A stretch of DNA of 64,000 nucleotides, taken from the NCBI GenBank assembly GCA_050747525.1, contig JBOGOC010000080.1, positions 18,294-82,293 on the forward strand. Reading direction: 5' to 3'. This DNA is from Candidatus Polarisedimenticolia bacterium (GTDB taxonomy: Bacteria > Acidobacteriota > Polarisedimenticolia > JACPZX01 > DASXTC01). The translations under genes were made by a program, and so were the position numbers. The notes under the pieces were generated by a model. The model had not been told where the DNA came from and made no database searches. It saw only the letters and a list, made by a program, of their open reading frames with translations. Below, one piece after another: positions 1-64,000 of the stretch (its first letter is position 1; the number at the start of each line of letters is the position of its first letter).

Positions 1-698
1 CCCTCGCCGTCTTCCATCAGCTTGAGGGTGCGCGCGCGCAGCTCGCGGCGCGATGGGTCCTGCTCGTAGAACGTCCCCACCTCGGCGTACAGGTCCCAGC
101 AGGCATAGTCGAACGGCCCCCCGTGCGCGGCGGCCAGCCGGTCCACGTCCTGGAGGGAGCGCGCCTCCCTCAGGTGAATGAACCCGACCACCAGATCGGC
201 GACCTGCACGCCCGTGTCGTCGATGTAGTTCTGCACCTCCACGCGGCGCCCGGCGTGTCGCAGCAGGCGCACCAGCGTGTCTCCCAGCACGGCATTGCGC
301 AGGTGCCCGATATGTGCGGCTTTGTTGGGATTGATATTGGTGTGCTCCACGATCACCTTCTCGGCGCCCGGCTCGGGCTGCCGCGGGCGCGCGAGATCCT
401 CGATCAGCGCGGCCGGCACGCGCGCGCGATCCAGGAAGACGTTGATGTACCCGGCCCCCGCGATCTCCCAGCGCGCCACCCCCGCCACGTTCGGCATTCC
501 CTCCACGAGGGAGGAAGCGATGGTGCGCGGGCTCTTCTTCAGGGCGCGGGCCAGGTCGAAGGCGATGGGACAGGCCAGGTCACCCATCTCCAGGCTGGGA
601 GGGAACTCGAGGGTGACGCTGCCCGCATCGACCCCGAACAGGTCACGCACGCGGCCGGCGAGCGCGGTGCGCACGGCGGACTGAATGGCGGTGGACAT
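1..698 (-). CDS. argS: arginine--tRNA ligase, N-terminal part (gene continues past the left edge)
   Basis: Minus-strand translation from the ATG at 698 gives MSTAIQSAVRTALAGRVRDLF...VIVEHTNINPNKAAHIGHLRNAVLGDTLVRLLRHAGRRVEVQNYIDDTGVQV. This is the class-I HIGH motif in its typical ArgRS context. The ORF is absent from the track because it has no stop inside the window. Confidence 0.85.
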   Translation of the reverse strand, partial: MSTAIQSAVRTALAGRVRDLFGVDAGSVTLEFPPSLEMGDLACPIAFDLARALKKSPRTIASSLVEGMPNVAGVARWEIAGAGYINVFLDRARVPAALIEDLARPRQPEPGAEKVIVEHTNINPNKAAHIGHLRNAVLGDTLVRLLRHAGRRVEVQNYIDDTGVQVADLVVGFIHLREARSLQDVDRLAAAHGGPFDYACWDLYAEVGTFYEQDPSRRELRARTLKLMEDGE

Positions 699-718
699 GG
701 GGCGCGGAGTCTATCAGA

Positions 719-1252
719 TCAGGGAGATGGGGACGGCCCGCTCGAGGCGGGGAGTTTCAGCTCCAGGGCGATGTGCACCGGCTCGGATCCGGTGTGAGGC
801 GCCAGGCGCGAGCCCCGCAGAAGGCTGGCCAGAGCTTCCACCACGGGGCGCTCCACCATCAGCGCCCCCACGACGTCCACCCCCGAGATGGAGCCGTCCG
901 TCTCGACCGTCAGAAGGAACATGACCGAGACCGCGGGCCCGGCGCGCCGCTCCCGCAGGAAGGCCCCCGCCCCTATCCCGGGAGCCAGCAGGGCCGGGGT
1001 CGGGGTGACGGGCGGCGGGGGCTCCAGGGGGCCGAAAGCAGGATGGGCCGGGTCGTCGAGGAGGAGCCGGGTCGCATAGCGTCCGGCCACGGTGGTCCGC
1101 TCCCCGCCCTGCCTGGGCGGCGGCGCGGGCGCCGCCGGGCTCGTCTGCGGCAAGGCCTGGGGCTGGACGGGGGCGGGCGGGGACGAAGGCGGGGCGCATG
1201 CTGCAGACACGGCCGCTATCAGCGGTGCGGCCACGACGAAAGCGAGCTTCAG
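719..1252 (-). CDS. Pro-rich periplasmic protein with TonB-C-like C-terminal domain (start uncertain)
   Basis: The C-terminal part of ORF 719..1861 reads LKLAFVVAAPLIAAVSAACA (signal-like), then a Pro/Ala-rich linker, then a ~70-aa terminal domain (VSVMFLLTVETDGSISGVDVV...EPVHIALELKL). No ATG is available. The candidate starts are a CTG at 1252 overlapping the upstream stop (CTGA) and a GTG at 1234. Confidence 0.45.
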   Translation of the reverse strand: MKLAFVVAAPLIAAVSAACAPPSSPPAPVQPQALPQTSPAAPAPPPRQGGERTTVAGRYATRLLLDDPAHPAFGPLEPPPPVTPTPALLAPGIGAGAFLRERRAGPAVSVMFLLTVETDGSISGVDVVGALMVERPVVEALASLLRGSRLAPHTGSEPVHIALELKLPASSGPSPSP

Positions 1253-3144
1253 CGTGACGGGCCCGGGGATGACGAGTCGCGAGGGGCGATGCGCACCCCG
1301 GCCGGATGCGACGTCTCGGCGAACCCCTCGAAGGTGATCCCTTCGAGGCGGTAGTAGTACTTGCGGCCGGGCTGCGTGGTGTCGTCCACGTAGACGTAGC
1401 TCATGGGCTGTCCCTGCAGCCCGCCTCCCGGCACGAGCCAGGGGTTCAGGCGGGAGAAGGGGCCCAGCGGCCCGAGGCCGCGGTAGACGTTCCATCCCGC
1501 CACCCGTTGCTCGTCCTCGGTGGCCCATGCGAGCGAGACCCCCTGGTCGGTGGGGGATGCGGTGAAGCTGAGAAGGTCGTAGGGGACCCGCGGGTCGTGC
1601 TCGACGGCGAAGGCGTAATCGGCGGGAGCCGTGCCAGGCGACAGGTTCTGCACGAGCAGCTCGACCGCCGCGAGATGCCTCCAGGGCACGCTGATCTGGG
1701 CGAGTCCGGTGTCGTCGAGCTCCACCGGCACGAAGCGGACGTCGGAGGAGCCCGCCGCGCGCACCAGCAGCCCCACGTCCCATCGTCCCGCGCCGGCCCC
1801 TTCGAAGCGGATTTTCAGGCCGCCGTCGCTGCCGTCTCCGAGCAGCCGCACCAGCACGCATCCCATCGGAGCGATCGGGCCGTTGAGGGAAGCCCCGCGC
1901 ACAGGGAAGATCTCGTACGCCGCGTCCTCCACGGGAGTGGGGAGCAGAGCGGCGAAAGGATAGTGCCCGCCGTCATCGGCCTCTCCGAGAAAGAGATTCC
2001 AGACGTTGAAGACGCGGATTTCCTCGGCCAGTGAGGACTGCATCGTGCGCTGCAGCACGCGGTCCATCGCCTCGAGGGTGTTGTTGCCCGGCATGGCGGC
2101 CATCTCATCCCACAGGCGGCGCACCAGCATGGCGTCTCCACCGCTGCTCTGGACCAGGTAGTGAGGCCACAGGAAGCCTTCCAGGGTCAGGGTGAGGCTC
2201 GGCTGCTCGGGACCGTGTCCGCGGCGCAGCGAGCGGGCGCCGAGCGACGCCAGGGCGTGCCTCAAGGACCCTTCCAGATGATTCTCCAGGTACAGGGCGC
2301 TCGATTCGTGCCACCAGATCGACTCGCGCGAGGATTCCCTGGCCTGCAGGACGTGGGCAATCTGGTGGGCCAGCGCCGGGCGCGCCGTGGCTCCCGGCCG
2401 GGCCAGCGCCGTGCTCAGGAAGATGGCCGAAGCGACCCCTTCGGGCGCCTCCGCCGCCGCGTCCTCCAGCGCCCTGCGGACGGCCCCCGGCCTCGCCGAA
2501 GAGGTCATGGGCCGCGTGAAGCCCTCGAGCGCGTTGTCTCCGGTGCCGGCCAGCCCCACGAGATAAACGTCCACGACGTCGGTGGACGGCAGGGGCCACG
2601 ACATCTTCTGCACGAAGTCGGCCAGCACGTCGCTCAGATCCGACGCCAGCCGCTCCACGCCGTCGGGGGCGCCGCTGCGATCCAGGTCTGTGGTGTCGAC
2701 CCGATCGGCGGAGGATGGCTGGGTCGTGTAGTGGATGCGGAACTCTCCGCCCGCGCTGGGGAGGCTCGATGACAGTGCCGCGGGCGAGACGCCAGCGGCC
2801 CGGTCCAGCAGCATCCGGGAGCGGTGGTTCAGGCGCCCTTCATGCTGAGACAGCGCCATCATCAGCGGCGTGGCGCATCCGTGCGCGCGTTCGCCGGACG
2901 ACAGGGAAACCAGCGCGTCGGTGCGCGTCATGGTCCCCAGCCCCTGCGCCATGCGCGGCGGAAACTGGATCGGCCGGGTCCAGGAGCGGACCAGATCGGC
3001 CATCGCGGGCGCCTCTTCCTCATGGGGGGCCGGAGCGGGCGGCGCGGCGTAGGAGGCGGTCAGGCCGGCGCCGAGCACGGCGAGCAGTGTGGCTGTCGCG
3101 TGAATCGGCGATTTCGGCTTGGACACAGACGAACCCCCTCCCAT
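1249..3144 (-). CDS. secreted hypothetical protein with C-terminal Fn3-like domain and an HxxxH (HQIAH) motif
   Basis: Internal ATG at 3144 of ORF 1249..4029 gives MGGGSSVSKPKSPIHATATLLAVLGAGLTASYAAPP (signal-like). The ORF segment upstream of it is Arg/Gly/Pro junk. The C-terminus (VSLAWATEDEQRVAGWNVYRG...GRKYYYRLEGI) is Fn3-like. Confidence 0.75.
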   Translation of the reverse strand: MGGGSSVSKPKSPIHATATLLAVLGAGLTASYAAPPAPAPHEEEAPAMADLVRSWTRPIQFPPRMAQGLGTMTRTDALVSLSSGERAHGCATPLMMALSQHEGRLNHRSRMLLDRAAGVSPAALSSSLPSAGGEFRIHYTTQPSSADRVDTTDLDRSGAPDGVERLASDLSDVLADFVQKMSWPLPSTDVVDVYLVGLAGTGDNALEGFTRPMTSSARPGAVRRALEDAAAEAPEGVASAIFLSTALARPGATARPALAHQIAHVLQARESSRESIWWHESSALYLENHLEGSLRHALASLGARSLRRGHGPEQPSLTLTLEGFLWPHYLVQSSGGDAMLVRRLWDEMAAMPGNNTLEAMDRVLQRTMQSSLAEEIRVFNVWNLFLGEADDGGHYPFAALLPTPVEDAAYEIFPVRGASLNGPIAPMGCVLVRLLGDGSDGGLKIRFEGAGAGRWDVGLLVRAAGSSDVRFVPVELDDTGLAQISVPWRHLAAVELLVQNLSPGTAPADYAFAVEHDPRVPYDLLSFTASPTDQGVSLAWATEDEQRVAGWNVYRGLGPLGPFSRLNPWLVPGGGLQGQPMSYVYVDDTTQPGRKYYYRLEGITFEGFAETSHPAGVRIAPRDSSSPGPSR

Positions 3145-3245
3145 GTGACGGAAAGTCCGGTGAAGTATATGCAGGGCTCCCGCCCGGGTCAAGGGGCGCC
3201 ACACGGAAACATCTGAGACGAAATGGCTTGCGCGGCCAGGGGGCT

Positions 3246-4016
3246 TTATTCGCCGTCCACTCTGATCAGAATGACGGTGATGTTGTCTTCTCCGCCGTTC
3301 TCGTTGGCCCGAGCAACCAGTATCCTGGCCGCCTCGTCCACGTCGCCACCGTGCCCCAGCACGATCTCCTTGATGGAGTCGTCGTCCATCATCGTGTTGA
3401 GCCCGTCGGAGCACAGGAGCAGGAAGTCGCCCCTCTGCAGGGTCTGCTCTGCCACGTCCACGGCGACGTCCTCGCGGCTCCCCAGGGCGCGCGTGACCAC
3501 GTTGCGGAAGGGGTGCCGGTTGGCGTCGCCGCGGGAGAGGAACCCCAGCTTCACCTGCTCGTTCACCCAGGAGTGGTCGCTGGTGATCTGCCGGATCGAG
3601 TCGTCTCGGATGAGGTAGGCCCGGCTGTCGCCCACGTGCCCCACGTACGCCCGGCCCTCGCTGTTGATCATCGCCCCCACCAGGGTGGTCCCCATACCCT
3701 CGAGGTCCTTCTTCTGGCTGATGGTGTCGAGGATCTTCTGATTGGCCAGCCGGATGGCGGTCTTGAGGCGGTTCCCTTCCATGGGAATCGACAGGTCGTA
3801 CTCGTAGGGCCAGGTGATCTCGGCGTCGCGGCGGGTGGAGGCGATGAAGTCGGCGATGGCCGACACGGCGAGGCGCGAGGCCACCTCTCCGGCCGCATGC
3901 CCGCCCATGCCGTCGGCCACCACGAAGAGGCGATCCTCCGGCACGACGGCGAAACAGTCTTCGTTCGCGTCGCGCTTTCGGCCGACGTCGGTCACACCAC
4001 GATAGGTTGTTTTCAT
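3246..4016 (-). CDS. PP2C-family Ser/Thr protein phosphatase (Stp1-like)
   Basis: GVTDVGRKRDANEDCF...VVADGMGGHAAGEVAS...LLCSDGL...ANENGGEDNITVILI carries the canonical PPM/PP2C motifs. Confidence 0.95.
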   Translation of the reverse strand: MKTTYRGVTDVGRKRDANEDCFAVVPEDRLFVVADGMGGHAAGEVASRLAVSAIADFIASTRRDAEITWPYEYDLSIPMEGNRLKTAIRLANQKILDTISQKKDLEGMGTTLVGAMINSEGRAYVGHVGDSRAYLIRDDSIRQITSDHSWVNEQVKLGFLSRGDANRHPFRNVVTRALGSREDVAVDVAEQTLQRGDFLLLCSDGLNTMMDDDSIKEIVLGHGGDVDEAARILVARANENGGEDNITVILIRVDGE

Positions 4017-4077
4017 CGATGGCCCGCAACGATTCCCCGGGGGAGGATACAGCGCCGCTTCTGCCGCTGTAAAGCGT

Positions 4078-5160
4078 TCAGTGCCCCGGGCGCCCGCCAG
4101 TGCGCTCGTTTCTGCTGTCGACCACCTTCTTGGCGTGGCGGCGGATGACCTCGGAGACGTTCTTGTCCACGGCCAGGATCTTGAGGTCGCGCTGGTTGAG
4201 CCGCGACACCATGGTCATGGCGATGGCGGGTGGGGTCTTGGGGTTGGCTGCCAGGGCCGAGATGACGGCGTAGTTCTTGGACCAGTCCCGGTTGCCGGCG
4301 ATGAGGCGCAGAACCTCCTCGGTGACGCTGCGCATCCGCGCGATCGCCTCGACCTCGTTCTCGGTGAGCTTGGGGCTCTCCATCACCGCTTCCTGCACCG
4401 ACTTGCTGGGATCTTTGATGAGGATCGTCCGATCTTCGCGCGATCCTTTGAAGGCGAGCTGGATCTTCTCGGCGGTGTTCATCCGCATGATGCGGCGGGT
4501 GGCGTTGTCGGCCATCACGTCGTCTGCGGCCGCCTCTTCCCCGGCGGGCGCTTGCGCCTCGACGACGGGCGGGAGCTCGGGCGGGGCGGGGGGCGGCCCG
4601 TGGATGGTGGCATGGGCCTGGGGCGGCTCGGGCGCGAAGGCCACAGGACGGTCGATGAAGTGACGGCGGTACTCCTCCACCCGTGAGCGGTGAAGGGGGG
4701 TGGCCGACGGGTGTGCGGCGATGCGATCCAGCAGGCGCGGGTTGGCGATCAGGCGCTGCTGGTTCAGCAGGAGCTGGTCCAGGTGGGTGGCGCCGAGGCG
4801 GGGGATGAGCGCCTCGAGGGTGACCACGGCGGTCGAGGGGTTCACCAGCAGCGGCTCCACCAGCTCGGGCTTCATGGAAGCGGAGAGCGCGATGTGATGC
4901 AGGACCTCGGGGACGGTGGCCGGGTCCGACAGCGCCTCCTTCAGCTCGGGGATCGACAGGGAGCACAGCCGCGACGAGGCTTCCTGGCGCACCGCGTGGT
5001 CGGCGTCGCGCTGCAGCGCCACCAGCACGCGCAGCAGCTCGGGGCGCGCCAGGGGGAGCACGCCGCGTGCGGCCGAGAGTCGGATGGCGTGAGGAGCGCG
5101 GCCTTCCAGGAGCGCGGAGGCGAGTGGGCTCAGCTCGGCTCGAGCGTCAGGGGCGGCCAT
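4078..5160 (-). CDS. hypothetical helical-repeat protein
   Basis: 360-aa ORF with protein-like composition and repeated helical units (NPKTPPAIAMTMVSRLNQRDLKILAVDKNVS). It overlaps the upstream RodZ-like stop by 14 nt. I recognise no family. Confidence 0.7.
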   Translation of the reverse strand: MAAPDARAELSPLASALLEGRAPHAIRLSAARGVLPLARPELLRVLVALQRDADHAVRQEASSRLCSLSIPELKEALSDPATVPEVLHHIALSASMKPELVEPLLVNPSTAVVTLEALIPRLGATHLDQLLLNQQRLIANPRLLDRIAAHPSATPLHRSRVEEYRRHFIDRPVAFAPEPPQAHATIHGPPPAPPELPPVVEAQAPAGEEAAADDVMADNATRRIMRMNTAEKIQLAFKGSREDRTILIKDPSKSVQEAVMESPKLTENEVEAIARMRSVTEEVLRLIAGNRDWSKNYAVISALAANPKTPPAIAMTMVSRLNQRDLKILAVDKNVSEVIRRHAKKVVDSRNERTGGRPGH

Positions 5161-6175
5161 CGGGGGACGCCGGTGCCGGTGGTGGAGGGGGAGGAGCCAC
5201 CTGCACCGCCTCGACCTTCTCGCCCATCGCCCCCAGCAGGGCCGCGGGCTTCCCGTCCACCGAGTACTGCACCGCTCCGGCGTTGTCCGCGCTCAAAAGC
5301 ACCGGCTCGGCGCACAGCAGCGTACGCGCCTGCCCGGGCCACAGCTCCTGATTGAGCGTTATGCGCGGGCCGCACTCCATCCGCACGCGGGTCACCTCGG
5401 TCGCCTGCACCCGGATGACGTGCTCGATGGGGGGGGGCGGGGCAGCTTCGCCCTCGGGGGGGGCGGAGGTGGCGGTCGACGTGGAGCCGTCTCCGGCGGG
5501 GTTCTCCGATGTGGTCGTGGTCGTGGGCTGCACGGGCTCCGGGGTCACTCCTTCCGCGCTGGCGATCCCGGGGACCGGCGGTGGATCCGTGCGGGTGGCG
5601 CGCGCCATGCGTGCCGACGAGGTCCCTCCGGCGCGCCCTTCGCGCCGCGCTCCGGACAGGCTCATCACCAGCACCACCACGGTCAGCAGCACGATCACCC
5701 CGCCGGCTCCCCACCAGAGCGCCGGCGAACCGACCGCCTGCACCCCTTCGGGGCGGTGCGACGGGACGATGTGGCGCCTCTCCGCGGGGATGTCCCGTCC
5801 GCGGGCTTCACGGCCACGCGCTTCGCGATCGGCGCCCCCCTTCGGGCGTGGCGCCGTAGGGGTGGGGCGCGATTCGGGGCGGAACACCTCGGCGGCCGGC
5901 TGAGCAGCTGCCGCTGTCGGGGCCGCGTGGCGCGCCTCGCGCTGGGAGATCTCGTGCAGGTAGGCGTTGACCATCTCCTCGCCGTCAACGCCGATGAACC
6001 GCGCGTACGCGCGGATGAACCCGCGGTTGAAGACGCCGCCCGGCAGGACGTCGTAGTTGTCCTGCTCGAGGGCCTCGAGGAACCGGATGCTGATCTTGGT
6101 GGCTTCGGAGATCTCCTTGAGGGAGATATCCCGCAGCTCACGCTCTCTCTTCAGTTCCTCCCCGAAGGAGGCCAT
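5147..6175 (-). CDS. rodZ: RodZ-like helix-turn-helix protein with TM segment and DUF4115-like C-terminus
   Basis: The N-terminus FGEELKRERELRDISLKEISEATKISIRFLEALEQDNYDVLPGGVFNRGFIRAYARFIG is the RodZ-type HTH. A TM helix (ALWWGAGGVIVLLTVVVLVMSL) follows, then a C-terminal beta domain (IRVQATEVTRVRMECGPRI). Confidence 0.85.
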   Translation of the reverse strand: MASFGEELKRERELRDISLKEISEATKISIRFLEALEQDNYDVLPGGVFNRGFIRAYARFIGVDGEEMVNAYLHEISQREARHAAPTAAAAQPAAEVFRPESRPTPTAPRPKGGADREARGREARGRDIPAERRHIVPSHRPEGVQAVGSPALWWGAGGVIVLLTVVVLVMSLSGARREGRAGGTSSARMARATRTDPPPVPGIASAEGVTPEPVQPTTTTTSENPAGDGSTSTATSAPPEGEAAPPPPIEHVIRVQATEVTRVRMECGPRITLNQELWPGQARTLLCAEPVLLSADNAGAVQYSVDGKPAALLGAMGEKVEAVQVAPPPPPPAPASPDGRP

Positions 6176-6237
6176 GCGTCGGTGTTCTCCAAAGAACTCA
6201 GTTTAAGGTCGTCCCGGGGCCTCGCGCCAGCCGGGCG

Positions 6238-7797
<1,560 letters not shown>

Positions 7798-7872
7798 CGC
7801 CCGGCGGGAATCCGCCTGATGCGGAGCGGAATATGTGGGGACTGATGGGGGAGGTCAAGGTGCTGGATTCCC

Positions 7873-9321
7873 ATGAAGGATGACGAGTTCCGGCAGGCAG
7901 GGCACCGGCTGATCGACCTCCTGGCCTCCTACCTGGAGACGATCGAGGACCGGCCGCTGTTTCCCGACGTGAGCCCGCGCAGGCTGAGCGAGCTGTTCGA
8001 CGAGCCGATGCCCCGGGAAGGGGCGACCCTGGCCGAGGTCCTCCAGCAGGTGGAGGAGAAGCTGATCCCCCACTGCGCCCACGTCGGGCACCCCGGATAC
8101 ATGGGGCTCATCACCCCCAGCCCTCTGCCGGCCGGGGTGCTGGCCGATCTGCTGGCCTCGGGGCTCAACCAGAACGTGGGGGCCTGGACCATCGGTCCCT
8201 CGGCGGTGGCGCTGGAGCGACGCACCGTCCGGTGGCTGACCGACCTGGTGGGGTGGGGAGACGGGGCCGGAGGAAACCTCACCAGCGGCGGCATGGCGGC
8301 CAACTTCATCGGCCTCAAGGTGGCGCGCGACGCCGTCTCGGGCGACACCGCCCAGCACCGCGGAGTGGAGGGGGCCTGGGCCGCGTACACGTCCGAGGAG
8401 CGGCACGTGTCGGTGGACAAGGCGGCCGACTGCATCGGCATCGGCCGCCAGGGGCTTCGGGTCCTCCCCACGGACGAACGCTTCCGGCTGCGGCTCGATG
8501 CGCTGGAGCAGGCCATCCGCGAAGACCGGGCCCGCGGCGTGCGTCCGCTGTGCATCGTGGCCATGGGCGGGAGCACCAACACCGGAGCGGTGGACGACCT
8601 GGAGGCGCTGCGGCGCATCGCCGATCGCGAGTCGATGTGGCTGCACGTGGACGCCGCGTACGGCGGGGGGATGCTCCTGTCGCACCGCTACCCGGGGCGC
8701 CTGGCGGGTCTGCACCTGGCCGACTCGGTGACCATCGACCCGCACAAGTGGTTCTACGCGCCGCTGGACGTGGGCGCGATCCTGGTGAAGGACGAGCGCC
8801 GGCTGACCGCCTCGTTCGGGATGAGCCCCGCGTACCTCACCGACGAGATGGACGCCGAAGGAGAGCGCTACAACTACTACGTGCACGGCTTCGAGCAGTC
8901 ACGCCGGTTCCGGGGGCTGAAGGTATGGATGAGCCTGAAGCGCTATGGGGCGAAGCAGATCGGCGCGTGGGTGGATGCCAACGTGGACCAGGCGCGGCGC
9001 CTGTACGAGCTGGCCCATGAGCATCCGAAGTTCGAGCCGGCCGTCGAGCCTCTCATGTCGGCCGTGTGCCTGCGCTACACCGGCGGCCCCGGCGGCCCCG
9101 ATGAAGACGCTGTTGCCGGACTGCATGCGCGGGTGGCCCGCCGCGTGGAGGAAGGGGGCCGCTTCTGGTTCTCCACCACCGTGCTCAAGGGGAAGACCTG
9201 GTTCCGCGTGAACCCGGTCAACTTCCGCACCCGCATGGAGCACATGGACGAGCTGTTCGATCTGCTCGTCAGGGAGTGTGCGAGCCCTGAGCGCCCATCT
9301 CGAGGGAGTAGTAGACCTTGA
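7873..9321 (+). CDS. pyridoxal-dependent (group II, aromatic-L-amino-acid/DDC-like) decarboxylase
   Basis: SGGMAANFIGL...CIVAMGGSTNTGAVDDL...WLHVDAAYGG...SVTIDPHKWFYAPLDVG contains the PLP-lysine motif. Confidence 0.9.
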   Translation: MKDDEFRQAGHRLIDLLASYLETIEDRPLFPDVSPRRLSELFDEPMPREGATLAEVLQQVEEKLIPHCAHVGHPGYMGLITPSPLPAGVLADLLASGLNQNVGAWTIGPSAVALERRTVRWLTDLVGWGDGAGGNLTSGGMAANFIGLKVARDAVSGDTAQHRGVEGAWAAYTSEERHVSVDKAADCIGIGRQGLRVLPTDERFRLRLDALEQAIREDRARGVRPLCIVAMGGSTNTGAVDDLEALRRIADRESMWLHVDAAYGGGMLLSHRYPGRLAGLHLADSVTIDPHKWFYAPLDVGAILVKDERRLTASFGMSPAYLTDEMDAEGERYNYYVHGFEQSRRFRGLKVWMSLKRYGAKQIGAWVDANVDQARRLYELAHEHPKFEPAVEPLMSAVCLRYTGGPGGPDEDAVAGLHARVARRVEEGGRFWFSTTVLKGKTWFRVNPVNFRTRMEHMDELFDLLVRECASPERPSRGSSRP

Positions 9322-9688
9322 CCTCCTGCGTGGTGCCGGCCATCTCACGTTCGCCTTCCGGCTTCAGGATGATCCGGATCGAGTAGTCCCCAAGCTCCTT
9401 GAGCTCCAGGTCCTTCTTGAAAGCCGGAGACTCCACCAGAGCTTCGGGGGTCGCCGTGCAGGGCTGCTCCTTCCGTTCGTCGTAGCGGATGCCTGCCGGG
9501 CTCGTGTAGACCCGGTCGATCCTCAAGAGACACGTCGTTCCTTCGGTGATCCCCTTCAGGTCACCCTTGACGGTCAGGAGCAGCGGCACCCTGCCGCTGT
9601 GCGTCGACACTTGCAGCGAAAGGTCGACCGGTGTCTGGCTGGCGAGGAGCAGCGGAAAGGAGAGCGCGATCAGCAGCGGCGTGTGCAT
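9269..9688 (-). CDS. small secreted hypothetical protein (139 aa)
   Basis: Internal ATG of ORF 9269..10714 gives MHTPLLIALSFPLLLASQTP (signal peptide) followed by a beta-rich sequence. The ORF part upstream of it is antisense junk over the sigma-54 activator gene. Confidence 0.6.
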   Translation of the reverse strand: MHTPLLIALSFPLLLASQTPVDLSLQVSTHSGRVPLLLTVKGDLKGITEGTTCLLRIDRVYTSPAGIRYDERKEQPCTATPEALVESPAFKKDLELKELGDYSIRIILKPEGEREMAGTTQEVKVYYSLEMGAQGSHTP

Positions 9689-9793
9689 GGGGCACCTCCA
9701 TGGGCCGGGACGTCGTGTCCCATCATATATCAATGTCCCTGAGCCGGAAAACGCGGCGCGGCGCCCATGCCGGGGTGATAAGATTCCGACATC

Positions 9794-11848
9794 ATGGCAT
9801 TTACGACCATCGTCGACTCCGCCATCGCCCGTGTGCTGTCGGAGATCGCGGAGACCGCCTCCGAGACGCTGGAACTGCAGGAGGTGTTCGACCGGGTGGC
9901 CAATTCCATCCGCGGCCTGATCCCGGCGGACAACATGGGAGTGGTGCGCATCGTGGACGGCAAGTTCGCCATCCTGCACGCCACGACCATCCCGTGCGGC
10001 GAGGCGCGGTGCACCGACCCGGCGCCGCTGACCTGGTGGTCCCCGCGGCTGCGCCCGCGCCCCGAGCCGATCCCGCGCCTGGAAGACGCCCACGCGGAGC
10101 TGGACCCGGCCTTCACCATCGACGCCGAGATCCTGAGCGCCGGGGTCCGCTCGGCTCTCTGGGAGCCGTTTCAGGCCAACGGCCTCTTCACCGGCGGCGT
10201 ATGGATGAGCTCCTACACGCCCCGTGCCTTCACCGACGAGCACCAGCGGGTGCTCAAGCCTATCGCCGCCTTGCTGGGCTCCGCCGTGGAGCACTGGCGC
10301 ATCTGGGATGCCGAGAGGCGGCGGCGCGAGCGGCTGGAGCAGCTGGAGTCGATCCTGGGCGCGATGGCCGAGTCGCTCGACGTGCGCGACGTGTTCGCGC
10401 GGATCTCCGAGGCCGTGCGATCCATCCTGCCGCACGACCTGCTGGTGCTGACGAGACGCAACGAGCGCGAGGGCACCGTCAGCCTGGTGGCTTTGGCGGG
10501 GACGCCTGACGTGCCGGTCCCCACGGGCCCCGTGCCGCTCACCCCCCACGAGACGGCACAGCGGCAGCTCGACTTCGAGATCCGCCGCAACATCCCCGAG
10601 GACGGCGAGCCGGACAGCCCCAAGGAACAGATCGTGAAGTCGCTCGGCATGCGCTCGTCCTTGAGGGTCACCGTGCACACCGAAGCGGGGCAGGGGGACC
10701 TGTTCTTCGTGCACCGCGAGGCCGACCGCTTCACCGAGCAGGACGTGGAAGTCGCGCGGCGCCTGGCTGACCGCATCGCGCTCGGCCTTTCACACCAGCG
10801 TCTGGCCGAAGAAGCGGGCGTGGCCGCCCGCGAGCGCGAGCGGGCCGAGCGGCTGGAGGCCACGGTGGAGACCCTCACGCGCGAGCTGGAGGCGCGGCAT
10901 CAGGGGCGCATCATCGGCGTGTCGCGTCCCTGGAAGGAAGTTCTGGCGCACGCGGGGCGCGTGGCCTCGTCGGACACCACCGTGCTCATCACGGGCGAGT
11001 CGGGGACCGGCAAGGAGCTGATCGCGCGCCTGGTGCACCACGGCTCCCCGCGCACCGACCGGCCGTTCGTGGCGATCAACTGCGCGGCGCTCCCCGAGCA
11101 GCTGCTGGAATCGGAGCTGTTCGGCTACGAGAAGGGGGCCTTCACGGGGGCCGCGGCTCCGCGGGTGGGGCGCATCGAGCAGGCGGCCGGAGGGACCCTC
11201 TTCCTGGACGAGATCGGCGAGATGAGCCCGCTGGTGCAGGCCAAGATGCTGCGCGTGCTTCAGGAGCGCGAGTTCCAGCGCCTGGGAGGGTCACGCACGC
11301 TGAAGGCAGACGTGCGGGTCATCGCGGCCACCAACCGCGATCTGCAGGCGGCCATCGTGCGCGGACAGTTCCGTGACGACCTGTTCTACCGCTTGAACGT
11401 CTTCGCCATCCATCTGCCGCCGCTCCGTGAGCGCACCGACGACATCCTGCCGCTGGCCGAGTCGTTCCTGGACGAGCTGGGGGCGATCATGGGCCGCCCC
11501 TCCGCCGGGATCTCCCGCGACGCGCGCGAGTGGCTGATGATGTATCCCTGGCCAGGCAACGCGCGTGAGCTGCGCAACGCCATCGAGCGCGCCATCCTGC
11601 TGTGCGACGGCGGCCTGATCACCCGCGAGCACCTTCCCGCCATCGTGGCGCCCGATGCCGCGGGCAACGGGAGCCCGGAGGGTCCGGCCGCTCTGCCCGC
11701 CGGCGGCGTGAACCTCGAGGAGGTCGATCGCGCCTACGTCGAGAAGGCGCTGCAACAGGCGCGCGGCAACAAGTCCAAGGCGGCCCGCCTGCTGGGGATC
11801 ACACGCGCCCAGCTCTACTCGCGCATCGAGAAGTACGGGATCACCTGA
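9794..11848 (+). CDS. sigma-54-dependent transcriptional activator (two GAF-like domains + AAA+ + Fis-type HTH)
   Basis: [18 protein letters not shown] (Walker A), the GAFTGA loop (EKGAFTGAA), [10 protein letters not shown], and the C-terminal [28 protein letters not shown]. About 370 aa of N-terminal sensory region precede these. Confidence 0.95.
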
Positions 11849-11946
11849 TCCTGGTCAGCCCGCCCTCCTGCTGCCTGCCAGTCAGCAAACTGTAGAAATC
11901 CCGACAACAGCCAGGCCCCTCACCCCGTGTTCCCGCCCGTGCTCCC

Positions 11947-11964
11947 CTGGCACGAGGCTTGATA
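11947..11964 (+). promoter_or_regulatory. candidate sigma-54 (-24/-12) promoter
   Basis: CTGGCACGAGGCTTGATA compared with the consensus YTGGCACG-N4-TTGCW: GG at 11949-11950, correct spacing, and a single mismatch (TTGA for TTGC). The predicted TSS is about 11974, followed by the SD GAAGGAG (11976-11982) and the ATG at 11991. Confidence 0.6.
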
Positions 11965-11990
11965 TGCACATGGGTGAAGGAGATCCAGCA

Positions 11991-12227
11991 ATGAGCCAAC
12001 GTCATGTCGAGCGTGTGATCGGAAGGCTTGCCACCGACGAGTCGTTCCGGCTGATGTTCCTGGAGGATCCGGCGGCGGCCCTGCGCAAGCTGGCGGCCGA
12101 TGGAGTGGAGCTCAACGAGTGCGAGCGGCGCGCGGTGCTGGCGATCGATCGCACCACGCTGGTCGGCTTCGCCGAGGCGCTCGATCCCCGCATCCAGAAG
12201 ACCGATCTGAAGAGATTCATGCCATGA
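11991..12227 (+). CDS. small cytoplasmic hypothetical protein (78 aa), first gene of the efflux operon
   Basis: MSQRHVERVIGRLATDESFRLMFLEDPAAALRKLAADGVELNECERRAVLAIDRTTLVGFAEALDPRIQKTDLKRFMP. A strong SD lies 8 nt upstream. The stop overlaps the TolC-like start (ATGA at 12224-12227). The track start at 11964 lies inside the predicted promoter. Confidence 0.65.
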   Translation: MSQRHVERVIGRLATDESFRLMFLEDPAAALRKLAADGVELNECERRAVLAIDRTTLVGFAEALDPRIQKTDLKRFMP

Positions 12228-13804
12228 GGGCGCTCCGCGTGTGGCCGATACTGGCCCTGGTGCTGTGCCCGCCACTGCCCGGCGCGGCGCGCGCCGCGGA
12301 GCGCCCTCTCACCCTTGCCGAGGCGATCGAGCTGGCCCTGCGCCACAACGACGACATCATCGTGCAGCGTCAGGGGGTGGAGGCCGCCGACGCCGGCATC
12401 ATCGCCGCCAAGGGCGCGTACGACCCGGTGCTCAACGCCGCGGGCGGATGGCATCGGTCGTCGCCTCCCGTCAACTCGGCGTTCTCGGGAGCGCCCGTAG
12501 GATCGCTGTCGCCCACCACCGAGGGGCTGGATGCGTCCGCATCGGTGAGCCAGCTGCTGCCGACCGGAGGCCAGGTGCTGGCGCGCACCTCAGCCTTCCG
12601 TGATACGACCAACAACGACTTCACGTTGCTGACTCCGGCCTACTCGACCCAGGTCGGCGTCCAGGTGCGTCAGCCCCTGCTGCGCAATCGGGCCATGGAC
12701 GAGGCGCGGCTGGAGCTTCGCGTCAGCGCCGCGGAGAGCGGCGTCGCCGGCGCCACGCTGCGACAGGCGGTCAGCGACGCCCTCGCGCAGGTCGAGGAGA
12801 CCTACTGGCGGCTGGCGGCCGCCCGCCGCGCCGTGACCGTGCAGGAAGAGGCGGTGCGCCTCGCCGAGGAGCAGCTGGAGCAGACGCGCGTGCGCATCGA
12901 GATGGGGGTCGCCCCCGACACGGAGATATCGCAGCCCCGCGCCGAGCTGGAGCGGCGCCGCGGGGACCTTCTGGCCACCCGCGAGGCGGCGTCCCGGGTT
13001 CAGAACGCGCTCAAGCTGCTCATCCTCGACGATCCGGGAGAGGATCCCGGCCAGGCCGGCGGCTCCTTCTGGTCGGACGACCTTGTCCCGGCTGATCCGC
13101 CGGACGTCACGGTGCAGGTCGTGGACATCGCAGAGTCCCTGCGCCAGGCGCTGGAGCTGCGCCCCGAGGTGGCGGCGGCGAAGGCGACGGTGCAGATGCG
13201 CCAGGCCGAATCGGAGTTCGCGCGCGACGGCGTGAAGCCGGCGCTCGACGCCGTGCTCTCCTACGACCGGTTCGGGCTGGCGGGTGACGTGAACGAGGGA
13301 GCCATCCCTGTTCCCGGAATCAATGATCCGTCGGGAGACCTGGAAGGAGGATGGGGCCGGTCGTACGCCTTCATCGGCGACGGCGACTTCGAGGACGCCC
13401 GCGCCCAGGTGGTGTTCGGCCTCCCCCTGGGTAACCGCACGGCCAAGGCCACCGCGGTCCAGGCGGTCAGCGCCCAGCGTCAGGCCGAGGCCGAGCTCGC
13501 CCGCACGCGCAAGAACGTGCGGGCCGACGTCCTGGACTCCGCGTCCTCGCTGCAGACCGCGGGCCAGCGCATCGAGGCGGCCCGCGCGGCGCGGCAGGCG
13601 GCCGAGGTGCAGCTGTCCGCCGAGCAGGATCGCTACGACAACGGCCTGTCGACCAACTTCCTGGTGCTCACGCGCCAGAACGACCTGTCGAGCGCGCGGC
13701 TCGACGAGATCAACGCGGTGACCGACTACCTGCGGGCGCGCGCGGAGCTGGCGCGCGCGACGGGAACCCTTCTCGAGGCACGGCACATTCAGGTGGAGGA
13801 CTGA
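12224..13804 (+). CDS. TolC-family outer-membrane efflux protein
   Basis: Internal ATG gives MRALRVWPILALVLCPPLPGAARAAERPLTLAEAIELALRHNDDIIVQRQGVEAA, the typical OEP N-terminus. The two OEP repeats follow, ending in YLRARAELARATG. Confidence 0.9.
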   Translation: MRALRVWPILALVLCPPLPGAARAAERPLTLAEAIELALRHNDDIIVQRQGVEAADAGIIAAKGAYDPVLNAAGGWHRSSPPVNSAFSGAPVGSLSPTTEGLDASASVSQLLPTGGQVLARTSAFRDTTNNDFTLLTPAYSTQVGVQVRQPLLRNRAMDEARLELRVSAAESGVAGATLRQAVSDALAQVEETYWRLAAARRAVTVQEEAVRLAEEQLEQTRVRIEMGVAPDTEISQPRAELERRRGDLLATREAASRVQNALKLLILDDPGEDPGQAGGSFWSDDLVPADPPDVTVQVVDIAESLRQALELRPEVAAAKATVQMRQAESEFARDGVKPALDAVLSYDRFGLAGDVNEGAIPVPGINDPSGDLEGGWGRSYAFIGDGDFEDARAQVVFGLPLGNRTAKATAVQAVSAQRQAEAELARTRKNVRADVLDSASSLQTAGQRIEAARAARQAAEVQLSAEQDRYDNGLSTNFLVLTRQNDLSSARLDEINAVTDYLRARAELARATGTLLEARHIQVED

Positions 13805-13806
13805 AC

Positions 13807-14937
13807 ATGGCAAGGCGGATGATCATCATGCTCGTGACCGTGGCGGCGGTCCTGTCCGGCCTGGCCGCGGTGAAGTACTTCCAGGTGCAGGCCGCCATCG
13901 CGCAGGCCGCGTCCTTCCAGCCGCCGCCCGAGGCGGTCACGACGGCCGTGGTGCGCGAGCAGGGGTGGCCCGCTTCGCTCGCCGCCATCGGCACCGTCAC
14001 GCCCGTTCAGGGAGTGACGGTGAGCGCCGACACCCCCGGGATCGTCTCGCGCATCGCGTTCGAGTCGGGCCGGGCGGTGAAGAAGGGGGAGATCCTGGTC
14101 GAGCTGGACACACGCCAGGAGCGCGCGCAGCTCGCCTCGGCGCAGGCGCGCCGCGATCTGGCGGCGTCCAACCTGGTGCGTATGGAGGGGCTCATCAAGA
14201 AAGGGGTCACCTCCCACGCCGAGTTCGACTCGGTGCGCGCCGAGGACCGCCAGGCCGAGGCCAGCGTCCATGAGATCCGCGCCACCATCGAGCGCAAGAC
14301 CATCCAGGCCCCCTTCTCGGGGGTGCTGGGGATCCGCCAGGTGAACGTGGGGCAGTACCTGGAGAGCGGCGCGCCCATCGTGCCGCTGCAGTCGGTGGAT
14401 CCGATCCACGTGAACTTCTCCGTCCCTCAGCAGGATGCCGGGCGCCTGAGCGCCGGCATGACGGTGCGGATCTCGTTCGAGCAGATGCCTGGCGGGACTC
14501 CGCTGGATGGGAAGGTCACCGCCGTGAACACGGTGGTGGACGAAGCCACCCGCAACATCCAGGTGCAGGCCACGCTGGGCAACAAGGAAGGACTGCTGCG
14601 ACCCGGGATGTTCGTGCAGGTCGAAGCCGTGCTGAGCCAGACAGACCCGGTCCTCGCCCTGCCGGCCACCGCCATCAGCTACGCGCCGTACGGCGACTCG
14701 GTGTTCGTGGTGGAAGAGCTGACCGCCCCGGACGGCTCGACGTACCGTGGCGTGCAGCAGCGCTTCGTGAAGGTGGGGCCCGCTCGCGGGGACCTTGTGG
14801 CCATCGTCTCGGGGCTCGAGGCGGGGCAGGAGGTGGTGACCTCGGGGGTCTTCAAGCTGCGCAGCGGCGTGGCCGTGCAGGTGAACAACGACGTGGAGCC
14901 GGGCCAGGACCCGACCCCCAGGCCGCAGGACAGCTGA
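13807..14937 (+). CDS. efflux RND periplasmic adaptor (MFP/HlyD family)
   Basis: N-terminal TM segment, then GTVTPVQGVTVSADTPGIVSRIAFESGRAVKKGEILVELD (lipoyl-like), then IQAPFSGVLGIRQVNVGQYL. It starts 2 nt after the TolC-like stop. Confidence 0.95.
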   Translation: MARRMIIMLVTVAAVLSGLAAVKYFQVQAAIAQAASFQPPPEAVTTAVVREQGWPASLAAIGTVTPVQGVTVSADTPGIVSRIAFESGRAVKKGEILVELDTRQERAQLASAQARRDLAASNLVRMEGLIKKGVTSHAEFDSVRAEDRQAEASVHEIRATIERKTIQAPFSGVLGIRQVNVGQYLESGAPIVPLQSVDPIHVNFSVPQQDAGRLSAGMTVRISFEQMPGGTPLDGKVTAVNTVVDEATRNIQVQATLGNKEGLLRPGMFVQVEAVLSQTDPVLALPATAISYAPYGDSVFVVEELTAPDGSTYRGVQQRFVKVGPARGDLVAIVSGLEAGQEVVTSGVFKLRSGVAVQVNNDVEPGQDPTPRPQDS

Positions 14938-14938
14938 C

Positions 14939-17900
14939 ATGAAAATCACCGATCTGTTCATCCGCCGGCCGGTGCTGGCGATGGTCGTGAACCTGGTGAT
15001 CATCATCGCCGGGCTGCAGGCCATCGGCTCGCTCAGCGTCCGCCAGTACCCGCGCAGCGACATCGCCATCATCCGCGTGAGCACCGCCTACGTCGGGGCC
15101 AACGCCGACCTGGTGCGCGGCTTCGTGACCACGCCGCTGGAGCGCGTCATCGCCAGCGCCGACGGCATCGACTACATCGAGTCGGCCAGCGCGCAGGGGC
15201 TGAGCACCATCACCATCCACCTCAAGCTCAACTACGACACCAACGCGGCGCTCACCCAGATCCAGGCCAAGGTGGCCCAGGTGCGCAACGACCTGCCCCC
15301 CGAGGCCGAGGCTCCGGAGATCGAGATGGAAACGGCGGACAACCAGTTCGCCTCCATGTACATCGGCTTCGCCAGCGACGAGCTGGACCAGAACCAGATC
15401 AGCGACTACATGACCCGCGTCGTGCAGCCGCGCCTGAGCGCGGTCAGCGGCGTGCAGCGCGCCGACATCCTGGGGGACCGCACCTTCGCCATGCGCATCT
15501 GGCTCAAGCCGGACCGGATGGCGGCGCTGGGGATCTCCCCCTCGACGGTGAGCGACGCCCTGGCCCACAACAACTACCTGGCGGCCCTGGGGAAGACCAA
15601 GGGGTCGATGGTCTCGGTGAACCTGGTGGCCAACACCGACCTGCGCACGCCGCAGGAGTTCCGCGACCTGGTGGTCAAGCAGGACCAGGGGGTCATCGTG
15701 CGCCTGGGCGAGATCGCCGACGTCGTGCTGGGGGCGGAGAACTACGAGGAGGACGTCCGCTTCAACGGCCAGACCGCCATCTTCATGGGGATCTGGGTGC
15801 TTCCCACCGCCAACACACTGGACGTGATCGGGCAGGTGCGCAAGGCGATGCCGGGTATTCAAGCCCAGCTTCCGGCGGGCATGTCGGGCAGGATCGTCTA
15901 TGACTCCACGACCTACATCCAGAACGCCCTGCGCGAGGTGCTCATAACGCTGGGCGAGACGCTGCTGATCGTCATGGTGGTCATCTTCCTGTTCCTCGGG
16001 TCGTTCCGGTCGGTGCTGATCCCGGTGGTGGCCATCCCCATCTCGCTCATCGGGGCGGTCTTCCTGATGCTGGCGGCCGGCTTCACCATCAACCTGCTCA
16101 CGCTGCTGGCCATCGTGCTGTCGGTGGGGCTGGTGGTGGACGACGCCATCGTGGTGGTGGAGAACGTCCAGCGCCACATCCAGAAGGGAGAGGCTCCCAT
16201 GCGCGCCGCGGTGATGGCCGCGCGCGAGCTGGTGGGCCCCATCATCGCCATGACCATCACCCTGGCGGCCGTGTACGCGCCCATCGGCATCCAGGGAGGG
16301 CTCACCGGGTCGCTGTTCCGCGAGTTCGCGTTCACGCTGGCGGGAGCGGTGATCATCTCGGGCGTGGTGGCCCTGACCCTGTCGCCCATGATGGGCTCGC
16401 GCCTGCTGAAGTCCGGAGAGACCGAGCGGGGCTTCGCCGGACTGGTGAGCCGCAGCTTCGAGGCGGTGCGCCGCCTGTACACCCGCATGCTGGCGGCCAC
16501 GCTGGCGTCGCGCCCGGTGGTGCTGGCCCTGTGGCTGATCGTGGCGCTGCTGATCGTGCCGTTCTTCCTCTTCTCGCAGCAGGAGCTGGCCCCCAACGAG
16601 GATCAGGGGGTCGTGTTCGGCGTGGTGCAGGCCTCGGCCAACTCCACGCTCGATCAGACGCAGCTCTACACGAAGGTGGTGAACGAAGGCTTCGAGTCGT
16701 TCCCCGAGACCGACAGCACCTTCCAGATCACCTCGCCCACCGGAGGCTTCAGCGGCATGGTGCTGAAGCCGTGGAGCGAGAGGGAGAAGACGGCGGAGAT
16801 GCTGCAGCTGGAAGCCGGGACCGTGATGTCGAAGATACCCGGCGTGCGGGTCATCCCCCTGGTCCCCCCGGCGCTGCCGGGCGGCGGCAACTTCCCCGTC
16901 GACCTGGTGATAGCCTCCACCGCCGAGCCCGAGCAGCTCTACGAGCTGGCCGGGACGCTGGTGCAGAAGGCGTTCGCCAGCGGGCTGTTCATATTCGCCG
17001 ACGCCGATCTCAAGTACGACCAGCCGCAGGCCGAGGTGGTGTTCGATCGGGACAAGCTTCGCTCGCAGGGCGTGGACCTGAGCCAGGCGGGGAGGGACCT
17101 GTCCGTCATGCTGGGCGGAGACTACGTGAACCGCTTCAGCATCCAGGGACGCAGCTACAAGGTCATCCCGCAGGTCCAGCGGGCCGGTCGGCTCACCCCC
17201 GATCAGCTCGAGGACATCTACGTGACCGGGCGCGACGGGAAGCTGGTGCCGCTGTCCACCTTCGCCACGCTGAGCACCAGCACCGAGCCGCGCCAGCTGC
17301 TGCGCTTCCAGCAGCTCAACGCCGTGCGCATCCAGGGGGTCATTCCGCCCAACGTCTCGCTCGACCAGGCGCTGAGCTTTCTGGAGGACCAGGCGGCCGC
17401 CATCCTGCCGCAGGGATTCACCATCGATCATGCGGGCGAGTCACGCCAGCTGCGCACCGAATCGGGCCGCTTCCTGGCGACGTTCCTGCTGTCGGGGATC
17501 CTGATCTACCTGGTGCTCGCGGCGCAGTTCGAGAGCTTCCGTGACCCGTTCATCATCCTGGCCGGGTCGGTGCCGCTGGCCCTGTCGGGGGCGCTGCTCT
17601 TCTCGTTCCTGGGCTTCACCACGCTGAACATCTACAGCCAGGTGGGCCTGGTGACCCTGGTGGGGCTGATCTCCAAGAACGGCATCCTGATCGTGGAGTT
17701 CGCCAACCACCTGCAGGAGCAGGGCCGCGACAAGCTGCAGGCCGTCATCGAGGCGGCCTCCACCCGACTGCGTCCCGTGCTCATGACCACCGCGGCCACC
17801 GTGATGGGGCACATGCCCCTGGTGTTCGCGCACGGCCCTGGAGCGGGCGCCCGCAACAGCATCGGCATGGTGCTGGTGACCGGCATGATCATCGGCACGG

Positions 17901-18025
17901 CGTTCACGCTGTTCGTGGTGCCGGCGATCTACACGGTGGTGGCGCGCCGGAGGGTGGCGGGGGCCACCGAGGCCGACCGGGCGGTGGCCGGCCCATCGAC
18001 CGAGCAGAGCGCGGCGATGGCCTGA
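14939..18025 (+). CDS. RND efflux permease (AcrB/HAE1-like)
   Basis: 1028 aa. MKITDLFIRRPVLAMVVNLVIIIAG..., 12-TM architecture, and VGLVVDDAIVVVENV. It starts 1 nt after the MFP stop. Confidence 0.97.
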   Translation: MKITDLFIRRPVLAMVVNLVIIIAGLQAIGSLSVRQYPRSDIAIIRVSTAYVGANADLVRGFVTTPLERVIASADGIDYIESASAQGLSTITIHLKLNYDTNAALTQIQAKVAQVRNDLPPEAEAPEIEMETADNQFASMYIGFASDELDQNQISDYMTRVVQPRLSAVSGVQRADILGDRTFAMRIWLKPDRMAALGISPSTVSDALAHNNYLAALGKTKGSMVSVNLVANTDLRTPQEFRDLVVKQDQGVIVRLGEIADVVLGAENYEEDVRFNGQTAIFMGIWVLPTANTLDVIGQVRKAMPGIQAQLPAGMSGRIVYDSTTYIQNALREVLITLGETLLIVMVVIFLFLGSFRSVLIPVVAIPISLIGAVFLMLAAGFTINLLTLLAIVLSVGLVVDDAIVVVENVQRHIQKGEAPMRAAVMAARELVGPIIAMTITLAAVYAPIGIQGGLTGSLFREFAFTLAGAVIISGVVALTLSPMMGSRLLKSGETERGFAGLVSRSFEAVRRLYTRMLAATLASRPVVLALWLIVALLIVPFFLFSQQELAPNEDQGVVFGVVQASANSTLDQTQLYTKVVNEGFESFPETDSTFQITSPTGGFSGMVLKPWSEREKTAEMLQLEAGTVMSKIPGVRVIPLVPPALPGGGNFPVDLVIASTAEPEQLYELAGTLVQKAFASGLFIFADADLKYDQPQAEVVFDRDKLRSQGVDLSQAGRDLSVMLGGDYVNRFSIQGRSYKVIPQVQRAGRLTPDQLEDIYVTGRDGKLVPLSTFATLSTSTEPRQLLRFQQLNAVRIQGVIPPNVSLDQALSFLEDQAAAILPQGFTIDHAGESRQLRTESGRFLATFLLSGILIYLVLAAQFESFRDPFIILAGSVPLALSGALLFSFLGFTTLNIYSQVGLVTLVGLISKNGILIVEFANHLQEQGRDKLQAVIEAASTRLRPVLMTTAATVMGHMPLVFAHGPGAGARNSIGMVLVTGMIIGTAFTLFVVPAIYTVVARRRVAGATEADRAVAGPSTEQSAAMA

Positions 18026-18040
18026 GGCGATTCTTCCAGG

Positions 18041-18058
18041 AACCGGCGCCCGGTTTTT
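18041..18058 (+). terminator. weak intrinsic terminator after the RND gene
   Basis: AACCGG-CGC-CCGGTT stem-loop followed by a T run (ccggttttt), 16 nt after the stop at 18025. The stem is short. Confidence 0.35.
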
Positions 18059-18124
18059 CCCAATAGATACAGTAATGGACCGACCGATCGGAAGCGTCCC
18101 GCCGCACGCTTCCGGGGGGGAGGG

Positions 18125-18670
18125 ATGCCGGAGCGGGGGTGGAGGAGCGAGGCGGAGGCCTTTCTGGAGGGGGATCCGCGGACGGTCTCTGCCGTGCGGA
18201 GCGTCGTAGAGGCCGTAGTGGCAGGGTTCTCCTTCACCAGCCACGAGCGGGCGGATATCGTGCAGGAGGCGCTCGGCAGGCTGGTCGACTCCATCCGGTC
18301 CGGACGCTACAGGGGCGAGGCGGCCCTCACGACCTTCGGCTACAGCGTGGCCCGCTTCACCTGCATCGAGCACGAACGCGACGCCAAGGCCCGCGCGGCG
18401 GGCGGCCTCGAGGCGGTCGTGTGCACCTCGGCCGGCCCCGAAGAGACCCTCCTCCGCGCGGAAGAGCACGACCGCAACCTGACCGCCCTGTCCAGGCTCC
18501 CTCCGCAGGCGCGGGAGCTGCTTCACCTGATATTCATCGAACGGCTATCCTATAAAGACGTCGGCCGGCGCCTCGGGCTATCGGAATCGGCCGTCAAGTC
18601 CCGCGTCCATCGGTGCCGGCTGATGCTGCGGGACCTGGCGAATCGGGGGGAAGCCTTCGAGCAAAGGTGA
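18125..18670 (+). CDS. ECF-type RNA polymerase sigma-70 family factor
   Basis: Region 2 (ADIVQEALGRLVDSI) and region 4 (LPPQARELLHLIFIERLSYKDVGRRLGLSESAVKSRVHRCRLML). Confidence 0.9.
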   Translation: MPERGWRSEAEAFLEGDPRTVSAVRSVVEAVVAGFSFTSHERADIVQEALGRLVDSIRSGRYRGEAALTTFGYSVARFTCIEHERDAKARAAGGLEAVVCTSAGPEETLLRAEEHDRNLTALSRLPPQARELLHLIFIERLSYKDVGRRLGLSESAVKSRVHRCRLMLRDLANRGEAFEQR

Positions 18671-18876
18671 CACGTCCGCCGCCGTGCCCTTTGATGAATG
18701 ATCCGGACCACTCCCGCCGCCTCCTCTGGTACGCGGCCGACAACCTCGGCCCCGAGGAAGCGCGCGAGCTGAAGGCCCACCTCGACGCCTGTCCGGACTG
18801 CCGCGCGCAGGTCCGATTCGCCCGATCGCTGGGAAAGAGCTTGAAACGCCCGCCCGGCAAGCCAGGAAAACCCTGA
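18667..18876 (+). CDS. short zf-HC2-type anti-sigma factor (no TM segment)
   Basis: The GTG at 18667 overlaps the sigma factor stop (GTGA). The protein contains EARELKAHLDACPDCRAQV, the H-x3-C-x2-C motif. An alternative ATG lies at 18694. Confidence 0.6.
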   Translation: MTRPPPCPLMNDPDHSRRLLWYAADNLGPEEARELKAHLDACPDCRAQVRFARSLGKSLKRPPGKPGKP

Positions 18877-18993
18877 CGCGAAGTCGCGCAACCATCTCCT
18901 TCCTCCCTCACTAACTCAGCAGACACAGGTCCCATTCGCGCGTGGCGTATTCGGAGGAGGCGCGGAGAGGGACCCCCTTGAGAAGGAGGAGTC

Positions 18994-19545
18994 ATGTCCG
19001 GAAGGATCGCACGGCTCGTGGTGATGGCGGCCGCCTGCGCACTGGTGGCCTCGATCCCGGCGCAGGCGGAGCCGGTGTGCAACGGGACGCTCGTGGTGGC
19101 CGCCGCGGAAACGATGGTGACCGGCTCGATCTGCAACGGGAGCTACACCACGACGCAGACATCCAACAACGTGCGCGAGTGCCTGCAGGAAGCGCTGTCG
19201 GGTGGCATCGCGAAGCTGAGCCACACGTGGCGATTCGACAATGTCCCCGCAGGGACCATCTCCCTGATCTACGAAGGGAACCGGCCCAACAACGCGGATG
19301 GGGACAACTTCAAGTTCTCGGGCCACTATTACACCGAAGAGGGGCCGTATTTCATCCTGATGCCGGGGGCCATCATCAACAGCCCGCTCGAGCTGCAGGG
19401 CGGATTCCAGCACTTCACGAACTGGGACTTGCCGTACCAGACCTCGTTCTACATCAACATCCGCGACACCGCGGGGGGGACCAACCTCGATACGGTGAAC
19501 ATCGACTACCTGGCGGTCTGCTCGGAGTCGGAGTTGCTCGAGTAG
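18994..19545 (+). CDS. secreted hypothetical protein (183 aa)
   Basis: Strong RBS (GAAGGAGGAGTC-ATG). Signal peptide MSGRIARLVVMAAACALVASIPAQA. Beta-rich mature part with 4 Cys. I recognise no family. Confidence 0.75.
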   Translation: MSGRIARLVVMAAACALVASIPAQAEPVCNGTLVVAAAETMVTGSICNGSYTTTQTSNNVRECLQEALSGGIAKLSHTWRFDNVPAGTISLIYEGNRPNNADGDNFKFSGHYYTEEGPYFILMPGAIINSPLELQGGFQHFTNWDLPYQTSFYINIRDTAGGTNLDTVNIDYLAVCSESELLE

Positions 19546-19565
19546 TCAGAGCCGGTAGGGATCAA

Positions 19566-19602
19566 GGCCGGCGGTCGGGGCCGATGCCCCCGATCGCCGG
19601 CC
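19566..19602. terminator. GC-rich hairpin between convergent genes (possible bidirectional terminator)
   Basis: GGCCGGCGGTCGGGG - loop - CCCCGATCGCCGGCC forms a 15-bp stem with one G-U pair. It lies between the stops at 19545 (+) and 19606 (-). There is no U tract. Confidence 0.45.
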
Positions 19603-19605
19603 GTC

Positions 19606-22600
19606 TCAGGGCGCGTCGCAGGTGTCCCCGGTGCCGTCGCCGTCCGTGTCGACCTGGCTGGGATTGCGGAACGCGGGGCAGTTGTCGTACAGGTCGTCTA
19701 CGCCGTCGCCGTCCGTGTCGTTCTCGGCGCGCGGGCAGGTGAAGGGCTGGGCGATGGGCACCCCCGAGGAATTCCTCCCCAGGACGCTCTCCAGTGACTG
19801 GCCGCAGCGCGACGACACGACGTAGTAGAGGACCGTCTGCTGGCGCGGCACCGCGGTGTCCGACGCCATCAGCGCGTCCAGGCCGCCGGCCAGGCATTCC
19901 TGGTCGTACGAGAAGGTGAGGCCGGTCGTCTTGTAGCCGCGGTACACGTTGTAGAAGGAGACCCCCGGCACCGCGCTCCAGGCCAGCCCGGTGACCGGGC
20001 CGGCCTGAGAGGCGGTCAGCGTGTTGCCCACTTCGGGGGGCGGCGGGTTGGCCAGGTCGAGCGGCGCGCAGTCGCAAAGGTTTCCGATGCCGTCGTCGTC
20101 CGTGTCGCACTGCTCGTCGGGGGTCCCCGGGACGGCGTCGCAGTCCGACGGCGGATTGAAGGCGTCGGGACAGTTGTCCGCGCAGTCGCCCACCCCGTCC
20201 AGATCGCTGTCGCGCGCCTCGTCGACCGCGCCATCGCAGTCGTCGTCGGCGCCGTTGCACAGCTCGGGCCCGGGGCCGGCATCGCGCAGGCACACCAGGC
20301 CGCCGCCCATGCAGGTCATGGTCCCGTCGTTGCACATGCCGATCTGGCCGGTGGTGCAGGTGGCGCCGCTCTCGGGGTGCCCTTCGTCCACCAGGCCGTT
20401 GCAGTTCTCGTCCAGCCCGTTGCACAGCTCGGGCACCGCGGCGAGCGAGTCGTCCTTCACACCGTCACAGTCGTCGTCGATGTCGTTGCACACCTCGGAC
20501 GCCTGCGGCCGGATGGCGGGATTGGCGTCGTTGCACTCTCCGCACAGGTCGCCAGGCAGCGGCAGGCATCCCGCCGTGCACACCGCCGCGCTGTCGTTGT
20601 CGGCGTCGGTGCAGGCCGCCACGACCTGCGTCATCACGGTCGCGCTGTTGTTGGCCGCCGCGCCGTCGAACGCCTCTGACGAGACCGTGACCGTGTTGCT
20701 CACCGCGGCAGCCACCTGCGTGGGAGTGACGTCGATCTCGATGACCACGGGGGCGCCCGTCGCGACGGTTCCCAGCTGGCACGTGACCGTTCCCGACGCG
20801 TGCAGGCAGCTGCCAGCCGTGGTGCTCGCGGCGGCGAAGCTCACGCCGGCCGGCAGCACGTCGGTCACGATGGTGCCGGTCGCGGGGTCGGGGCCCACGC
20901 TGGTGACGGTGGCCGTGTAGCGCAGGCTCCCGCCCACGGGAACCGGATCGGGCGAGTCGGTCAGGGCGATCCCCAGATCCGCGGTGAGGACCGGGCCGAC
21001 GCTGAGCACAACCGACGTGGGGCCGTAGGTGACATGCCACCCGAGGCCTCCGCCCAGCGGCGGCGCGTCGAGGGCCGCGAAGGTCCCGGTGCGGGAGGCC
21101 ATCGTCATGATGGAGAACGTGTCGCCGTTGGCGGGGACGAAAGGCGGGATGACCGAGACATGGAGCGTGCCGTCGAGCGTGGCCGCTGCGGTTCCGGTCA
21201 GGGCGAGCCGGTCGTGCTGCGTGCCGGGGGTCAGGCCGGCCACCTCCACCTCGAGCACGCCCGCGGCTGCCTGCGTGTAGTTGCCCGCGATGGTCAGGGT
21301 GCCGGGGCCGGGCGTGGCGGAGCCGGGGCCCGCGGTGCCGGCGCTCACGACGTTCCCCGTGGCGGTGCCGGTCCCCTCGAAGCGCCCCGCCTGGATGCTC
21401 GCGCCCGCGGAGAGCTGGATGGCGCCCGGAGCGAGCCGCGTGCTGCCGGCCGTCTGTGTGTAGGCCTGGCTGAGCTGCAGTGTGCCGGACTGTGCCTCCA
21501 CCACCCCCGCATTGGTGAGCAGGGGACCGATGCTCGTCAAGCCGCCGCTCGCCGCCTTGCGCAGGATGCCGCTGCCGAGCACGGCGATGGTGGGAGACGG
21601 CGCGCCGGACGAGGTGATGTCTGCGTCGGTCTGCATCAGCCAGGTGCCGGCGATGGAGAGGCTCGCCTGCGCCGTCAGATCGAGATTGGCGGTCCCCGTC
21701 CATGTGGCGTCGTTCACCTGCACCGCTCGCTGGCTCAGGAACCTGTTGGACGAACCCGAGAATGACAGGGGCCCCTGCACATCGAGCCCGCCCGCACCCG
21801 AGATCGTGCCGCCCGACCAGGTCATGTTGCCCGTCACCGTCACGCCGTCGGTCCCCGTGAGGGTCCCCGCCGTCAGCGCAAACGACGGAAGAACGATCGC
21901 CTCGCCGCTGCCGAGCGCCAGAGACCCACCCTCGATCGTCAGCACACCCAGCGAGGTCACCGTGGCGGCCGGCACGACGCTCACCGTCGCGCCCGAGACG
22001 GTGGTCTGCCCGGTGACGGCACAGGAGCCCTGCATCGTGACGGTGCCGGCGTCGAACCTCACCGTGCTCCCCGAGAGGCTCGACGTCGCGGACAGCGCGT
22101 GCGTGCCGCCGCCGAAGTCGAGGGTCGCTCCTGCTCCGATGGTCAGGCTGCCGGCGTGAGTGCCGTCACGCGTGAACGTCAGGGTGCCGCTCTGCACCGC
22201 CACGTTTCCCGCGCCGGTGTAGGGGACCCCGAGGGACGTGATCCCTGGACCTGCCGACTTCTTCAACAATCCCGCGTTCACGAACATCGGCGCGGAGGGC
22301 AGGCCGTCGCTGATCCCATGGTCGGACTGGAAGTCCCACGTTCCGTTGCTCTGGATGATGGCCCCAACCCCCATGGTCATGGTGTTGGTGCTGGTCCAGG
22401 TGGTGTCCACGAGGGTAAGCGTCCGCTGGTTCAGGGTCTTTGACGTTGAGCCAGATATCGAGAGCAGCCCCTGCACGGCGAAGGGACCGGTCCCCGAGAT
22501 CGTTCCTCCCGACCACGTCATCGCTCCGGTCACCGTGACGCCGTCGGATCCGGTCATCGTCCCCCCCGACTGGGCCACGGACGGCACCACGATCGGGCCG

Positions 22601-25600
22601 CCGCTGTCGAGCGTCAACGTGCCGGCGGAAAGGGTCAGGGCGCCCATCGCGGTCACGGTGGAGGAGGAGGTGAAGGTCGCCACCGAGCTGACGATGGTCT
22701 GCCCGGTCACGTCGTAGGTGCCACCCACCGTCACCGTGCCGGCCGTGAACCGGACGGTTCCCCCCGTGGACGAGATGCCGGACGACGCCGCCAGCACGTG
22801 TGTGCCGCCTCCGAACGTGAGGCCGGACGCCGGGGCCACCGAGAGGCTTCCCGCGTGCGTGCCGTCGCGCGTGAAGCTCAAGGTCCCGGTCTGCAGCTGC
22901 ACGTTCCCCGTGCCCGTGTAGGGGACCCCGAAGGTGGTGAGTCCCGCGTCCGCGGTCTTTCGCAGCAGGCCCGCGTTCACGAACATCGGCGCGGGGGCCG
23001 TGCCGTCGCTGAGGCCCGCATCGGTCTGGAAATCCCATGTCCCGTTGCTCTGGATGATGGCGCCGATCCCCATGGTCAGCAGGTTGGTGCTGGTCCAGGT
23101 GGTGTCGCCGAGCGTGAGCGTCCGCTGGTTCAGCGTCTTGGACGTGGAGCCGGATATCGTCAGCAGGCCGTTGACCGTGAACCCGCCGGTCCCCGCGATC
23201 GTGCCCCCTTGCCAGCTCATGGCCCCGGTCACGGTCAGGTCGTCGGCGCCCGTGATGGTGCCCGAGAGGTACGTCAGCGCAGGGACGGCGATGGGTTCTC
23301 CGCTGTTGAGAATGAGGGTGCCTCCGTTGACCGTCAGCGTGCCCAGCCCCGCTACCGTGGCGGATGGGTTGACGGTCACCGTCGCCGAGGTGATCGACGT
23401 CTGCGCGAGAGCGCCGAGCGTGCCATCCACGCTGGCCGTCGATCCGGTGAACGTAACCCTGTCTCCCGAGACGCTCGACGTGGCGGCGAAGGTGTGCGTG
23501 CCGCCGCCGAACGAGAGTGTGGCTCCGGGTGAGGATGTCAGGGCGCCGGAGTGGGTCGCGTTGCGCGTGAAGTTGAGGGTCCCTACCTGGACCTCCACGC
23601 CGCCCGTTGCCGTGTACGGCACCCCCATGTTCGTGCTGCCTGTTCCGACCGATTTGCGCAGGGTGCCGGCGTTGACGAACGAAGGCGCGGGGGCCACGCC
23701 GTCGCCGAGCCCAGCGTCCGACCGGAAGTCCCATGTGCCGTTGCTCTGGATGACGGCGCCGATCCCCATGGTCAGCGTGTTCGTGCTGGTCCAGGTGGTG
23801 TTGCCGAGCGTGAGCGTCCGCTGGTTCAGCGTCTTGGACGTGCTGCCCGATATCGTCAGCAGGCCGTTGACGGTGAACGGTCCTGTCCCAGCGATTGTGC
23901 CGCCCTGCCAGCTTATCGCTCCGCTCACCGTGATGGAGTCGCCACCGGTCAAGGTGCCGGATGACAGGGTGAGAGACGGCAGAACGACGGCTTCGCCGCT
24001 GTTGAGAGACAGCGTGCCGGTGGTGATGGTCAGCGCGCTCAGTCCGGTCAGCGTGGCCGCGGCGTTGACGGTCGCCGTGCCCGACACGGTGGTCTGCGTC
24101 GTGACCGCCAGCGAGCCGTCGACCGTCGTGGTACCGGTGCCGAAGACGACACGATCGGCTGCGACGCTCGAGGTGGAGGTCAGGGTCTGGGTGCCGCCGG
24201 CGAACGAGACGGTGGCCCCCGGAGAGGTGGTGATGGTGCCGGAGTGGGTTGCGCTGCGCGTGAAGGAGAGGGTCCCCACCTGCACGTCCACCGCGCCGGT
24301 CCCGGTGCAGGGGACACCCACCGGCGTGGTCCCCGAGCCGGCCGACTTCTTCAGTGTCCCCGCGTTGATGAAGGAGGGGGCCGGGGCCACACCGTCGCTC
24401 AGCCCGAGGTCGGTGCGGAAGTCCCACGTTCCATTGCTCTGGATGACGGCGCCGATTCCCATGGTCACCGTCGTCATGGTGGTCCAGATGGTGTCGCCCA
24501 CGGTCAGGGTGCGCTGGTTGAGCGTCTTGATGGTTGTGCCGCTGATGGTGAGCGTTCCGTTCACCATCAGGCCGCCGCTCCCCGAGAGGGTGCCGCCCGA
24601 CCATCCGGCGTTGCCTGTGACGGTGAACAGGTCGGAGCCGCCGAGCGTGCCGCTCGAGAGCGTGAGCGAAGGGACCGAGATCGGCTCGCCGCTGCCGAGG
24701 TTCAAAGTTCCGCTCAGGATCGTCAGAGGGCCCAGGCTGGTGATGGTGGCTGCCGCGTTGACGTTCACCACGGCGCTGCCCGTGACGGTGGTCAGGCCGG
24801 TCACGTCGTACGACCCTTCCACGGCCACCGTGCCCGAGAAGGTGACCCGGTCGCCCGTGACGCTGGAGGTGGAGGTCAGCGTGTGCACGCCGGTGCCGAA
24901 GGTCAGTGTCGCCCCCGGCGAGATCGACAGCCCGGCGGTGTAGGTCCCGCCGCCGGTCAGGCTCAGGGTGCCCGTCTGCACGGAGATGGATCCGGGCCCC
25001 GTGCAAGGGAGATCCATCGTGGTGGTTCCGGTCCCCGAAGACTTGCGGAGGGTTCCGGAGTTGATGAAGGAAGGGGCGGCGCCTGTACCGGCGGAGAGCC
25101 CGAGGTTGCTCTGGAAGTCCCAGATCCCGTTGCTCTGGATCGTCGCCCCGTTCGAGACGGTGACCCCCACGGTGCTGGTGAAGGTGGTGGCGCCGACCGT
25201 CAACGGCTTCTGGGAGAGGGTCTTCGTCGAGCTTCCCCCGATGGAGAACGGTCCCTGCACGATGAGCGCCCCCGTGCCGGAGAGGGTCCCGCCATTCCAG
25301 TTGAAGGGGCCGTCGACCTGAAGCTGGCCCGCCCCGGTCAGTGTGCCCGCGATCATCGTGATGACGGCGGTCGGGCCCGCCGTGCTGGCAGCGTCGAGAG
25401 TCAGCGTATTGTTGATGAGGAGCGTCTGCGTGCCGGCGGTGCCGCCCAGGGTCAGGGTGTTGACCGTGGAAACTACGTTCAAGGTGACGGTGTAGGTGCC
25501 GTCAGGCGTGATGAGGACATCGTCGCCCGATGCCGGCGCGCCCGGCGGCGACCAGTTGCCTCCGTCGCCCCAGTTTCCGCTGGCCGGAGCGGCCCAGGTC

Positions 25601-25707
25601 TTGGTGGCGGCCATGGCGGCTGGGGCGCAGGCGAAAGCAGCCAACCCGAGGAGAACGCCGGCGAACAGGGATCGACCGAGGCGCGCGGAGAGGCGGGGCG
25701 GGCGCAT
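19606..25707 (-). CDS. giant secreted beta-helical repeat protein (adhesin-like), 2033 aa
   Basis: Signal peptide MRPPRLSARLGRSLFAGVLLGLAAFACAPAAMA, then a W..NW..PG.P...DDV lead-in typical of autotransporter-associated beta-strand repeat proteins, then six ~232-aa repeats. Next come a DUF11-like domain (LTDSPDPVPVGGSLRYTATVTSVG), CxxC/DDDCDG Cys-rich motifs, TSP3-type Ca-binding repeats (DSDLDGVGDCADNCP, DTDGDGVDDLYDNCP, DTDGDGTGDTCD) and a Cys-bracketed beta-sandwich. Confidence 0.9.
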   Translation of the reverse strand: MRPPRLSARLGRSLFAGVLLGLAAFACAPAAMAATKTWAAPASGNWGDGGNWSPPGAPASGDDVLITPDGTYTVTLNVVSTVNTLTLGGTAGTQTLLINNTLTLDAASTAGPTAVITMIAGTLTGAGQLQVDGPFNWNGGTLSGTGALIVQGPFSIGGSSTKTLSQKPLTVGATTFTSTVGVTVSNGATIQSNGIWDFQSNLGLSAGTGAAPSFINSGTLRKSSGTGTTTMDLPCTGPGSISVQTGTLSLTGGGTYTAGLSISPGATLTFGTGVHTLTSTSSVTGDRVTFSGTVAVEGSYDVTGLTTVTGSAVVNVNAAATITSLGPLTILSGTLNLGSGEPISVPSLTLSSGTLGGSDLFTVTGNAGWSGGTLSGSGGLMVNGTLTISGTTIKTLNQRTLTVGDTIWTTMTTVTMGIGAVIQSNGTWDFRTDLGLSDGVAPAPSFINAGTLKKSAGSGTTPVGVPCTGTGAVDVQVGTLSFTRSATHSGTITTSPGATVSFAGGTQTLTSTSSVAADRVVFGTGTTTVDGSLAVTTQTTVSGTATVNAAATLTGLSALTITTGTLSLNSGEAVVLPSLTLSSGTLTGGDSITVSGAISWQGGTIAGTGPFTVNGLLTISGSTSKTLNQRTLTLGNTTWTSTNTLTMGIGAVIQSNGTWDFRSDAGLGDGVAPAPSFVNAGTLRKSVGTGSTNMGVPYTATGGVEVQVGTLNFTRNATHSGALTSSPGATLSFGGGTHTFAATSSVSGDRVTFTGSTASVDGTLGALAQTSITSATVTVNPSATVAGLGTLTVNGGTLILNSGEPIAVPALTYLSGTITGADDLTVTGAMSWQGGTIAGTGGFTVNGLLTISGSTSKTLNQRTLTLGDTTWTSTNLLTMGIGAIIQSNGTWDFQTDAGLSDGTAPAPMFVNAGLLRKTADAGLTTFGVPYTGTGNVQLQTGTLSFTRDGTHAGSLSVAPASGLTFGGGTHVLAASSGISSTGGTVRFTAGTVTVGGTYDVTGQTIVSSVATFTSSSTVTAMGALTLSAGTLTLDSGGPIVVPSVAQSGGTMTGSDGVTVTGAMTWSGGTISGTGPFAVQGLLSISGSTSKTLNQRTLTLVDTTWTSTNTMTMGVGAIIQSNGTWDFQSDHGISDGLPSAPMFVNAGLLKKSAGPGITSLGVPYTGAGNVAVQSGTLTFTRDGTHAGSLTIGAGATLDFGGGTHALSATSSLSGSTVRFDAGTVTMQGSCAVTGQTTVSGATVSVVPAATVTSLGVLTIEGGSLALGSGEAIVLPSFALTAGTLTGTDGVTVTGNMTWSGGTISGAGGLDVQGPLSFSGSSNRFLSQRAVQVNDATWTGTANLDLTAQASLSIAGTWLMQTDADITSSGAPSPTIAVLGSGILRKAASGGLTSIGPLLTNAGVVEAQSGTLQLSQAYTQTAGSTRLAPGAIQLSAGASIQAGRFEGTGTATGNVVSAGTAGPGSATPGPGTLTIAGNYTQAAAGVLEVEVAGLTPGTQHDRLALTGTAAATLDGTLHVSVIPPFVPANGDTFSIMTMASRTGTFAALDAPPLGGGLGWHVTYGPTSVVLSVGPVLTADLGIALTDSPDPVPVGGSLRYTATVTSVGPDPATGTIVTDVLPAGVSFAAASTTAGSCLHASGTVTCQLGTVATGAPVVIEIDVTPTQVAAAVSNTVTVSSEAFDGAAANNSATVMTQVVAACTDADNDSAAVCTAGCLPLPGDLCGECNDANPAIRPQASEVCNDIDDDCDGVKDDSLAAVPELCNGLDENCNGLVDEGHPESGATCTTGQIGMCNDGTMTCMGGGLVCLRDAGPGPELCNGADDDCDGAVDEARDSDLDGVGDCADNCPDAFNPPSDCDAVPGTPDEQCDTDDDGIGNLCDCAPLDLANPPPPEVGNTLTASQAGPVTGLAWSAVPGVSFYNVYRGYKTTGLTFSYDQECLAGGLDALMASDTAVPRQQTVLYYVVSSRCGQSLESVLGRNSSGVPIAQPFTCPRAENDTDGDGVDDLYDNCPAFRNPSQVDTDGDGTGDTCDAP
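21298..25365 (-). repeat. six tandem coding repeats, period ~696 bp (~232 aa)
   Basis: The anchor motif K/R-T/F-L-N/S-Q-R/K recurs at aa 162, 394, 625, 857, 1090 and 1322. Copies 3-5 share long near-identical strings (SWQGGTIAGTG.FTVNGLLTISGSTSKTLNQRTLTLG.TTWTSTN..TMGIGA.IQSNGTWDF). The DNA is visibly similar too, for example 23108-23225 compared with 23801-23920. Confidence 0.85.
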
Positions 25708-25748
25708 CCCCTATTATCCGCCTGTCCGCGCGCAATGACGATGAAAAA

Positions 25749-26261
25749 CTACATGCCCGGGGCGGCGGCTTCCTGCCCGTAGGCGGCCTTGAGCTTCGCT
25801 TCCTGCTCGTTCGAGAGGTTGCTCGCGATCAGCTCCAGGCGGGGCAGGTTCTTCTTCATCTCTTCGAGGACGCGGTCCACGACGGCTCCGCTGGTCAGCA
25901 GGAAGAGGGCCGACGTGCCCTCCTTCACCTTGGTCCGCACGTCCTTGATGAACCGATCGTCGATGCCGTAGTCGGCGAAGTGGCCGCTGAGCCCTCCCAT
26001 CACCGCCCCGACCGCCATGCCCAGCAGGGGCACGAAGAACAGCAGGCCGAACAGCATCCCCCAGAACGCGCCGTCGAGCGCGCCCTTGGCCTTGAGGTTC
26101 GTCTGCTGGCGGGTGTGAGGCTTTCTGGCCCCCTCGGGCCACGACACGACGGCCGCGTCGTGCACCTGAATGAGGTTCTGCTTCATCAGGTTCTGCATGA
26201 GCGTGAGGCCTTTGTCGGCGCCATCCGGGGTTTCGAACTTGAAGACGGTCAACGTCGCCAT
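25749..26261 (-). CDS. DUF1269-type membrane protein
   Basis: MATLTVFKFETPDGADKGLTLMQNL...VHDAAVVSWPEG, a Gly-zipper TM region (GAFWGMLFGLLFFVPLLGMAVGAVMGGLSG), and FIKDVRTKVKEGTSALFLL. Confidence 0.88.
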   Translation of the reverse strand: MATLTVFKFETPDGADKGLTLMQNLMKQNLIQVHDAAVVSWPEGARKPHTRQQTNLKAKGALDGAFWGMLFGLLFFVPLLGMAVGAVMGGLSGHFADYGIDDRFIKDVRTKVKEGTSALFLLTSGAVVDRVLEEMKKNLPRLELIASNLSNEQEAKLKAAYGQEAAAPGM

Positions 26262-26489
26262 CGTCTCCTCCTTTCGTTCAAGAGGTGTCTACGCGGAGTT
26301 GGCCTGAGCCGGGAGCTTCACTGGACGACGTAACGAAGCGTGCACTGACGAGGAGCCCGAATCCTATCACACGTAAGCTGAATGCGTGGCTCCCTCATGG
26401 TGAAGGCGCGGGTATTGCGGCTAGCCTGATTTTCAGAGGCTTCCGCCCGCTGAGGCACTCGAGCAGCCTGAATCGGAAAGGAAGGGACC

Positions 26490-28043
26490 ATGTACGAAGC
26501 CACGTTGCCCCACGCTCCCCAGGAATCTCAGCCCCTGATGAAAAGACTGCTCGACACCGTCGAGCGGGTGGGAAACAAGGTCCCGCATCCGGTGGTGATC
26601 TTCGTGATGCTGATGGGACTCGTCATCCTGTTCTCCCACATCTTCTACATGATGGGGGCGAGCGTCACCTACGAGACCATCAACCCGGACACCGACGCCG
26701 TGGAGATGGTCACCACCTCGGCCCAGAGCCTGCTCACCGCGGATGGAATCAGCTTCATGTACTCCCAGGTGGTCGCGAACTTCATGAGCTTCACCGCGGT
26801 GGGCGTGATCATCGTGGCCATGCTGGGCGTGGGCGTGGCCGAGGCGGCCGGCCTGATCGGCGCCATGATCCGCAAGCTCGTGCAGGTGGCGTCCCCGGCG
26901 TCACTCACCTACATCCTGGTGTTCGTCGGGATCCTGTCCAGCATCGCCGCCGACGCCGGGTACCTGGTCCTGATCCCGCTGGCTGCGGCCGCCTTCCTCA
27001 GCGTGGGCCGGCATCCCCTGGTGGGGCTGGCTGCATCCTTCGCGGGCGTGGCCGCCGTCTTCAGCGTCAACATCTTCGTCAAGCCTCTGGACGGCATCCT
27101 GGTCGGCATCACCAACGACGCCATCCATCTGATGAATCCCGGCCTGTCGATCGACCTGATGTCCAATTTCTGGTTCTCCCTCGCTTCGGTCGTGCTGCTC
27201 ACCGTGGTGGTCTCGCTGATCACCGACAAGATCATCGAGCCTCGCCTGGGCCCGTACACCGAGGGCGGCGCGGCCGTTCCCCAGAAGAAGGGACTGTCCG
27301 CCGAGGAGTCGCGCGGGCTGAGGTTCGCGATGTGGGCGACCGTGGGGGTGCTGGCCTTCTTCGCCCTGCTCAGCCTGCCTCCGGGAGCGCCTCTGCGCAA
27401 TCACGAGACCGGCGCGCTGATCGGTGACTCGCCCTTCATGAACGGGCTGATCGTCTTCATCGCGGTGGTGTTCCTGGTGGCCGGAGCGGCTTACGGGATA
27501 GGGGCGGGAACCATGAGGGGCACCGTCAAGATCGTGGGAGCCATGGAAAAGGCGATCGCCGGGCTGGGCGGCCTGCTCCTGCTGCTGTTCGTCATCAGCC
27601 AGTTCCTGGCCTGGTTCACCTACAGCAACATGGCCACGCTGGCGGCCGTGAAGATGGGCGATGTCCTGGAGGCGGCGGGGCTCGGCGCGCTTCCGCTGCT
27701 GATTGGCTTCGTCGTGGTGGTGGGCGTGCTCGACCTGATCATGACGGGCGCGATACCGAAGTGGGCCATCTTCGCCCCGGTCTTCGTGCCGCTGCTGATG
27801 CGGCTGGGTGTCGAGCCCGAGGCCGTGCTGGCCGCGTACCGGGTCGGCGACTCGCCCTTCAACGCCGTCTCTCCCATGAACGCGTACTTCGCGTTGATCG
27901 TCTCGTTCGCGGCGAAGTATCAGAAGGACGCCGGGGTGGGGACGGTGATCGCCCTGATGCTGCCGTACGTGATCGCGCTCTTCATCATCTGGCCTCTGCT
28001 GCTGGGGGCCTGGCACGTGCTGGGGTTCCCATGGGGGCTGTGA
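26490..28043 (+). CDS. AbgT-family transporter (p-aminobenzoyl-glutamate/dipeptide-type)
   Basis: 517 aa, polytopic. LLDTVERVGNKVPHPVVIFVMLMGLVILFSH, then DAGYLVLIPLAAAAFLSVGRHPLVGLAA, then YRVGDSPFNAVSPMNAYF. Confidence 0.9.
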   Translation: MYEATLPHAPQESQPLMKRLLDTVERVGNKVPHPVVIFVMLMGLVILFSHIFYMMGASVTYETINPDTDAVEMVTTSAQSLLTADGISFMYSQVVANFMSFTAVGVIIVAMLGVGVAEAAGLIGAMIRKLVQVASPASLTYILVFVGILSSIAADAGYLVLIPLAAAAFLSVGRHPLVGLAASFAGVAAVFSVNIFVKPLDGILVGITNDAIHLMNPGLSIDLMSNFWFSLASVVLLTVVVSLITDKIIEPRLGPYTEGGAAVPQKKGLSAEESRGLRFAMWATVGVLAFFALLSLPPGAPLRNHETGALIGDSPFMNGLIVFIAVVFLVAGAAYGIGAGTMRGTVKIVGAMEKAIAGLGGLLLLLFVISQFLAWFTYSNMATLAAVKMGDVLEAAGLGALPLLIGFVVVVGVLDLIMTGAIPKWAIFAPVFVPLLMRLGVEPEAVLAAYRVGDSPFNAVSPMNAYFALIVSFAAKYQKDAGVGTVIALMLPYVIALFIIWPLLLGAWHVLGFPWGL

Positions 28044-28144
28044 CAGCTGACTGACTCGTCCGTGGAGCCTCCGCCGTCGACGACGGGGGCTCCGTCTGAA
28101 ACCGTGGAGGCCTCCTCCACGCCACCACCTGGAGAGAAAGACCG

Positions 28145-29713
28145 ATGGCAACTGCACAGAAAGAAGTGAAGCGCACGGCGCCTCAGGGAAAGATTGCTCT
28201 GGCCGAGATCGCTCCTATCCCTTCCCTCGAGCGGTACGCCGAGGTCGCCATCGAGGTCGACAAGGCCGTTCCCCAGGACGCGGACTGCGTCGCGGTTCCG
28301 GTCGGGATCGACGGCGAGGTGCCCCCTCAGATCGACCTGGACCGGGACACGCTCGCGGCGTCCGGATTCGAGGGGAGCGTAGGTCAGGTCCTGGTGCTGC
28401 CCCGGCGCGACGCTCCCACCATCGTCGCGGTGGGCATCGGCAGCAGGAAGGAAGTCGACGCGGCGAAGCTGCGTGACGCGGCCGCGGCGTTCTCCCGCGC
28501 GGCGCGCCGGCATGCCCACCTGGCCTGGATGCTCCCGGACGCATCGACCCCGCCGGCCGAACAGGCCGCGCAGGCGATCGTGGAAGGGGTGCTGCTGGCC
28601 AGCTACCGCTTCGACGCCCTGAAGGAAGAGATCGTCGGGCGCGAGCTGTCGCGGCTGACGCTGGTCGGCGCGCCCGACAAGCAGGCGGCCCTGAAGAAGG
28701 GGGCCGACCGCGGCCGCATCTTCGCCACCGCCGCCATGGTGGTGCGCGATCTGGCCGACGCGCCTCCGGCCTACCTGACGGCCAGCCGGCAGGCCGACGT
28801 CGCCAAGGATCTGGCGCGCGAGCGCGGCCTCACCATCGAGGTGTTCGACCAGGACGCGCTCCTGGAGCTGGGGTGCGGAGGCATCCTGGGCGTCAACGCC
28901 GGCAGCGTCGAGCCGGCGCGGATGATCCGGATCCGGTACAAGCCCAAGTCGGCCGGCGGCAAGGGCCGCAAGGACGCCGGTCATCTGATCCTGGTCGGCA
29001 AGGGGATCATGTACGACTCGGGCGGGATCAGCCTGAAGCCGGGTGACGCCAGTCACGCCACCATGAAGCAGGACATGTCCGGCGCGGCCGCCGTGCTGGG
29101 AGCCATGTGCGCGCTGTCGGAGCTGGAGTGCCCGACGGCGGTCACCGGCTATCTGATGTGCACCGACAACATGCCGTCGGGCTCGGCCATGAAGCTCGGG
29201 GACGTGCTGAAGATCTATGGCGGGAAGACGGTCGAGGTGCTCAACACCGACGCCGAGGGCCGGCTCGTCATGTCGGATGGCCTGGTGATGGCCAGCGAGG
29301 AGAAGCCCGACGCCATCGTGACCATCGCCACGTTGACGGGGGCGTGCCTGCGGGCGCTGGGCAAGGACATGGCGGGCGTGCTCGGCAACGACCAGCCGCT
29401 CGTCGATCAGGTGGCCGCCGCCGCGGACAGGACCGACGAGAAGGTGTGGCAGTTTCCGCTGCACCGGAACTACCGCAAGGAGCTCAACTCGGAGGTCGCC
29501 GACATGAAGAACATCGGCGGCGACTTCGCGGGGCAGATCGTGGCCGCGCTGTTCCTCGAGGAGTTCGTCGGCGACGTTCCCTGGGCCCACATCGACATGG
29601 CCGGGACGGCCAACATCGACAAGGACGAGTCCTGGCGATCCAAGGGCGCCAGCGGCTACGGCACGCGGCTCCTGATCGACATGGCGATGAACTTCACGCC
29701 GCCGAGGGCCTGA
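28145..29713 (+). CDS. pepA: leucyl aminopeptidase (M17 family)
   Basis: LVGKGIMYDSGGISLKPG and the M17 signature NTDAEGRLVMSDGL, followed by IVTIATLTGA. Confidence 0.95.
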   Translation: MATAQKEVKRTAPQGKIALAEIAPIPSLERYAEVAIEVDKAVPQDADCVAVPVGIDGEVPPQIDLDRDTLAASGFEGSVGQVLVLPRRDAPTIVAVGIGSRKEVDAAKLRDAAAAFSRAARRHAHLAWMLPDASTPPAEQAAQAIVEGVLLASYRFDALKEEIVGRELSRLTLVGAPDKQAALKKGADRGRIFATAAMVVRDLADAPPAYLTASRQADVAKDLARERGLTIEVFDQDALLELGCGGILGVNAGSVEPARMIRIRYKPKSAGGKGRKDAGHLILVGKGIMYDSGGISLKPGDASHATMKQDMSGAAAVLGAMCALSELECPTAVTGYLMCTDNMPSGSAMKLGDVLKIYGGKTVEVLNTDAEGRLVMSDGLVMASEEKPDAIVTIATLTGACLRALGKDMAGVLGNDQPLVDQVAAAADRTDEKVWQFPLHRNYRKELNSEVADMKNIGGDFAGQIVAALFLEEFVGDVPWAHIDMAGTANIDKDESWRSKGASGYGTRLLIDMAMNFTPPRA

Positions 29714-30718
29714 GTGCGAACGGACGTCCAGATCGAGGAGGCGGCAGAGGCCGCGTACGTATCGACCGGCCACCTGCCTCCTCCCGATCTGGTTCAGTCC
29801 CTGGTGACGGAGGCGTACGAGCGCTTCAGGTCGGCCAGGGAAGGAGAGGCCTCGCGCGTCTACCCGGCGCTGGCGCGGGTGCCCGGCGAGCTGCTGGGCA
29901 TCTGCGTGGCCGGGAGCAACGGCGCCATCCACGCCGCCGGCGACGCGGACTACGAGTTCTCCGTCATGAGCGTGTCCAAGCCGTTCGTGTTCGCCCTGGT
30001 GTGCCAGGTGCTCGGGGCGGAGCAGGCCCGCGATCGTCTCGGGGTGAACAGCACGGGGCTGCCGTTCGATTCCCTCTACGCCGTCGAGCGCGCCGGGGAC
30101 GGCCGCACGAACCCCATGGTCAACCCCGGGGCCATCGCCACCACGAGCCTGGTGCCGGGAGCGACCAACGGCGCCAAGTGGCGGTTCATCCACGAGGGTC
30201 TGTCCCGGTTCGCGGGCCGGACCCTTTCGCTCAACGAAGAAGTGTACGACTCGGCGTCGGCCACCAATCACCGCAACCAGCGCATCGCGCGGCTGCTGCA
30301 GAGCTACGGCCGCATCGAGGTCGACCCCGGGCAGGTGGTCGACCTGTACACGCGGCAGTGCTCTCTCAACGTGAGCGCGAAGGACCTGGCGGTGATGGGC
30401 GCCACGCTGGCCGACGGGGGCGTGAACCCGCTCACCCGTGAGCGGGTGGTGGACGAGACGTCGTGCCACCACGCCCTGGCCGTGATGGCGACCGCGGGGC
30501 TGTACGAGACATCCGGTGATTGGCTGTACGACATCGGTCTGCCGGGCAAGAGCGGAATCGGCGGCGGGATCGTCGCCGTCTCACCGGGCAAGGGCGGCCT
30601 GGGGACGTTCGGCCCGCCGCTCGACGAAGCGGGAAACAGCGTCAAGGGACAGCTCGTCGCGCGGTTCCTGTCCCGGCGGCTGGGGCTCAGCCTGTTCGCC
30701 TCGAAGCCGGCGGAATGA
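29714..30718 (+). CDS. glsA: glutaminase A
   Basis: GTG start immediately after the pepA stop. FSVMSVSKPFVFALV (Ser-x-x-Lys), MVNPGAIATTSL and GLPGKSGIGGGIVAVSPGKGGLGTFGPPLD. Confidence 0.95.
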   Translation: MRTDVQIEEAAEAAYVSTGHLPPPDLVQSLVTEAYERFRSAREGEASRVYPALARVPGELLGICVAGSNGAIHAAGDADYEFSVMSVSKPFVFALVCQVLGAEQARDRLGVNSTGLPFDSLYAVERAGDGRTNPMVNPGAIATTSLVPGATNGAKWRFIHEGLSRFAGRTLSLNEEVYDSASATNHRNQRIARLLQSYGRIEVDPGQVVDLYTRQCSLNVSAKDLAVMGATLADGGVNPLTRERVVDETSCHHALAVMATAGLYETSGDWLYDIGLPGKSGIGGGIVAVSPGKGGLGTFGPPLDEAGNSVKGQLVARFLSRRLGLSLFASKPAE

Positions 30719-30728
30719 CCACGCCGCC

Positions 30729-32546
30729 ATGAGCGACATCGCCATCACGTTCTCCCTGATGGCCGTGGTGGTCGTGCTGTTCGTGTGGAACCGCGTGCCG
30801 GCGGTGATCGTGGCCATCGGCACCGCGGTGTCGCTCTATGCCGTGGGGATACTCGACCTGACGGAGTCCCTGGCCGGCCTGGGCGACCCGGCCGTGATCT
30901 TCATCGCCTCTCTGTTCGTGGTCAGCGCGGGGCTCGAGACCACCGGCGTCACGGCGTGGGCGGGGCGCATGGTGATCGCCTGGGCGGGAAAGAGCCACAC
31001 CTGGCTGCTGATCCTGGTCATGGTGCTGGTGGCGCTGCTCACGGCGCTGATCAGCATCAACGGCGCGGTGGCGGCGCTGCTGCCGATGGTCGTGGTGATG
31101 GCCATCCGGCTCAAGCGCTCCCCCTCGAAGCTGCTCATCCCGCTCGTGTTCGCGGCGCACGCCGGGTCGCTGCTCACGCTCACCGGCACCCCGGTCAACG
31201 TGCTCGTCTCGGATGCGGCGGCGGACGCAGGGCTGGGAGCCTTCGGGTACTTCGGGTTCACGGCCGTCGGCGTCCCCCTGCTGCTCGGGAGCATGGCGAT
31301 CATGCTGCTGGTCGGTCATCGCCTGCTGCCGGAGCGGAGCAGCCGGACCATCCCGCCCGATTTCAGCAAGCACGCCCGGACGCTCATCGAGCAGTACAGA
31401 ATCGATGACGGGGTGTTCCGGCTTCGAGTGCGGCCCCATTCGCCGTTCGTCGGGATGGCCCCGGCCGGCGTGGATCTGAGGGACTATCCGGACCTGACGC
31501 TGGTCACCATCCAGTCCGGAGAGGGGGGCGCGCTCGGGCGGCTCGCGATCTCAGAGGGGGACATCCTGATCGTGCGGGGCGAGGCCAGGGCCGCCGCGAG
31601 CTTCGCCGCCGACAAGCATCTGGCCTTCCGCTCGGAGGTTGCTTCCACCGACGTCGCCGACGCGCTGTTCACCGCGCGGTCCGGACTGGGCGAGCTGATG
31701 ATTCCCCCGCGATCGGGGATGATCGGCACGCCGGTGTTCCCGGGGATGGTGACCCCCGGCGGCGACCTGGTCGTGCTGGCCGTGCAGCGCAGGGGCGAGG
31801 AGCAGCCGCACGAGACCCTGCTCGAGGCCGGCGACACGCTGCTGATCCAGGGGACCTGGGAAGCCCTGGACGAGCGGCTCGACGACCCCGATGTCCTCCT
31901 CGTGGATTCGCCGGAAGTGGTCCGGCGCCAGGCGGCCCCCATGGGGACGGGGGCGAAGCTGGCCATCGCGGTGGTCACCGCGATGGTGGTGCTCATCGCC
32001 ACCAACCTGATGCCCGCGGTCGTCGCAGGGCTGGGCGCCGCGTGCCTCATGGTCCTACTGGGCGCGCTCACGGTCACGCAGGCCTACCGCTCCATCAACT
32101 GGACGACCGTCATCCTGGTCGGCGCCATGATGCCGTTGTCGACCGCCATCTCCCGGACGGGCGCGGGGGACCTGCTCGCCGCGACGCTTGTCCGCCTGGT
32201 GGGCGACGCGGGGCCCTATGCGCTGGTCGCCGGGCTGTTCGTGCTCACGGCCATCCTCGGCCAGATGATCAGCAACACGGCCACCGCCCTCATCATCATC
32301 CCCATCGCCATCGCTTCGGCGACCGGGATGGGCGTGTCTCCGCGGCCGGTCCTGATGAGCGTGGCCGTGGCCGCGGCGGCCTCGTTCCTCACGCCCATCG
32401 CGACACCGGTCAACCTGATGGTGATGGGGCCGGGCGGCTACAGCTTCGGGGACTACTGGAAGCTGGGGCTCCCGTTGTTGCTCTGGTTCTTCGTGGTGGC
32501 GACGTTCTTCGTGCCGATCGTCTGGCCGTTCACCGTTGCCGGCTGA
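30729..32546 (+). CDS. SLC13/DASS-family permease with two central TrkA-C (RCK-C) domains
   Basis: Internal ATG gives MSDIAITFSLMAVVVVLFVWNRVPAVIVAIGTAVSL. The membrane halves flank two soluble repeats (FRLRVRPHSPFVGMAP...; GELMIPPRSGMIGTPVF...). Confidence 0.9.
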   Translation: MSDIAITFSLMAVVVVLFVWNRVPAVIVAIGTAVSLYAVGILDLTESLAGLGDPAVIFIASLFVVSAGLETTGVTAWAGRMVIAWAGKSHTWLLILVMVLVALLTALISINGAVAALLPMVVVMAIRLKRSPSKLLIPLVFAAHAGSLLTLTGTPVNVLVSDAAADAGLGAFGYFGFTAVGVPLLLGSMAIMLLVGHRLLPERSSRTIPPDFSKHARTLIEQYRIDDGVFRLRVRPHSPFVGMAPAGVDLRDYPDLTLVTIQSGEGGALGRLAISEGDILIVRGEARAAASFAADKHLAFRSEVASTDVADALFTARSGLGELMIPPRSGMIGTPVFPGMVTPGGDLVVLAVQRRGEEQPHETLLEAGDTLLIQGTWEALDERLDDPDVLLVDSPEVVRRQAAPMGTGAKLAIAVVTAMVVLIATNLMPAVVAGLGAACLMVLLGALTVTQAYRSINWTTVILVGAMMPLSTAISRTGAGDLLAATLVRLVGDAGPYALVAGLFVLTAILGQMISNTATALIIIPIAIASATGMGVSPRPVLMSVAVAAAASFLTPIATPVNLMVMGPGGYSFGDYWKLGLPLLLWFFVVATFFVPIVWPFTVAG

Positions 32547-32548
32547 GA

Positions 32549-33858
32549 TCAGCTCAACGCGTACACGTTCCCGTCCATGCTGCCGACGAAGACCACGCCT
32601 CCGGCCACCGCGGGAGACGACATGATGGCGCCCACCGACCGGAACCTGAAGAAGTCGATGTACATGTCCTGGTAGTCGCCGAAGGTCGGGTGAAGGCCTC
32701 GCGGTTCAGCTTGCCGTCGGGCGTGAGCATCTTGAGGGGATCGGCCTTGGCCCCTTCGGTCTGGAAGCGCGAGAGCACGTCGCCCGTCTTCGCGTCGATG
32801 GCGAACAGCGTCCCGCCGTGGGTCCCGATGTAGAGGGCGTTGCCGGCCAGCGCCGGCGACGAGAAGACGAAGGCCCCGGCGTCCACGTTGAACTTGAGCC
32901 GGCCGGTCTTCGCGTCGAGGCCCATCACGCGCGAGCTGTCCGAGGTGGCCGCGTAGACCGTGCCGTCACGCACGGCCGGGGTGACGTTCACCCACGACTT
33001 GCTGGTCGGGTAGTCCCAGCGCTTGCGGCCGGTGGCGGCGTCCAGGGCGTACACGTGGGCGTCGCGGCAGCCGACGTACACCGTGCCGTCCGCCACGGCC
33101 GCGGATGACTGGAACCCGACCTGATTGTGGATGGCCGCGTCCTCACCGGCCTGGAACGACCACTTCAGCTGGCCGGTCTCGGCGTCGAGGGCGTAGAAGC
33201 GGCTGTCCCAGCTGCCGATGTAGACGATGCCGTTGACCACCGACGGCGACGCGTGCACGACGTCCTGGGTGGGGAACTTCCACAGCAGCATGCCGTTGCG
33301 CGCGTCCACGGCGTAGACGTTGCCGTCGCCACTGCCGAAGAAGACCTTCCCCCCCTCCACGGCGGGCGAGGACGTGTACATGTCCCAGGCGTCCGGGATG
33401 GTCTGCGCGGCGTTGTACCCGTTGAGCCCCTTGGCCTCGAATCGCTTCTCGTGCTCGATGGCGTAGACCCACTTCGGCTTGCCGGTCGCCACGTCCAGGG
33501 CGGCCAGCGACCCCGCCGAGGAAACGAAGTAGAGCGTGTCCCCGTCGACGGCGGGGGACGACGCGATGGGCATGCGCGACTTGAAGTTCCATCTCTCCTT
33601 GCCGGTCTCCTGGTCCAGCGCATACAGATGACCGCTCAGGCTGGCGATGTAGACCACGCCATCCACCACGGCCGGCGAAGTGACCACCGGGCCCGCCGCC
33701 TTGAAGGTCCACTTCACCCGGCTCAGGTCTCTGGGGCCGGAGCCGGCGTACACGCCCGTGCGCGCGTTGTTGCCATGGAAGGTGTGCTGGGCGTGAAGGG
33801 GAGTGGCCAGGGCGGACAGCAACAGGAACACGAACGGCCAAGCAAGGGCTCGCTTCAT
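32549..33858 (-). pseudogene. PQQ-like beta-propeller repeat protein (BamB-like fold) with an apparent 1-nt frameshift near the 3' end
   Basis: Signal peptide MKRALAWPFVFLLLSALATPLHA, then repeated blades (SSPAV.DG.VY.GS.DG.LYALD..TG...W). After ...KLNREAFT the ORF frame becomes junk (RPSATTRTCTSTSSGSGRW...). Another frame encodes a perfect last blade, FGDYQDMYIDFFRFRSVGAIMSSPAVAGGVVFVGSMDGNVYALS, ending at 32549. Confidence 0.8.
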
Positions 33859-34138
33859 CTCACGGCCTCCTGGACGGGGAGGGGTGGAGCGGTTTTCGGG
33901 CCGGCCGGTGTTGGGGGGTATACGAAAACAGAGGGGGGGTGGCTCAAAAACTTACTTTGCCGCGTCAGATCCGCCGTCCTCGTGCGACTTAGGGATGAGG
34001 CTTCAATGGCCTCGCTCCGCGGCGGCGCTTCACCGGGCAGGGGTTGGCGCCGCCGCGCGCAGCCTGACCAGACACGCCACCATGACCGCGGCGCCGATGA
34101 CGAAGGAAGAGGGCAGTCGGTTGGCCGGTTTGTCCGTC

Positions 34139-35611
34139 TCAAGGATAGGTGCGCTGCGTGAGGAGCCGCCCCTCGGAGTCGAACAGGCCGACCCAGCCAT
34201 CGCGATGGAGGTCCTCGGCTTCCCGGTATCCGGCCAGGACGAGATGCCCCTCGCGGGTGGCGGCAAGGGCCAGCGGGCGGCCATGCGTCCTGGCTTCGTA
34301 CGTCTTCTCCCAGACCGTGTTCCCGCCGGCGTCGAGCTCGAGGAGCCAGAGCTCGTCGTGCGGGTGAGCGAAGCGGTAGCCGGCGACGAACACCCGTGAG
34401 CCCGCCACGGCCAGTCCGCCCGACGCCTCGCCGCGCGCACCGCCGAATGTCCGCTCCTCGAGAAGAGTTCCGTCCGCCGAGATGCGCGCCAGCCAGAGAT
34501 CGGACAGACGTTCGGGCGCCTCTCCGGTCGTCCCCAGAGCCAGGAAGGCGTCCGGCGCCAGCACCGCCAGGTCGTGCGTTGCGGGCGAGAAGCGAGACTC
34601 GCCCAGTGTCTTCGTCCAGGATCCCTTGCCATCGGTCGTCCCTCCAGCGAGCACCGTCATGGAGCCCGGCATGGCGAGCGGGTCGTCGGAGCCGGCCGCG
34701 AGATAGCTGTGTCCGTCGGTCGCCATGGCCACGAGCCTCCCCTTCATGGGTGGAGACACGGACCAGGTCTCCGAGCCGGAGACATCCACGCTCGCGATGA
34801 AGACCTCGCCGTCTCTTTCTCCGGCCACCAGGCTCGTCCCGCCGTTCAACGGCGCGAGCGCGTAGACGCCGCCGGGCCACGGCCAGGCCGTGCGCGCCGT
34901 CGGGTCTCCGGTCCTGGTGAAGCGAAGCCACACCGGACGTTCATCGTCCTGGCCTCCGGCCACCAGGTCGTCGCCGGCTGCGGCAAGGGCATGGAGGGTC
35001 TGGCGATGCAGCAGGGGAGGCGCGTACGCCCGCCGGACCTCCAGCGATCGGTCCAGCATCAACATCCACGCGTCGTCATCCTGCGCGGGAGGCGTGCTCG
35101 TCTCCCCGGCCACGACGATGCCATCCGCCGCGACGATCGCACGGAAGTCATCCTGGTGGCTCCGGCCGCGGGCCAACTCGGCCTCATGCCGCCGCTGCCT
35201 CCGCGCCTGCTCCGCCCGGACTCCCAGGCCCGAGGCGACGAGCAGCAGCACCGACCCCACGAGCGACGCCAGAGCGATGCGGAGGATGCGGGGGCCGCCG
35301 AGGGACGCATGCCCGCGCCGCCGATTGCCCCGACGGACATACGAAACGGTCGCCAGGCTGACGAGAGCGGGCAGACACGATTCGATCAGAACATGGAGAG
35401 AAGGTGGCGGAAGAAACGTGATCAGGCAGATCAGGCCGGGGACCACGAGAATCCACGCGAGCCTCTCGGCCGCCGTCCCCGGCCGGCCGGCACGCCACGA
35501 GACATGCGCGCTTCGAATGGCCAGGATCGACGCCAGGCACGAGATGGCGAGGACCGCCCGGCAGACCCGGAGCATCCAGACGAGGAGCACGAGGCCCGGA
35601 AGCGGAATCAT
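34139..35611 (-). CDS. membrane protein with N-terminal TM helices and C-terminal repeat (propeller-like) domain
   Basis: 490 aa. TM segments (LPGLVLLVWML..., LAWILVVPGLICLITFL, ILRIALASLVGSVLLLVASGL), then repeated units of ...G...VAG......W.. I recognise no family. Confidence 0.7.
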   Translation of the reverse strand: MIPLPGLVLLVWMLRVCRAVLAISCLASILAIRSAHVSWRAGRPGTAAERLAWILVVPGLICLITFLPPPSLHVLIESCLPALVSLATVSYVRRGNRRRGHASLGGPRILRIALASLVGSVLLLVASGLGVRAEQARRQRRHEAELARGRSHQDDFRAIVAADGIVVAGETSTPPAQDDDAWMLMLDRSLEVRRAYAPPLLHRQTLHALAAAGDDLVAGGQDDERPVWLRFTRTGDPTARTAWPWPGGVYALAPLNGGTSLVAGERDGEVFIASVDVSGSETWSVSPPMKGRLVAMATDGHSYLAAGSDDPLAMPGSMTVLAGGTTDGKGSWTKTLGESRFSPATHDLAVLAPDAFLALGTTGEAPERLSDLWLARISADGTLLEERTFGGARGEASGGLAVAGSRVFVAGYRFAHPHDELWLLELDAGGNTVWEKTYEARTHGRPLALAATREGHLVLAGYREAEDLHRDGWVGLFDSEGRLLTQRTYP

Positions 35612-35664
35612 CTCGGGGCATCACACCATCTTCAGGGCCGCCGGACAAGCCCCGCTTCACCGCC

Positions 35665-36804
35665 TCAGGGCCCCCCGATCACCGTCCCCGTGAACCCGCC
35701 ATCCTCGAGGATCTCCACGGCAGGTCCCGATACGGAGATATCGACGTCGTTCAGGACGACGGTCATGTCCACGAGGATGGCCGCCACCCACAGGCCTCCG
35801 CCGCTCCCCGTGATCTCGCCTCCATCTATCCTGAAGGAGCCATCGGCCACACCCACCAGCGCCAGCCCGAAGTAGTCGTTGTCGACCATCACGTTGTGGG
35901 CGATCTTGTCGACCTCCGAGAGAAACAGCCCGATCTGGTTCCCGATGAGGCGATTGTGCGAGATGAATGTCCCCGGGCCGCTCCCGCCGGCGCCGACCCC
36001 CGCATGCTGAAACTGGGTGAAGAAGTCCGGCCCGCAGTTCTCCGGCATGTCGGGGGGGCAGATGTTCCCGCTGATGGTGTTGTCCACGACCGTGCCGACG
36101 GCGCCGGCCACCAGCTCGATTCCATCGGTGGGTACGCCGCCCGCGTGCCCAGGTCCTGCCACGGTGTTGTGGGCGATGCTCGCCCACGAACCCTCGCCCA
36201 GGACGATGATGCCGACCGACTGATAGCTGGTCACCTCCGAATGATGGATGTTGATGCTGGCCGGCGGGCGGCCTGGCGTCGACTCGCCCACGGAGATGGC
36301 GGTGCCGCTTCGTGGGCATAGCGCCATGGGCGTGTTCTGGATGTCCCTGACGGCCGAGAAGCCGAAGTCGAGATGGGCCTGGGAGTGCACGCGGATGCCC
36401 CATCTCAGGACGCCGCTCTCTCCGCAAGCGGCGGCCCCCGGCCCGCGGACGGTCAGCTGCGACATCGAGACCCTGGCGCCACCGTGGACCTCGACGATGG
36501 ACGGCGAGCCAAGATGATTCGGGACGAGTGTCTCGGGCGCGCGGATGATCGTGGCGTCCATCCCGGCTCCGACGATGAACAGATCCTTCCCGATGAAGAG
36601 CTGCTCGGTGTAGGTGCCTGGAAGCACCTGCACGGTGCGCCCCGGTCTGGCCGCATCGATGGCTGCCTGGATCGTCGGGTAGTCGGTCGGGACCACGAGC
36701 GTCGATCCTTTGGCGACAGGCCCGGCGGATGCGTCTTGCGAAACGGCGGACACGGCCATCGCGAGAGTGGCGACGGCGACGAACCTGAGCAGGTCGTGGA
36801 GCAC
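35665..36804 (-). CDS. secreted right-handed parallel beta-helix repeat protein (NosD/pectin-lyase-fold-like)
   Basis: Signal-like N-terminus, then TLVVPTDYPTIQAAIDAARPGRTVQVLPGTYTEQLFIGKDLFIVGAG, the typical beta-helix cap, then repeated ...N.I.GN... turns. It starts 9 nt after the upstream stop. Confidence 0.85.
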   Translation of the reverse strand: MLHDLLRFVAVATLAMAVSAVSQDASAGPVAKGSTLVVPTDYPTIQAAIDAARPGRTVQVLPGTYTEQLFIGKDLFIVGAGMDATIIRAPETLVPNHLGSPSIVEVHGGARVSMSQLTVRGPGAAACGESGVLRWGIRVHSQAHLDFGFSAVRDIQNTPMALCPRSGTAISVGESTPGRPPASINIHHSEVTSYQSVGIIVLGEGSWASIAHNTVAGPGHAGGVPTDGIELVAGAVGTVVDNTISGNICPPDMPENCGPDFFTQFQHAGVGAGGSGPGTFISHNRLIGNQIGLFLSEVDKIAHNVMVDNDYFGLALVGVADGSFRIDGGEITGSGGGLWVAAILVDMTVVLNDVDISVSGPAVEILEDGGFTGTVIGGP

Positions 36805-36813
36805 GGTTTCACC

Positions 36814-39800
36814 TCACGGGAGAAGGCATGGCGAGACGTTCGGGATGATCGAGTCGTTTCCGTCGCGGCCGACGGGGCCTTCACCGCACCCTTCGACGCC
36901 CGAGACGAGGTAGTAGAACGCGGTTCCAAGAGGCGGCACCTGGGCGTCGGTGGAAACCAGGGCACCGTCACCGAAGGAATCGGCCGACTCGAAGCAGGTC
37001 TGATCGTAGAGCGGTCCGGGCACGGCGCGGCTGCCGAGCAGGTTGGGCGGTATCGTGCCGCGGTAGGTGTTCCAGAAAATCACTGGAGGAGCCGGCGACC
37101 AGGTCATCGACGTGCTGCCGGTGAACTCGAAACCGGTGGCGTCGCCGATGGCGACGGACAGATGCCCGCACCCCCCTGTGGCCGGATCGCAGGAGTCGGT
37201 GGTGCAGGCGTTGTCGTCATCGCACGTGTTCAGCTGGCCGGCGCAGACGGGATTGCCCCCCGCATCGGGGACGCAGGTGTCGCCGAGGGTGCAGGCGTTG
37301 CCGTCGTCGCAGGTCCCGCCGCCTCCCGGCCCCCCCGCTACGGAGACGCAGGCTCCCTCGGTGTCGCAGAAGTCCAGCGTGCAGGCATTGCCGTCATCGC
37401 ACTGGATCGGCGCCATCTGGCAGGCTCCGGTCGCCGGGTCGCAGGCGTCATCCGTGCACGGGTCGCCGTCGTCGCACGCCGGAGTGATCACGCAGGCGGG
37501 AGCCCCGCTCACCGTATCGAGGATACAGGTGCCCTCGCCGGTGCAGAGGTCACCGTCGTCGCACGGCTGGCCGGTGAGCGACAGGAAGAGGCAGCCGCCG
37601 GTGTCCGGGTTGCAGAGGTCTGCCGTGCATGGATTGGCGTCATCGCAGGTGACGGGCGACGACACGCAGGCGCCGATCGCCGGATCGCAGACGTCATCCG
37701 TGCAGGACAGGCCGTCGTTGCAGACGATGGGCGTGCCGCACGTGCCGGCGTTGCATAGCCCGCCGAGCGTGCAGGCGTTCTGATCGTCGCACGGGATGCC
37801 GTCCGGCTCGGGGATGTGCTGGCACTGGCCGCCGCCGGCTGCCGGACATGTGTCCTGCGTGCATGGGTTGCCGTCCGCGCAGTCGGCATCGGTGAAGCAG
37901 ACGTCCGCCGGCAGGGCCGCCATGCCGACGCCGGGATCGTCCAGACAGACGGTGATCTCGGAAGCCAGACCCATGATGAGGGAGTCTCCCTCCTGCCGCA
38001 CGTCGCGCGGGTTGTGACCCGGCGGACATTGCGGGGACATGGGGAGGATCTCGGGGGCCTGGAAGGCCGCCGAGATCGCGTTCGCGATGTCCATGGACGA
38101 CTGCCCCATGCCGGTCGGCACGGTGATGGCGCATTCGCCAAGGTTCGAGTGCGTCTTCACGGTCATGGTGCCCCCCTGGGCGCCCGAGGGAGCTGTCCTG
38201 ATCCGGACGCGCATGAGCCGTAGCTGGTCGCTCACCGGAGTGCCCAGGTTGCCGAGGCCGAAGCAGATGCCGTCCGCCTGGCCGGCCGGGGCGTCGATCG
38301 AGCCGACGAGCTGGCTGCCGGCGAGGCCGGAGGCCGAGAGCCACAGCGTGCCGGCCATGAGATAGGGATCCTCCCCTTCGACCTGGACCGGCGGCACGAA
38401 CTGGGCACTGACGCCGGACGTCTGGCACGCGGGGCTGGCGTTCACGGCATCGCGGGCGGCCGTCAGAACGCCTGACGGGGTGTCTTCCGCAAGGTAGGGC
38501 ACGCTCACCGAGCAGAGCACGCGCGAGGTGCCGTCTCCGGACTGAACCGTCGGCGCGAAGTCGAACGAGCCCCCGCCGGTGAGCGCCGATTCGAGCCTGG
38601 CCAGCGAGTCGGCGTCGGGCTCCCCGCACATGCCGAGGGTGACGGCCTGCGACGGAAACTGCAGCCCTGTCAGCGTCAGCTTGCCGCTGGGCGGATTGAT
38701 GAGGGCCGGACAGCCGTTGATCTGGTCGAGCCCGACCTGGTTGCCGCACGTCACGACGACGGCGGCGAGGCGGTCCGTGGGCCGGTTGCAGTCATTGAGT
38801 GTCGTGCCGCCCGCGCACTTGCCCGCGTGGCACCCCAGGGCCACCGGCTTGCCGTCGTAGAAGGCGCCCTTGCTGGTGACCAGCGTTCCGTCACGGTCGG
38901 TCTTCAGGAGGCCGCCATCGGCGTCATGGGTATAGGGCCCGTTGCCGCACACCGTCCCAAACTCACGCAGGAGCTTCATCGTGCAGGCGACGGTGGGAGG
39001 GAAGCCCGTCCCGAAGATCGGCAGATCGTAGCCGTAGATCACCTGGCAGTCGTTGAAGTTGCCCAGCCTCGGGCCGGTCAGCATGTACGCGCCGCGCCCG
39101 TGCGTCCCGGCCACGATGCGATTGTGCGTCTCGTCGATCGAAACCTGGTACACGGGGACCTGGGGCAGGCCGTTGCCGTATCGGGACCAGCTCAGTCCGC
39201 CGTTCGGGCTGCGGTAGACCCCCTTGTCGGTCCCCAGCCAGAGCACGCGCGGCTGGCTCGGGCCGTGGGGTTCGACGGCGATGGTGTTGGCGGGGACGCC
39301 GTTGAGCTCCTTGATCGAGCTGGTCGGCAGCCACTTGACCAGCATCGCGTTGTATTGGAAGACGTGGCTGCCCGGGAAGAACCCGGACAGCGTCGCCCAC
39401 ACAAGGTCCTTGTTCACGGGGTCCACGGCCAGCCAGGTGACCGGCGCCGCCGGAAGCCCGAAGTCGATCTGGGACCAGCAGGAGGACAGGCCGCAGGCCG
39501 AATCGGTGACCCACACCCGGCCGCTGTAGCACCCGACGTAGATACGCTCCGGGTCGCCTGGGGCCACGGCGATGGCCGAGACGACGTCCCGGTTGGCGGC
39601 GATCTCGGGCTCGGGCCCGAGATCGGAGCACAGCTCGGGACTCACCGGCGTCCAGCTAGCTGCGTCGTCGTCGCTTCTCCACAGGCTGTGCGTGCCGTAG
39701 TAGAGGGCGTGCTGGGGCGGCATCTGGCCCGCCGTGGGGGCCGGCGACTGGACCAGCGGGGGATAGTAGATCGAGGACGGCTCGTGGGTCATGAAGAACG

Positions 39801-41502
39801 AGACGCTCTCCTGCCAGGAGCCGCCGTTAATCCTCTTCAGCGGGACCACGCCGCTCGTGGCGGCATTCGTCGTGGAGTACATGTTCCCGTTGAAGTCCTC
39901 ATCCAGGACGCAGTAGCCGGCGTCCCCGAAGCCGGGCTGGCTGTCCCACACCTTGCCGCCGCCCGCCCAGATCATCGCCGAGTTGTCCTGCGTGCCGCCG
40001 AGGATCACGTTCGTCTGGGAGGATGTGGCGACCGACTGGAACCCGATGGTCTGGATGGTGTCGTTGCGCGACGTCCAGGTGAAGCCCTGATTGTTCGAGG
40101 AGTAGATGCCCCCGTCATTGACGGACAGGGCGTGCAGGCCGACGGCGTCGAACACCAGTTCACGGTGGTCGAAATGGATGGTCGTCCGCGGTGTAGGGGG
40201 CTGGAGGCTGTCGTCGGCCGCGGACCACGACCCGGAAGTGCCACGGTTCGACGAAACGCACAGATGGACGCCCCCCAGAAAGAGGCGTTCGTCATGGCCC
40301 GGCGCGATGGTGAGGCCGTGGGTGTAGCGGCTGTAGACGGAAGGACAAAGCGCCTTTGCCTCTTCCGACTGGGTTCCCTGGAATCTCGCGTACCAGTAGT
40401 CGCCCCCGTCGACGGTTTCAAAGATGGAGGGTTTGCAGTTGTCGGTCAGCCTCTCGGGGCACATGCCGAAGCTGGCGTAGAGGTGCTCGTGTTGGGTCGG
40501 GTCGCGCTCGATGGCCAGCTCGACGTGATCGAACGTGATCGTGTTCGGATTCGGGAGGTGCAGACCGGCCCCCACCGGGCAGTTGGAGCTGCCGGGTCTG
40601 GGAATCCCCGGGTTGAGCGGGCACCAGGAGTTGCCGCCGTCGGTGGTCTTGAAGATTCCCCTTCCTCCGAACGCGGCGTAGAGGACGTTCGGGTCCTGGG
40701 GGTCCATCTCAAGATCGGTCGGCCTGGCCCCTTCCGCTCCGAGGACAATCAGCTTGTCCCAGTTGATGCCGTTGTTGGTCGATTTGTAGAGGCCGTATCC
40801 GGCCTTCGCGCTCCCCTGCAGAGGCTCCGGGGCGGTGACCGTCGTCTCGGAGGCCGAAGCGGTGACGCCGCTCGAAAGGGTGATGTAGATGACCTGCGTC
40901 TCCGGGTTCGGCCCGGTGGTGGAGGGGTCCAGCAGAATGTCGTTGATGGAGCCGAACCGGAAGTCCCAGTCCGTCGTGCCGTCGAGGGACTTGCCTTTGT
41001 CGTGGATGGGGCTCCAGCTGACGATTCCGGCGCATCCCGCGCATCCGGTGTAGGTGCCGAAGAGAAGCCCCTTGCCGTGGTAGGTGTCACGGCGGATGGC
41101 GTTCTCCCCGGTGCCGGCATAGATGCGCGTGCACTGCCCGATGGTGCAGTCGGCCACCGCCAGCGCGCCGATCGCCAGGGACCACTCGCCGCCCGGCACG
41201 GGCGGCTGGTCCGACACGGGGAACCATTTCCAGGTCGAGGCCGGGTTGTAGTCGGCGTTGGTCGTGTGCCACACGCCGCCGCCGGCGGTCCCGAGCCAGA
41301 TCTCTCCCTGATTGAACGGGTTCATAGCCACGGCCGTCGCGCGCCCGCTCTCGCCTCCCGGAAACATGCAGCACGCCGGGGCAGGGCCGATCGGAAACCA
41401 ACTCGTGCCCCAGGTCTTGGCCAGCGCCGGCAGGACAGCGGCCGGGACCAGCATGACGGCGACGAGGGCTGCGAGAAGCGGAAGGGATCTGCGACGCACC
41501 AT
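36814..41502 (-). CDS. giant secreted BNR/Asp-box propeller protein with Cys-rich repeat stalk, 1562 aa
   Basis: Signal peptide MVRRRSLPLLAALVAVMLVPAAVLPALA. Multiple Asp-box motifs (STNNGINWDK, TTDGGNSWCP, SNNQGFTWTS, SDDDAASWTP, SPNGGLSWSR). C-terminal Cys repeats and a terminal beta-sandwich. Confidence 0.9.
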   Translation of the reverse strand: MVRRRSLPLLAALVAVMLVPAAVLPALAKTWGTSWFPIGPAPACCMFPGGESGRATAVAMNPFNQGEIWLGTAGGGVWHTTNADYNPASTWKWFPVSDQPPVPGGEWSLAIGALAVADCTIGQCTRIYAGTGENAIRRDTYHGKGLLFGTYTGCAGCAGIVSWSPIHDKGKSLDGTTDWDFRFGSINDILLDPSTTGPNPETQVIYITLSSGVTASASETTVTAPEPLQGSAKAGYGLYKSTNNGINWDKLIVLGAEGARPTDLEMDPQDPNVLYAAFGGRGIFKTTDGGNSWCPLNPGIPRPGSSNCPVGAGLHLPNPNTITFDHVELAIERDPTQHEHLYASFGMCPERLTDNCKPSIFETVDGGDYWYARFQGTQSEEAKALCPSVYSRYTHGLTIAPGHDERLFLGGVHLCVSSNRGTSGSWSAADDSLQPPTPRTTIHFDHRELVFDAVGLHALSVNDGGIYSSNNQGFTWTSRNDTIQTIGFQSVATSSQTNVILGGTQDNSAMIWAGGGKVWDSQPGFGDAGYCVLDEDFNGNMYSTTNAATSGVVPLKRINGGSWQESVSFFMTHEPSSIYYPPLVQSPAPTAGQMPPQHALYYGTHSLWRSDDDAASWTPVSPELCSDLGPEPEIAANRDVVSAIAVAPGDPERIYVGCYSGRVWVTDSACGLSSCWSQIDFGLPAAPVTWLAVDPVNKDLVWATLSGFFPGSHVFQYNAMLVKWLPTSSIKELNGVPANTIAVEPHGPSQPRVLWLGTDKGVYRSPNGGLSWSRYGNGLPQVPVYQVSIDETHNRIVAGTHGRGAYMLTGPRLGNFNDCQVIYGYDLPIFGTGFPPTVACTMKLLREFGTVCGNGPYTHDADGGLLKTDRDGTLVTSKGAFYDGKPVALGCHAGKCAGGTTLNDCNRPTDRLAAVVVTCGNQVGLDQINGCPALINPPSGKLTLTGLQFPSQAVTLGMCGEPDADSLARLESALTGGGSFDFAPTVQSGDGTSRVLCSVSVPYLAEDTPSGVLTAARDAVNASPACQTSGVSAQFVPPVQVEGEDPYLMAGTLWLSASGLAGSQLVGSIDAPAGQADGICFGLGNLGTPVSDQLRLMRVRIRTAPSGAQGGTMTVKTHSNLGECAITVPTGMGQSSMDIANAISAAFQAPEILPMSPQCPPGHNPRDVRQEGDSLIMGLASEITVCLDDPGVGMAALPADVCFTDADCADGNPCTQDTCPAAGGGQCQHIPEPDGIPCDDQNACTLGGLCNAGTCGTPIVCNDGLSCTDDVCDPAIGACVSSPVTCDDANPCTADLCNPDTGGCLFLSLTGQPCDDGDLCTGEGTCILDTVSGAPACVITPACDDGDPCTDDACDPATGACQMAPIQCDDGNACTLDFCDTEGACVSVAGGPGGGGTCDDGNACTLGDTCVPDAGGNPVCAGQLNTCDDDNACTTDSCDPATGGCGHLSVAIGDATGFEFTGSTSMTWSPAPPVIFWNTYRGTIPPNLLGSRAVPGPLYDQTCFESADSFGDGALVSTDAQVPPLGTAFYYLVSGVEGCGEGPVGRDGNDSIIPNVSPCLLP
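37141..37900 (-). repeat. about nine tandem Cys-rich units of the C-D-D-x-N/D-x-C-T-x-D-x-C type (slime-mold/Dicty_CTDC-like)
   Basis: CADGNPCTQDTC, CDDQNACTLGGLC, CNDGLSCTDDVCDPAIGAC, CDDANPCTADLCNPDTGGC, CDDGDLCTGEGTC, CDDGDPCTDDACDPATGAC, CDDGNACTLDFCDTEGAC, CDDGNACTLGDTC, CDDDNACTTDSCDPATGGC. Confidence 0.8.
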
Positions 41503-41553
41503 GGGTCACCTCCTGTTGAGGCGGACCTTACGCCCATGGCGCGTGGGGGCGCA

Positions 41554-41569
41554 CTCCCCGATCGGGGAG
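41554..41569. promoter_or_regulatory. perfect 16-bp palindrome CTCCCCGATCGGGGAG (copy 1)
   Basis: Lies 10 nt downstream of the response-regulator stop and 51 nt upstream of the BNR-protein ATG. The identical core recurs at 42266-42281. Confidence 0.4.
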
Positions 41570-41579
41570 GAACGCGAAG

Positions 41580-42230
41580 CTAGCGGAGGAGGCGGGTTCG
41601 CAGCGCCTTGGCCACGGCCTCGGACTTGGAGTGGACCTGGAGCTTCGAGAAGATCTGTCTCATGTGATAGATGACGGTGGACGTGGCGACCCCCAGCTCG
41701 GCGGCCGCCGAGGGGTAGTCGTGCCCCTCGCTGATCAGCTTGAGGATGCGCACCTCGTGCGGCGTCAGCTCTTCCTGGGATTTCTCCGGCGGCCGGAACT
41801 CCCGAAAGAGGTGGATGACGCGCTGCGCCACCTCCGGGCTCAGAGGCCCGCCCCCAGCGGCCGCGTCGCGCAGCGCCTCCAGCAGCCGCGCGGGCGGGGT
41901 CTTCTTCAGGAGGTAGCCGGACGCCCCGGCGCAGAGGGCCTCGAAGATGCGCTCGTCGTCGTCGTAGACGCTCAGCACGAGGAAGACAGTGTCGGGGAAC
42001 CGCGGTTTGAGCCGGCGGATCCCCTCGATTCCCGATATCCCGGGCAGGTGGATGTCCATCAAGGCCACGTGAGGCCGGGCGTCGTCGAACCTCGGGAGCG
42101 CCTCCTCGATCGAGCGATAGGCCCCCGTGCACCGGAACCCGGGTGTGCCGGCGATCAGCGCCGCCAGCCCTTCGCGCGTCTCGGCGCGATCCTCCACGAT
42201 GGCGACGGCGATGGAGTCGGCTGGGTCCAT
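41580..42230 (-). CDS. NarL/FixJ-family response regulator (REC + LuxR-type HTH)
   Basis: VAIVEDRAETREGL...PHVALMDIHLPGISGIEG...VLVLSVYDD is the REC domain. LTPHEVRILKLISEGHDYPSAAAELGVATSTVIYHMRQIFSKLQV is the LuxR-type HTH. Confidence 0.95.
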   Translation of the reverse strand: MDPADSIAVAIVEDRAETREGLAALIAGTPGFRCTGAYRSIEEALPRFDDARPHVALMDIHLPGISGIEGIRRLKPRFPDTVFLVLSVYDDDERIFEALCAGASGYLLKKTPPARLLEALRDAAAGGGPLSPEVAQRVIHLFREFRPPEKSQEELTPHEVRILKLISEGHDYPSAAAELGVATSTVIYHMRQIFSKLQVHSKSEAVAKALRTRLLR

Positions 42231-42245
42231 GACAGGATGATAGCG

Positions 42246-45200
42246 TCAGCCGGCGGCGGGGGGCCCTCCCCGATCGGGGAGGGTCTGCCTGCGCAAGGGA
42301 ACCTTCAGGGTCACGCGGGTCCCGGCGGATGGAGCCGTCTCGAACCGGCAGTGCCCGCCCAGGCGTTTCACGCGTCTGTGCACCGAGGCCAGGCCGGACC
42401 CCTCGGAGGGAATCGAGGCGTCGAAGCCGGCTCCGTCGTCCGAGACCCGCAGCACCAGATCGGTTCCTTCCACCTCCAGGCGCACGTCAAGGCGGCCGCA
42501 CGCCGCGTGCTTGACGGCGTTGTGGACCAGCTCCTGGAAGGCCAGCAGCACCTCGCGGCGCGTGTCGCCGTCGAGGGAGCGGTCCTCCGACTCGCCGATC
42601 GACTCGAACCGCAGCGTGATCCCCGCCCCGCGGGCCAGCCCCGTCGCGAAGCGGCGCATCCGCTGCGAGAGGCTGAAGACGCGGTCCTTGTCGGGGTCGA
42701 TCGCCCACACGATGTCGCTCATGGCGTCGACCAGGCGCCGCGAGGCGGCGGCCATGCGGCGAGGCGCGCCGTCGGCTCCCTGCCCCTGGCGGGCCCAGAC
42801 CTCGCCCATCAGCGCGATCTCCGAGAGGCCCGCACCCACCTCGTCGTGCAGATCGCTCGCGATGCGCGTGCGGATGCGCTCGAGCTCCACCAGGCGCGCC
42901 GTCCGCTGCCGATGGAAGGTGATCCCGACGGCCAGAAGTCCCGCCGCGGTGAGCGAGAGGAACCACCAGCGCTGCCAGACCGGGGCCGCGACCTGGAAGC
43001 TCAGGCCCGCCTCATCGTCGCTGGCCAGCCCGTCCGCGTTGACGGCCCGCACGAGGAAGCGGTAGCTCCCGGGGGCGAGGCGCGCGTAGGCGATCGATCG
43101 CCGCGGAGAGGGATCGCTCCAGCCCGTCTCGGCTCCGACCAGCCACGTCTGGAAGCCGAGCCGTTCGCCGGCGCCGTGTGCGATCCCGGTGAACTCGATC
43201 TCGACGTTGTTCTGATGCGGCTCGAGCGACAGATCGTCGAGCCGCACCGCGCCTCGTGGTGAGACGGTCCTCGATTCCCCGGCAATCCTCAGACTCATGA
43301 TGTAGACGCGCGGGGGAGTGTTGGGCGGATCGGGCTGCGGCGCCAGCCGCGCGATCCCGTTCCCCGTGCCGAACCAGAGGGTGCCGTCCGCCGTGTGAGC
43401 GGCCGTCAGCAGACTGGTGTTGAGGAGACCCTCCTGGGCGGTGAAATGGCGGACATGAAGGCTCGAGGGATCGAAACGGTCGATCCCCCTCCCGGTCCCG
43501 ATGTAGATCAGGCCGTCGGCATCCTGGACGAGGCAGCGCAGATCCAGGCTGGAGAGCCCGGCCTCCCGCCCGTACAGGGTGAACCGCGGGCTCTGGTCCC
43601 CGGGGCCGTCCACGCGGTAGAGCCCCCGTCGCGGAGCTGCCACCCAGAGGCGCCCCCCGCGATCGGCCAGCACGGCGTTGATCTCCTCGGGGACAGGGCC
43701 GTCCGGCGGCGCCATCCGCTCGAAGCGCCCGCCGCGCCGACGCACCAGCGTGCCGTCGCGGAACCCGAACCAGACCTGGCCGGCCGGGTTCTCCGCCATC
43801 GATCGAACCCGGACTTCCGGGATGCCGTCGTCCGCTCCGAAGCAGCGCACGGCGCCGTCGTCGCGGGCCCGGTGGCACAGCGTTCCTCCCGTGCCTTCCT
43901 CCGCACCGATCCACAGATCCCCGCGGCTGTCACCGAACACCCGCAGCACGGCCGAGCCGTGGACGTGCTCGGGAGGCCGCTGCGCGAGTCGGCGGATGTC
44001 GTCCACCCCCCGCCACCGGTACAGACCCTGACGCGTGCCGAGCCAGAAGTCGCGGTGGCCATCCAGGAGCATCCTCTGGTTGGCGCCCCAGCCGAGGGCG
44101 ACTTTCTCGGGCAGCAGGGGCCCCAGGGGCCTGAAGGTCTCTCCCTCGAGCACCAGCAGCATGCCGCCGCCCGCCATGGCCACCACCTCGCCGCGCGGCC
44201 CTTCCGCCAGACCGGTCACATCCAGGTGCGGGACGCCGTCGTGCTGGTCGAAGAAGTCGAATCCCCGGGGAGGGATGCGGACCAGCCCGTGGGACGACTC
44301 GCCAGCCCACAGGTTGCCCGCATCATCTTCCGCAAGGTCAAACGACGCATGAGACGATGTCTTCACTCCGGGGTGCGTGAATTGCAGCGGGCAGTCTTCG
44401 TCGGACAGATCGTCGCGGACGAGCGCGGGTCCGTTGGCCGTGCCGGCCCAGAGCGTGCCGTCGCGACGTTGAAGCAGGGCGAACATGCGCAGATCGCCGC
44501 CGGGGCAGCCGGAGTAGTCGCGCGCGACGGGATCCTGCCCGGGGACCGCATCGGCCGCCAGGCGCCAGAGAAACCCCGACCCGGCAACCCAGAGCCGCCC
44601 AAGGCCATCCTCCCGCATGTCCATGATCCACATGGCGCCGAGGGGCGTTTCCAGCCTCGCCCGGAGCTCCCAGGTGTCGCCGCGTCCGTCCGGGGCGATG
44701 CGCAGAAGCCGGCTGCCGCATCCCGACCAGATGGCGCCCCGCGTGTCGACGTGGACGAATGTGCACCCTATATGATCCGCCGCGCCCGGAAGGCTCAACG
44801 GGATCGGCTCCCATCGCGGACCGGGCTCCTGCCGCAGCCGGAAGAGGCCGGCGTGTGTGGCTGCGATCAGCGCCCCGTCGGGCCCGACCGCCAGATCGTC
44901 GGCGTGATCCGCGATCGCCGAGGGGGCCGGCAGCCGCTCGAAACGGGCCCCCCGGCCGCCGTCTCCAAGGCGGACCACGCCTCGATCGGTGGCGACATAG
45001 AGCGCGCCGTCCGGATGTTCCAGGATGGTGTTGACAGGCCCTTCGGGCAGACCGTCCCGATCGTCGAACAGTTCGAACCGGTCGCCGTCGAACCGCGCCA
45101 GCCCGTCGTCGGTGCCGACCCAGAGAAAGCCGCGGCTGTCGGCGTGCAAGGACGTGACCGTGTTGGTGGGAAGACCGTCGGCGGTGGTGTACCTGCGAAA

Positions 45201-45305
45201 CGGAGGGGTAGCGGCCGAGGCGCCATCACCCGCACATATCCCCGGCACAGCAAGCAGGAGCGCGGCGATCCGCCGGAGAGCCATCTCGTCAGAAGTGTCC
45301 TTCAC
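42246..45305 (-). CDS. sensor histidine kinase with periplasmic two-component-regulator propeller / Y_Y_Y domain, HisKA_3 and HATPase_c
   Basis: Repeated ...G.LWVGT..GL.R.D.. blades, a Y_Y_Y-like YRFLVRAVNADG, the TM segment WWFLSLTAAGLLAVGITF, the H-box IASDLHDEVGAGLS and the ATPase GSGLASVHRRVKRLGG. The track start is a GTG. The ATG at 45284 (MALRRIAALLLAVPGICAG) is a more signal-peptide-like start. Confidence 0.93.
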   Translation of the reverse strand: MKDTSDEMALRRIAALLLAVPGICAGDGASAATPPFRRYTTADGLPTNTVTSLHADSRGFLWVGTDDGLARFDGDRFELFDDRDGLPEGPVNTILEHPDGALYVATDRGVVRLGDGGRGARFERLPAPSAIADHADDLAVGPDGALIAATHAGLFRLRQEPGPRWEPIPLSLPGAADHIGCTFVHVDTRGAIWSGCGSRLLRIAPDGRGDTWELRARLETPLGAMWIMDMREDGLGRLWVAGSGFLWRLAADAVPGQDPVARDYSGCPGGDLRMFALLQRRDGTLWAGTANGPALVRDDLSDEDCPLQFTHPGVKTSSHASFDLAEDDAGNLWAGESSHGLVRIPPRGFDFFDQHDGVPHLDVTGLAEGPRGEVVAMAGGGMLLVLEGETFRPLGPLLPEKVALGWGANQRMLLDGHRDFWLGTRQGLYRWRGVDDIRRLAQRPPEHVHGSAVLRVFGDSRGDLWIGAEEGTGGTLCHRARDDGAVRCFGADDGIPEVRVRSMAENPAGQVWFGFRDGTLVRRRGGRFERMAPPDGPVPEEINAVLADRGGRLWVAAPRRGLYRVDGPGDQSPRFTLYGREAGLSSLDLRCLVQDADGLIYIGTGRGIDRFDPSSLHVRHFTAQEGLLNTSLLTAAHTADGTLWFGTGNGIARLAPQPDPPNTPPRVYIMSLRIAGESRTVSPRGAVRLDDLSLEPHQNNVEIEFTGIAHGAGERLGFQTWLVGAETGWSDPSPRRSIAYARLAPGSYRFLVRAVNADGLASDDEAGLSFQVAAPVWQRWWFLSLTAAGLLAVGITFHRQRTARLVELERIRTRIASDLHDEVGAGLSEIALMGEVWARQGQGADGAPRRMAAASRRLVDAMSDIVWAIDPDKDRVFSLSQRMRRFATGLARGAGITLRFESIGESEDRSLDGDTRREVLLAFQELVHNAVKHAACGRLDVRLEVEGTDLVLRVSDDGAGFDASIPSEGSGLASVHRRVKRLGGHCRFETAPSAGTRVTLKVPLRRQTLPDRGGPPAAG
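42264..42283. promoter_or_regulatory. perfect 20-bp palindrome CCCTCCCCGATCGGGGAGGG (copy 2)
   Basis: Lies inside the last codons of the kinase gene (encodes LPDRGGP), 16 nt before its stop and 33 nt upstream of the response-regulator ATG. Confidence 0.4.
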
Positions 45306-45347
45306 GTTCGATGAGGGATCTACGAAAACCTGGGGCCGTGTTCTTCG

Positions 45348-47177
45348 TCACGTCGCCTTCTTAGGTACGAGCGTGTCGAACGCGAGCCCGCTCGAGGCCT
45401 CGCCGCGGCCGACCGAGCGCTGGTGCCCGAGCCAGGTCACGACGCGCCCTTGCCGCCACCGGCAGCGCTGCCAGCGCAGCTCGACCACCGTGCCGGCGCG
45501 CTCGACCTCCTCTTCCGCGATGATGTACCGGGCCGGCGGCGTGGCGTCCAGTCCTTCCATGAGGAGCTGGGTCCGCGGCTGGACCTTCCGGGGCGTCACG
45601 CCCGCGGTCCCTTCGAGAAGGCGCGGCATGGCCGCCCGCTGCAGCTGGATCTCCCGGTTGTCGCCTGGAACATGCACCGGGATGAACGGGATCCAGTGCT
45701 CCGGAACCGAGGTCATCAGCGAGTAGGCCACCTTCGCGTCGTTCGTGGGGGCCGGGTTCGGCGAGGCCGTCACCGCCCCCCGGTGCCTGGCGTGCAACTC
45801 GAGCGCCGCTTCACGCCCCCGGCGCGACGAGCCGTCCGTCAGCTGTACGACCGTCTCCACGCCCCACACCATGTTCGAGACTTCGTCCCGCACGAAGCTG
45901 ACCTCCTCCACGGCGGCGCTTTCCAGGAGGCCGACCGTGGTGGCGGGAACGAAGAGCCGGCCGTCCGCACCGCCCTTTTCCGCCAGCTGGAACATGCGCC
46001 AGCGGCGCGTCGGGGCGGCCGCGGGCACCGCTGGCTCGATCCAGAGGCGCTCGCCGAAGACATTGCTCACGGCCAGTCCGCGTATCTCGGTCAGCGAGCC
46101 GCCCGAGACGGGCACGCTCAGGGGGAGCAGGAACCAGTCATTCCCGAACACCAGCCCGAACTCGATGAGCAGCAGCTTCGAGATGTCGGTGGTGTCCGGG
46201 CTGATGTCGCCGAAGCTGGTCGCGCCCTCCTCGAACGCCCAGTGGCGCGTGTTGGGCATTCCTTCGAACTGAACCGCGGTGGGGAGCAGGGTCTTCACCA
46301 TGGTCTCCGCCTGGCTGGTCGGCGATTGTTCCCGCCGTGGCGCGGCCGCGTCGAAGTCGAACCAGTCGAGCCGTCCGCCGCGATACTCGCGCGCCGAGAG
46401 CGCGGCCGGCCGCACTCCCTTCGGCGCCGAGAGCTCCACGGCGTACTCGAGGTGACGCGGATCCCAGCAGGGCAGCTCGTCGGACTGGACGTAGAGCGCC
46501 CGCGCCCAGGCGAGAAACTCCGTGCCGAGGCCGTCGATGGCCGATTTCCCCGGGTCCGTGAGGCCGAGCCCGTCGGAGGCGAGCGCGCCTTGAAGAGACA
46601 GGTGCAGCAGGAGCGCCCCGCCGTCGATCGCCCGAGTGGCAACCGCAGCCAGCGTCTGCCACGCAGCGGCATGCGCGGTGACGGGGAAGTCTGCCTCATC
46701 GGCCGGATCGGGCGCGATGAAGCCGTATGAATCCCGGAAGGCGGGGATCCGCCCGCCGTGGCCGGAGGCCTCGAGCAGCCTCGACCACCTCCGGCCCAGC
46801 GCCAGGCGCACGTCGACGTTGTGCGGCCGGCCGCGGCGCGTGAGAGGCACGGGGCGGGCCTCGATCCGTGCCTCGAGCGGCAGATCCGGATCGTAAGGAC
46901 GCGCCGTCCCTTCGACCCCGCGCACCTCCGCGATCGGGTCCGTGCGCCACGCGACCTTGGCAGTGACCGGAGAGCCGGCGTCCTCGGCGTGGAACTCGCC
47001 CATCTGCCACTGCCTCGTGAGCAGCCAGAGCGGGTCCCGCACTTCGGCCTTCAAGGCCCGCGTGAAGTCCGGCCGGCGGGGCCGTCCCTCCAGCCGGTTC
47101 CACATCACCGTGGTCGGCTGGGAGACCTCACCGCGGAGGATCGGCTCCAGATGGTCGCTGACGATGTACTTGTTCAT
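45348..47177 (-). CDS. large conserved-looking hypothetical protein F (609 aa), no recognisable domain
   Basis: Internal ATG gives MNKYIVSDHLEPILRGEVSQPTTVMWNRLEGRPRRPDFTRALKAEVRDPLWLLTRQWQMGEFHAEDAGSPV. The start overlaps the upstream stop (ATGA at 47174-47177). No signal peptide or TM segment. Confidence 0.8.
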   Translation of the reverse strand: MNKYIVSDHLEPILRGEVSQPTTVMWNRLEGRPRRPDFTRALKAEVRDPLWLLTRQWQMGEFHAEDAGSPVTAKVAWRTDPIAEVRGVEGTARPYDPDLPLEARIEARPVPLTRRGRPHNVDVRLALGRRWSRLLEASGHGGRIPAFRDSYGFIAPDPADEADFPVTAHAAAWQTLAAVATRAIDGGALLLHLSLQGALASDGLGLTDPGKSAIDGLGTEFLAWARALYVQSDELPCWDPRHLEYAVELSAPKGVRPAALSAREYRGGRLDWFDFDAAAPRREQSPTSQAETMVKTLLPTAVQFEGMPNTRHWAFEEGATSFGDISPDTTDISKLLLIEFGLVFGNDWFLLPLSVPVSGGSLTEIRGLAVSNVFGERLWIEPAVPAAAPTRRWRMFQLAEKGGADGRLFVPATTVGLLESAAVEEVSFVRDEVSNMVWGVETVVQLTDGSSRRGREAALELHARHRGAVTASPNPAPTNDAKVAYSLMTSVPEHWIPFIPVHVPGDNREIQLQRAAMPRLLEGTAGVTPRKVQPRTQLLMEGLDATPPARYIIAEEEVERAGTVVELRWQRCRWRQGRVVTWLGHQRSVGRGEASSGLAFDTLVPKKAT

Positions 47178-50100
47178 GGCTCCGCCTCTGCGAGCGCCGA
47201 ATCGAGACTGTTGTTGAGCGCGAAGTTCAACATCGCCGTGATCGGGAACATCGTCACCGCCGAGAGCACGGCGGGGATGAGCGGACCGAGCGTGGTCTGA
47301 TCGATCTGGGCGGGCTCCACGGCGCGCAGCCGCGCCGAGTCCAGCGTCTCCCTCAACGCGTCCACCAGGTCCTCCCACCGCCACGTGCCATGGTGCACGG
47401 CGGGCGTCACGAGGAGGATCGCCTGCGGAGCCTCGGAGCCCGGCCGATCGAAGTGGAACGCCAGCCCGGTGGTCACCTCATCCGTGGGGACGACCTCGAC
47501 CCATTCGTCGAGCAGCAACCCGGAGTACGTGGCGTCCGGCCGCGTCGGATCGATCTCGGCCGACGGGCCGAAGTGTGGGGAGTAGAGGAGCCTGTCCTCG
47601 ACGAGCCGGAACGGGCCGCCGCCGGACGCTGTCTCCGGGAAGCGCAGGCCCAGCCAGGCATCATCCGCCCGGTGCGGGAACTGCAAGGCGTCGAGCGTCG
47701 GGGACCTGTCCGCGCCCAGGGCTTCCCCGAGCAGGATGGCCATCTCGAGGTGCCGCGCCCTCTCGCGCACCCGCGCCACGCCATGCAGCCAGTCCTCAAC
47801 GGGAAAGCGCGTGGCCTGCGGGCCGCTGGTGAGGTGGGCCAGCAGCTCCGCGCGGCGCGCCCAGACGTTTTCCCACTCGGCCAGCCGGTCTGACGAGAGG
47901 GTGAACTCCGGAAGCATGAGGAAGCTCTCGCCGAGGAGAGCGTGCCCGGCCTCGAGCGCCGCCGCCTGCGCCGGGTTCCCCGTCGCTGCCGCAGCCCGGG
48001 CCAGCGAGCTCGTGGCCGCGGCGATGCGCACGGAAATGTCGTCACGCAGCGCGATGGCTCGCTGCAGCAGATCCCGCGCCAGCGCAAGGACAGAGTCACG
48101 GAAAGGCGCGAGGTCGAGAACCGTGTAGTCCATGGCCTCGTACGTCGGCAGGAAAGCGCCAAGCGCCGTCAGCGTCGCGCCGGTCTGCGCCGCTCCGTCA
48201 CGAAGCGCGGTGAGGCTGATCAGGGCGGCGTCGAACCCCGCGCGGAGCGCGCCGACGGAGTCCTCGAGATCCGTCAGCAGGGGAGGCAGCGGCGCGATGA
48301 GCGATGTGGAAACGGTCCTCCCGGCCTGGATGAGGAGCGCGGTGCGCTCGGCGTCCGTGGCTGTCCCCGGCAGCGCGCCGAGCTCGGCCATGACCGCATC
48401 GTACTCCTGCTGCTTGCGCTGCCAGCGGGCCACGGCCGTGTCCAGCATCTCGCGCATCATACGCAATCGCGGCCGCCGGCCCTCCAGGCCCGCGGTCAAA
48501 CCGCCCGCGGGGAGCCCGAACGCGGCCACGGGCCGCGCCATCGCCGCGTAATCCACGAGCCACTGATCGAGGTGATCCCGGGCGGCGTCACGCGCCAGCT
48601 CGGGATCGATGCCGGCGGCGATGGAAGCCTCCAGTGTGCCGATGAAGGTCTCGATCGCAGGAAGCGTCGTCTGCATCTCCGCCAGAACCGCCTGCGGCTT
48701 GTCGGCGCGCACGATCATCGCAGTGCCCTCGGCCTTGCCGCCCTCGCTCGGCAGCGACAAATCGCCTGGCGTCAGCGCGCGCGAGCCCAGAACGAACCCC
48801 CGCAGGGAGCGCACCAGCGGCGCGAGCTCGAAGAGAGTCAGGCCGGTCACGCCGGCAGGCCTGTACTCGAGCTCGAACACCGCGTCGTGTCGAGGCACGG
48901 CCTCCCGCTCGGCGAAGTCGATCAGCAGCTCGTCGAAGCCGGCCAGCGCCTTCTCGCCCCCCGCGTCCAGCAGGTAGAAGAGGTCGACCGGCGCGAGCCC
49001 CAGGTCCGCCATGCTCGGCGTGAGCGACCCAGCCAACGTCGTTGCATGCCGCCATCCCACCCTGGCAAACACGGTGGCCGGATCGGGCATCTGGCCGGCC
49101 AGCCAGAGCGCCAGCGCCGGCTCGCCGAGCGCGCGGGGCCGGCCGCTCCCGGCATCGGTGGGCGCGAGCCCGCCTTGCAGGTGCAGCGCCACCCGGTGGG
49201 TCATTGTGCACCCTCCGCGTGGGGTCGAACAGACCTCCATCACCGGCGGATGAGTCCCCTTGGACAGGGCGTCGAGCGCCGCCGCCGCCCGGTCGTAGTT
49301 TCCGCGCACAACTTGATAGACGCCCTCCGCCACCCCGAGGTCGGCCACCGCGTCGGCGACGCTGCGCAGCTCGGCCACGCATCGGTCAAGGACCGCACCG
49401 ATCTCAGCCACGGTGGGCATCCCCGGCCCGGCCAGCTCGCCCAGCCCCGGCAGCCCCGACACACCATAGGGGTAGGTCATCGCGCCGGTTCGTTCGACGT
49501 GATCGAGGAAGGCCTCGCCATCGATCACGTTGCGGGCCTCCACCTGCGTGATCGGAGCCGCCACCTGGGTCTGTCGGTTCCGGTTTCCGATCAGCGGGAA
49601 CACCGCGCGGAGCGCGTAGATGACCCGATCCAGGAACAGGCCCGGCACCTCGTGCAGAGCCCGCTCGAGCCGGTAGCCGAGGAGCGCCCCCAGAGACTGG
49701 CCGTTGCGGATCCCATCGATCACGCGCAGGGCGAGGCGCACCCGCTCGGACGTCAGCTCGACCGCGAGCAGATCGGGCGCCCCCGGTGAGGCGTTGGCCA
49801 GATGTCCGCTGCGCAGGATGGCGGCGGTGACGGCATGGTCGAGCGACGGCGCGTGGATGTGGCCGGCGCTGGAGGGATCGCGCAGGAGCGGCGCGCCGTC
49901 AGGGTCTCCGAAAATCGCCGCCAGCTCGGGATCGAGCTCCACCGGCTCGGGCTCCTGCTCCTTCGGGCGCAGGTTCTCGAGCCAGCCGTACGCTCCGATG
50001 AGCAGGCCGCCCCGGCCAAAGCCGTTCGCCGTCTCCTGGCGGAGGTACGAGAGCTGGGCCGCCTGCATCCCCGCGCGCCACGCATCCAGCCGGTAGCTGA

Positions 50101-52780
50101 GGCAGTCGAGATGCTCGAGCAGCGCGCGCTCGAGCGCGGCGGTTCCGGCCGCCTTCAGCACGTCCAGCGCCGACAGCTGCTCCTCCAGGAAGGGCCGGCG
50201 CGAGGCCGGCAGCGAGGGGATGGCATCGCCCAGGCGCTTGCCCGGATCGCCGGTGATCGCGGGCTCGGGGAGGTAGAGGCTCTGCCAGCGGCTCCGGCTG
50301 CCTGCCGCGGCGGCCACGTCCATGAAGGCCGGCTCCTTCCGCTCGGCCTTGAAGGTCGCCTCAGGCAGCTGCAGCACATCGCGCCGCAGCGCGAGCGCGG
50401 TGTCGACGAACCCGAGGTCCAGCGCGTGGTGGAGCAGGAGGTAGAGAAGGGCCCGCGGCGGCGCGCCGTCGAACCCTTCCTGCCGGCGCAGGGCGTCATG
50501 GGAGATCCGGGCCGTGGTCTGCAGCCAGGCGATGTAGCTCAGCCCGTCGGCGCGCGTGGACGCGAGCGGCGCCGTCTCCGTGACCTCGGCCTGGACCAGG
50601 TCCCCCTTGAGGAGGCTCGGAGTTCCCAGGAAGATCTTCTCCAGGATTCCGGGCAGCTCGCCGTCGGGCGCGCCGCTCCATCCCAGATCCCCGAGCGCCT
50701 GCAATCCGGCCTGCACGTAGCGCCGGGCCGCCGTGGTGACGTTGAAGGAGGCCGGGCTCGTGGCGAACCCCAGCGTGTTGTAGTGCTGGGAGAAGCTCTG
50801 CGCGTAGCGCTGGTACAGCTCGGCAGATCCCGGATGCAGCCCCACGATATCGAGCAGCGTCTGGTGGGGATCCGCGCCCGGTGTTCCGACACGGGCGACC
50901 TGCGCGGAAAGCCCGCGCCACAGCGTTGCGGCCCGCTCCGAGAGTGTGTGGAGCGCGGACAGGAAATCCTGACCCGGAAGTCCCTGAGCCGCCGCGGTGC
51001 GCCCGTAATCCGGCTGCGACCACCAGCCCATCCTGGACCAGGCGGTGGCCGGCAGGATGCCAATGGGCTGCCGGCCGATACGCACCAGCGGCACGGTCCC
51101 GCGGCCGATGACGAAGCGGTTGAAGAAGGCCCGCGTGGCCCGCACGGTCGCTTCGGAGAAGACCGGCTCCATCATCTGCTCCATGAAGTAGCCGAGCGTG
51201 GCCGGCCAGAGCGCGATGTTCATGGCCCGGGCCTCGGCCTGATCGGTGCCGTTGTAGGCCGGGGACGCGCGCAGCACCTCCGGGTCGAGCCCCAGCATGC
51301 CCGCGAGCCAGGCGCCGTCCTTGCGGCGCTCCCACTGCGAGGGGTCGTCGCTGGCGTCGGTCTCGAAGAAGTGCCGGAAGCTCTCGTCGGGGTCCTCCCA
51401 CCAGCTGTACCCGGCGCTCGAGGTGTCCGTGTTGTTGGTCGCCCGTCCCTGCGGCAGGAGAGAGAATCCCTTGCGGCTCGACTGGTGATGCCGGATCAGC
51501 TCCGACAGCTCCGCCGCTCCTTCCGCGGCGTCGCTCGCGGATCGCACGCCCAGCACGAGCAGCAGGTCCAGCTCCGGCACCACGCCACGTTCGGTCAGGT
51601 TCACGCAGAAGGCCATGCCCCTGGCCCTTGCGTCCTCGAGGTCGACCGTCCAGCGCAGCGCCTCGGGCACCTGGAGATCCGCCTCGTCCGCGTTGAGCTG
51701 CTGGTCCCCCGTGGCCATGGGGTCCGGGCCCACCTGCAGCTCCGCCGGAACGGGCTCACCTACCTCGCGCAGCACCTCGGCTCCGTTGCGGAATCCCATC
51801 AGCACCAGCCGCTCCGGCAGCAGCCAGGCGCGCGCGGGCCGGGTCCACGCCTGCTGCGAGAGGGGCAAGGTGGCCGGGTCCGGCAGGCTCAGGAAAGCGA
51901 CCACGCCCTTCACCGACGGCCCGGGCTTCACGGCCGGGTCGCGCAGGTTGACCGGCGCGAGTTGCTGTTCCACCTGCGCCGCCCGCGCGTCCGAGAGATC
52001 CGAGGCGAGGTCGGCGAAGGCTTCGTCGCGCTCCGCGCCCCGCGACGACCAGACCCGCTCCCAGAAGCGGGCGATGGGCCCCTTCTCAGGATCGGGGACA
52101 AGCGACACGGTGCGCACGACGAGGATGTGATCTCCTGGCGCGGCCACCGGCTCGTCGTCCGGGTCGAGCGGCGCGATGCGCTGCGTGAGCCAGCGGGCTC
52201 GTCCAGCGCCATGGCTCCTCACCAGCGCGGCCCAGGCGGCGCGCCGGCCTTCCCGGGAGCCCCCCGCGCGCCACACGTGCGTCCAGTAGAGGGTGACGTT
52301 GTCCAGCTCCACCTGCGCGATCTCGGGCTGGAAGGTGTCCACGAGCACGTCGTCCGGGAAGACGCGCACACAGAGAAACCGCGCCGGAGCCCCGTTCACG
52401 GTGCGCGTCTGGTAGCGGGTCTCCAGCCGGAGCGGAAAGAGCGCGAAGGGGACGTCATCGGGCATGCGCCCGACCGCCCGGGGAGGATCGGTGAATGGGG
52501 CGAATCGATCCTGAGCCTCGACCAGGGTCTCGCGCGATCCGGCCCGGCCGGCCTCCGCCTCCTTCACGCGCTTCTCCGCTTCGCGGAGGCGCGCCTCGAG
52601 CTCGCGCAGCTCGGCGGCCGCGCCGTCGCCCCGCCGGCCGCGGGCGACCCTGGCCATGGCCTCGGCTCGACGGCGCAGGCGCCTGACCTCCTCGCGAGCG
52701 GCGATCAGCTCCGTGCGCGACCGCTCGGCGCGCTGGCTCGCCGCCCTGTAGGCCTTGCGCGCGTCATCCATCCCGGCCAT
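47174..52780 (-). CDS. giant hypothetical protein E (1868 aa) with N-terminal coiled coil, no recognisable domain
   Basis: ATG at 52780, 2 nt after the upstream stop. MAGMDDARKAYRAASQRAERSRTELIAAREEVRRLRRRAE...LEARLREAEKRVKEAEAG is the coiled coil, followed by VPFALFPLRLETRYQ. Composition is protein-like throughout. No signal peptide, TM segment or Walker A seen. Confidence 0.8.
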   Translation of the reverse strand: MAGMDDARKAYRAASQRAERSRTELIAAREEVRRLRRRAEAMARVARGRRGDGAAAELRELEARLREAEKRVKEAEAGRAGSRETLVEAQDRFAPFTDPPRAVGRMPDDVPFALFPLRLETRYQTRTVNGAPARFLCVRVFPDDVLVDTFQPEIAQVELDNVTLYWTHVWRAGGSREGRRAAWAALVRSHGAGRARWLTQRIAPLDPDDEPVAAPGDHILVVRTVSLVPDPEKGPIARFWERVWSSRGAERDEAFADLASDLSDARAAQVEQQLAPVNLRDPAVKPGPSVKGVVAFLSLPDPATLPLSQQAWTRPARAWLLPERLVLMGFRNGAEVLREVGEPVPAELQVGPDPMATGDQQLNADEADLQVPEALRWTVDLEDARARGMAFCVNLTERGVVPELDLLLVLGVRSASDAAEGAAELSELIRHHQSSRKGFSLLPQGRATNNTDTSSAGYSWWEDPDESFRHFFETDASDDPSQWERRKDGAWLAGMLGLDPEVLRASPAYNGTDQAEARAMNIALWPATLGYFMEQMMEPVFSEATVRATRAFFNRFVIGRGTVPLVRIGRQPIGILPATAWSRMGWWSQPDYGRTAAAQGLPGQDFLSALHTLSERAATLWRGLSAQVARVGTPGADPHQTLLDIVGLHPGSAELYQRYAQSFSQHYNTLGFATSPASFNVTTAARRYVQAGLQALGDLGWSGAPDGELPGILEKIFLGTPSLLKGDLVQAEVTETAPLASTRADGLSYIAWLQTTARISHDALRRQEGFDGAPPRALLYLLLHHALDLGFVDTALALRRDVLQLPEATFKAERKEPAFMDVAAAAGSRSRWQSLYLPEPAITGDPGKRLGDAIPSLPASRRPFLEEQLSALDVLKAAGTAALERALLEHLDCLSYRLDAWRAGMQAAQLSYLRQETANGFGRGGLLIGAYGWLENLRPKEQEPEPVELDPELAAIFGDPDGAPLLRDPSSAGHIHAPSLDHAVTAAILRSGHLANASPGAPDLLAVELTSERVRLALRVIDGIRNGQSLGALLGYRLERALHEVPGLFLDRVIYALRAVFPLIGNRNRQTQVAAPITQVEARNVIDGEAFLDHVERTGAMTYPYGVSGLPGLGELAGPGMPTVAEIGAVLDRCVAELRSVADAVADLGVAEGVYQVVRGNYDRAAAALDALSKGTHPPVMEVCSTPRGGCTMTHRVALHLQGGLAPTDAGSGRPRALGEPALALWLAGQMPDPATVFARVGWRHATTLAGSLTPSMADLGLAPVDLFYLLDAGGEKALAGFDELLIDFAEREAVPRHDAVFELEYRPAGVTGLTLFELAPLVRSLRGFVLGSRALTPGDLSLPSEGGKAEGTAMIVRADKPQAVLAEMQTTLPAIETFIGTLEASIAAGIDPELARDAARDHLDQWLVDYAAMARPVAAFGLPAGGLTAGLEGRRPRLRMMREMLDTAVARWQRKQQEYDAVMAELGALPGTATDAERTALLIQAGRTVSTSLIAPLPPLLTDLEDSVGALRAGFDAALISLTALRDGAAQTGATLTALGAFLPTYEAMDYTVLDLAPFRDSVLALARDLLQRAIALRDDISVRIAAATSSLARAAAATGNPAQAAALEAGHALLGESFLMLPEFTLSSDRLAEWENVWARRAELLAHLTSGPQATRFPVEDWLHGVARVRERARHLEMAILLGEALGADRSPTLDALQFPHRADDAWLGLRFPETASGGGPFRLVEDRLLYSPHFGPSAEIDPTRPDATYSGLLLDEWVEVVPTDEVTTGLAFHFDRPGSEAPQAILLVTPAVHHGTWRWEDLVDALRETLDSARLRAVEPAQIDQTTLGPLIPAVLSAVTMFPITAMLNFALNNSLDSALAEAEP

Positions 52781-52782
52781 GG

Positions 52783-55700
52783 CTACGCCCCGCTCTTCGA
52801 AAGCAGCTCCGACGCATGGATGGCTACGATGACCGGCGCCTGAAGCGTGATGTAGGCCAGCTCGGCGGAGCTGAGGTCGTTCAGGGAGACGAACCGGTCC
52901 TGCTCCCACTGCGGATGCTTCTCGATCACGTCGCCGGCCGGCTCGGTCAGCGTCAGCGCGGGGATGCCCGCTACCCGGATCGGGGCCCCGTCCTGCAGCC
53001 CCGGCGCCGCGTCGGCCCAGGCCAGGTCATTCCAGACGTTGATCTGGCTGCCCGCCTCGCGCGACTCGTCGAAACCGAACCGCGCATCCCCCGGCACCTC
53101 CTCGATCCGGAAGAACCACCCTGGCTGGTCGTCCACCGTGTCGTCTCCCCGCGCCCGGGGCACCGTCAGGTCAAAGCCGAAGAAGAAGATGTCGGGTGCC
53201 ACACGCGCCTCGTACAGAGGGGTCATGGGGGCGACGCTCTCGTCCAGGACGCGCTCCTTCGACTTGTCGGGCCGGCCGTTTGTCATCTGCCACTTCGCGG
53301 GCTGCGCGCTGATGATGGCGTTGGGGTACTTCTTGAGCAGCTCGCCGCGGATGACCAGGACCAGCTCTTCCTCCGGCTCGGCACCGGCCTCGCGATTGTC
53401 GTTTTCGCCCAGGTCCGCCCCGGACGGCCAGGTGTGGACGGGCTTGATGTCCTTGAGCGCCTCGCGCGCCGCCGCCGGGTCGGGGGCAGCCGCTATCTTC
53501 TTGCGGACGTCCCAGAACTGCCGGAAGCAGCTGCCGCGCTGGTCGGTCGGGTACTCGCGCCACAGCAGCTCGCGGGCGAACTCATGGTTCAGGCCGACCA
53601 AGTAGGCCTCGATGAATCGCTGGTTCGTCTCCATCAGGGTCACGCTGTCGGGCTCCACCAGGTGCTGGTTGGGGACCAGCAGCTCCGCGCTGATCCTGGC
53701 CAGGGGCTCATACATGGGGATGTCGAACTCGGGGTAGGCCATCACCTCGGCGAAGGCGTCGCCCACCTGGTCGCGGATGCGCGGCGGGATGCTCAGACCC
53801 GACAAGGTCCAGCGGCGCACCGTCAGATCGGGCCGGGTCTCCTTCACCACGTCGGCCGCCACCCTGGGCAGGTCCAGGGGGACGGTCTTGGGAAGCCGGC
53901 CCAGCTTTCTGCTCGTCGCAATCACCTGGTACTGATCGCGGAGCGCCTCCTTGAAGCGGAGCGCTTCCGGATTGTCCTTCCCGCCGGGCTGGACGGCGGG
54001 GCGCGCGGCGGCGGTGCGGGGATCGGGGGCGGGCGCGAACACGAACGAGCTCGACTCCGGCATCGCATCGACGGTCGCCGGCGTCTGCCGGTCCTCCCGC
54101 ATCCGGTCAGCGGCGTCCGCGTGCAGCGCCACCGCGCGAGCGCGCACGCCGACGGCGACCCCCGCGGCCAGGAGGGCGCCGCCCGCAATGAAGCCGATGG
54201 GCGTCCATCCCAGCAGGAGGACCACCAGCGCGACCAGCGCCGCCAGAAGGAGCGATGCCGTCAGAAGATGGCGGCCGACCCATGCTCCGAGGCGCGCAAG
54301 GACCGGATCGAGGGTTCCCTTGGGAGCGGCCGCATCCGCCAGCGCATCCGGCGTGAGCAGCTTCGCTGGAGGGATCCGCGGCGGCGCGGCGGACACCTCT
54401 CCCACGTTGGCGCGGGCCACCAGAGCGGCGGCGTTGCCCGCGCCGGCCAGGTCCAGGCGCTTCGCCACCCGGCCGCCAGGCCGGATCACGCGCCGCATGG
54501 GCGTGGAGGTCAGGGCCAGCCCCATCGGGCTCTGCAGCATCCGCTGCCGCACCGTACGGCCGCCGGAGATCAGGCGCGCCTTCATCGGGGAGCTGATCAG
54601 CATCATCGCGCCCGGCGAGACTCCCGCGGCGGTGGTCAAATGGGTCGCGTGGAGGCGCCTGCCGGCCGCCTGGGCGAGCTGAGCCTGGCGGATGCGGCGG
54701 TTCGCCTCCAGCACGTCCCCGATCTGATCCCAGGCGGCCTTCATCAGATTCTCCTGATCCGTCTGGATGACCTTGGTGCCGAACCCTGCCGCCGTGCGCC
54801 AGCGCGGATCGAGGTTCAGATCGTGGACCCAGTTCGTGCGGTTCGGCACGTCGCTTCCATCCCGCTGCTCGAGAAGACGCTCCGTGAGCGCGTGCCAGCG
54901 GCCGTAGATGGGCGGAGTCACCAGCGGATCCGGATCGGTGCGAACGTTCTCGTCCAGGGCGTTGTTGGTGTTGGCCGAAGGGCCGGAGGCCTGGTAGCTG
55001 TCGGCCAGGTTCACGAACGCCGCCAGCTGCTCCTGGAAGGGGTGGGGAGAGGGGGAGTCCCAGGCGTCGTACTTGTCGTGCTCTGCGCGGTCCGCGGGAG
55101 CGAGGGTCTCCAGTGGAGCCCGCAACGCGCCCCCCAGCCGCAACACGCCCCCGAGGTCCGGATCGTTGATGCCGGTGATGTTGGGCGCCGGGCGGGTCAC
55201 GTCCATGTCGCGGTGGCCGACGCGGCTGTCCACTTTCTTCGGCTTCAGGAGGCGGACAAGGGACTCGAAGTCGCCGCGCTCCGCCGTGCGGAAGTACCAC
55301 CGATAATAAAAGGGGAAGAAGGCCGATTCCGGTCGGCTGGCCCCGTACGCTCCCCACGCCGGCCAGGTCGAGTCGAGGCCGTTGGCCGGATCCTCGAAGA
55401 TCGGCTTCGGGTCGTGGCCGAGCCCCGCCAGGCGGCCGCTCTCGAAGGCCGGGAGGAGGAAGGCGTGATACGCCGTCGTCGGCTTGAGCTTGCGCGGGCA
55501 GAGCAGCCGCGAGCAGGAGCCGTCGGGCGCTGCCTGGATGGCGCTCTGTGCCGCCTGGGACGCCGCGGTCGCGCTGCTCTCCACCACCGAGGCGGACAGC
55601 TCGGCGTTGAAGTGGCCGTGAGCCCAGGCCCACCCTTCGGACGAATCCGGGAAGACGCTGGCGAAGTCGACGGACACCTCCACGTACGAGAGCGGCCGGC

Positions 55701-56103
55701 CGGCGGCGGCCGTGGCCTCCTTGAACTCGGTTTCCTCCAGCACGATCAGTGACAGCCAGGGGAGCAGCCGTCGTCCCGAGGGGGGCGCAGGCGTGTAACG
55801 CCATGGGAAGTCCTCGTCGTAGAACTCGATGGCCGCGAGATAGTTGGGCTCGAAGTTGGTCACCCAGTTGGCCGGCTCCACGCGGCTGATCTGGGCCGCA
55901 TCGATGCCGATGATGTCGCCCGGCCCGTACAACGCGACGTTGCGATGGATGGGAACGCTCGCCGTCCCGCCATCCTTTCGCACGCCCTGGAGCTCGAGCG
56001 ACACATCCACCGACGCCCGCAGCGCCGACGCAGGTGCCGCGATCCGGTTGGCCAGGCCCGCGCGGACCCACGGCAGGAACGTGTAGGCGCCCGGTCCGCT
56101 CAT
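52783..56103 (-). CDS. giant hypothetical protein D (1106 aa) with a central TM hairpin, no recognisable domain
   Basis: The ATG at 56103 overlaps the upstream stop (ATGA). MSGPGAYTFLPWVRAGLANRI...YGPGDIIGID...FEPNYLAAIEFYDEDFPWRYTP. Two hydrophobic helices at aa ~612-655 (HLLTASLLLAALVALVVLLLGW / IGFIAGGALLAAGVAVGV). ETNQRFIEAYLVGLNHEFARELLWREYPTDQRGSCFRQFWD. Confidence 0.85.
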   Translation of the reverse strand: MSGPGAYTFLPWVRAGLANRIAAPASALRASVDVSLELQGVRKDGGTASVPIHRNVALYGPGDIIGIDAAQISRVEPANWVTNFEPNYLAAIEFYDEDFPWRYTPAPPSGRRLLPWLSLIVLEETEFKEATAAAGRPLSYVEVSVDFASVFPDSSEGWAWAHGHFNAELSASVVESSATAASQAAQSAIQAAPDGSCSRLLCPRKLKPTTAYHAFLLPAFESGRLAGLGHDPKPIFEDPANGLDSTWPAWGAYGASRPESAFFPFYYRWYFRTAERGDFESLVRLLKPKKVDSRVGHRDMDVTRPAPNITGINDPDLGGVLRLGGALRAPLETLAPADRAEHDKYDAWDSPSPHPFQEQLAAFVNLADSYQASGPSANTNNALDENVRTDPDPLVTPPIYGRWHALTERLLEQRDGSDVPNRTNWVHDLNLDPRWRTAAGFGTKVIQTDQENLMKAAWDQIGDVLEANRRIRQAQLAQAAGRRLHATHLTTAAGVSPGAMMLISSPMKARLISGGRTVRQRMLQSPMGLALTSTPMRRVIRPGGRVAKRLDLAGAGNAAALVARANVGEVSAAPPRIPPAKLLTPDALADAAAPKGTLDPVLARLGAWVGRHLLTASLLLAALVALVVLLLGWTPIGFIAGGALLAAGVAVGVRARAVALHADAADRMREDRQTPATVDAMPESSSFVFAPAPDPRTAAARPAVQPGGKDNPEALRFKEALRDQYQVIATSRKLGRLPKTVPLDLPRVAADVVKETRPDLTVRRWTLSGLSIPPRIRDQVGDAFAEVMAYPEFDIPMYEPLARISAELLVPNQHLVEPDSVTLMETNQRFIEAYLVGLNHEFARELLWREYPTDQRGSCFRQFWDVRKKIAAAPDPAAAREALKDIKPVHTWPSGADLGENDNREAGAEPEEELVLVIRGELLKKYPNAIISAQPAKWQMTNGRPDKSKERVLDESVAPMTPLYEARVAPDIFFFGFDLTVPRARGDDTVDDQPGWFFRIEEVPGDARFGFDESREAGSQINVWNDLAWADAAPGLQDGAPIRVAGIPALTLTEPAGDVIEKHPQWEQDRFVSLNDLSSAELAYITLQAPVIVAIHASELLSKSGA

Positions 56104-59100
56104 GCGGCTCGCTGCGCTTCGGCAGTGGGAATGACGTGCAGCGTGCCGGCCATCGCGGGGTTCGCCCTCAGGTGGGCCGCCAGCGCGTCCTTCGCCTTCG
56201 CCTGAGAGGTGAAGGTGACGGCTTCGGACAGGCGGGTGTTGTCTTCGAGCATGGCGATGGTGAAGCCCGGCTCGGTGGCGACGACCTTGTCCGCGAACGG
56301 CACCTTCGCTGCCCGGTTCGCCCGGGAGAGCACGGAACGCGAGGTGGCGTTGCTGCCCAGCATCACCAGGAACCAGGCCTTGCCGGCATCGAAGAAGCTC
56401 CGGGCATGCTGCTTGAAGTTGTTGTCGATGGTGACCAGCTCGTGGAGCACCATCCGCTTCACCGCGTGGCTGGTGCGCGTCTCCGAACCGGACACCGAGA
56501 CGTCCGCGCCGGCCACCTGCTTCTCGTATCCCGGGGAGGACAGCTTCGCCCCGGAGTCCATCTCCACGTACTGCGAGGTGGCGAAGGGCTCGAGGGCCGC
56601 GGCCTTGCGCTCCATCCCTGGCGTTGCGACGACGAGGCTCGCGCGCTCGATGTCGGAGACGGAGCGGTTGCCGATCTTGTGGATCGACAGCTCCAGCGGC
56701 ACCGCCCGCTGGCTGATCCGGAGCACCCCGAGAGGATGCAGCACCAGCTCCGCGGCCGCCTCGATGGCGCGCAGGCTCACCGAAAGGTGCGCCCCGGCAG
56801 GAGGCAGGGCGAGCCAGTTCTCGCGCTTCTCGAGCTCTCCCTGGAGAATCGGCATCGCCTCGATCGCCGCCAGCACCGTGTCCGCGCTCTCGCCCCAGGT
56901 GTGCGAGAACGGCACGTCGATGTCGAAGAAGAGGAGAGGGATGGATCCGATGCCCTCCACGTGCCACGGCGAGGTTCCTTCCAGCGCACCCTTGATCCGC
57001 ACCGAAAAGGCCCCGACGCCGAACACCCTCACCGAGAGGGAGCAGGAGAAGTCGACGATGAAGTGGAAGGGGGAGAACTGGAACAGCGCATCGAAGCCGA
57101 TGTGGCCTTCGATGGAAAACTCGTCCAGGCCGAAGAACAGCTCGGCGCGCGCGCCGATCTGCGCGGTGTTGGAGGTGACCGCCAGGTAACCCTCCAGCCG
57201 GATGCGTGCGTTCGGCTCATTGAGGATGGAGATGGCAACGCGCCGCGGGACGGGGAAGGGGAGAGGCGGCGGGTTGAACCTCGGGTGAAAGCCCCCCACG
57301 CTGAGAAGGAGGGCGGAATCGTCGCCCCCCCACGCGAAGAGAAAGCCCATCTCCCCATCCAGGGTGATGGACAGCACCCGGCTGTCGAAGAGCGCGGCGA
57401 ACAACCAGAGCCGGCTGCGGTCCATCTCCAGCGCGCCGACGAACCTGACCTGCACCACGACCAGCGGCTCCTCCTCGTCCGGGAGCACGCATCGGATGAC
57501 ACCCAGGATGGCGACGTTGCCCGGCGGCAGCTCGATGACCAGGCCGATCGTGGCGGTGACCAGGGGGGGCGTCAGCCAGGAGATCCTGGCCATCGGTCCG
57601 ATCAGGAACGTGCCCTGCTCGGGCGGGAAGTACCGCCGCATGTCGGAGAGGATCTGCGGCGCGTTGGCGATGACGTCGCTCGGGAACATTACGCTCTGCA
57701 CGGCGCCGGTGCGCACCCCTTCCGCCAGCTCCTCGAGGCGCATCGTCCGGTGCAGGCCCAGGAGCCCGCCGACCGCGTGCAGCGCGAATCCGAACCCCAG
57801 CTGGAAGGGTTTTCCGAACTCCGCGGTGACCATGATCAGGAGCGAGAAGCCGTCCGAGCCGTCCGGCATCCGGGTGGTGATGAGCCCGATGGCCTTCAGA
57901 GCCAGCACTTCGGAGAACACCAGCTCGAGCGCGCCGGCGTATTCGCCCTTCTCGTAGTCCAGGTAGAGGTAGCCCCCGCCCTTGACCATGTTGGCGTCGA
58001 TCACCAGGCCCACGCCCGTGGGCGGCTTGAAGCGCAGACGCAGGTCGACCGGCCCGAGCGGCGCGTCGGCCTGGCTCGAGAAGTCGAGCACGAGCTCCAC
58101 CCCCATCCGCTCCACGATGGCGGTGAGGGGCCCCAGGAGGGCGGTGATCCCGGCGGAGGCTTCGAGCGCGAGCGAGCCGTCGTCGCGGATCTTCAAGATG
58201 ATGTAGAGGGTGTCCAGGCGCGCCGCGCCCAGGTCCTGGTGCATGGGGATGGCGATCTCGAGGCCGCCGGCCGCCTTGAACACGATGCCCTGGCTCATCC
58301 TCCAGCAGAGCCCCAGGTCGAAGACGCCGCGCACCTCGGCGCGCGACAGCAGCGAGGCGAGGAAGCTGTCCGAATCTTTCGAGCCCAGGGTGAGCGTCAG
58401 CCCCTTGAGCTCCGCCGCGACGCTCGGATCGATGCTCACCTGGCCGGTGGTTCCGGCGCCGATGGTCAGCTCGGCCCCGATCCCGACGTCCTGGGCCGTC
58501 AGATGGACGAGGTCGTTGCCCCCCACGATGGTGAAGCCGCGCGCCTCGGGGTTGCGGTTCACCAGGAACGAGATGGCGCCCCCGATGGTGCCCATCTTGG
58601 GGGCCGCGGAGGACTCGAAGGGTGGCTTCCAGCGGAAGATCACGCCCCCGTCGAGCGCGATCGAGGACTTGAAGTCCATGCCCCAGAGGTCGTTGATCAG
58701 CACGCGCTGGTCGAAGTTGTGCGTGGTGGCGGCGCTGAGGTCCAGCATCAGCCCGGGCGGGGCTACGGAGCTGTCGCGGCTCCAGCGGAACGGGCTCACT
58801 TCGAAGAACGCGTCGCCGCCTGTCTCGCCGCGCCCGAGGGAGGTCCCCTCCCGGTAGAACGCCAGCATCCCGTCCATGAGCTCGCCCGGGTCGAACTGAG
58901 CGGTTCCCCATTTGTGGACCGCCGCCAGGTGCGCGGCGGCATCGCGGATCAGATCCCTGATGCGCTCGAGGCGCAGCTCCTTCTGGACGTAGCGCGGCTC
59001 GTGGAGCTGGCCGGTCGGCTGGACCACGCGCCATTCGATGAGGCCGAGGAGCTTCAGCAGGTACACCAGCCGGGGAGAGTGCCCCTCGAGGACGCTGATG

Positions 59101-59510
59101 ACCAGGTAGCCGAACGCCCGTCGCGCCAACTGCGGGGCGAAGGCCTGCACTGCGGTGAGATCCGGCACCGGCAGTGCCGTCGCCGCGGCCTCGATCCGAT
59201 CGACCAGCTGCGCCACCGCGTCGCCGAAACGATAGACCCCTTCGAGGAGGTGGACGAGGGCCTTCGCCAGATCGACTTCGGCCCCGCTGGCCAGCGCCGC
59301 GTCCAGCTCGTCCGCGGCAAGGGAGAGCACCACCGCGGCATCCGCCAGCGCCGTGGCGGCGGCCTTGACGGCCGGGTCGACGACCAAGGCATCGGGCATC
59401 TGGAGGCCGAGCGGTTCGGTGTCGAGGTCGACGGTGAAGCTGGACACTTCCCCGAGGGCGCGCGCGATCCACGCCCCCAGCCGCGCGATGTAGATCTCGT
59501 CTCCAGCCAT
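56100..59510 (-). CDS. giant hypothetical protein C (1136 aa); reminds me of the DUF6603 family (recollection only, unverified)
   Basis: ATG at 59510, 5 nt after the S8 peptidase stop. MAGDEIYIARLGAWIARALGEVSSF..., then a helical N-terminal third, then a beta-rich body (YAGALELVFSEVLALKAIGLITTRMPDGSDGFSLLIMVTAEF, LLLSVGGFHPRFNPPPLPFPVPRRVAISI). No signal peptide or TM segment. Confidence 0.85.
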   Translation of the reverse strand: MAGDEIYIARLGAWIARALGEVSSFTVDLDTEPLGLQMPDALVVDPAVKAAATALADAAVVLSLAADELDAALASGAEVDLAKALVHLLEGVYRFGDAVAQLVDRIEAAATALPVPDLTAVQAFAPQLARRAFGYLVISVLEGHSPRLVYLLKLLGLIEWRVVQPTGQLHEPRYVQKELRLERIRDLIRDAAAHLAAVHKWGTAQFDPGELMDGMLAFYREGTSLGRGETGGDAFFEVSPFRWSRDSSVAPPGLMLDLSAATTHNFDQRVLINDLWGMDFKSSIALDGGVIFRWKPPFESSAAPKMGTIGGAISFLVNRNPEARGFTIVGGNDLVHLTAQDVGIGAELTIGAGTTGQVSIDPSVAAELKGLTLTLGSKDSDSFLASLLSRAEVRGVFDLGLCWRMSQGIVFKAAGGLEIAIPMHQDLGAARLDTLYIILKIRDDGSLALEASAGITALLGPLTAIVERMGVELVLDFSSQADAPLGPVDLRLRFKPPTGVGLVIDANMVKGGGYLYLDYEKGEYAGALELVFSEVLALKAIGLITTRMPDGSDGFSLLIMVTAEFGKPFQLGFGFALHAVGGLLGLHRTMRLEELAEGVRTGAVQSVMFPSDVIANAPQILSDMRRYFPPEQGTFLIGPMARISWLTPPLVTATIGLVIELPPGNVAILGVIRCVLPDEEEPLVVVQVRFVGALEMDRSRLWLFAALFDSRVLSITLDGEMGFLFAWGGDDSALLLSVGGFHPRFNPPPLPFPVPRRVAISILNEPNARIRLEGYLAVTSNTAQIGARAELFFGLDEFSIEGHIGFDALFQFSPFHFIVDFSCSLSVRVFGVGAFSVRIKGALEGTSPWHVEGIGSIPLLFFDIDVPFSHTWGESADTVLAAIEAMPILQGELEKRENWLALPPAGAHLSVSLRAIEAAAELVLHPLGVLRISQRAVPLELSIHKIGNRSVSDIERASLVVATPGMERKAAALEPFATSQYVEMDSGAKLSSPGYEKQVAGADVSVSGSETRTSHAVKRMVLHELVTIDNNFKQHARSFFDAGKAWFLVMLGSNATSRSVLSRANRAAKVPFADKVVATEPGFTIAMLEDNTRLSEAVTFTSQAKAKDALAAHLRANPAMAGTLHVIPTAEAQRAA

Positions 59511-59515
59511 CAGGT

Positions 59516-61669
59516 CTACTTGTGGCTCTCCAGCGCGTCCGCCATCCCGCTGCCGAACGCCCGATCGTGCGCCGTCCCGGTCAGGCCCACGCCTTTTCGA
59601 TTGGCGGCGGCGGCGATCAGGGCGTTGCGGACACTGGTCGTGTTCAGCGCGGCATTCTTGTCCAGCATCAGGGCGACGATGCCGGTCACCATCGGCGCCG
59701 AAATGCTTGTTCCACTCTTCTTGGTGAAACGGACACCCGAGGTCCACGGCGGTACTTTCACGCCCGTGCCGACATTGGTGTCCACGCCCTCCGCCGACGA
59801 GATGTCCACACCCGGCGCGGCGAGCTCCGGCTTGGTGGCGATGAGAGGCTTGGAGCCGGGCGGATCCGAGAAATCTCGCAGCGGTCCGCGGGAAGAGGAG
59901 CTGTCGATCTTGTGGTCTGCGTGGTTATAGGACCCCACAGTGATCACGTGCTGTCCGTAAGTGTCGACGACCGAGAACTCCGACGTGATGGCGGCCGGGA
60001 CCGCCGGATCAAGGGGGTCGAGTGGGTTGGCCCTCTGCGTGGCGATCGTGAAGAAGGCAGAGCCCCCGAAGCCCCAGCCCGCTTCAGAACCCATGAAGAA
60101 GATTTCGGTTCCCCCGGGGGCCGTGATCAGCACCTCGTAGATACCTTCGATGTATGTGACGGTGGCGCCAACGACCTTTGGTGTGACGAGGAGCTGGAAC
60201 CTGTGCCGGCGCACCGTCCCGCCGGACGGATGTGGCACCGAGGGATTACTTTCGTGCCGGGCCACCACCCGGTGGACGTTGCCTCCGCTCGTAACCTCCG
60301 TGAGAGAAGGGGGCGACCCGGCGTTGAGCTGCAGCTTCTTCTCCAGCTTCTGTCCGACACCCAAGTCCACGTTGAAGAGCATCTGGTGCGGGAGGCGCAG
60401 CGAGAACTTCACCTTGTCGAAGTTACGGCGGTACCAGAAAGAAGCGACCATGTCCGGATGGTGCAGGCTGGTAGCGCAGTTCTGCCACGTGTGGCGGGGT
60501 CCTCCGAAGCGGCGCTCCTTGAGCTCCAGCGGCACGATGATCGTTCCGCCTGCCGGGACCTTGATCCTCGCGACCTTGCTATCGGCCATGTCGCCCGTGT
60601 TGCCGGCCGCCTTCACGATGATGGCGCCCTTGGGGAAATTGAGGTCCCCTGCCGGCTTGCCGGGATCCATGAGGCTGTCCAGAAAGATCGAGTTCTCGTC
60701 CAGGCCGTCGCCGGGCTTGTGTGTGTCGCCGAAGCTCATGTTGATCACGACGGGCTTGCCCAGCTCCTTCGCCGTCCGCAGGCAGTAGATCACGGCGTCG
60801 CGGAGCCGTCTGCGCCAGTCCACTTCGAGTCCCATACCCGTTGCCAGCTTGAACCTGATGGTGTCGGGAACGTCGAGAAGCTTGACCGCGATGATCTCGG
60901 CCTCCGGGGCCACGCCGACCCTGCTGGCGTTGGCTCCGGTGACCGCCGGGAACAGCGTACCCCCCGCCGCAATGCCGGCGACGTGCGTGCCATGGCCGCT
61001 GCAGTCCTTGTGCGCGATCGCCACCGTGCTGTTGAGGGCAATGTTGATATCCCCGGCGCTGAACTCGACTCCGTACGTTCCGCCTGGGAGGAGAAGGTCC
61101 TCTCTCGGGCAATCGTCGAGGCTGGCCGGGTCCAGGCCCTGGTCCCAGATTCGCCTGATCCGTGTCCTGGGTGGGTTCAGGCTCTTCATGAACATCGGGT
61201 GCGTGACGTCGATTCCGGTGTCGAGGATCGCGACGAGCACACCTGTCCCGGTGCCGTCGGGCACGCTGGTGAGCTGGCCTGACGCGACAACCGCGTGCCA
61301 CAGTCCATCGCCTCCGAGGCCCGCGGTACCGGGAGCGGAAGCGATAGCGGCCGAAGAGGCTCGCGCCTTGATGTCAGGGACCGCCCTGTCCAGGGTGGCG
61401 TGAGGCCGGCCTCCCGTCGACATCCACAGCACCCCGGGGTGCGCCACGAGGGCGCTGATGTCCTTGAAGCGCACCACCCCCATCGCCTCGTCGTCGAACA
61501 CCGCATGGGTCTCGAACCCGAGGGCCTCGATCGACGCCAGGTCCCCCTCGAATCGCAGCAAGCAGGTGATGCCATCATCCGGGAGGCGTTCGCGCTCCTG
61601 TTCCCAGGCGCGCAGGGTTATGAAAAGGTTGTTGTCCAGCTTCTCTAATCCGCTGTCAGGATCGGGCAT
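59516..61669 (-). CDS. S8-family (subtilisin-like) serine peptidase, leaderless, 717 aa
   Basis: Catalytic triad motifs VAILDTGIDVTHP (Asp150), SGHGTHVAGIAAGG (His226) and KSGTSISAPMVTGIVALM (Ser655), with the oxyanion AAGN (Asn357). There is no signal peptide. The N-terminal ~100 aa are propeptide-like (I9-type beta-alpha pattern). Confidence 0.93.
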   Translation of the reverse strand: MPDPDSGLEKLDNNLFITLRAWEQERERLPDDGITCLLRFEGDLASIEALGFETHAVFDDEAMGVVRFKDISALVAHPGVLWMSTGGRPHATLDRAVPDIKARASSAAIASAPGTAGLGGDGLWHAVVASGQLTSVPDGTGTGVLVAILDTGIDVTHPMFMKSLNPPRTRIRRIWDQGLDPASLDDCPREDLLLPGGTYGVEFSAGDINIALNSTVAIAHKDCSGHGTHVAGIAAGGTLFPAVTGANASRVGVAPEAEIIAVKLLDVPDTIRFKLATGMGLEVDWRRRLRDAVIYCLRTAKELGKPVVINMSFGDTHKPGDGLDENSIFLDSLMDPGKPAGDLNFPKGAIIVKAAGNTGDMADSKVARIKVPAGGTIIVPLELKERRFGGPRHTWQNCATSLHHPDMVASFWYRRNFDKVKFSLRLPHQMLFNVDLGVGQKLEKKLQLNAGSPPSLTEVTSGGNVHRVVARHESNPSVPHPSGGTVRRHRFQLLVTPKVVGATVTYIEGIYEVLITAPGGTEIFFMGSEAGWGFGGSAFFTIATQRANPLDPLDPAVPAAITSEFSVVDTYGQHVITVGSYNHADHKIDSSSSRGPLRDFSDPPGSKPLIATKPELAAPGVDISSAEGVDTNVGTGVKVPPWTSGVRFTKKSGTSISAPMVTGIVALMLDKNAALNTTSVRNALIAAAANRKGVGLTGTAHDRAFGSGMADALESHK

Positions 61670-61768
61670 CCCTGCTCATCCGTGGGGACTCTTGAGGTTC
61701 CGGGGGGGCCACTGTGGCTCCGTCATCTCCCGGGCAGGGGGAAGTTGTGCGGCGGTACAGTAGGTGCC

Positions 61769-61798
61769 TCTATACGCCTACCCTGCAGACGATGTCAA
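61769..61798 (-). promoter_or_regulatory. candidate sigma-70-type promoter between the two S8 genes
   Basis: The minus strand reads TTGACA - 18 nt - TATAGA, inside a visibly lower-GC 189-bp spacer, about 95-125 nt upstream of the ATG at 61669. Confidence 0.4.
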
Positions 61799-61858
61799 TC
61801 CCCTTGCAATGGGACGCTCCGTCTCATGAGCCATTTTTCGTCATGTATGCGCTCCTGC

Positions 61859-63997
61859 CTAGGGTGGCGGCGGTGGTTTGTGGCTCTCGAGCGCGTCCGC
61901 CATTCCGCTTCCGTACGCCCGGTCGTGCGCAGTCCCTGGAGCCGCCGGGTCCACGCCGGGTCGGTTCTTGGCGGCCTTGGTCAGAAGAGTACGGACCTGG
62001 GTGGTGTTCAGCGACGGATTCTTGTCCAGCATCAGGGCGATGACCCCGGTCACCATGGGCGCTGCCATGCTCGTCCCATCCTTCATGGTGAAACGGACGC
62101 CCGCCCTCCACGAAGCAGTGCGCACGCCGGGGCCGGCATTACTGTCTGCACTTTGCGCCGAGTCGATGTCCACGCCCGGGGCGGCGAGCTCCGGCTTCGT
62201 GGCGATGGGGGGCCTTGGAGGATCGGAGTAATCACGCAACGGTCCGCGGGATGAGTTCGCGAAGATCGTGTGATCGGTGTCGTCATAGGCCGCCACCGTG
62301 ATCGCGTGCTGTCCCAGGGTATCGGTTGCGGAGAACTCCTGTGTGATGTTGACCTCTTGAGGGAGTGGTTGGCCGTCGGCCATCGTGCCGGCGATCAGCA
62401 TCGTGACTGCAGTATTGGCAGCCCAGGCTTGGCGATCGCCCATGAAGAAGACCTCGGTGCCGGCGGGGGCGGTGATCCGCACCTCGTAGATCCCCGTGAG
62501 GTAGGTGACCGTTCTGCGACGCACCTTCGGTTCGACAAAGAGAGTGAGCACGTGACGGCGCACCGTCCCACCTGATGGATGTGGCACCGACGGCTCGACT
62601 CCGTGGAGGCAGGCGACCTTGTGGTTGGCCGACCCGGACTGAAGCTGAAGGATGGACAACGATGGTGGAGGCCCTGGGTTCAGTCGCAAGCTCTGGATCA
62701 GGTGCCCGCCCACTCCCAAGTCGGTGCTGAAGGTCGTCTGGTGCGGGAAGCGAAGCGCGAACTTCACCTTGTCGAAGTTCCGCCGGTACCAGAACGTCGT
62801 GCGCAGGAAGGGGCTGTGCACCCTGTCCTTGCCGTTTTTCCATGTGGTGTTGGCCCCCTTGCGGTCGTCCTTGATCTCGATGGGCACGATGATCTGTCCG
62901 GCTTGCGGGACGGTGATCCGCGCGGCCTGGTCATCCGCGACGTTGGGGACGCACGTCACGAGGATGGCGCCGGTTGGGAAATTCATCTTCTTCGTGTCCA
63001 CTGGCTTGCTCGGATCCAAGCGAGCGTCCAGCCAGCGCGAGTTTTGGTCAAGGCCGTCGCCGGCCTGATGGATGGAGCTGACGCTCATGTTGATCACCAC
63101 GGGCTTCTTCAGGACGTACTTGGCCGTCCGCAGGCAGTAGAGCACTGCGTCCCTCCATCTTCTGTCCCAATCCACCGCGTGCCCCATACCCGCCGCCAGC
63201 TTGTACCGGATGGGCTCGGGGTTGTCTTCAAGCTTGACCGCGATGATGTCGGCCTCCGGCGCCACGCCAACCCTGCTGGCGTCGCCTCCCGCCGGGAACA
63301 GCGGCCCCCCCGCCGCGATCCCGGCCACGTGAGTGCCGTGGCCGTTGGAGTCCTGGTGCTTGATCGGAGCTCCCCCGTTGAGGGCCGCCTCGATCTCGAA
63401 GTTGTCGAACTCGACTCCATAGGTTCCACCTGGATTGAGCAGGTTCTCATCCGGGCAATCCTGGCGCCTTGTAGGAACGAGCCCCTGGTCCCAGATCCGC
63501 ATGATTCGCGTCACTTTGGGAGGGCCGAGGCTCTTCATGAACATCGGGTGCGTGAAGTCGATCCCGGTGTCGATGATCGCCACGATCACGTCCTTCCCGG
63601 TGCCATCGGGCACGCTCTTGAGCGTGCCGAACGCGTCACCAACCGGGTGCCAGACTCCGTCGCCTCCGACGGCATCGGCCTTGGAGGCTCGGGCCTTGAT
63701 GTCCCGGACCGCTGTGTCCAGGCTGATGCGGCGCGGCTCTCCCGTTTCCATCCAGAGCACCCCGGGGTGAGCCGCCAGGGCGCGGAGGTCGCTGAATCGC
63801 ACCGCCCCCATCGCCTCGTCGTTCGACACCGCGTGAGTCTCGAACCCCAGCCCCTCCATGGGCGCCAGGTCCCCCTCGAATCGCAGTGTCAGGGTGATGC
63901 CGTCGTCCGGCTGGCGTTCGGGCTCCTGTTCCCAGGCCTGCAGGGCCATGAACAGGTCGGCATTCAGTTTCTCCAGTCCGCTGTCAGATGGGGGCAT
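61859..63997 (-). CDS. S8-family (subtilisin-like) serine peptidase paralog, leaderless, 712 aa
   Basis: VAIIDTGIDFTHP, NGHGTHVAGIAAGG and KDGTSMAAPMVTGVIALM. It is collinear with the 59516-61669 product along its whole length (roughly 60% identical by eye). The ATG at 63997 is 3 nt from the window edge, so upstream context is unknown. Confidence 0.93.
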   Translation of the reverse strand: MPPSDSGLEKLNADLFMALQAWEQEPERQPDDGITLTLRFEGDLAPMEGLGFETHAVSNDEAMGAVRFSDLRALAAHPGVLWMETGEPRRISLDTAVRDIKARASKADAVGGDGVWHPVGDAFGTLKSVPDGTGKDVIVAIIDTGIDFTHPMFMKSLGPPKVTRIMRIWDQGLVPTRRQDCPDENLLNPGGTYGVEFDNFEIEAALNGGAPIKHQDSNGHGTHVAGIAAGGPLFPAGGDASRVGVAPEADIIAVKLEDNPEPIRYKLAAGMGHAVDWDRRWRDAVLYCLRTAKYVLKKPVVINMSVSSIHQAGDGLDQNSRWLDARLDPSKPVDTKKMNFPTGAILVTCVPNVADDQAARITVPQAGQIIVPIEIKDDRKGANTTWKNGKDRVHSPFLRTTFWYRRNFDKVKFALRFPHQTTFSTDLGVGGHLIQSLRLNPGPPPSLSILQLQSGSANHKVACLHGVEPSVPHPSGGTVRRHVLTLFVEPKVRRRTVTYLTGIYEVRITAPAGTEVFFMGDRQAWAANTAVTMLIAGTMADGQPLPQEVNITQEFSATDTLGQHAITVAAYDDTDHTIFANSSRGPLRDYSDPPRPPIATKPELAAPGVDIDSAQSADSNAGPGVRTASWRAGVRFTMKDGTSMAAPMVTGVIALMLDKNPSLNTTQVRTLLTKAAKNRPGVDPAAPGTAHDRAYGSGMADALESHKPPPPP

Positions 63998-64000
63998 CGT

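Follow-up and report, generated by a model that had tools for sequence, protein, structure and literature searches.

A set of four genes (termed A, B, C and D) that encode very large proteins is located directly downstream of two genes for S8 proteases (S8a and S8b) in the window, i.e. the whole 64,000-nt stretch of DNA that was analysed. Loci with this cassette are found in at least 12 bacterial phyla and on haloarchaeal megaplasmids. No description of the system was found: domain libraries, solved structures and searchable papers leave its function unexplained, and the ABCD set is far from every described system. There is about an even chance that A-B-C-D is a new kind of large machine (~0.5 MDa per protomer set) that works without an NTPase, occurs in Archaea as well as Bacteria, and has no relative, by sequence or by fold, among the described secretion, toxin, immune or cytoskeletal apparatus. 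An interchangeable protease would determine the output of this machine, and a swappable domain at the centre of B would define its input or target.

Genes and proteins of the window locus

The six genes are co-directional and occupy positions 45348–63997 of the minus strand (Table 1). The gaps between successive genes from S8a to D are 189, 5, −4, 2 and −4 nt. An initial annotation, made from the sequence, had listed the same six minus-strand open reading frames and four close junctions, and both were verified: the S8b stop codon is 5 nt before the start of A, A and B share an ATGA overlap, B and C are 2 nt apart, and the start of D overlaps the stop of C, again by ATGA. The sequence motifs quoted there are all present in the proteins, and an N-terminal hydrophobic leader is absent from all six, in agreement with its statement that signal peptides are lacking. 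GC3 values are 0.82–0.92 in the six frames, which indicates that these frames are the coding ones. Together A, B, C and D amount to 4,719 aa, or ~510 kDa per set.

S8a starts 3 nt from the window edge. The next gene upstream on the source contig is a divergent TPR-CHAT gene, thus the cluster does not reach further. This TPR-CHAT gene is not conserved at other loci, and the genes downstream of D are not conserved.

Table 1. Features of the locus; positions are those of the window.
Feature	Position	Strand	Description
S8a	61859-63997	(-)	712 aa; first filler of the variable partner slot
S8b	59516-61669	(-)	717 aa; paralogue of S8a, 61% identity
A	56100-59510	(-)	1136 aa; DUF6603; first gene of the invariant core
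B	52783-56103	(-)	1106 aa; unannotated family
Hydrophobic two-helix hairpin of B	54130-54291	(-)	residues ~605-658
C	47174-52780	(-)	1868 aa; unannotated family; always after B
D	45348-47177	(-)	609 aa; unannotated family; last core gene

S8a and S8b are assigned to the Peptidase S8 family (subtilases) on the basis of an HMM match combined with the Asp/His/Ser triad and the oxyanion Asn. The Pfam Peptidase_S8 scores are 125.6 bits for S8a (E = 3e-36, matched in two stretches) and 126.6 bits for S8b (cut-off 21.8). The catalytic residues kept are D143/H220/N303/S643 in S8a and D150/H226/N310/S655 in S8b. S8a begins with ~130 aa of N-terminal sequence, and its catalytic domain is interrupted by an insert of ~250 aa; both stretches are unassigned. 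It is leaderless and is predicted to be a cytoplasmic-type subtilase. Peptidase_S8 is the sole Pfam match of either protein, and no fusion to a sensor (STAND NTPase, TPR, etc.) was found.

Protein A is a DUF6603 member by profile score. Its residues 424–983 match Pfam PF20248 with E = 2e-124 and 416 bits (cut-off 27), and cover profile positions 2–497 of 502. A helical N-terminal region is followed by a long, highly conserved beta region rich in Gly and aromatic residues. A PDB profile search with A gave coiled-coil noise only. No mention of DUF6603 was found in the searchable literature, and the family has no known function.

B, C and D gave zero matches in Pfam, NCBIfam, PADLOC and PHROGs, and PDB sequence and profile searches with them were empty. 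The best E-values of Foldseek searches with the B and D models were 0.2–1.0. The view that the four large proteins have no recognisable domain thus holds for B, C and D and fails for A. Pfam, NCBIfam, PADLOC and PHROGs showed no NTPase, nuclease or other known effector/sensor domain in A–D, and no conserved P-loop or FtsK-type ATPase was found in them.

For B, over 2,700 homologues were found, every one annotated as hypothetical, and grouping at 50% identity divides the family into 5,485 clusters. The two terminal halves (N and C) are conserved and flank a variable centre. The AF2 model (pLDDT 77) has no fold match in PDB or BFVD by Foldseek. The centre of B carries a strong hydrophobic hairpin, which was overlooked when the initial annotation reported no nameable motif in the large proteins. 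It spans ~45 residues with a short Gly/Pro turn (KD19 maximum 2.96) and is predicted to anchor B in the membrane or to insert into it. Its position is kept in 99% of the 81 closest homologues, its sequence is not. Among 137 full-length representatives of the B family, 59 have the hairpin and ~57% are without it. In other clades the centre holds WD40, FG-GAP or Ig-like inserts (the last are CarboxypepD_reg-type repeats), or nothing. The centre is an insertion hotspot, as sensor or input positions typically are.

C is mostly helical with a charged coiled-coil N-terminus. D has more than 3,000 homologues, and its AF2 model (pTM 0.73) gave no PDB fold match with Foldseek. In the models of B and D, the N-terminal motifs with the highest conservation lie in segments of low pLDDT. 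One Walker-A-like string, GLTDPGKS, is present in D. As only 2 of 60 homologues carry it, the string was attributed to chance and rejected as a true Walker A.

The conserved core and its upstream partner slot

The order A-B-C-D recurs wherever the contig allows, at 80 genome loci and in addition at plasmid loci, and A is upstream of B in every locus whose contig reaches far enough. A screen of 185,579 species genomes gave 402 pattern-confirmed matches. At 45 of 68 loci A and B overlap by 4 nt, and the junction between C and D measures no more than 10 nt at 53 of 55. Core identity is 40–65% across phyla; protein lengths are uniform and conservation is very high. The arrangement is far beyond chance, and the four homologues do occur in the same order in unrelated genomes, a point that the initial annotation had put forward for checking. 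Judged by their junctions, A, B, C and D are translationally coupled, and we infer that they probably assemble into one large complex.

The distribution is patchy, and within the S8 clade identity is >59% across five phyla. The cassette is found on plasmids and beside recombinases, and nitrifiers and haloarchaea are among its hosts. Horizontal transfer dominates its phylogeny; the system is widespread and horizontally mobile. By Pfam, the flanks belong mostly to ordinary housekeeping families. Some neighbours are of defence type (TPR-CHAT, C14-helicase, Mrr, SNF2), one locus adjoins an RHS gene and another a TcA-like gene.

A same-strand gene is present directly upstream of A in 65 of 66 loci. 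The partners were tallied over 67 loci, the window included: trypsin/NAL1-like (23), putative Cys/His c2/c9 (12), S8 (9), M64-like (7), unknown c11 (5), Kelch/galactose-oxidase-like (3), singletons (7) and none (1). A minority of partners are not peptidases, i.e. tyrosinase, Kelch/galactose-oxidase-like, PLD-like, PhoD-like and beta-lactamase-like proteins. The slot often has 2–4 tandem paralogues, and tandem sets of 2–3 S8 copies are common on related contigs. No domain or docking motif common to the partner classes was found, and the classes are interleaved on the B tree; this is non-homologous displacement in a fixed slot. What had been described as a six-gene module is a unit of 4 + n genes, in which S8 is one among several exchangeable occupants of the upstream slot. 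An S8 gene need not be the neighbour, yet some peptidase nearly always is.

Two features could suggest that the S8 genes are unrelated neighbours and that the six-gene order is a coincidence of this genome, namely the 189-nt gap between S8a and S8b and the lack of S8 at most related loci. Co-occurrence data already contradict this reading, which is hardly credible. S8b ends next to A, and the slot is almost always filled in the same orientation. Members of the S8a subfamily lie on contigs together with homologues of B and D at identities as low as 39%, and with the core the subfamily is found in five phyla. The divergence of the S8 subfamily follows that of B (rho = 0.58). From these comparative data a functional link to a protease is very likely; they do not tell the direction of action. 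The two mechanisms that the initial annotation put forward, a protease-matured assembly and a protease-gated effector, stand as hypotheses. Its proposal that the proteases are coupled to an undescribed system of several proteins is borne out by the conserved synteny and by the lack of confident matches to characterised machines, either in profiles (Pfam, NCBIfam, PADLOC, PHROGs, PDB) or in structures (Foldseek, B and D).

Likeness to protease-coupled defence systems

Several defence modules pair an effector with a protease: bacterial gasdermin, Pepco/Trypco, EACC1, and MBL-fold and alpha/beta-hydrolase effectors with proteases (Evans et al., bioRxiv 2025, PMC12642450). In these, one partner family is reported with trypsin-like, caspase-like or S8 proteases depending on the clade. 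The ABCD cassette is similar in that a non-protease partner is encoded beside a dedicated protease, and the protease adjacency is conserved with different classes by clade (S1/NAL1-like, S8, M64-like and putative Cys/His, the caspase-like type being putative here). Partner and protease divergence are correlated, the proteins are leaderless, and both systems show enrichment in complex bacteria, actinomycetes and cyanobacteria among them.

There are differences as well. The ABCD partner consists of four giant proteins in place of one small or medium effector, and A–D are not homologous to any of the listed effectors (Pfam, NCBIfam and PADLOC; folds for B and D). The linked proteases have no STAND, TPR or other sensor fusion, and the slot can also be occupied by M64-like metallopeptidases or by enzymes that are not peptidases. 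No clear defence-island enrichment emerges: some neighbours are of defence type, and by raw count ~3–4 of 102 flanking proteins match PADLOC models; with flanks of mainly housekeeping type, support from defence islands is weak.

Tentatively, and at less than even odds, we favour a protease-coupled conflict module, with ABCD as its sensor, scaffold or substrate. The switching of partner classes across clades matches the reported pattern and counts for it. So do the invariant core order with its close junctions, the almost always filled slot, the co-occurrence and correlated divergence of the S8 subfamily with the core, the leaderless proteins and intact S8 catalytic residues, the insertion hotspot in B, and the patchy, mobile distribution with some defence-type neighbours. 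The logic would be that of proteolysis-gated defence and cell-death systems. A zymogen-like cytoplasmic protease and the ABCD complex would act on each other, with ABCD as the sensing and scaffolding part. The variable central insert of B would be an input or localisation element; in the window, the membrane hairpin of B may hold the complex at the inner membrane. In the end, proteolysis would switch on a toxic activity, which might be damage to the membrane by the B hairpin. As ~57% of the B representatives lack the hairpin, membrane insertion cannot be a general effector step. The cytoplasmic location, the direction of action between protease and ABCD, and any role in defence or cell death are inferred.

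It should be noted that some observations speak against a conflict module. For a gene in an arms race, the core shows unusually strong conservation. A–D have no known effector/sensor domain and the proteases no recognisable sensor domain. There are non-peptidase partners, and some variants have extracellular-type domains (LTD, FG-GAP, PG_binding).

The IetAS/IteAS anti-phage system (an S8 peptidase with an ATPase) also has a leaderless S8 peptidase in a conflict-type operon, and the window S8 genes give weak PADLOC and NCBIfam matches to IetS/IteS. These matches reach 14 bits against a cut-off of 900 and cover only the catalytic core. In contrast to IetAS/IteAS, there is no IetA-like ATPase and the partners are unrelated.

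Possible toxin-like and envelope-type features

The proteins could instead form a released or surface-acting toxin or delivery complex, similar to Tc toxins, eCIS or T6SS in logic and not in homology, with the upstream enzymes as interchangeable cargo or accessory toxins. This reading is unlikely, but several features fit it. The tandem paralogues in the slot resemble toxin arsenals. The partners (S8, S1, M64, tyrosinase, galactose-oxidase-like, PLD-like, PhoD-like, PG_binding) are typical of secreted hydrolases and oxidases, yet leaderless. Domains of the surface or adhesion type are gained in variants: FG-GAP and Ig-like in B, LTD on D and an annotated “BGTF surface domain” on C. The RHS and TcA-like neighbours can be added, as can weak, non-significant Foldseek matches of B to TcA channels and to the alpha-pore-formers AhlB/SmhB, and the strong conservation suits a large assembly with many interfaces. 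Like Tc (ABC) toxins, which likewise need no NTPase, ABCD comprises several genes for very large proteins without leaders, kept in conserved order, with variable enzymatic components, receptor-type domain insertions and, in one subunit, long helices with a hydrophobic tip.

On the other hand, no significant similarity to Tc, eCIS or T6SS components was found in sequence (A–D) or fold (B and D). VRP1, TcA_TcB_BD, RHS and other Tc domains are absent from ABCD (Pfam), and subunit number and sizes differ. In Foldseek searches with B, E is 0.8–4 for XptA1, XptA2 and TcdA1, with TM-scores of ~0.06. Sheath, tube, baseplate and spike of contractile injection systems (eCIS, T6SS, phage tail-like) are absent (Pfam, PHROGs), B has no match in BFVD, and none was found in IMG/VR contigs. 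Secretion, lysis or immunity genes are not conserved nearby, and a docking element shared by the would-be cargo is missing. The WD40 inserts and the lack of leaders point to a place inside the cell, and a target is not obvious for nitrifier and haloarchaeal hosts.

Still less probable is the first hypothesis of the initial annotation, a membrane- or envelope-associated structural or housekeeping assembly (a scaffold, a membrane-remodelling/repair complex, or a coat/matrix component) that is matured or cross-linked by the neighbouring protease or oxidase. A set confined to a small minority of species, spread by horizontal transfer on plasmids and mobile elements, is not expected of it; frequent turnover in the partner slot would be odd for a dedicated maturation enzyme, and over half of the B family has no hairpin. 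It agrees with the high conservation and uniform lengths, with the housekeeping-type neighbours, and with translational coupling, which points to fixed stoichiometry. The partners include enzymes that modify proteins (peptidases, tyrosinase, a copper-radical-oxidase-like protein), and one locus has an SCO1-like copper chaperone. The low-pLDDT placement of the conserved B and D motifs is as expected of inter-subunit arms.

Type VII secretion systems with mycosin were also compared. The window locus differs from these in having no EccB, EccC, EccD, EccE, FtsK-type ATPase or WXG substrates, and S8a scores 78 bits against TIGR03921 (cut-off 279). It is similar in that it combines an S8 protease gene with genes for large membrane-associated proteins, and the best NCBIfam match of S8a is T7SS_mycosin.

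A conserved four-gene core across Bacteria and Archaea

The minus strand of the window carries six consecutive open reading frames, two tandem S8 subtilases (S8a and S8b) followed by four genes for giant proteins (A, B, C and D), as described in the initial annotation. S8a and S8b are 189 nt apart, and S8b and A 5 nt; A overlaps B, and C overlaps D, by an ATGA, and 2 nt separate B from C. GC3 is 0.82–0.92 in the six frames, in a window of about 69% GC. An N-terminal hydrophobic leader is present in none of the six proteins, in agreement with the signal peptides having been described as absent. S8a and S8b each match Peptidase_S8 in two stretches with an insert of about 250 residues between them, and the Asp/His/Asn/Ser catalytic residues are intact in both.

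Coordinates of the cassette, of neighboring genes and of an archaeal cassette (window positions unless another source is named)
Feature	Position	Strand	Product
S8a	61859-63997	-	S8 subtilase, 712 aa
S8b	59516-61669	-	S8 subtilase, 717 aa
A	56100-59510	-	1136 aa
B	52783-56103	-	1106 aa
C	47174-52780	-	1868 aa
D	45348-47177	-	609 aa
Histidine kinase and response regulator	41580-45305	-	Reg_prop/Y_Y_Y hybrid sensor histidine kinase (1019 aa), then LuxR-type response regulator (216 aa)
Repeat protein	36814-41502	-	1562 aa, Dicty_CTDC repeats
Repeat protein	19606-25707	-	2033 aa, DUF11, MopE-type Cu-binding and TSP3 repeats
RND efflux operon and adjoining activator	12119-18025 and 9794-11848	+	OEP, HlyD-type adaptor, AcrB-type pump; GAF-GAF sigma-54 activator
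TPR-CHAT gene	L006:1-1888 (source contig, just past window position 64000)	opposite	TPR + CHAT (caspase-like) protein, >816 aa
Archaeal cassette (L089)	Salinigranum marinum plasmid NZ_CP100462.1, 334581-354217		Order: PhoD-like enzyme, DUF6603, B, C, D

Homologues of B (>2,700) and D (>3,000) are found in the 90% clustered collection; those that are named are all "hypothetical", and none has a Pfam domain. When 1.84 billion representatives were scanned exhaustively with HMMER, 5,485 clusters, defined at 50% identity, fell into the B family at E ≤ 1e-3, and 2,506 at E ≤ 1e-30. There are 402 pattern-confirmed loci in the one-genome-per-species GTDB. The best 80 of these 402 come from Myxococcota-like bacteria, Planctomycetota, Chloroflexota, Actinomycetota, Alpha-, Beta- and Gammaproteobacteria, Desulfobacterota, Bacteroidota, Verrucomicrobiota, Acidobacteriota, Nitrospirota, Chlorobiota, Cyanobacteria, Heliobacteriaceae and Eremiobacterota. 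More distant copies are borne by 13 plasmids, four of them haloarchaeal megaplasmids.

The order A-B-C-D is kept in other genomes, in every locus whose contig reaches far enough. A and B overlap by 4 nt in 45 of 68 loci; between C and D, 53 of 55 loci have a junction of 10 nt or less. No gene conservation is seen 3′ of D across the loci compared. Thus the invariant unit consists of four genes and not of six, as had been proposed; the S8 genes are one filler of a variable slot upstream of A. The core is a conserved, translationally coupled set of four genes for novel proteins, and its obligate companion is an exchangeable enzyme, in most cases a peptidase from one of several unrelated clans.

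The Salinigranum plasmid carries a complete cassette in an archaeon, and thus the system crosses the domain boundary. In haloarchaeal versions the C protein is enlarged, to 2322 aa in the Salinigranum copy, and is annotated with a BGTF surface domain. The D protein of these versions gains a lamin-tail domain, which is C-terminal in the Salinigranum copy. Horizontal transfer spreads the cassette among Bacteria and also into Archaea.

The variable gene upstream of A

Upstream genes were re-called with GC3, setting aside antisense open reading frames in GC-rich DNA. A same-strand gene ends directly before A in 65 of the 66 loci with enough upstream sequence. In a tally of 67 loci the slot is occupied by S1 (23), c2 or c9 (12), S8 (9), M64-like (7), c11 (5) and Kelch/galactose-oxidase-like genes (3), with 7 singletons and one locus with none (c2, c9 and c11 are labels of partner families).

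The commonest partner is about 500 aa in length and matches Trypsin, Trypsin_2, Peptidase_S32 and the NAL1 N- and C-terminal domains. It is frequently present in 2–4 tandem copies. Another partner family (~870 aa) bears a Peptidase_M64/M6-like motif, c11 (~690 aa) is a family with no assigned function, and the Kelch/galactose-oxidase-like family has a C-terminal transmembrane helix. Single-case partners include tyrosinase, PLD/cardiolipin-synthase-like, beta-lactamase-like and, in an archaeon, PhoD-like enzymes.

The c2 partner of about 370 aa (L022:5455-6561, L047:5403-6506 and relatives) has no database match and displays an invariant His and Cys about 59 residues apart in the family alignment (A8), in the motif GSHAxDEG ... 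HxKGCxxG. This pair suggests that c2 is a candidate unrecognised clan-CD-like cysteine peptidase; profile searches of Pfam, NCBIfam and PDB gave no confirmation of a caspase-like protease. With hhalign, c2 and c9 (~700 aa) are linked by a weak profile match, and apart from this no docking domain common to the partner classes was found. Visual comparison showed no common C-terminal motif among them.

Within a class the association is close: the S8 subfamily (1,225 matches) shares contigs with homologues of B and D, down to 39% identity, and often in 2–3 tandem copies. S8a and S8b are genuine components, but of a variable module. The proposed coupling of the giants to two proteases therefore stands for this genome, but S8 itself is not constant and the family in the slot varies. 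The partner classes are interleaved on a neighbor-joining tree of B, which shows that partners have been swapped repeatedly. Partner and B are correlated in their pairwise divergence (rho = 0.58 for S8 and 0.33 for S1); the pairs are not independent, and the p-values are therefore invalid.

Some S8-type partners of 788–929 aa (L079:4205-6571, L038:4152-6521 and L045:3771-6560) have a C-terminal extension of about 100 aa that matches the post-protease region of the trypsin/NAL1-like partners and is absent from S8a and S8b. This extension could be a common adaptor domain.

Searches of the core proteins and the center of B

Protein A is a clear member of the Pfam family DUF6603 (E = 2e-124), whereas B, C and D have zero matches in Pfam, NCBIfam, PADLOC and PHROGs. 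Thus the description of four giants with no recognisable domain holds for B, C and D in these libraries but not for A. DUF6603 (PF20248) is not mentioned in any of the papers searched. None of the curated libraries searched has a name for B, C or D. Searches of A–D against PDB sequences, using phmmer and family profiles, gave coiled-coil or low-complexity noise only. Comparison of A, B, C and D with one another by hhalign displays no paralogy or common domain, and the sole self-match is the coiled-coil of C.

AlphaFold2 models built from family alignments are of reasonable quality for B (pLDDT 77, pTM 0.57) and D (pLDDT 75, pTM 0.73). Foldseek gave no significant match for B (best E-value = 0.67 against PDB and 1.0 against BFVD) or for D against PDB (best E-value = 0.22). 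The weak, non-significant matches of the B model include TcA channels and the AhlB/SmhB alpha-pore-formers; these probably reflect long helical hairpins and are a lead only. Profiles of A–D and the fold search on the B and D models thus gave no confident match to a characterised machine. The cassette appears to lie outside every known kind in sequence and, for B and D, in predicted fold, as far as tested.

A conserved P-loop was not found in A–D. The segment GLTDPGKS of D (residues 205–212, window positions 46563-46540) was rejected as an NTPase site; it is a chance match to the Walker A regular expression, since only 2 of 60 D homologues carry it.

The most conserved N-terminal motif of B (YTFLPWVRxG) is located in a low-pLDDT segment of an otherwise confident model, as are the DPLWxLTRQWQxGEF motif and the PNTRHW...NDWFLLP block of D. 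This location is compatible with inter-subunit arms, and in the models the motifs fit such a role in a large assembly.

Residues ~605–658 of B form a predicted helical hairpin, consisting of a hydrophobic span of about 45 residues and a short Gly/Pro turn. The position of the hairpin, not its sequence, is kept in 99% of the 81 closest homologues, and the flanking charges have no strong bias. As B has no leader, both of its large halves would be cytoplasmic. A comparable hydrophobic segment is present in 59 of 137 full-length representatives of the B family. As a universal effector element the hairpin was rejected, since 57% of the representatives are missing it; this predicted membrane hairpin is a feature of one clade.

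Other homologues have different sequences at the same position: WD40 repeats in P0395 (L094:3460-7488), FG-GAP/VCBS repeats in the B homologue of L091 (14001-19127), and in P0509 repeats that resemble, by eye, CarboxypepD_reg-type Ig-like domains. P0399 has no insert, and its locus (L093) retains four trypsin-like genes together with A-B-C-D. Thus the center of B is a hotspot at which anchoring or binding modules are inserted. Acquired domains of extracellular type, tandem partner paralogues and partner enzyme families of secreted type are in keeping with a toxin or delivery complex whose enzymatic cargo varies, a reading that is given a modest chance.

Functional readings and genomic surroundings

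The closest described logic is that of the protease-effector modules, in which the protease that accompanies a given partner family is trypsin-like, caspase-like or S8 according to clade, and the partner is activated by site-specific cleavage (PMC12642450). By analogy, the model judged most likely, though still tentative, is that the protease and an ABCD complex act upon one another. ABCD would supply the sensing, scaffolding or substrate part, and the insert in B would supply localisation or input. The likeness is confined to the protease pairing. Unlike in those modules, A–D are not homologous to known effectors, the proteases have no sensor fusions, and association with defence islands is not evident; membership in the group can therefore not be claimed.

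This locus represents a tightly conserved coding stretch of about 14 kb that recurs in the haloarchaea and in hundreds of species belonging to over a dozen phyla. The set is unannotated, resembles none of the structures searched and is not covered by the literature searched. Its constant link to interchangeable proteases provides an immediate experimental handle. Should it prove to be an immune or cell-death module, the proteolysis-gated systems recognised of late would gain a multi-subunit class; as a delivery or toxin complex it would represent a new nanomachine, in which the enzymatic payloads are exchangeable and the inserts are of receptor type. In both cases several large families of hypothetical proteins would be assigned a function.

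Flanking genes are heterogeneous and mostly housekeeping, and PADLOC matches occur in only about 3–4 of 102 flanking proteins. These flanks leave a defence-island context unconfirmed. Such neighbors, together with the strong conservation, would suit a structural assembly matured by a protease or oxidase, a reading given a somewhat smaller chance than the toxin or delivery complex. The remaining probability is assigned to an explanation not yet imagined.

In one copy, on a Streptomyces plasmid, a PG_binding protein precedes the cassette and an RHS gene adjoins it; another copy is bracketed by tyrosine recombinases. A phage origin is not supported, as a scan of IMG/VR for the cassette was negative and the lone "phage" record is unverified. 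This record (L088, GenBank MT835531.1, "Bacteriophage sp." from a human faecal sample) is 40 kb long and bears genes resembling B, C and D as well as the end of one resembling A. It is unannotated and has 76.6% GC, and for these reasons was not counted toward a phage origin; it looks like a misclassified bacterial contig.

Otherwise the window contains ordinary chromosomal genes: the RND efflux operon, the sigma-54 activator, transporters, an M17 aminopeptidase and large repeat proteins. With the RND operon and the activator as ordinary context, the cassette is not within an obvious island in this genome. The giant 1562-aa and 2033-aa proteins are probably surface or secreted proteins unrelated to it. 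The TPR-CHAT gene, whose product belongs to a type typical of conflict systems, is divergent and directly upstream of S8a; other loci do not keep it beside the cassette. The histidine kinase and response regulator are absent from other loci and were rejected as parts of the cassette. The kinase gene begins 42 nt past D, and in this genome co-transcription may occur.
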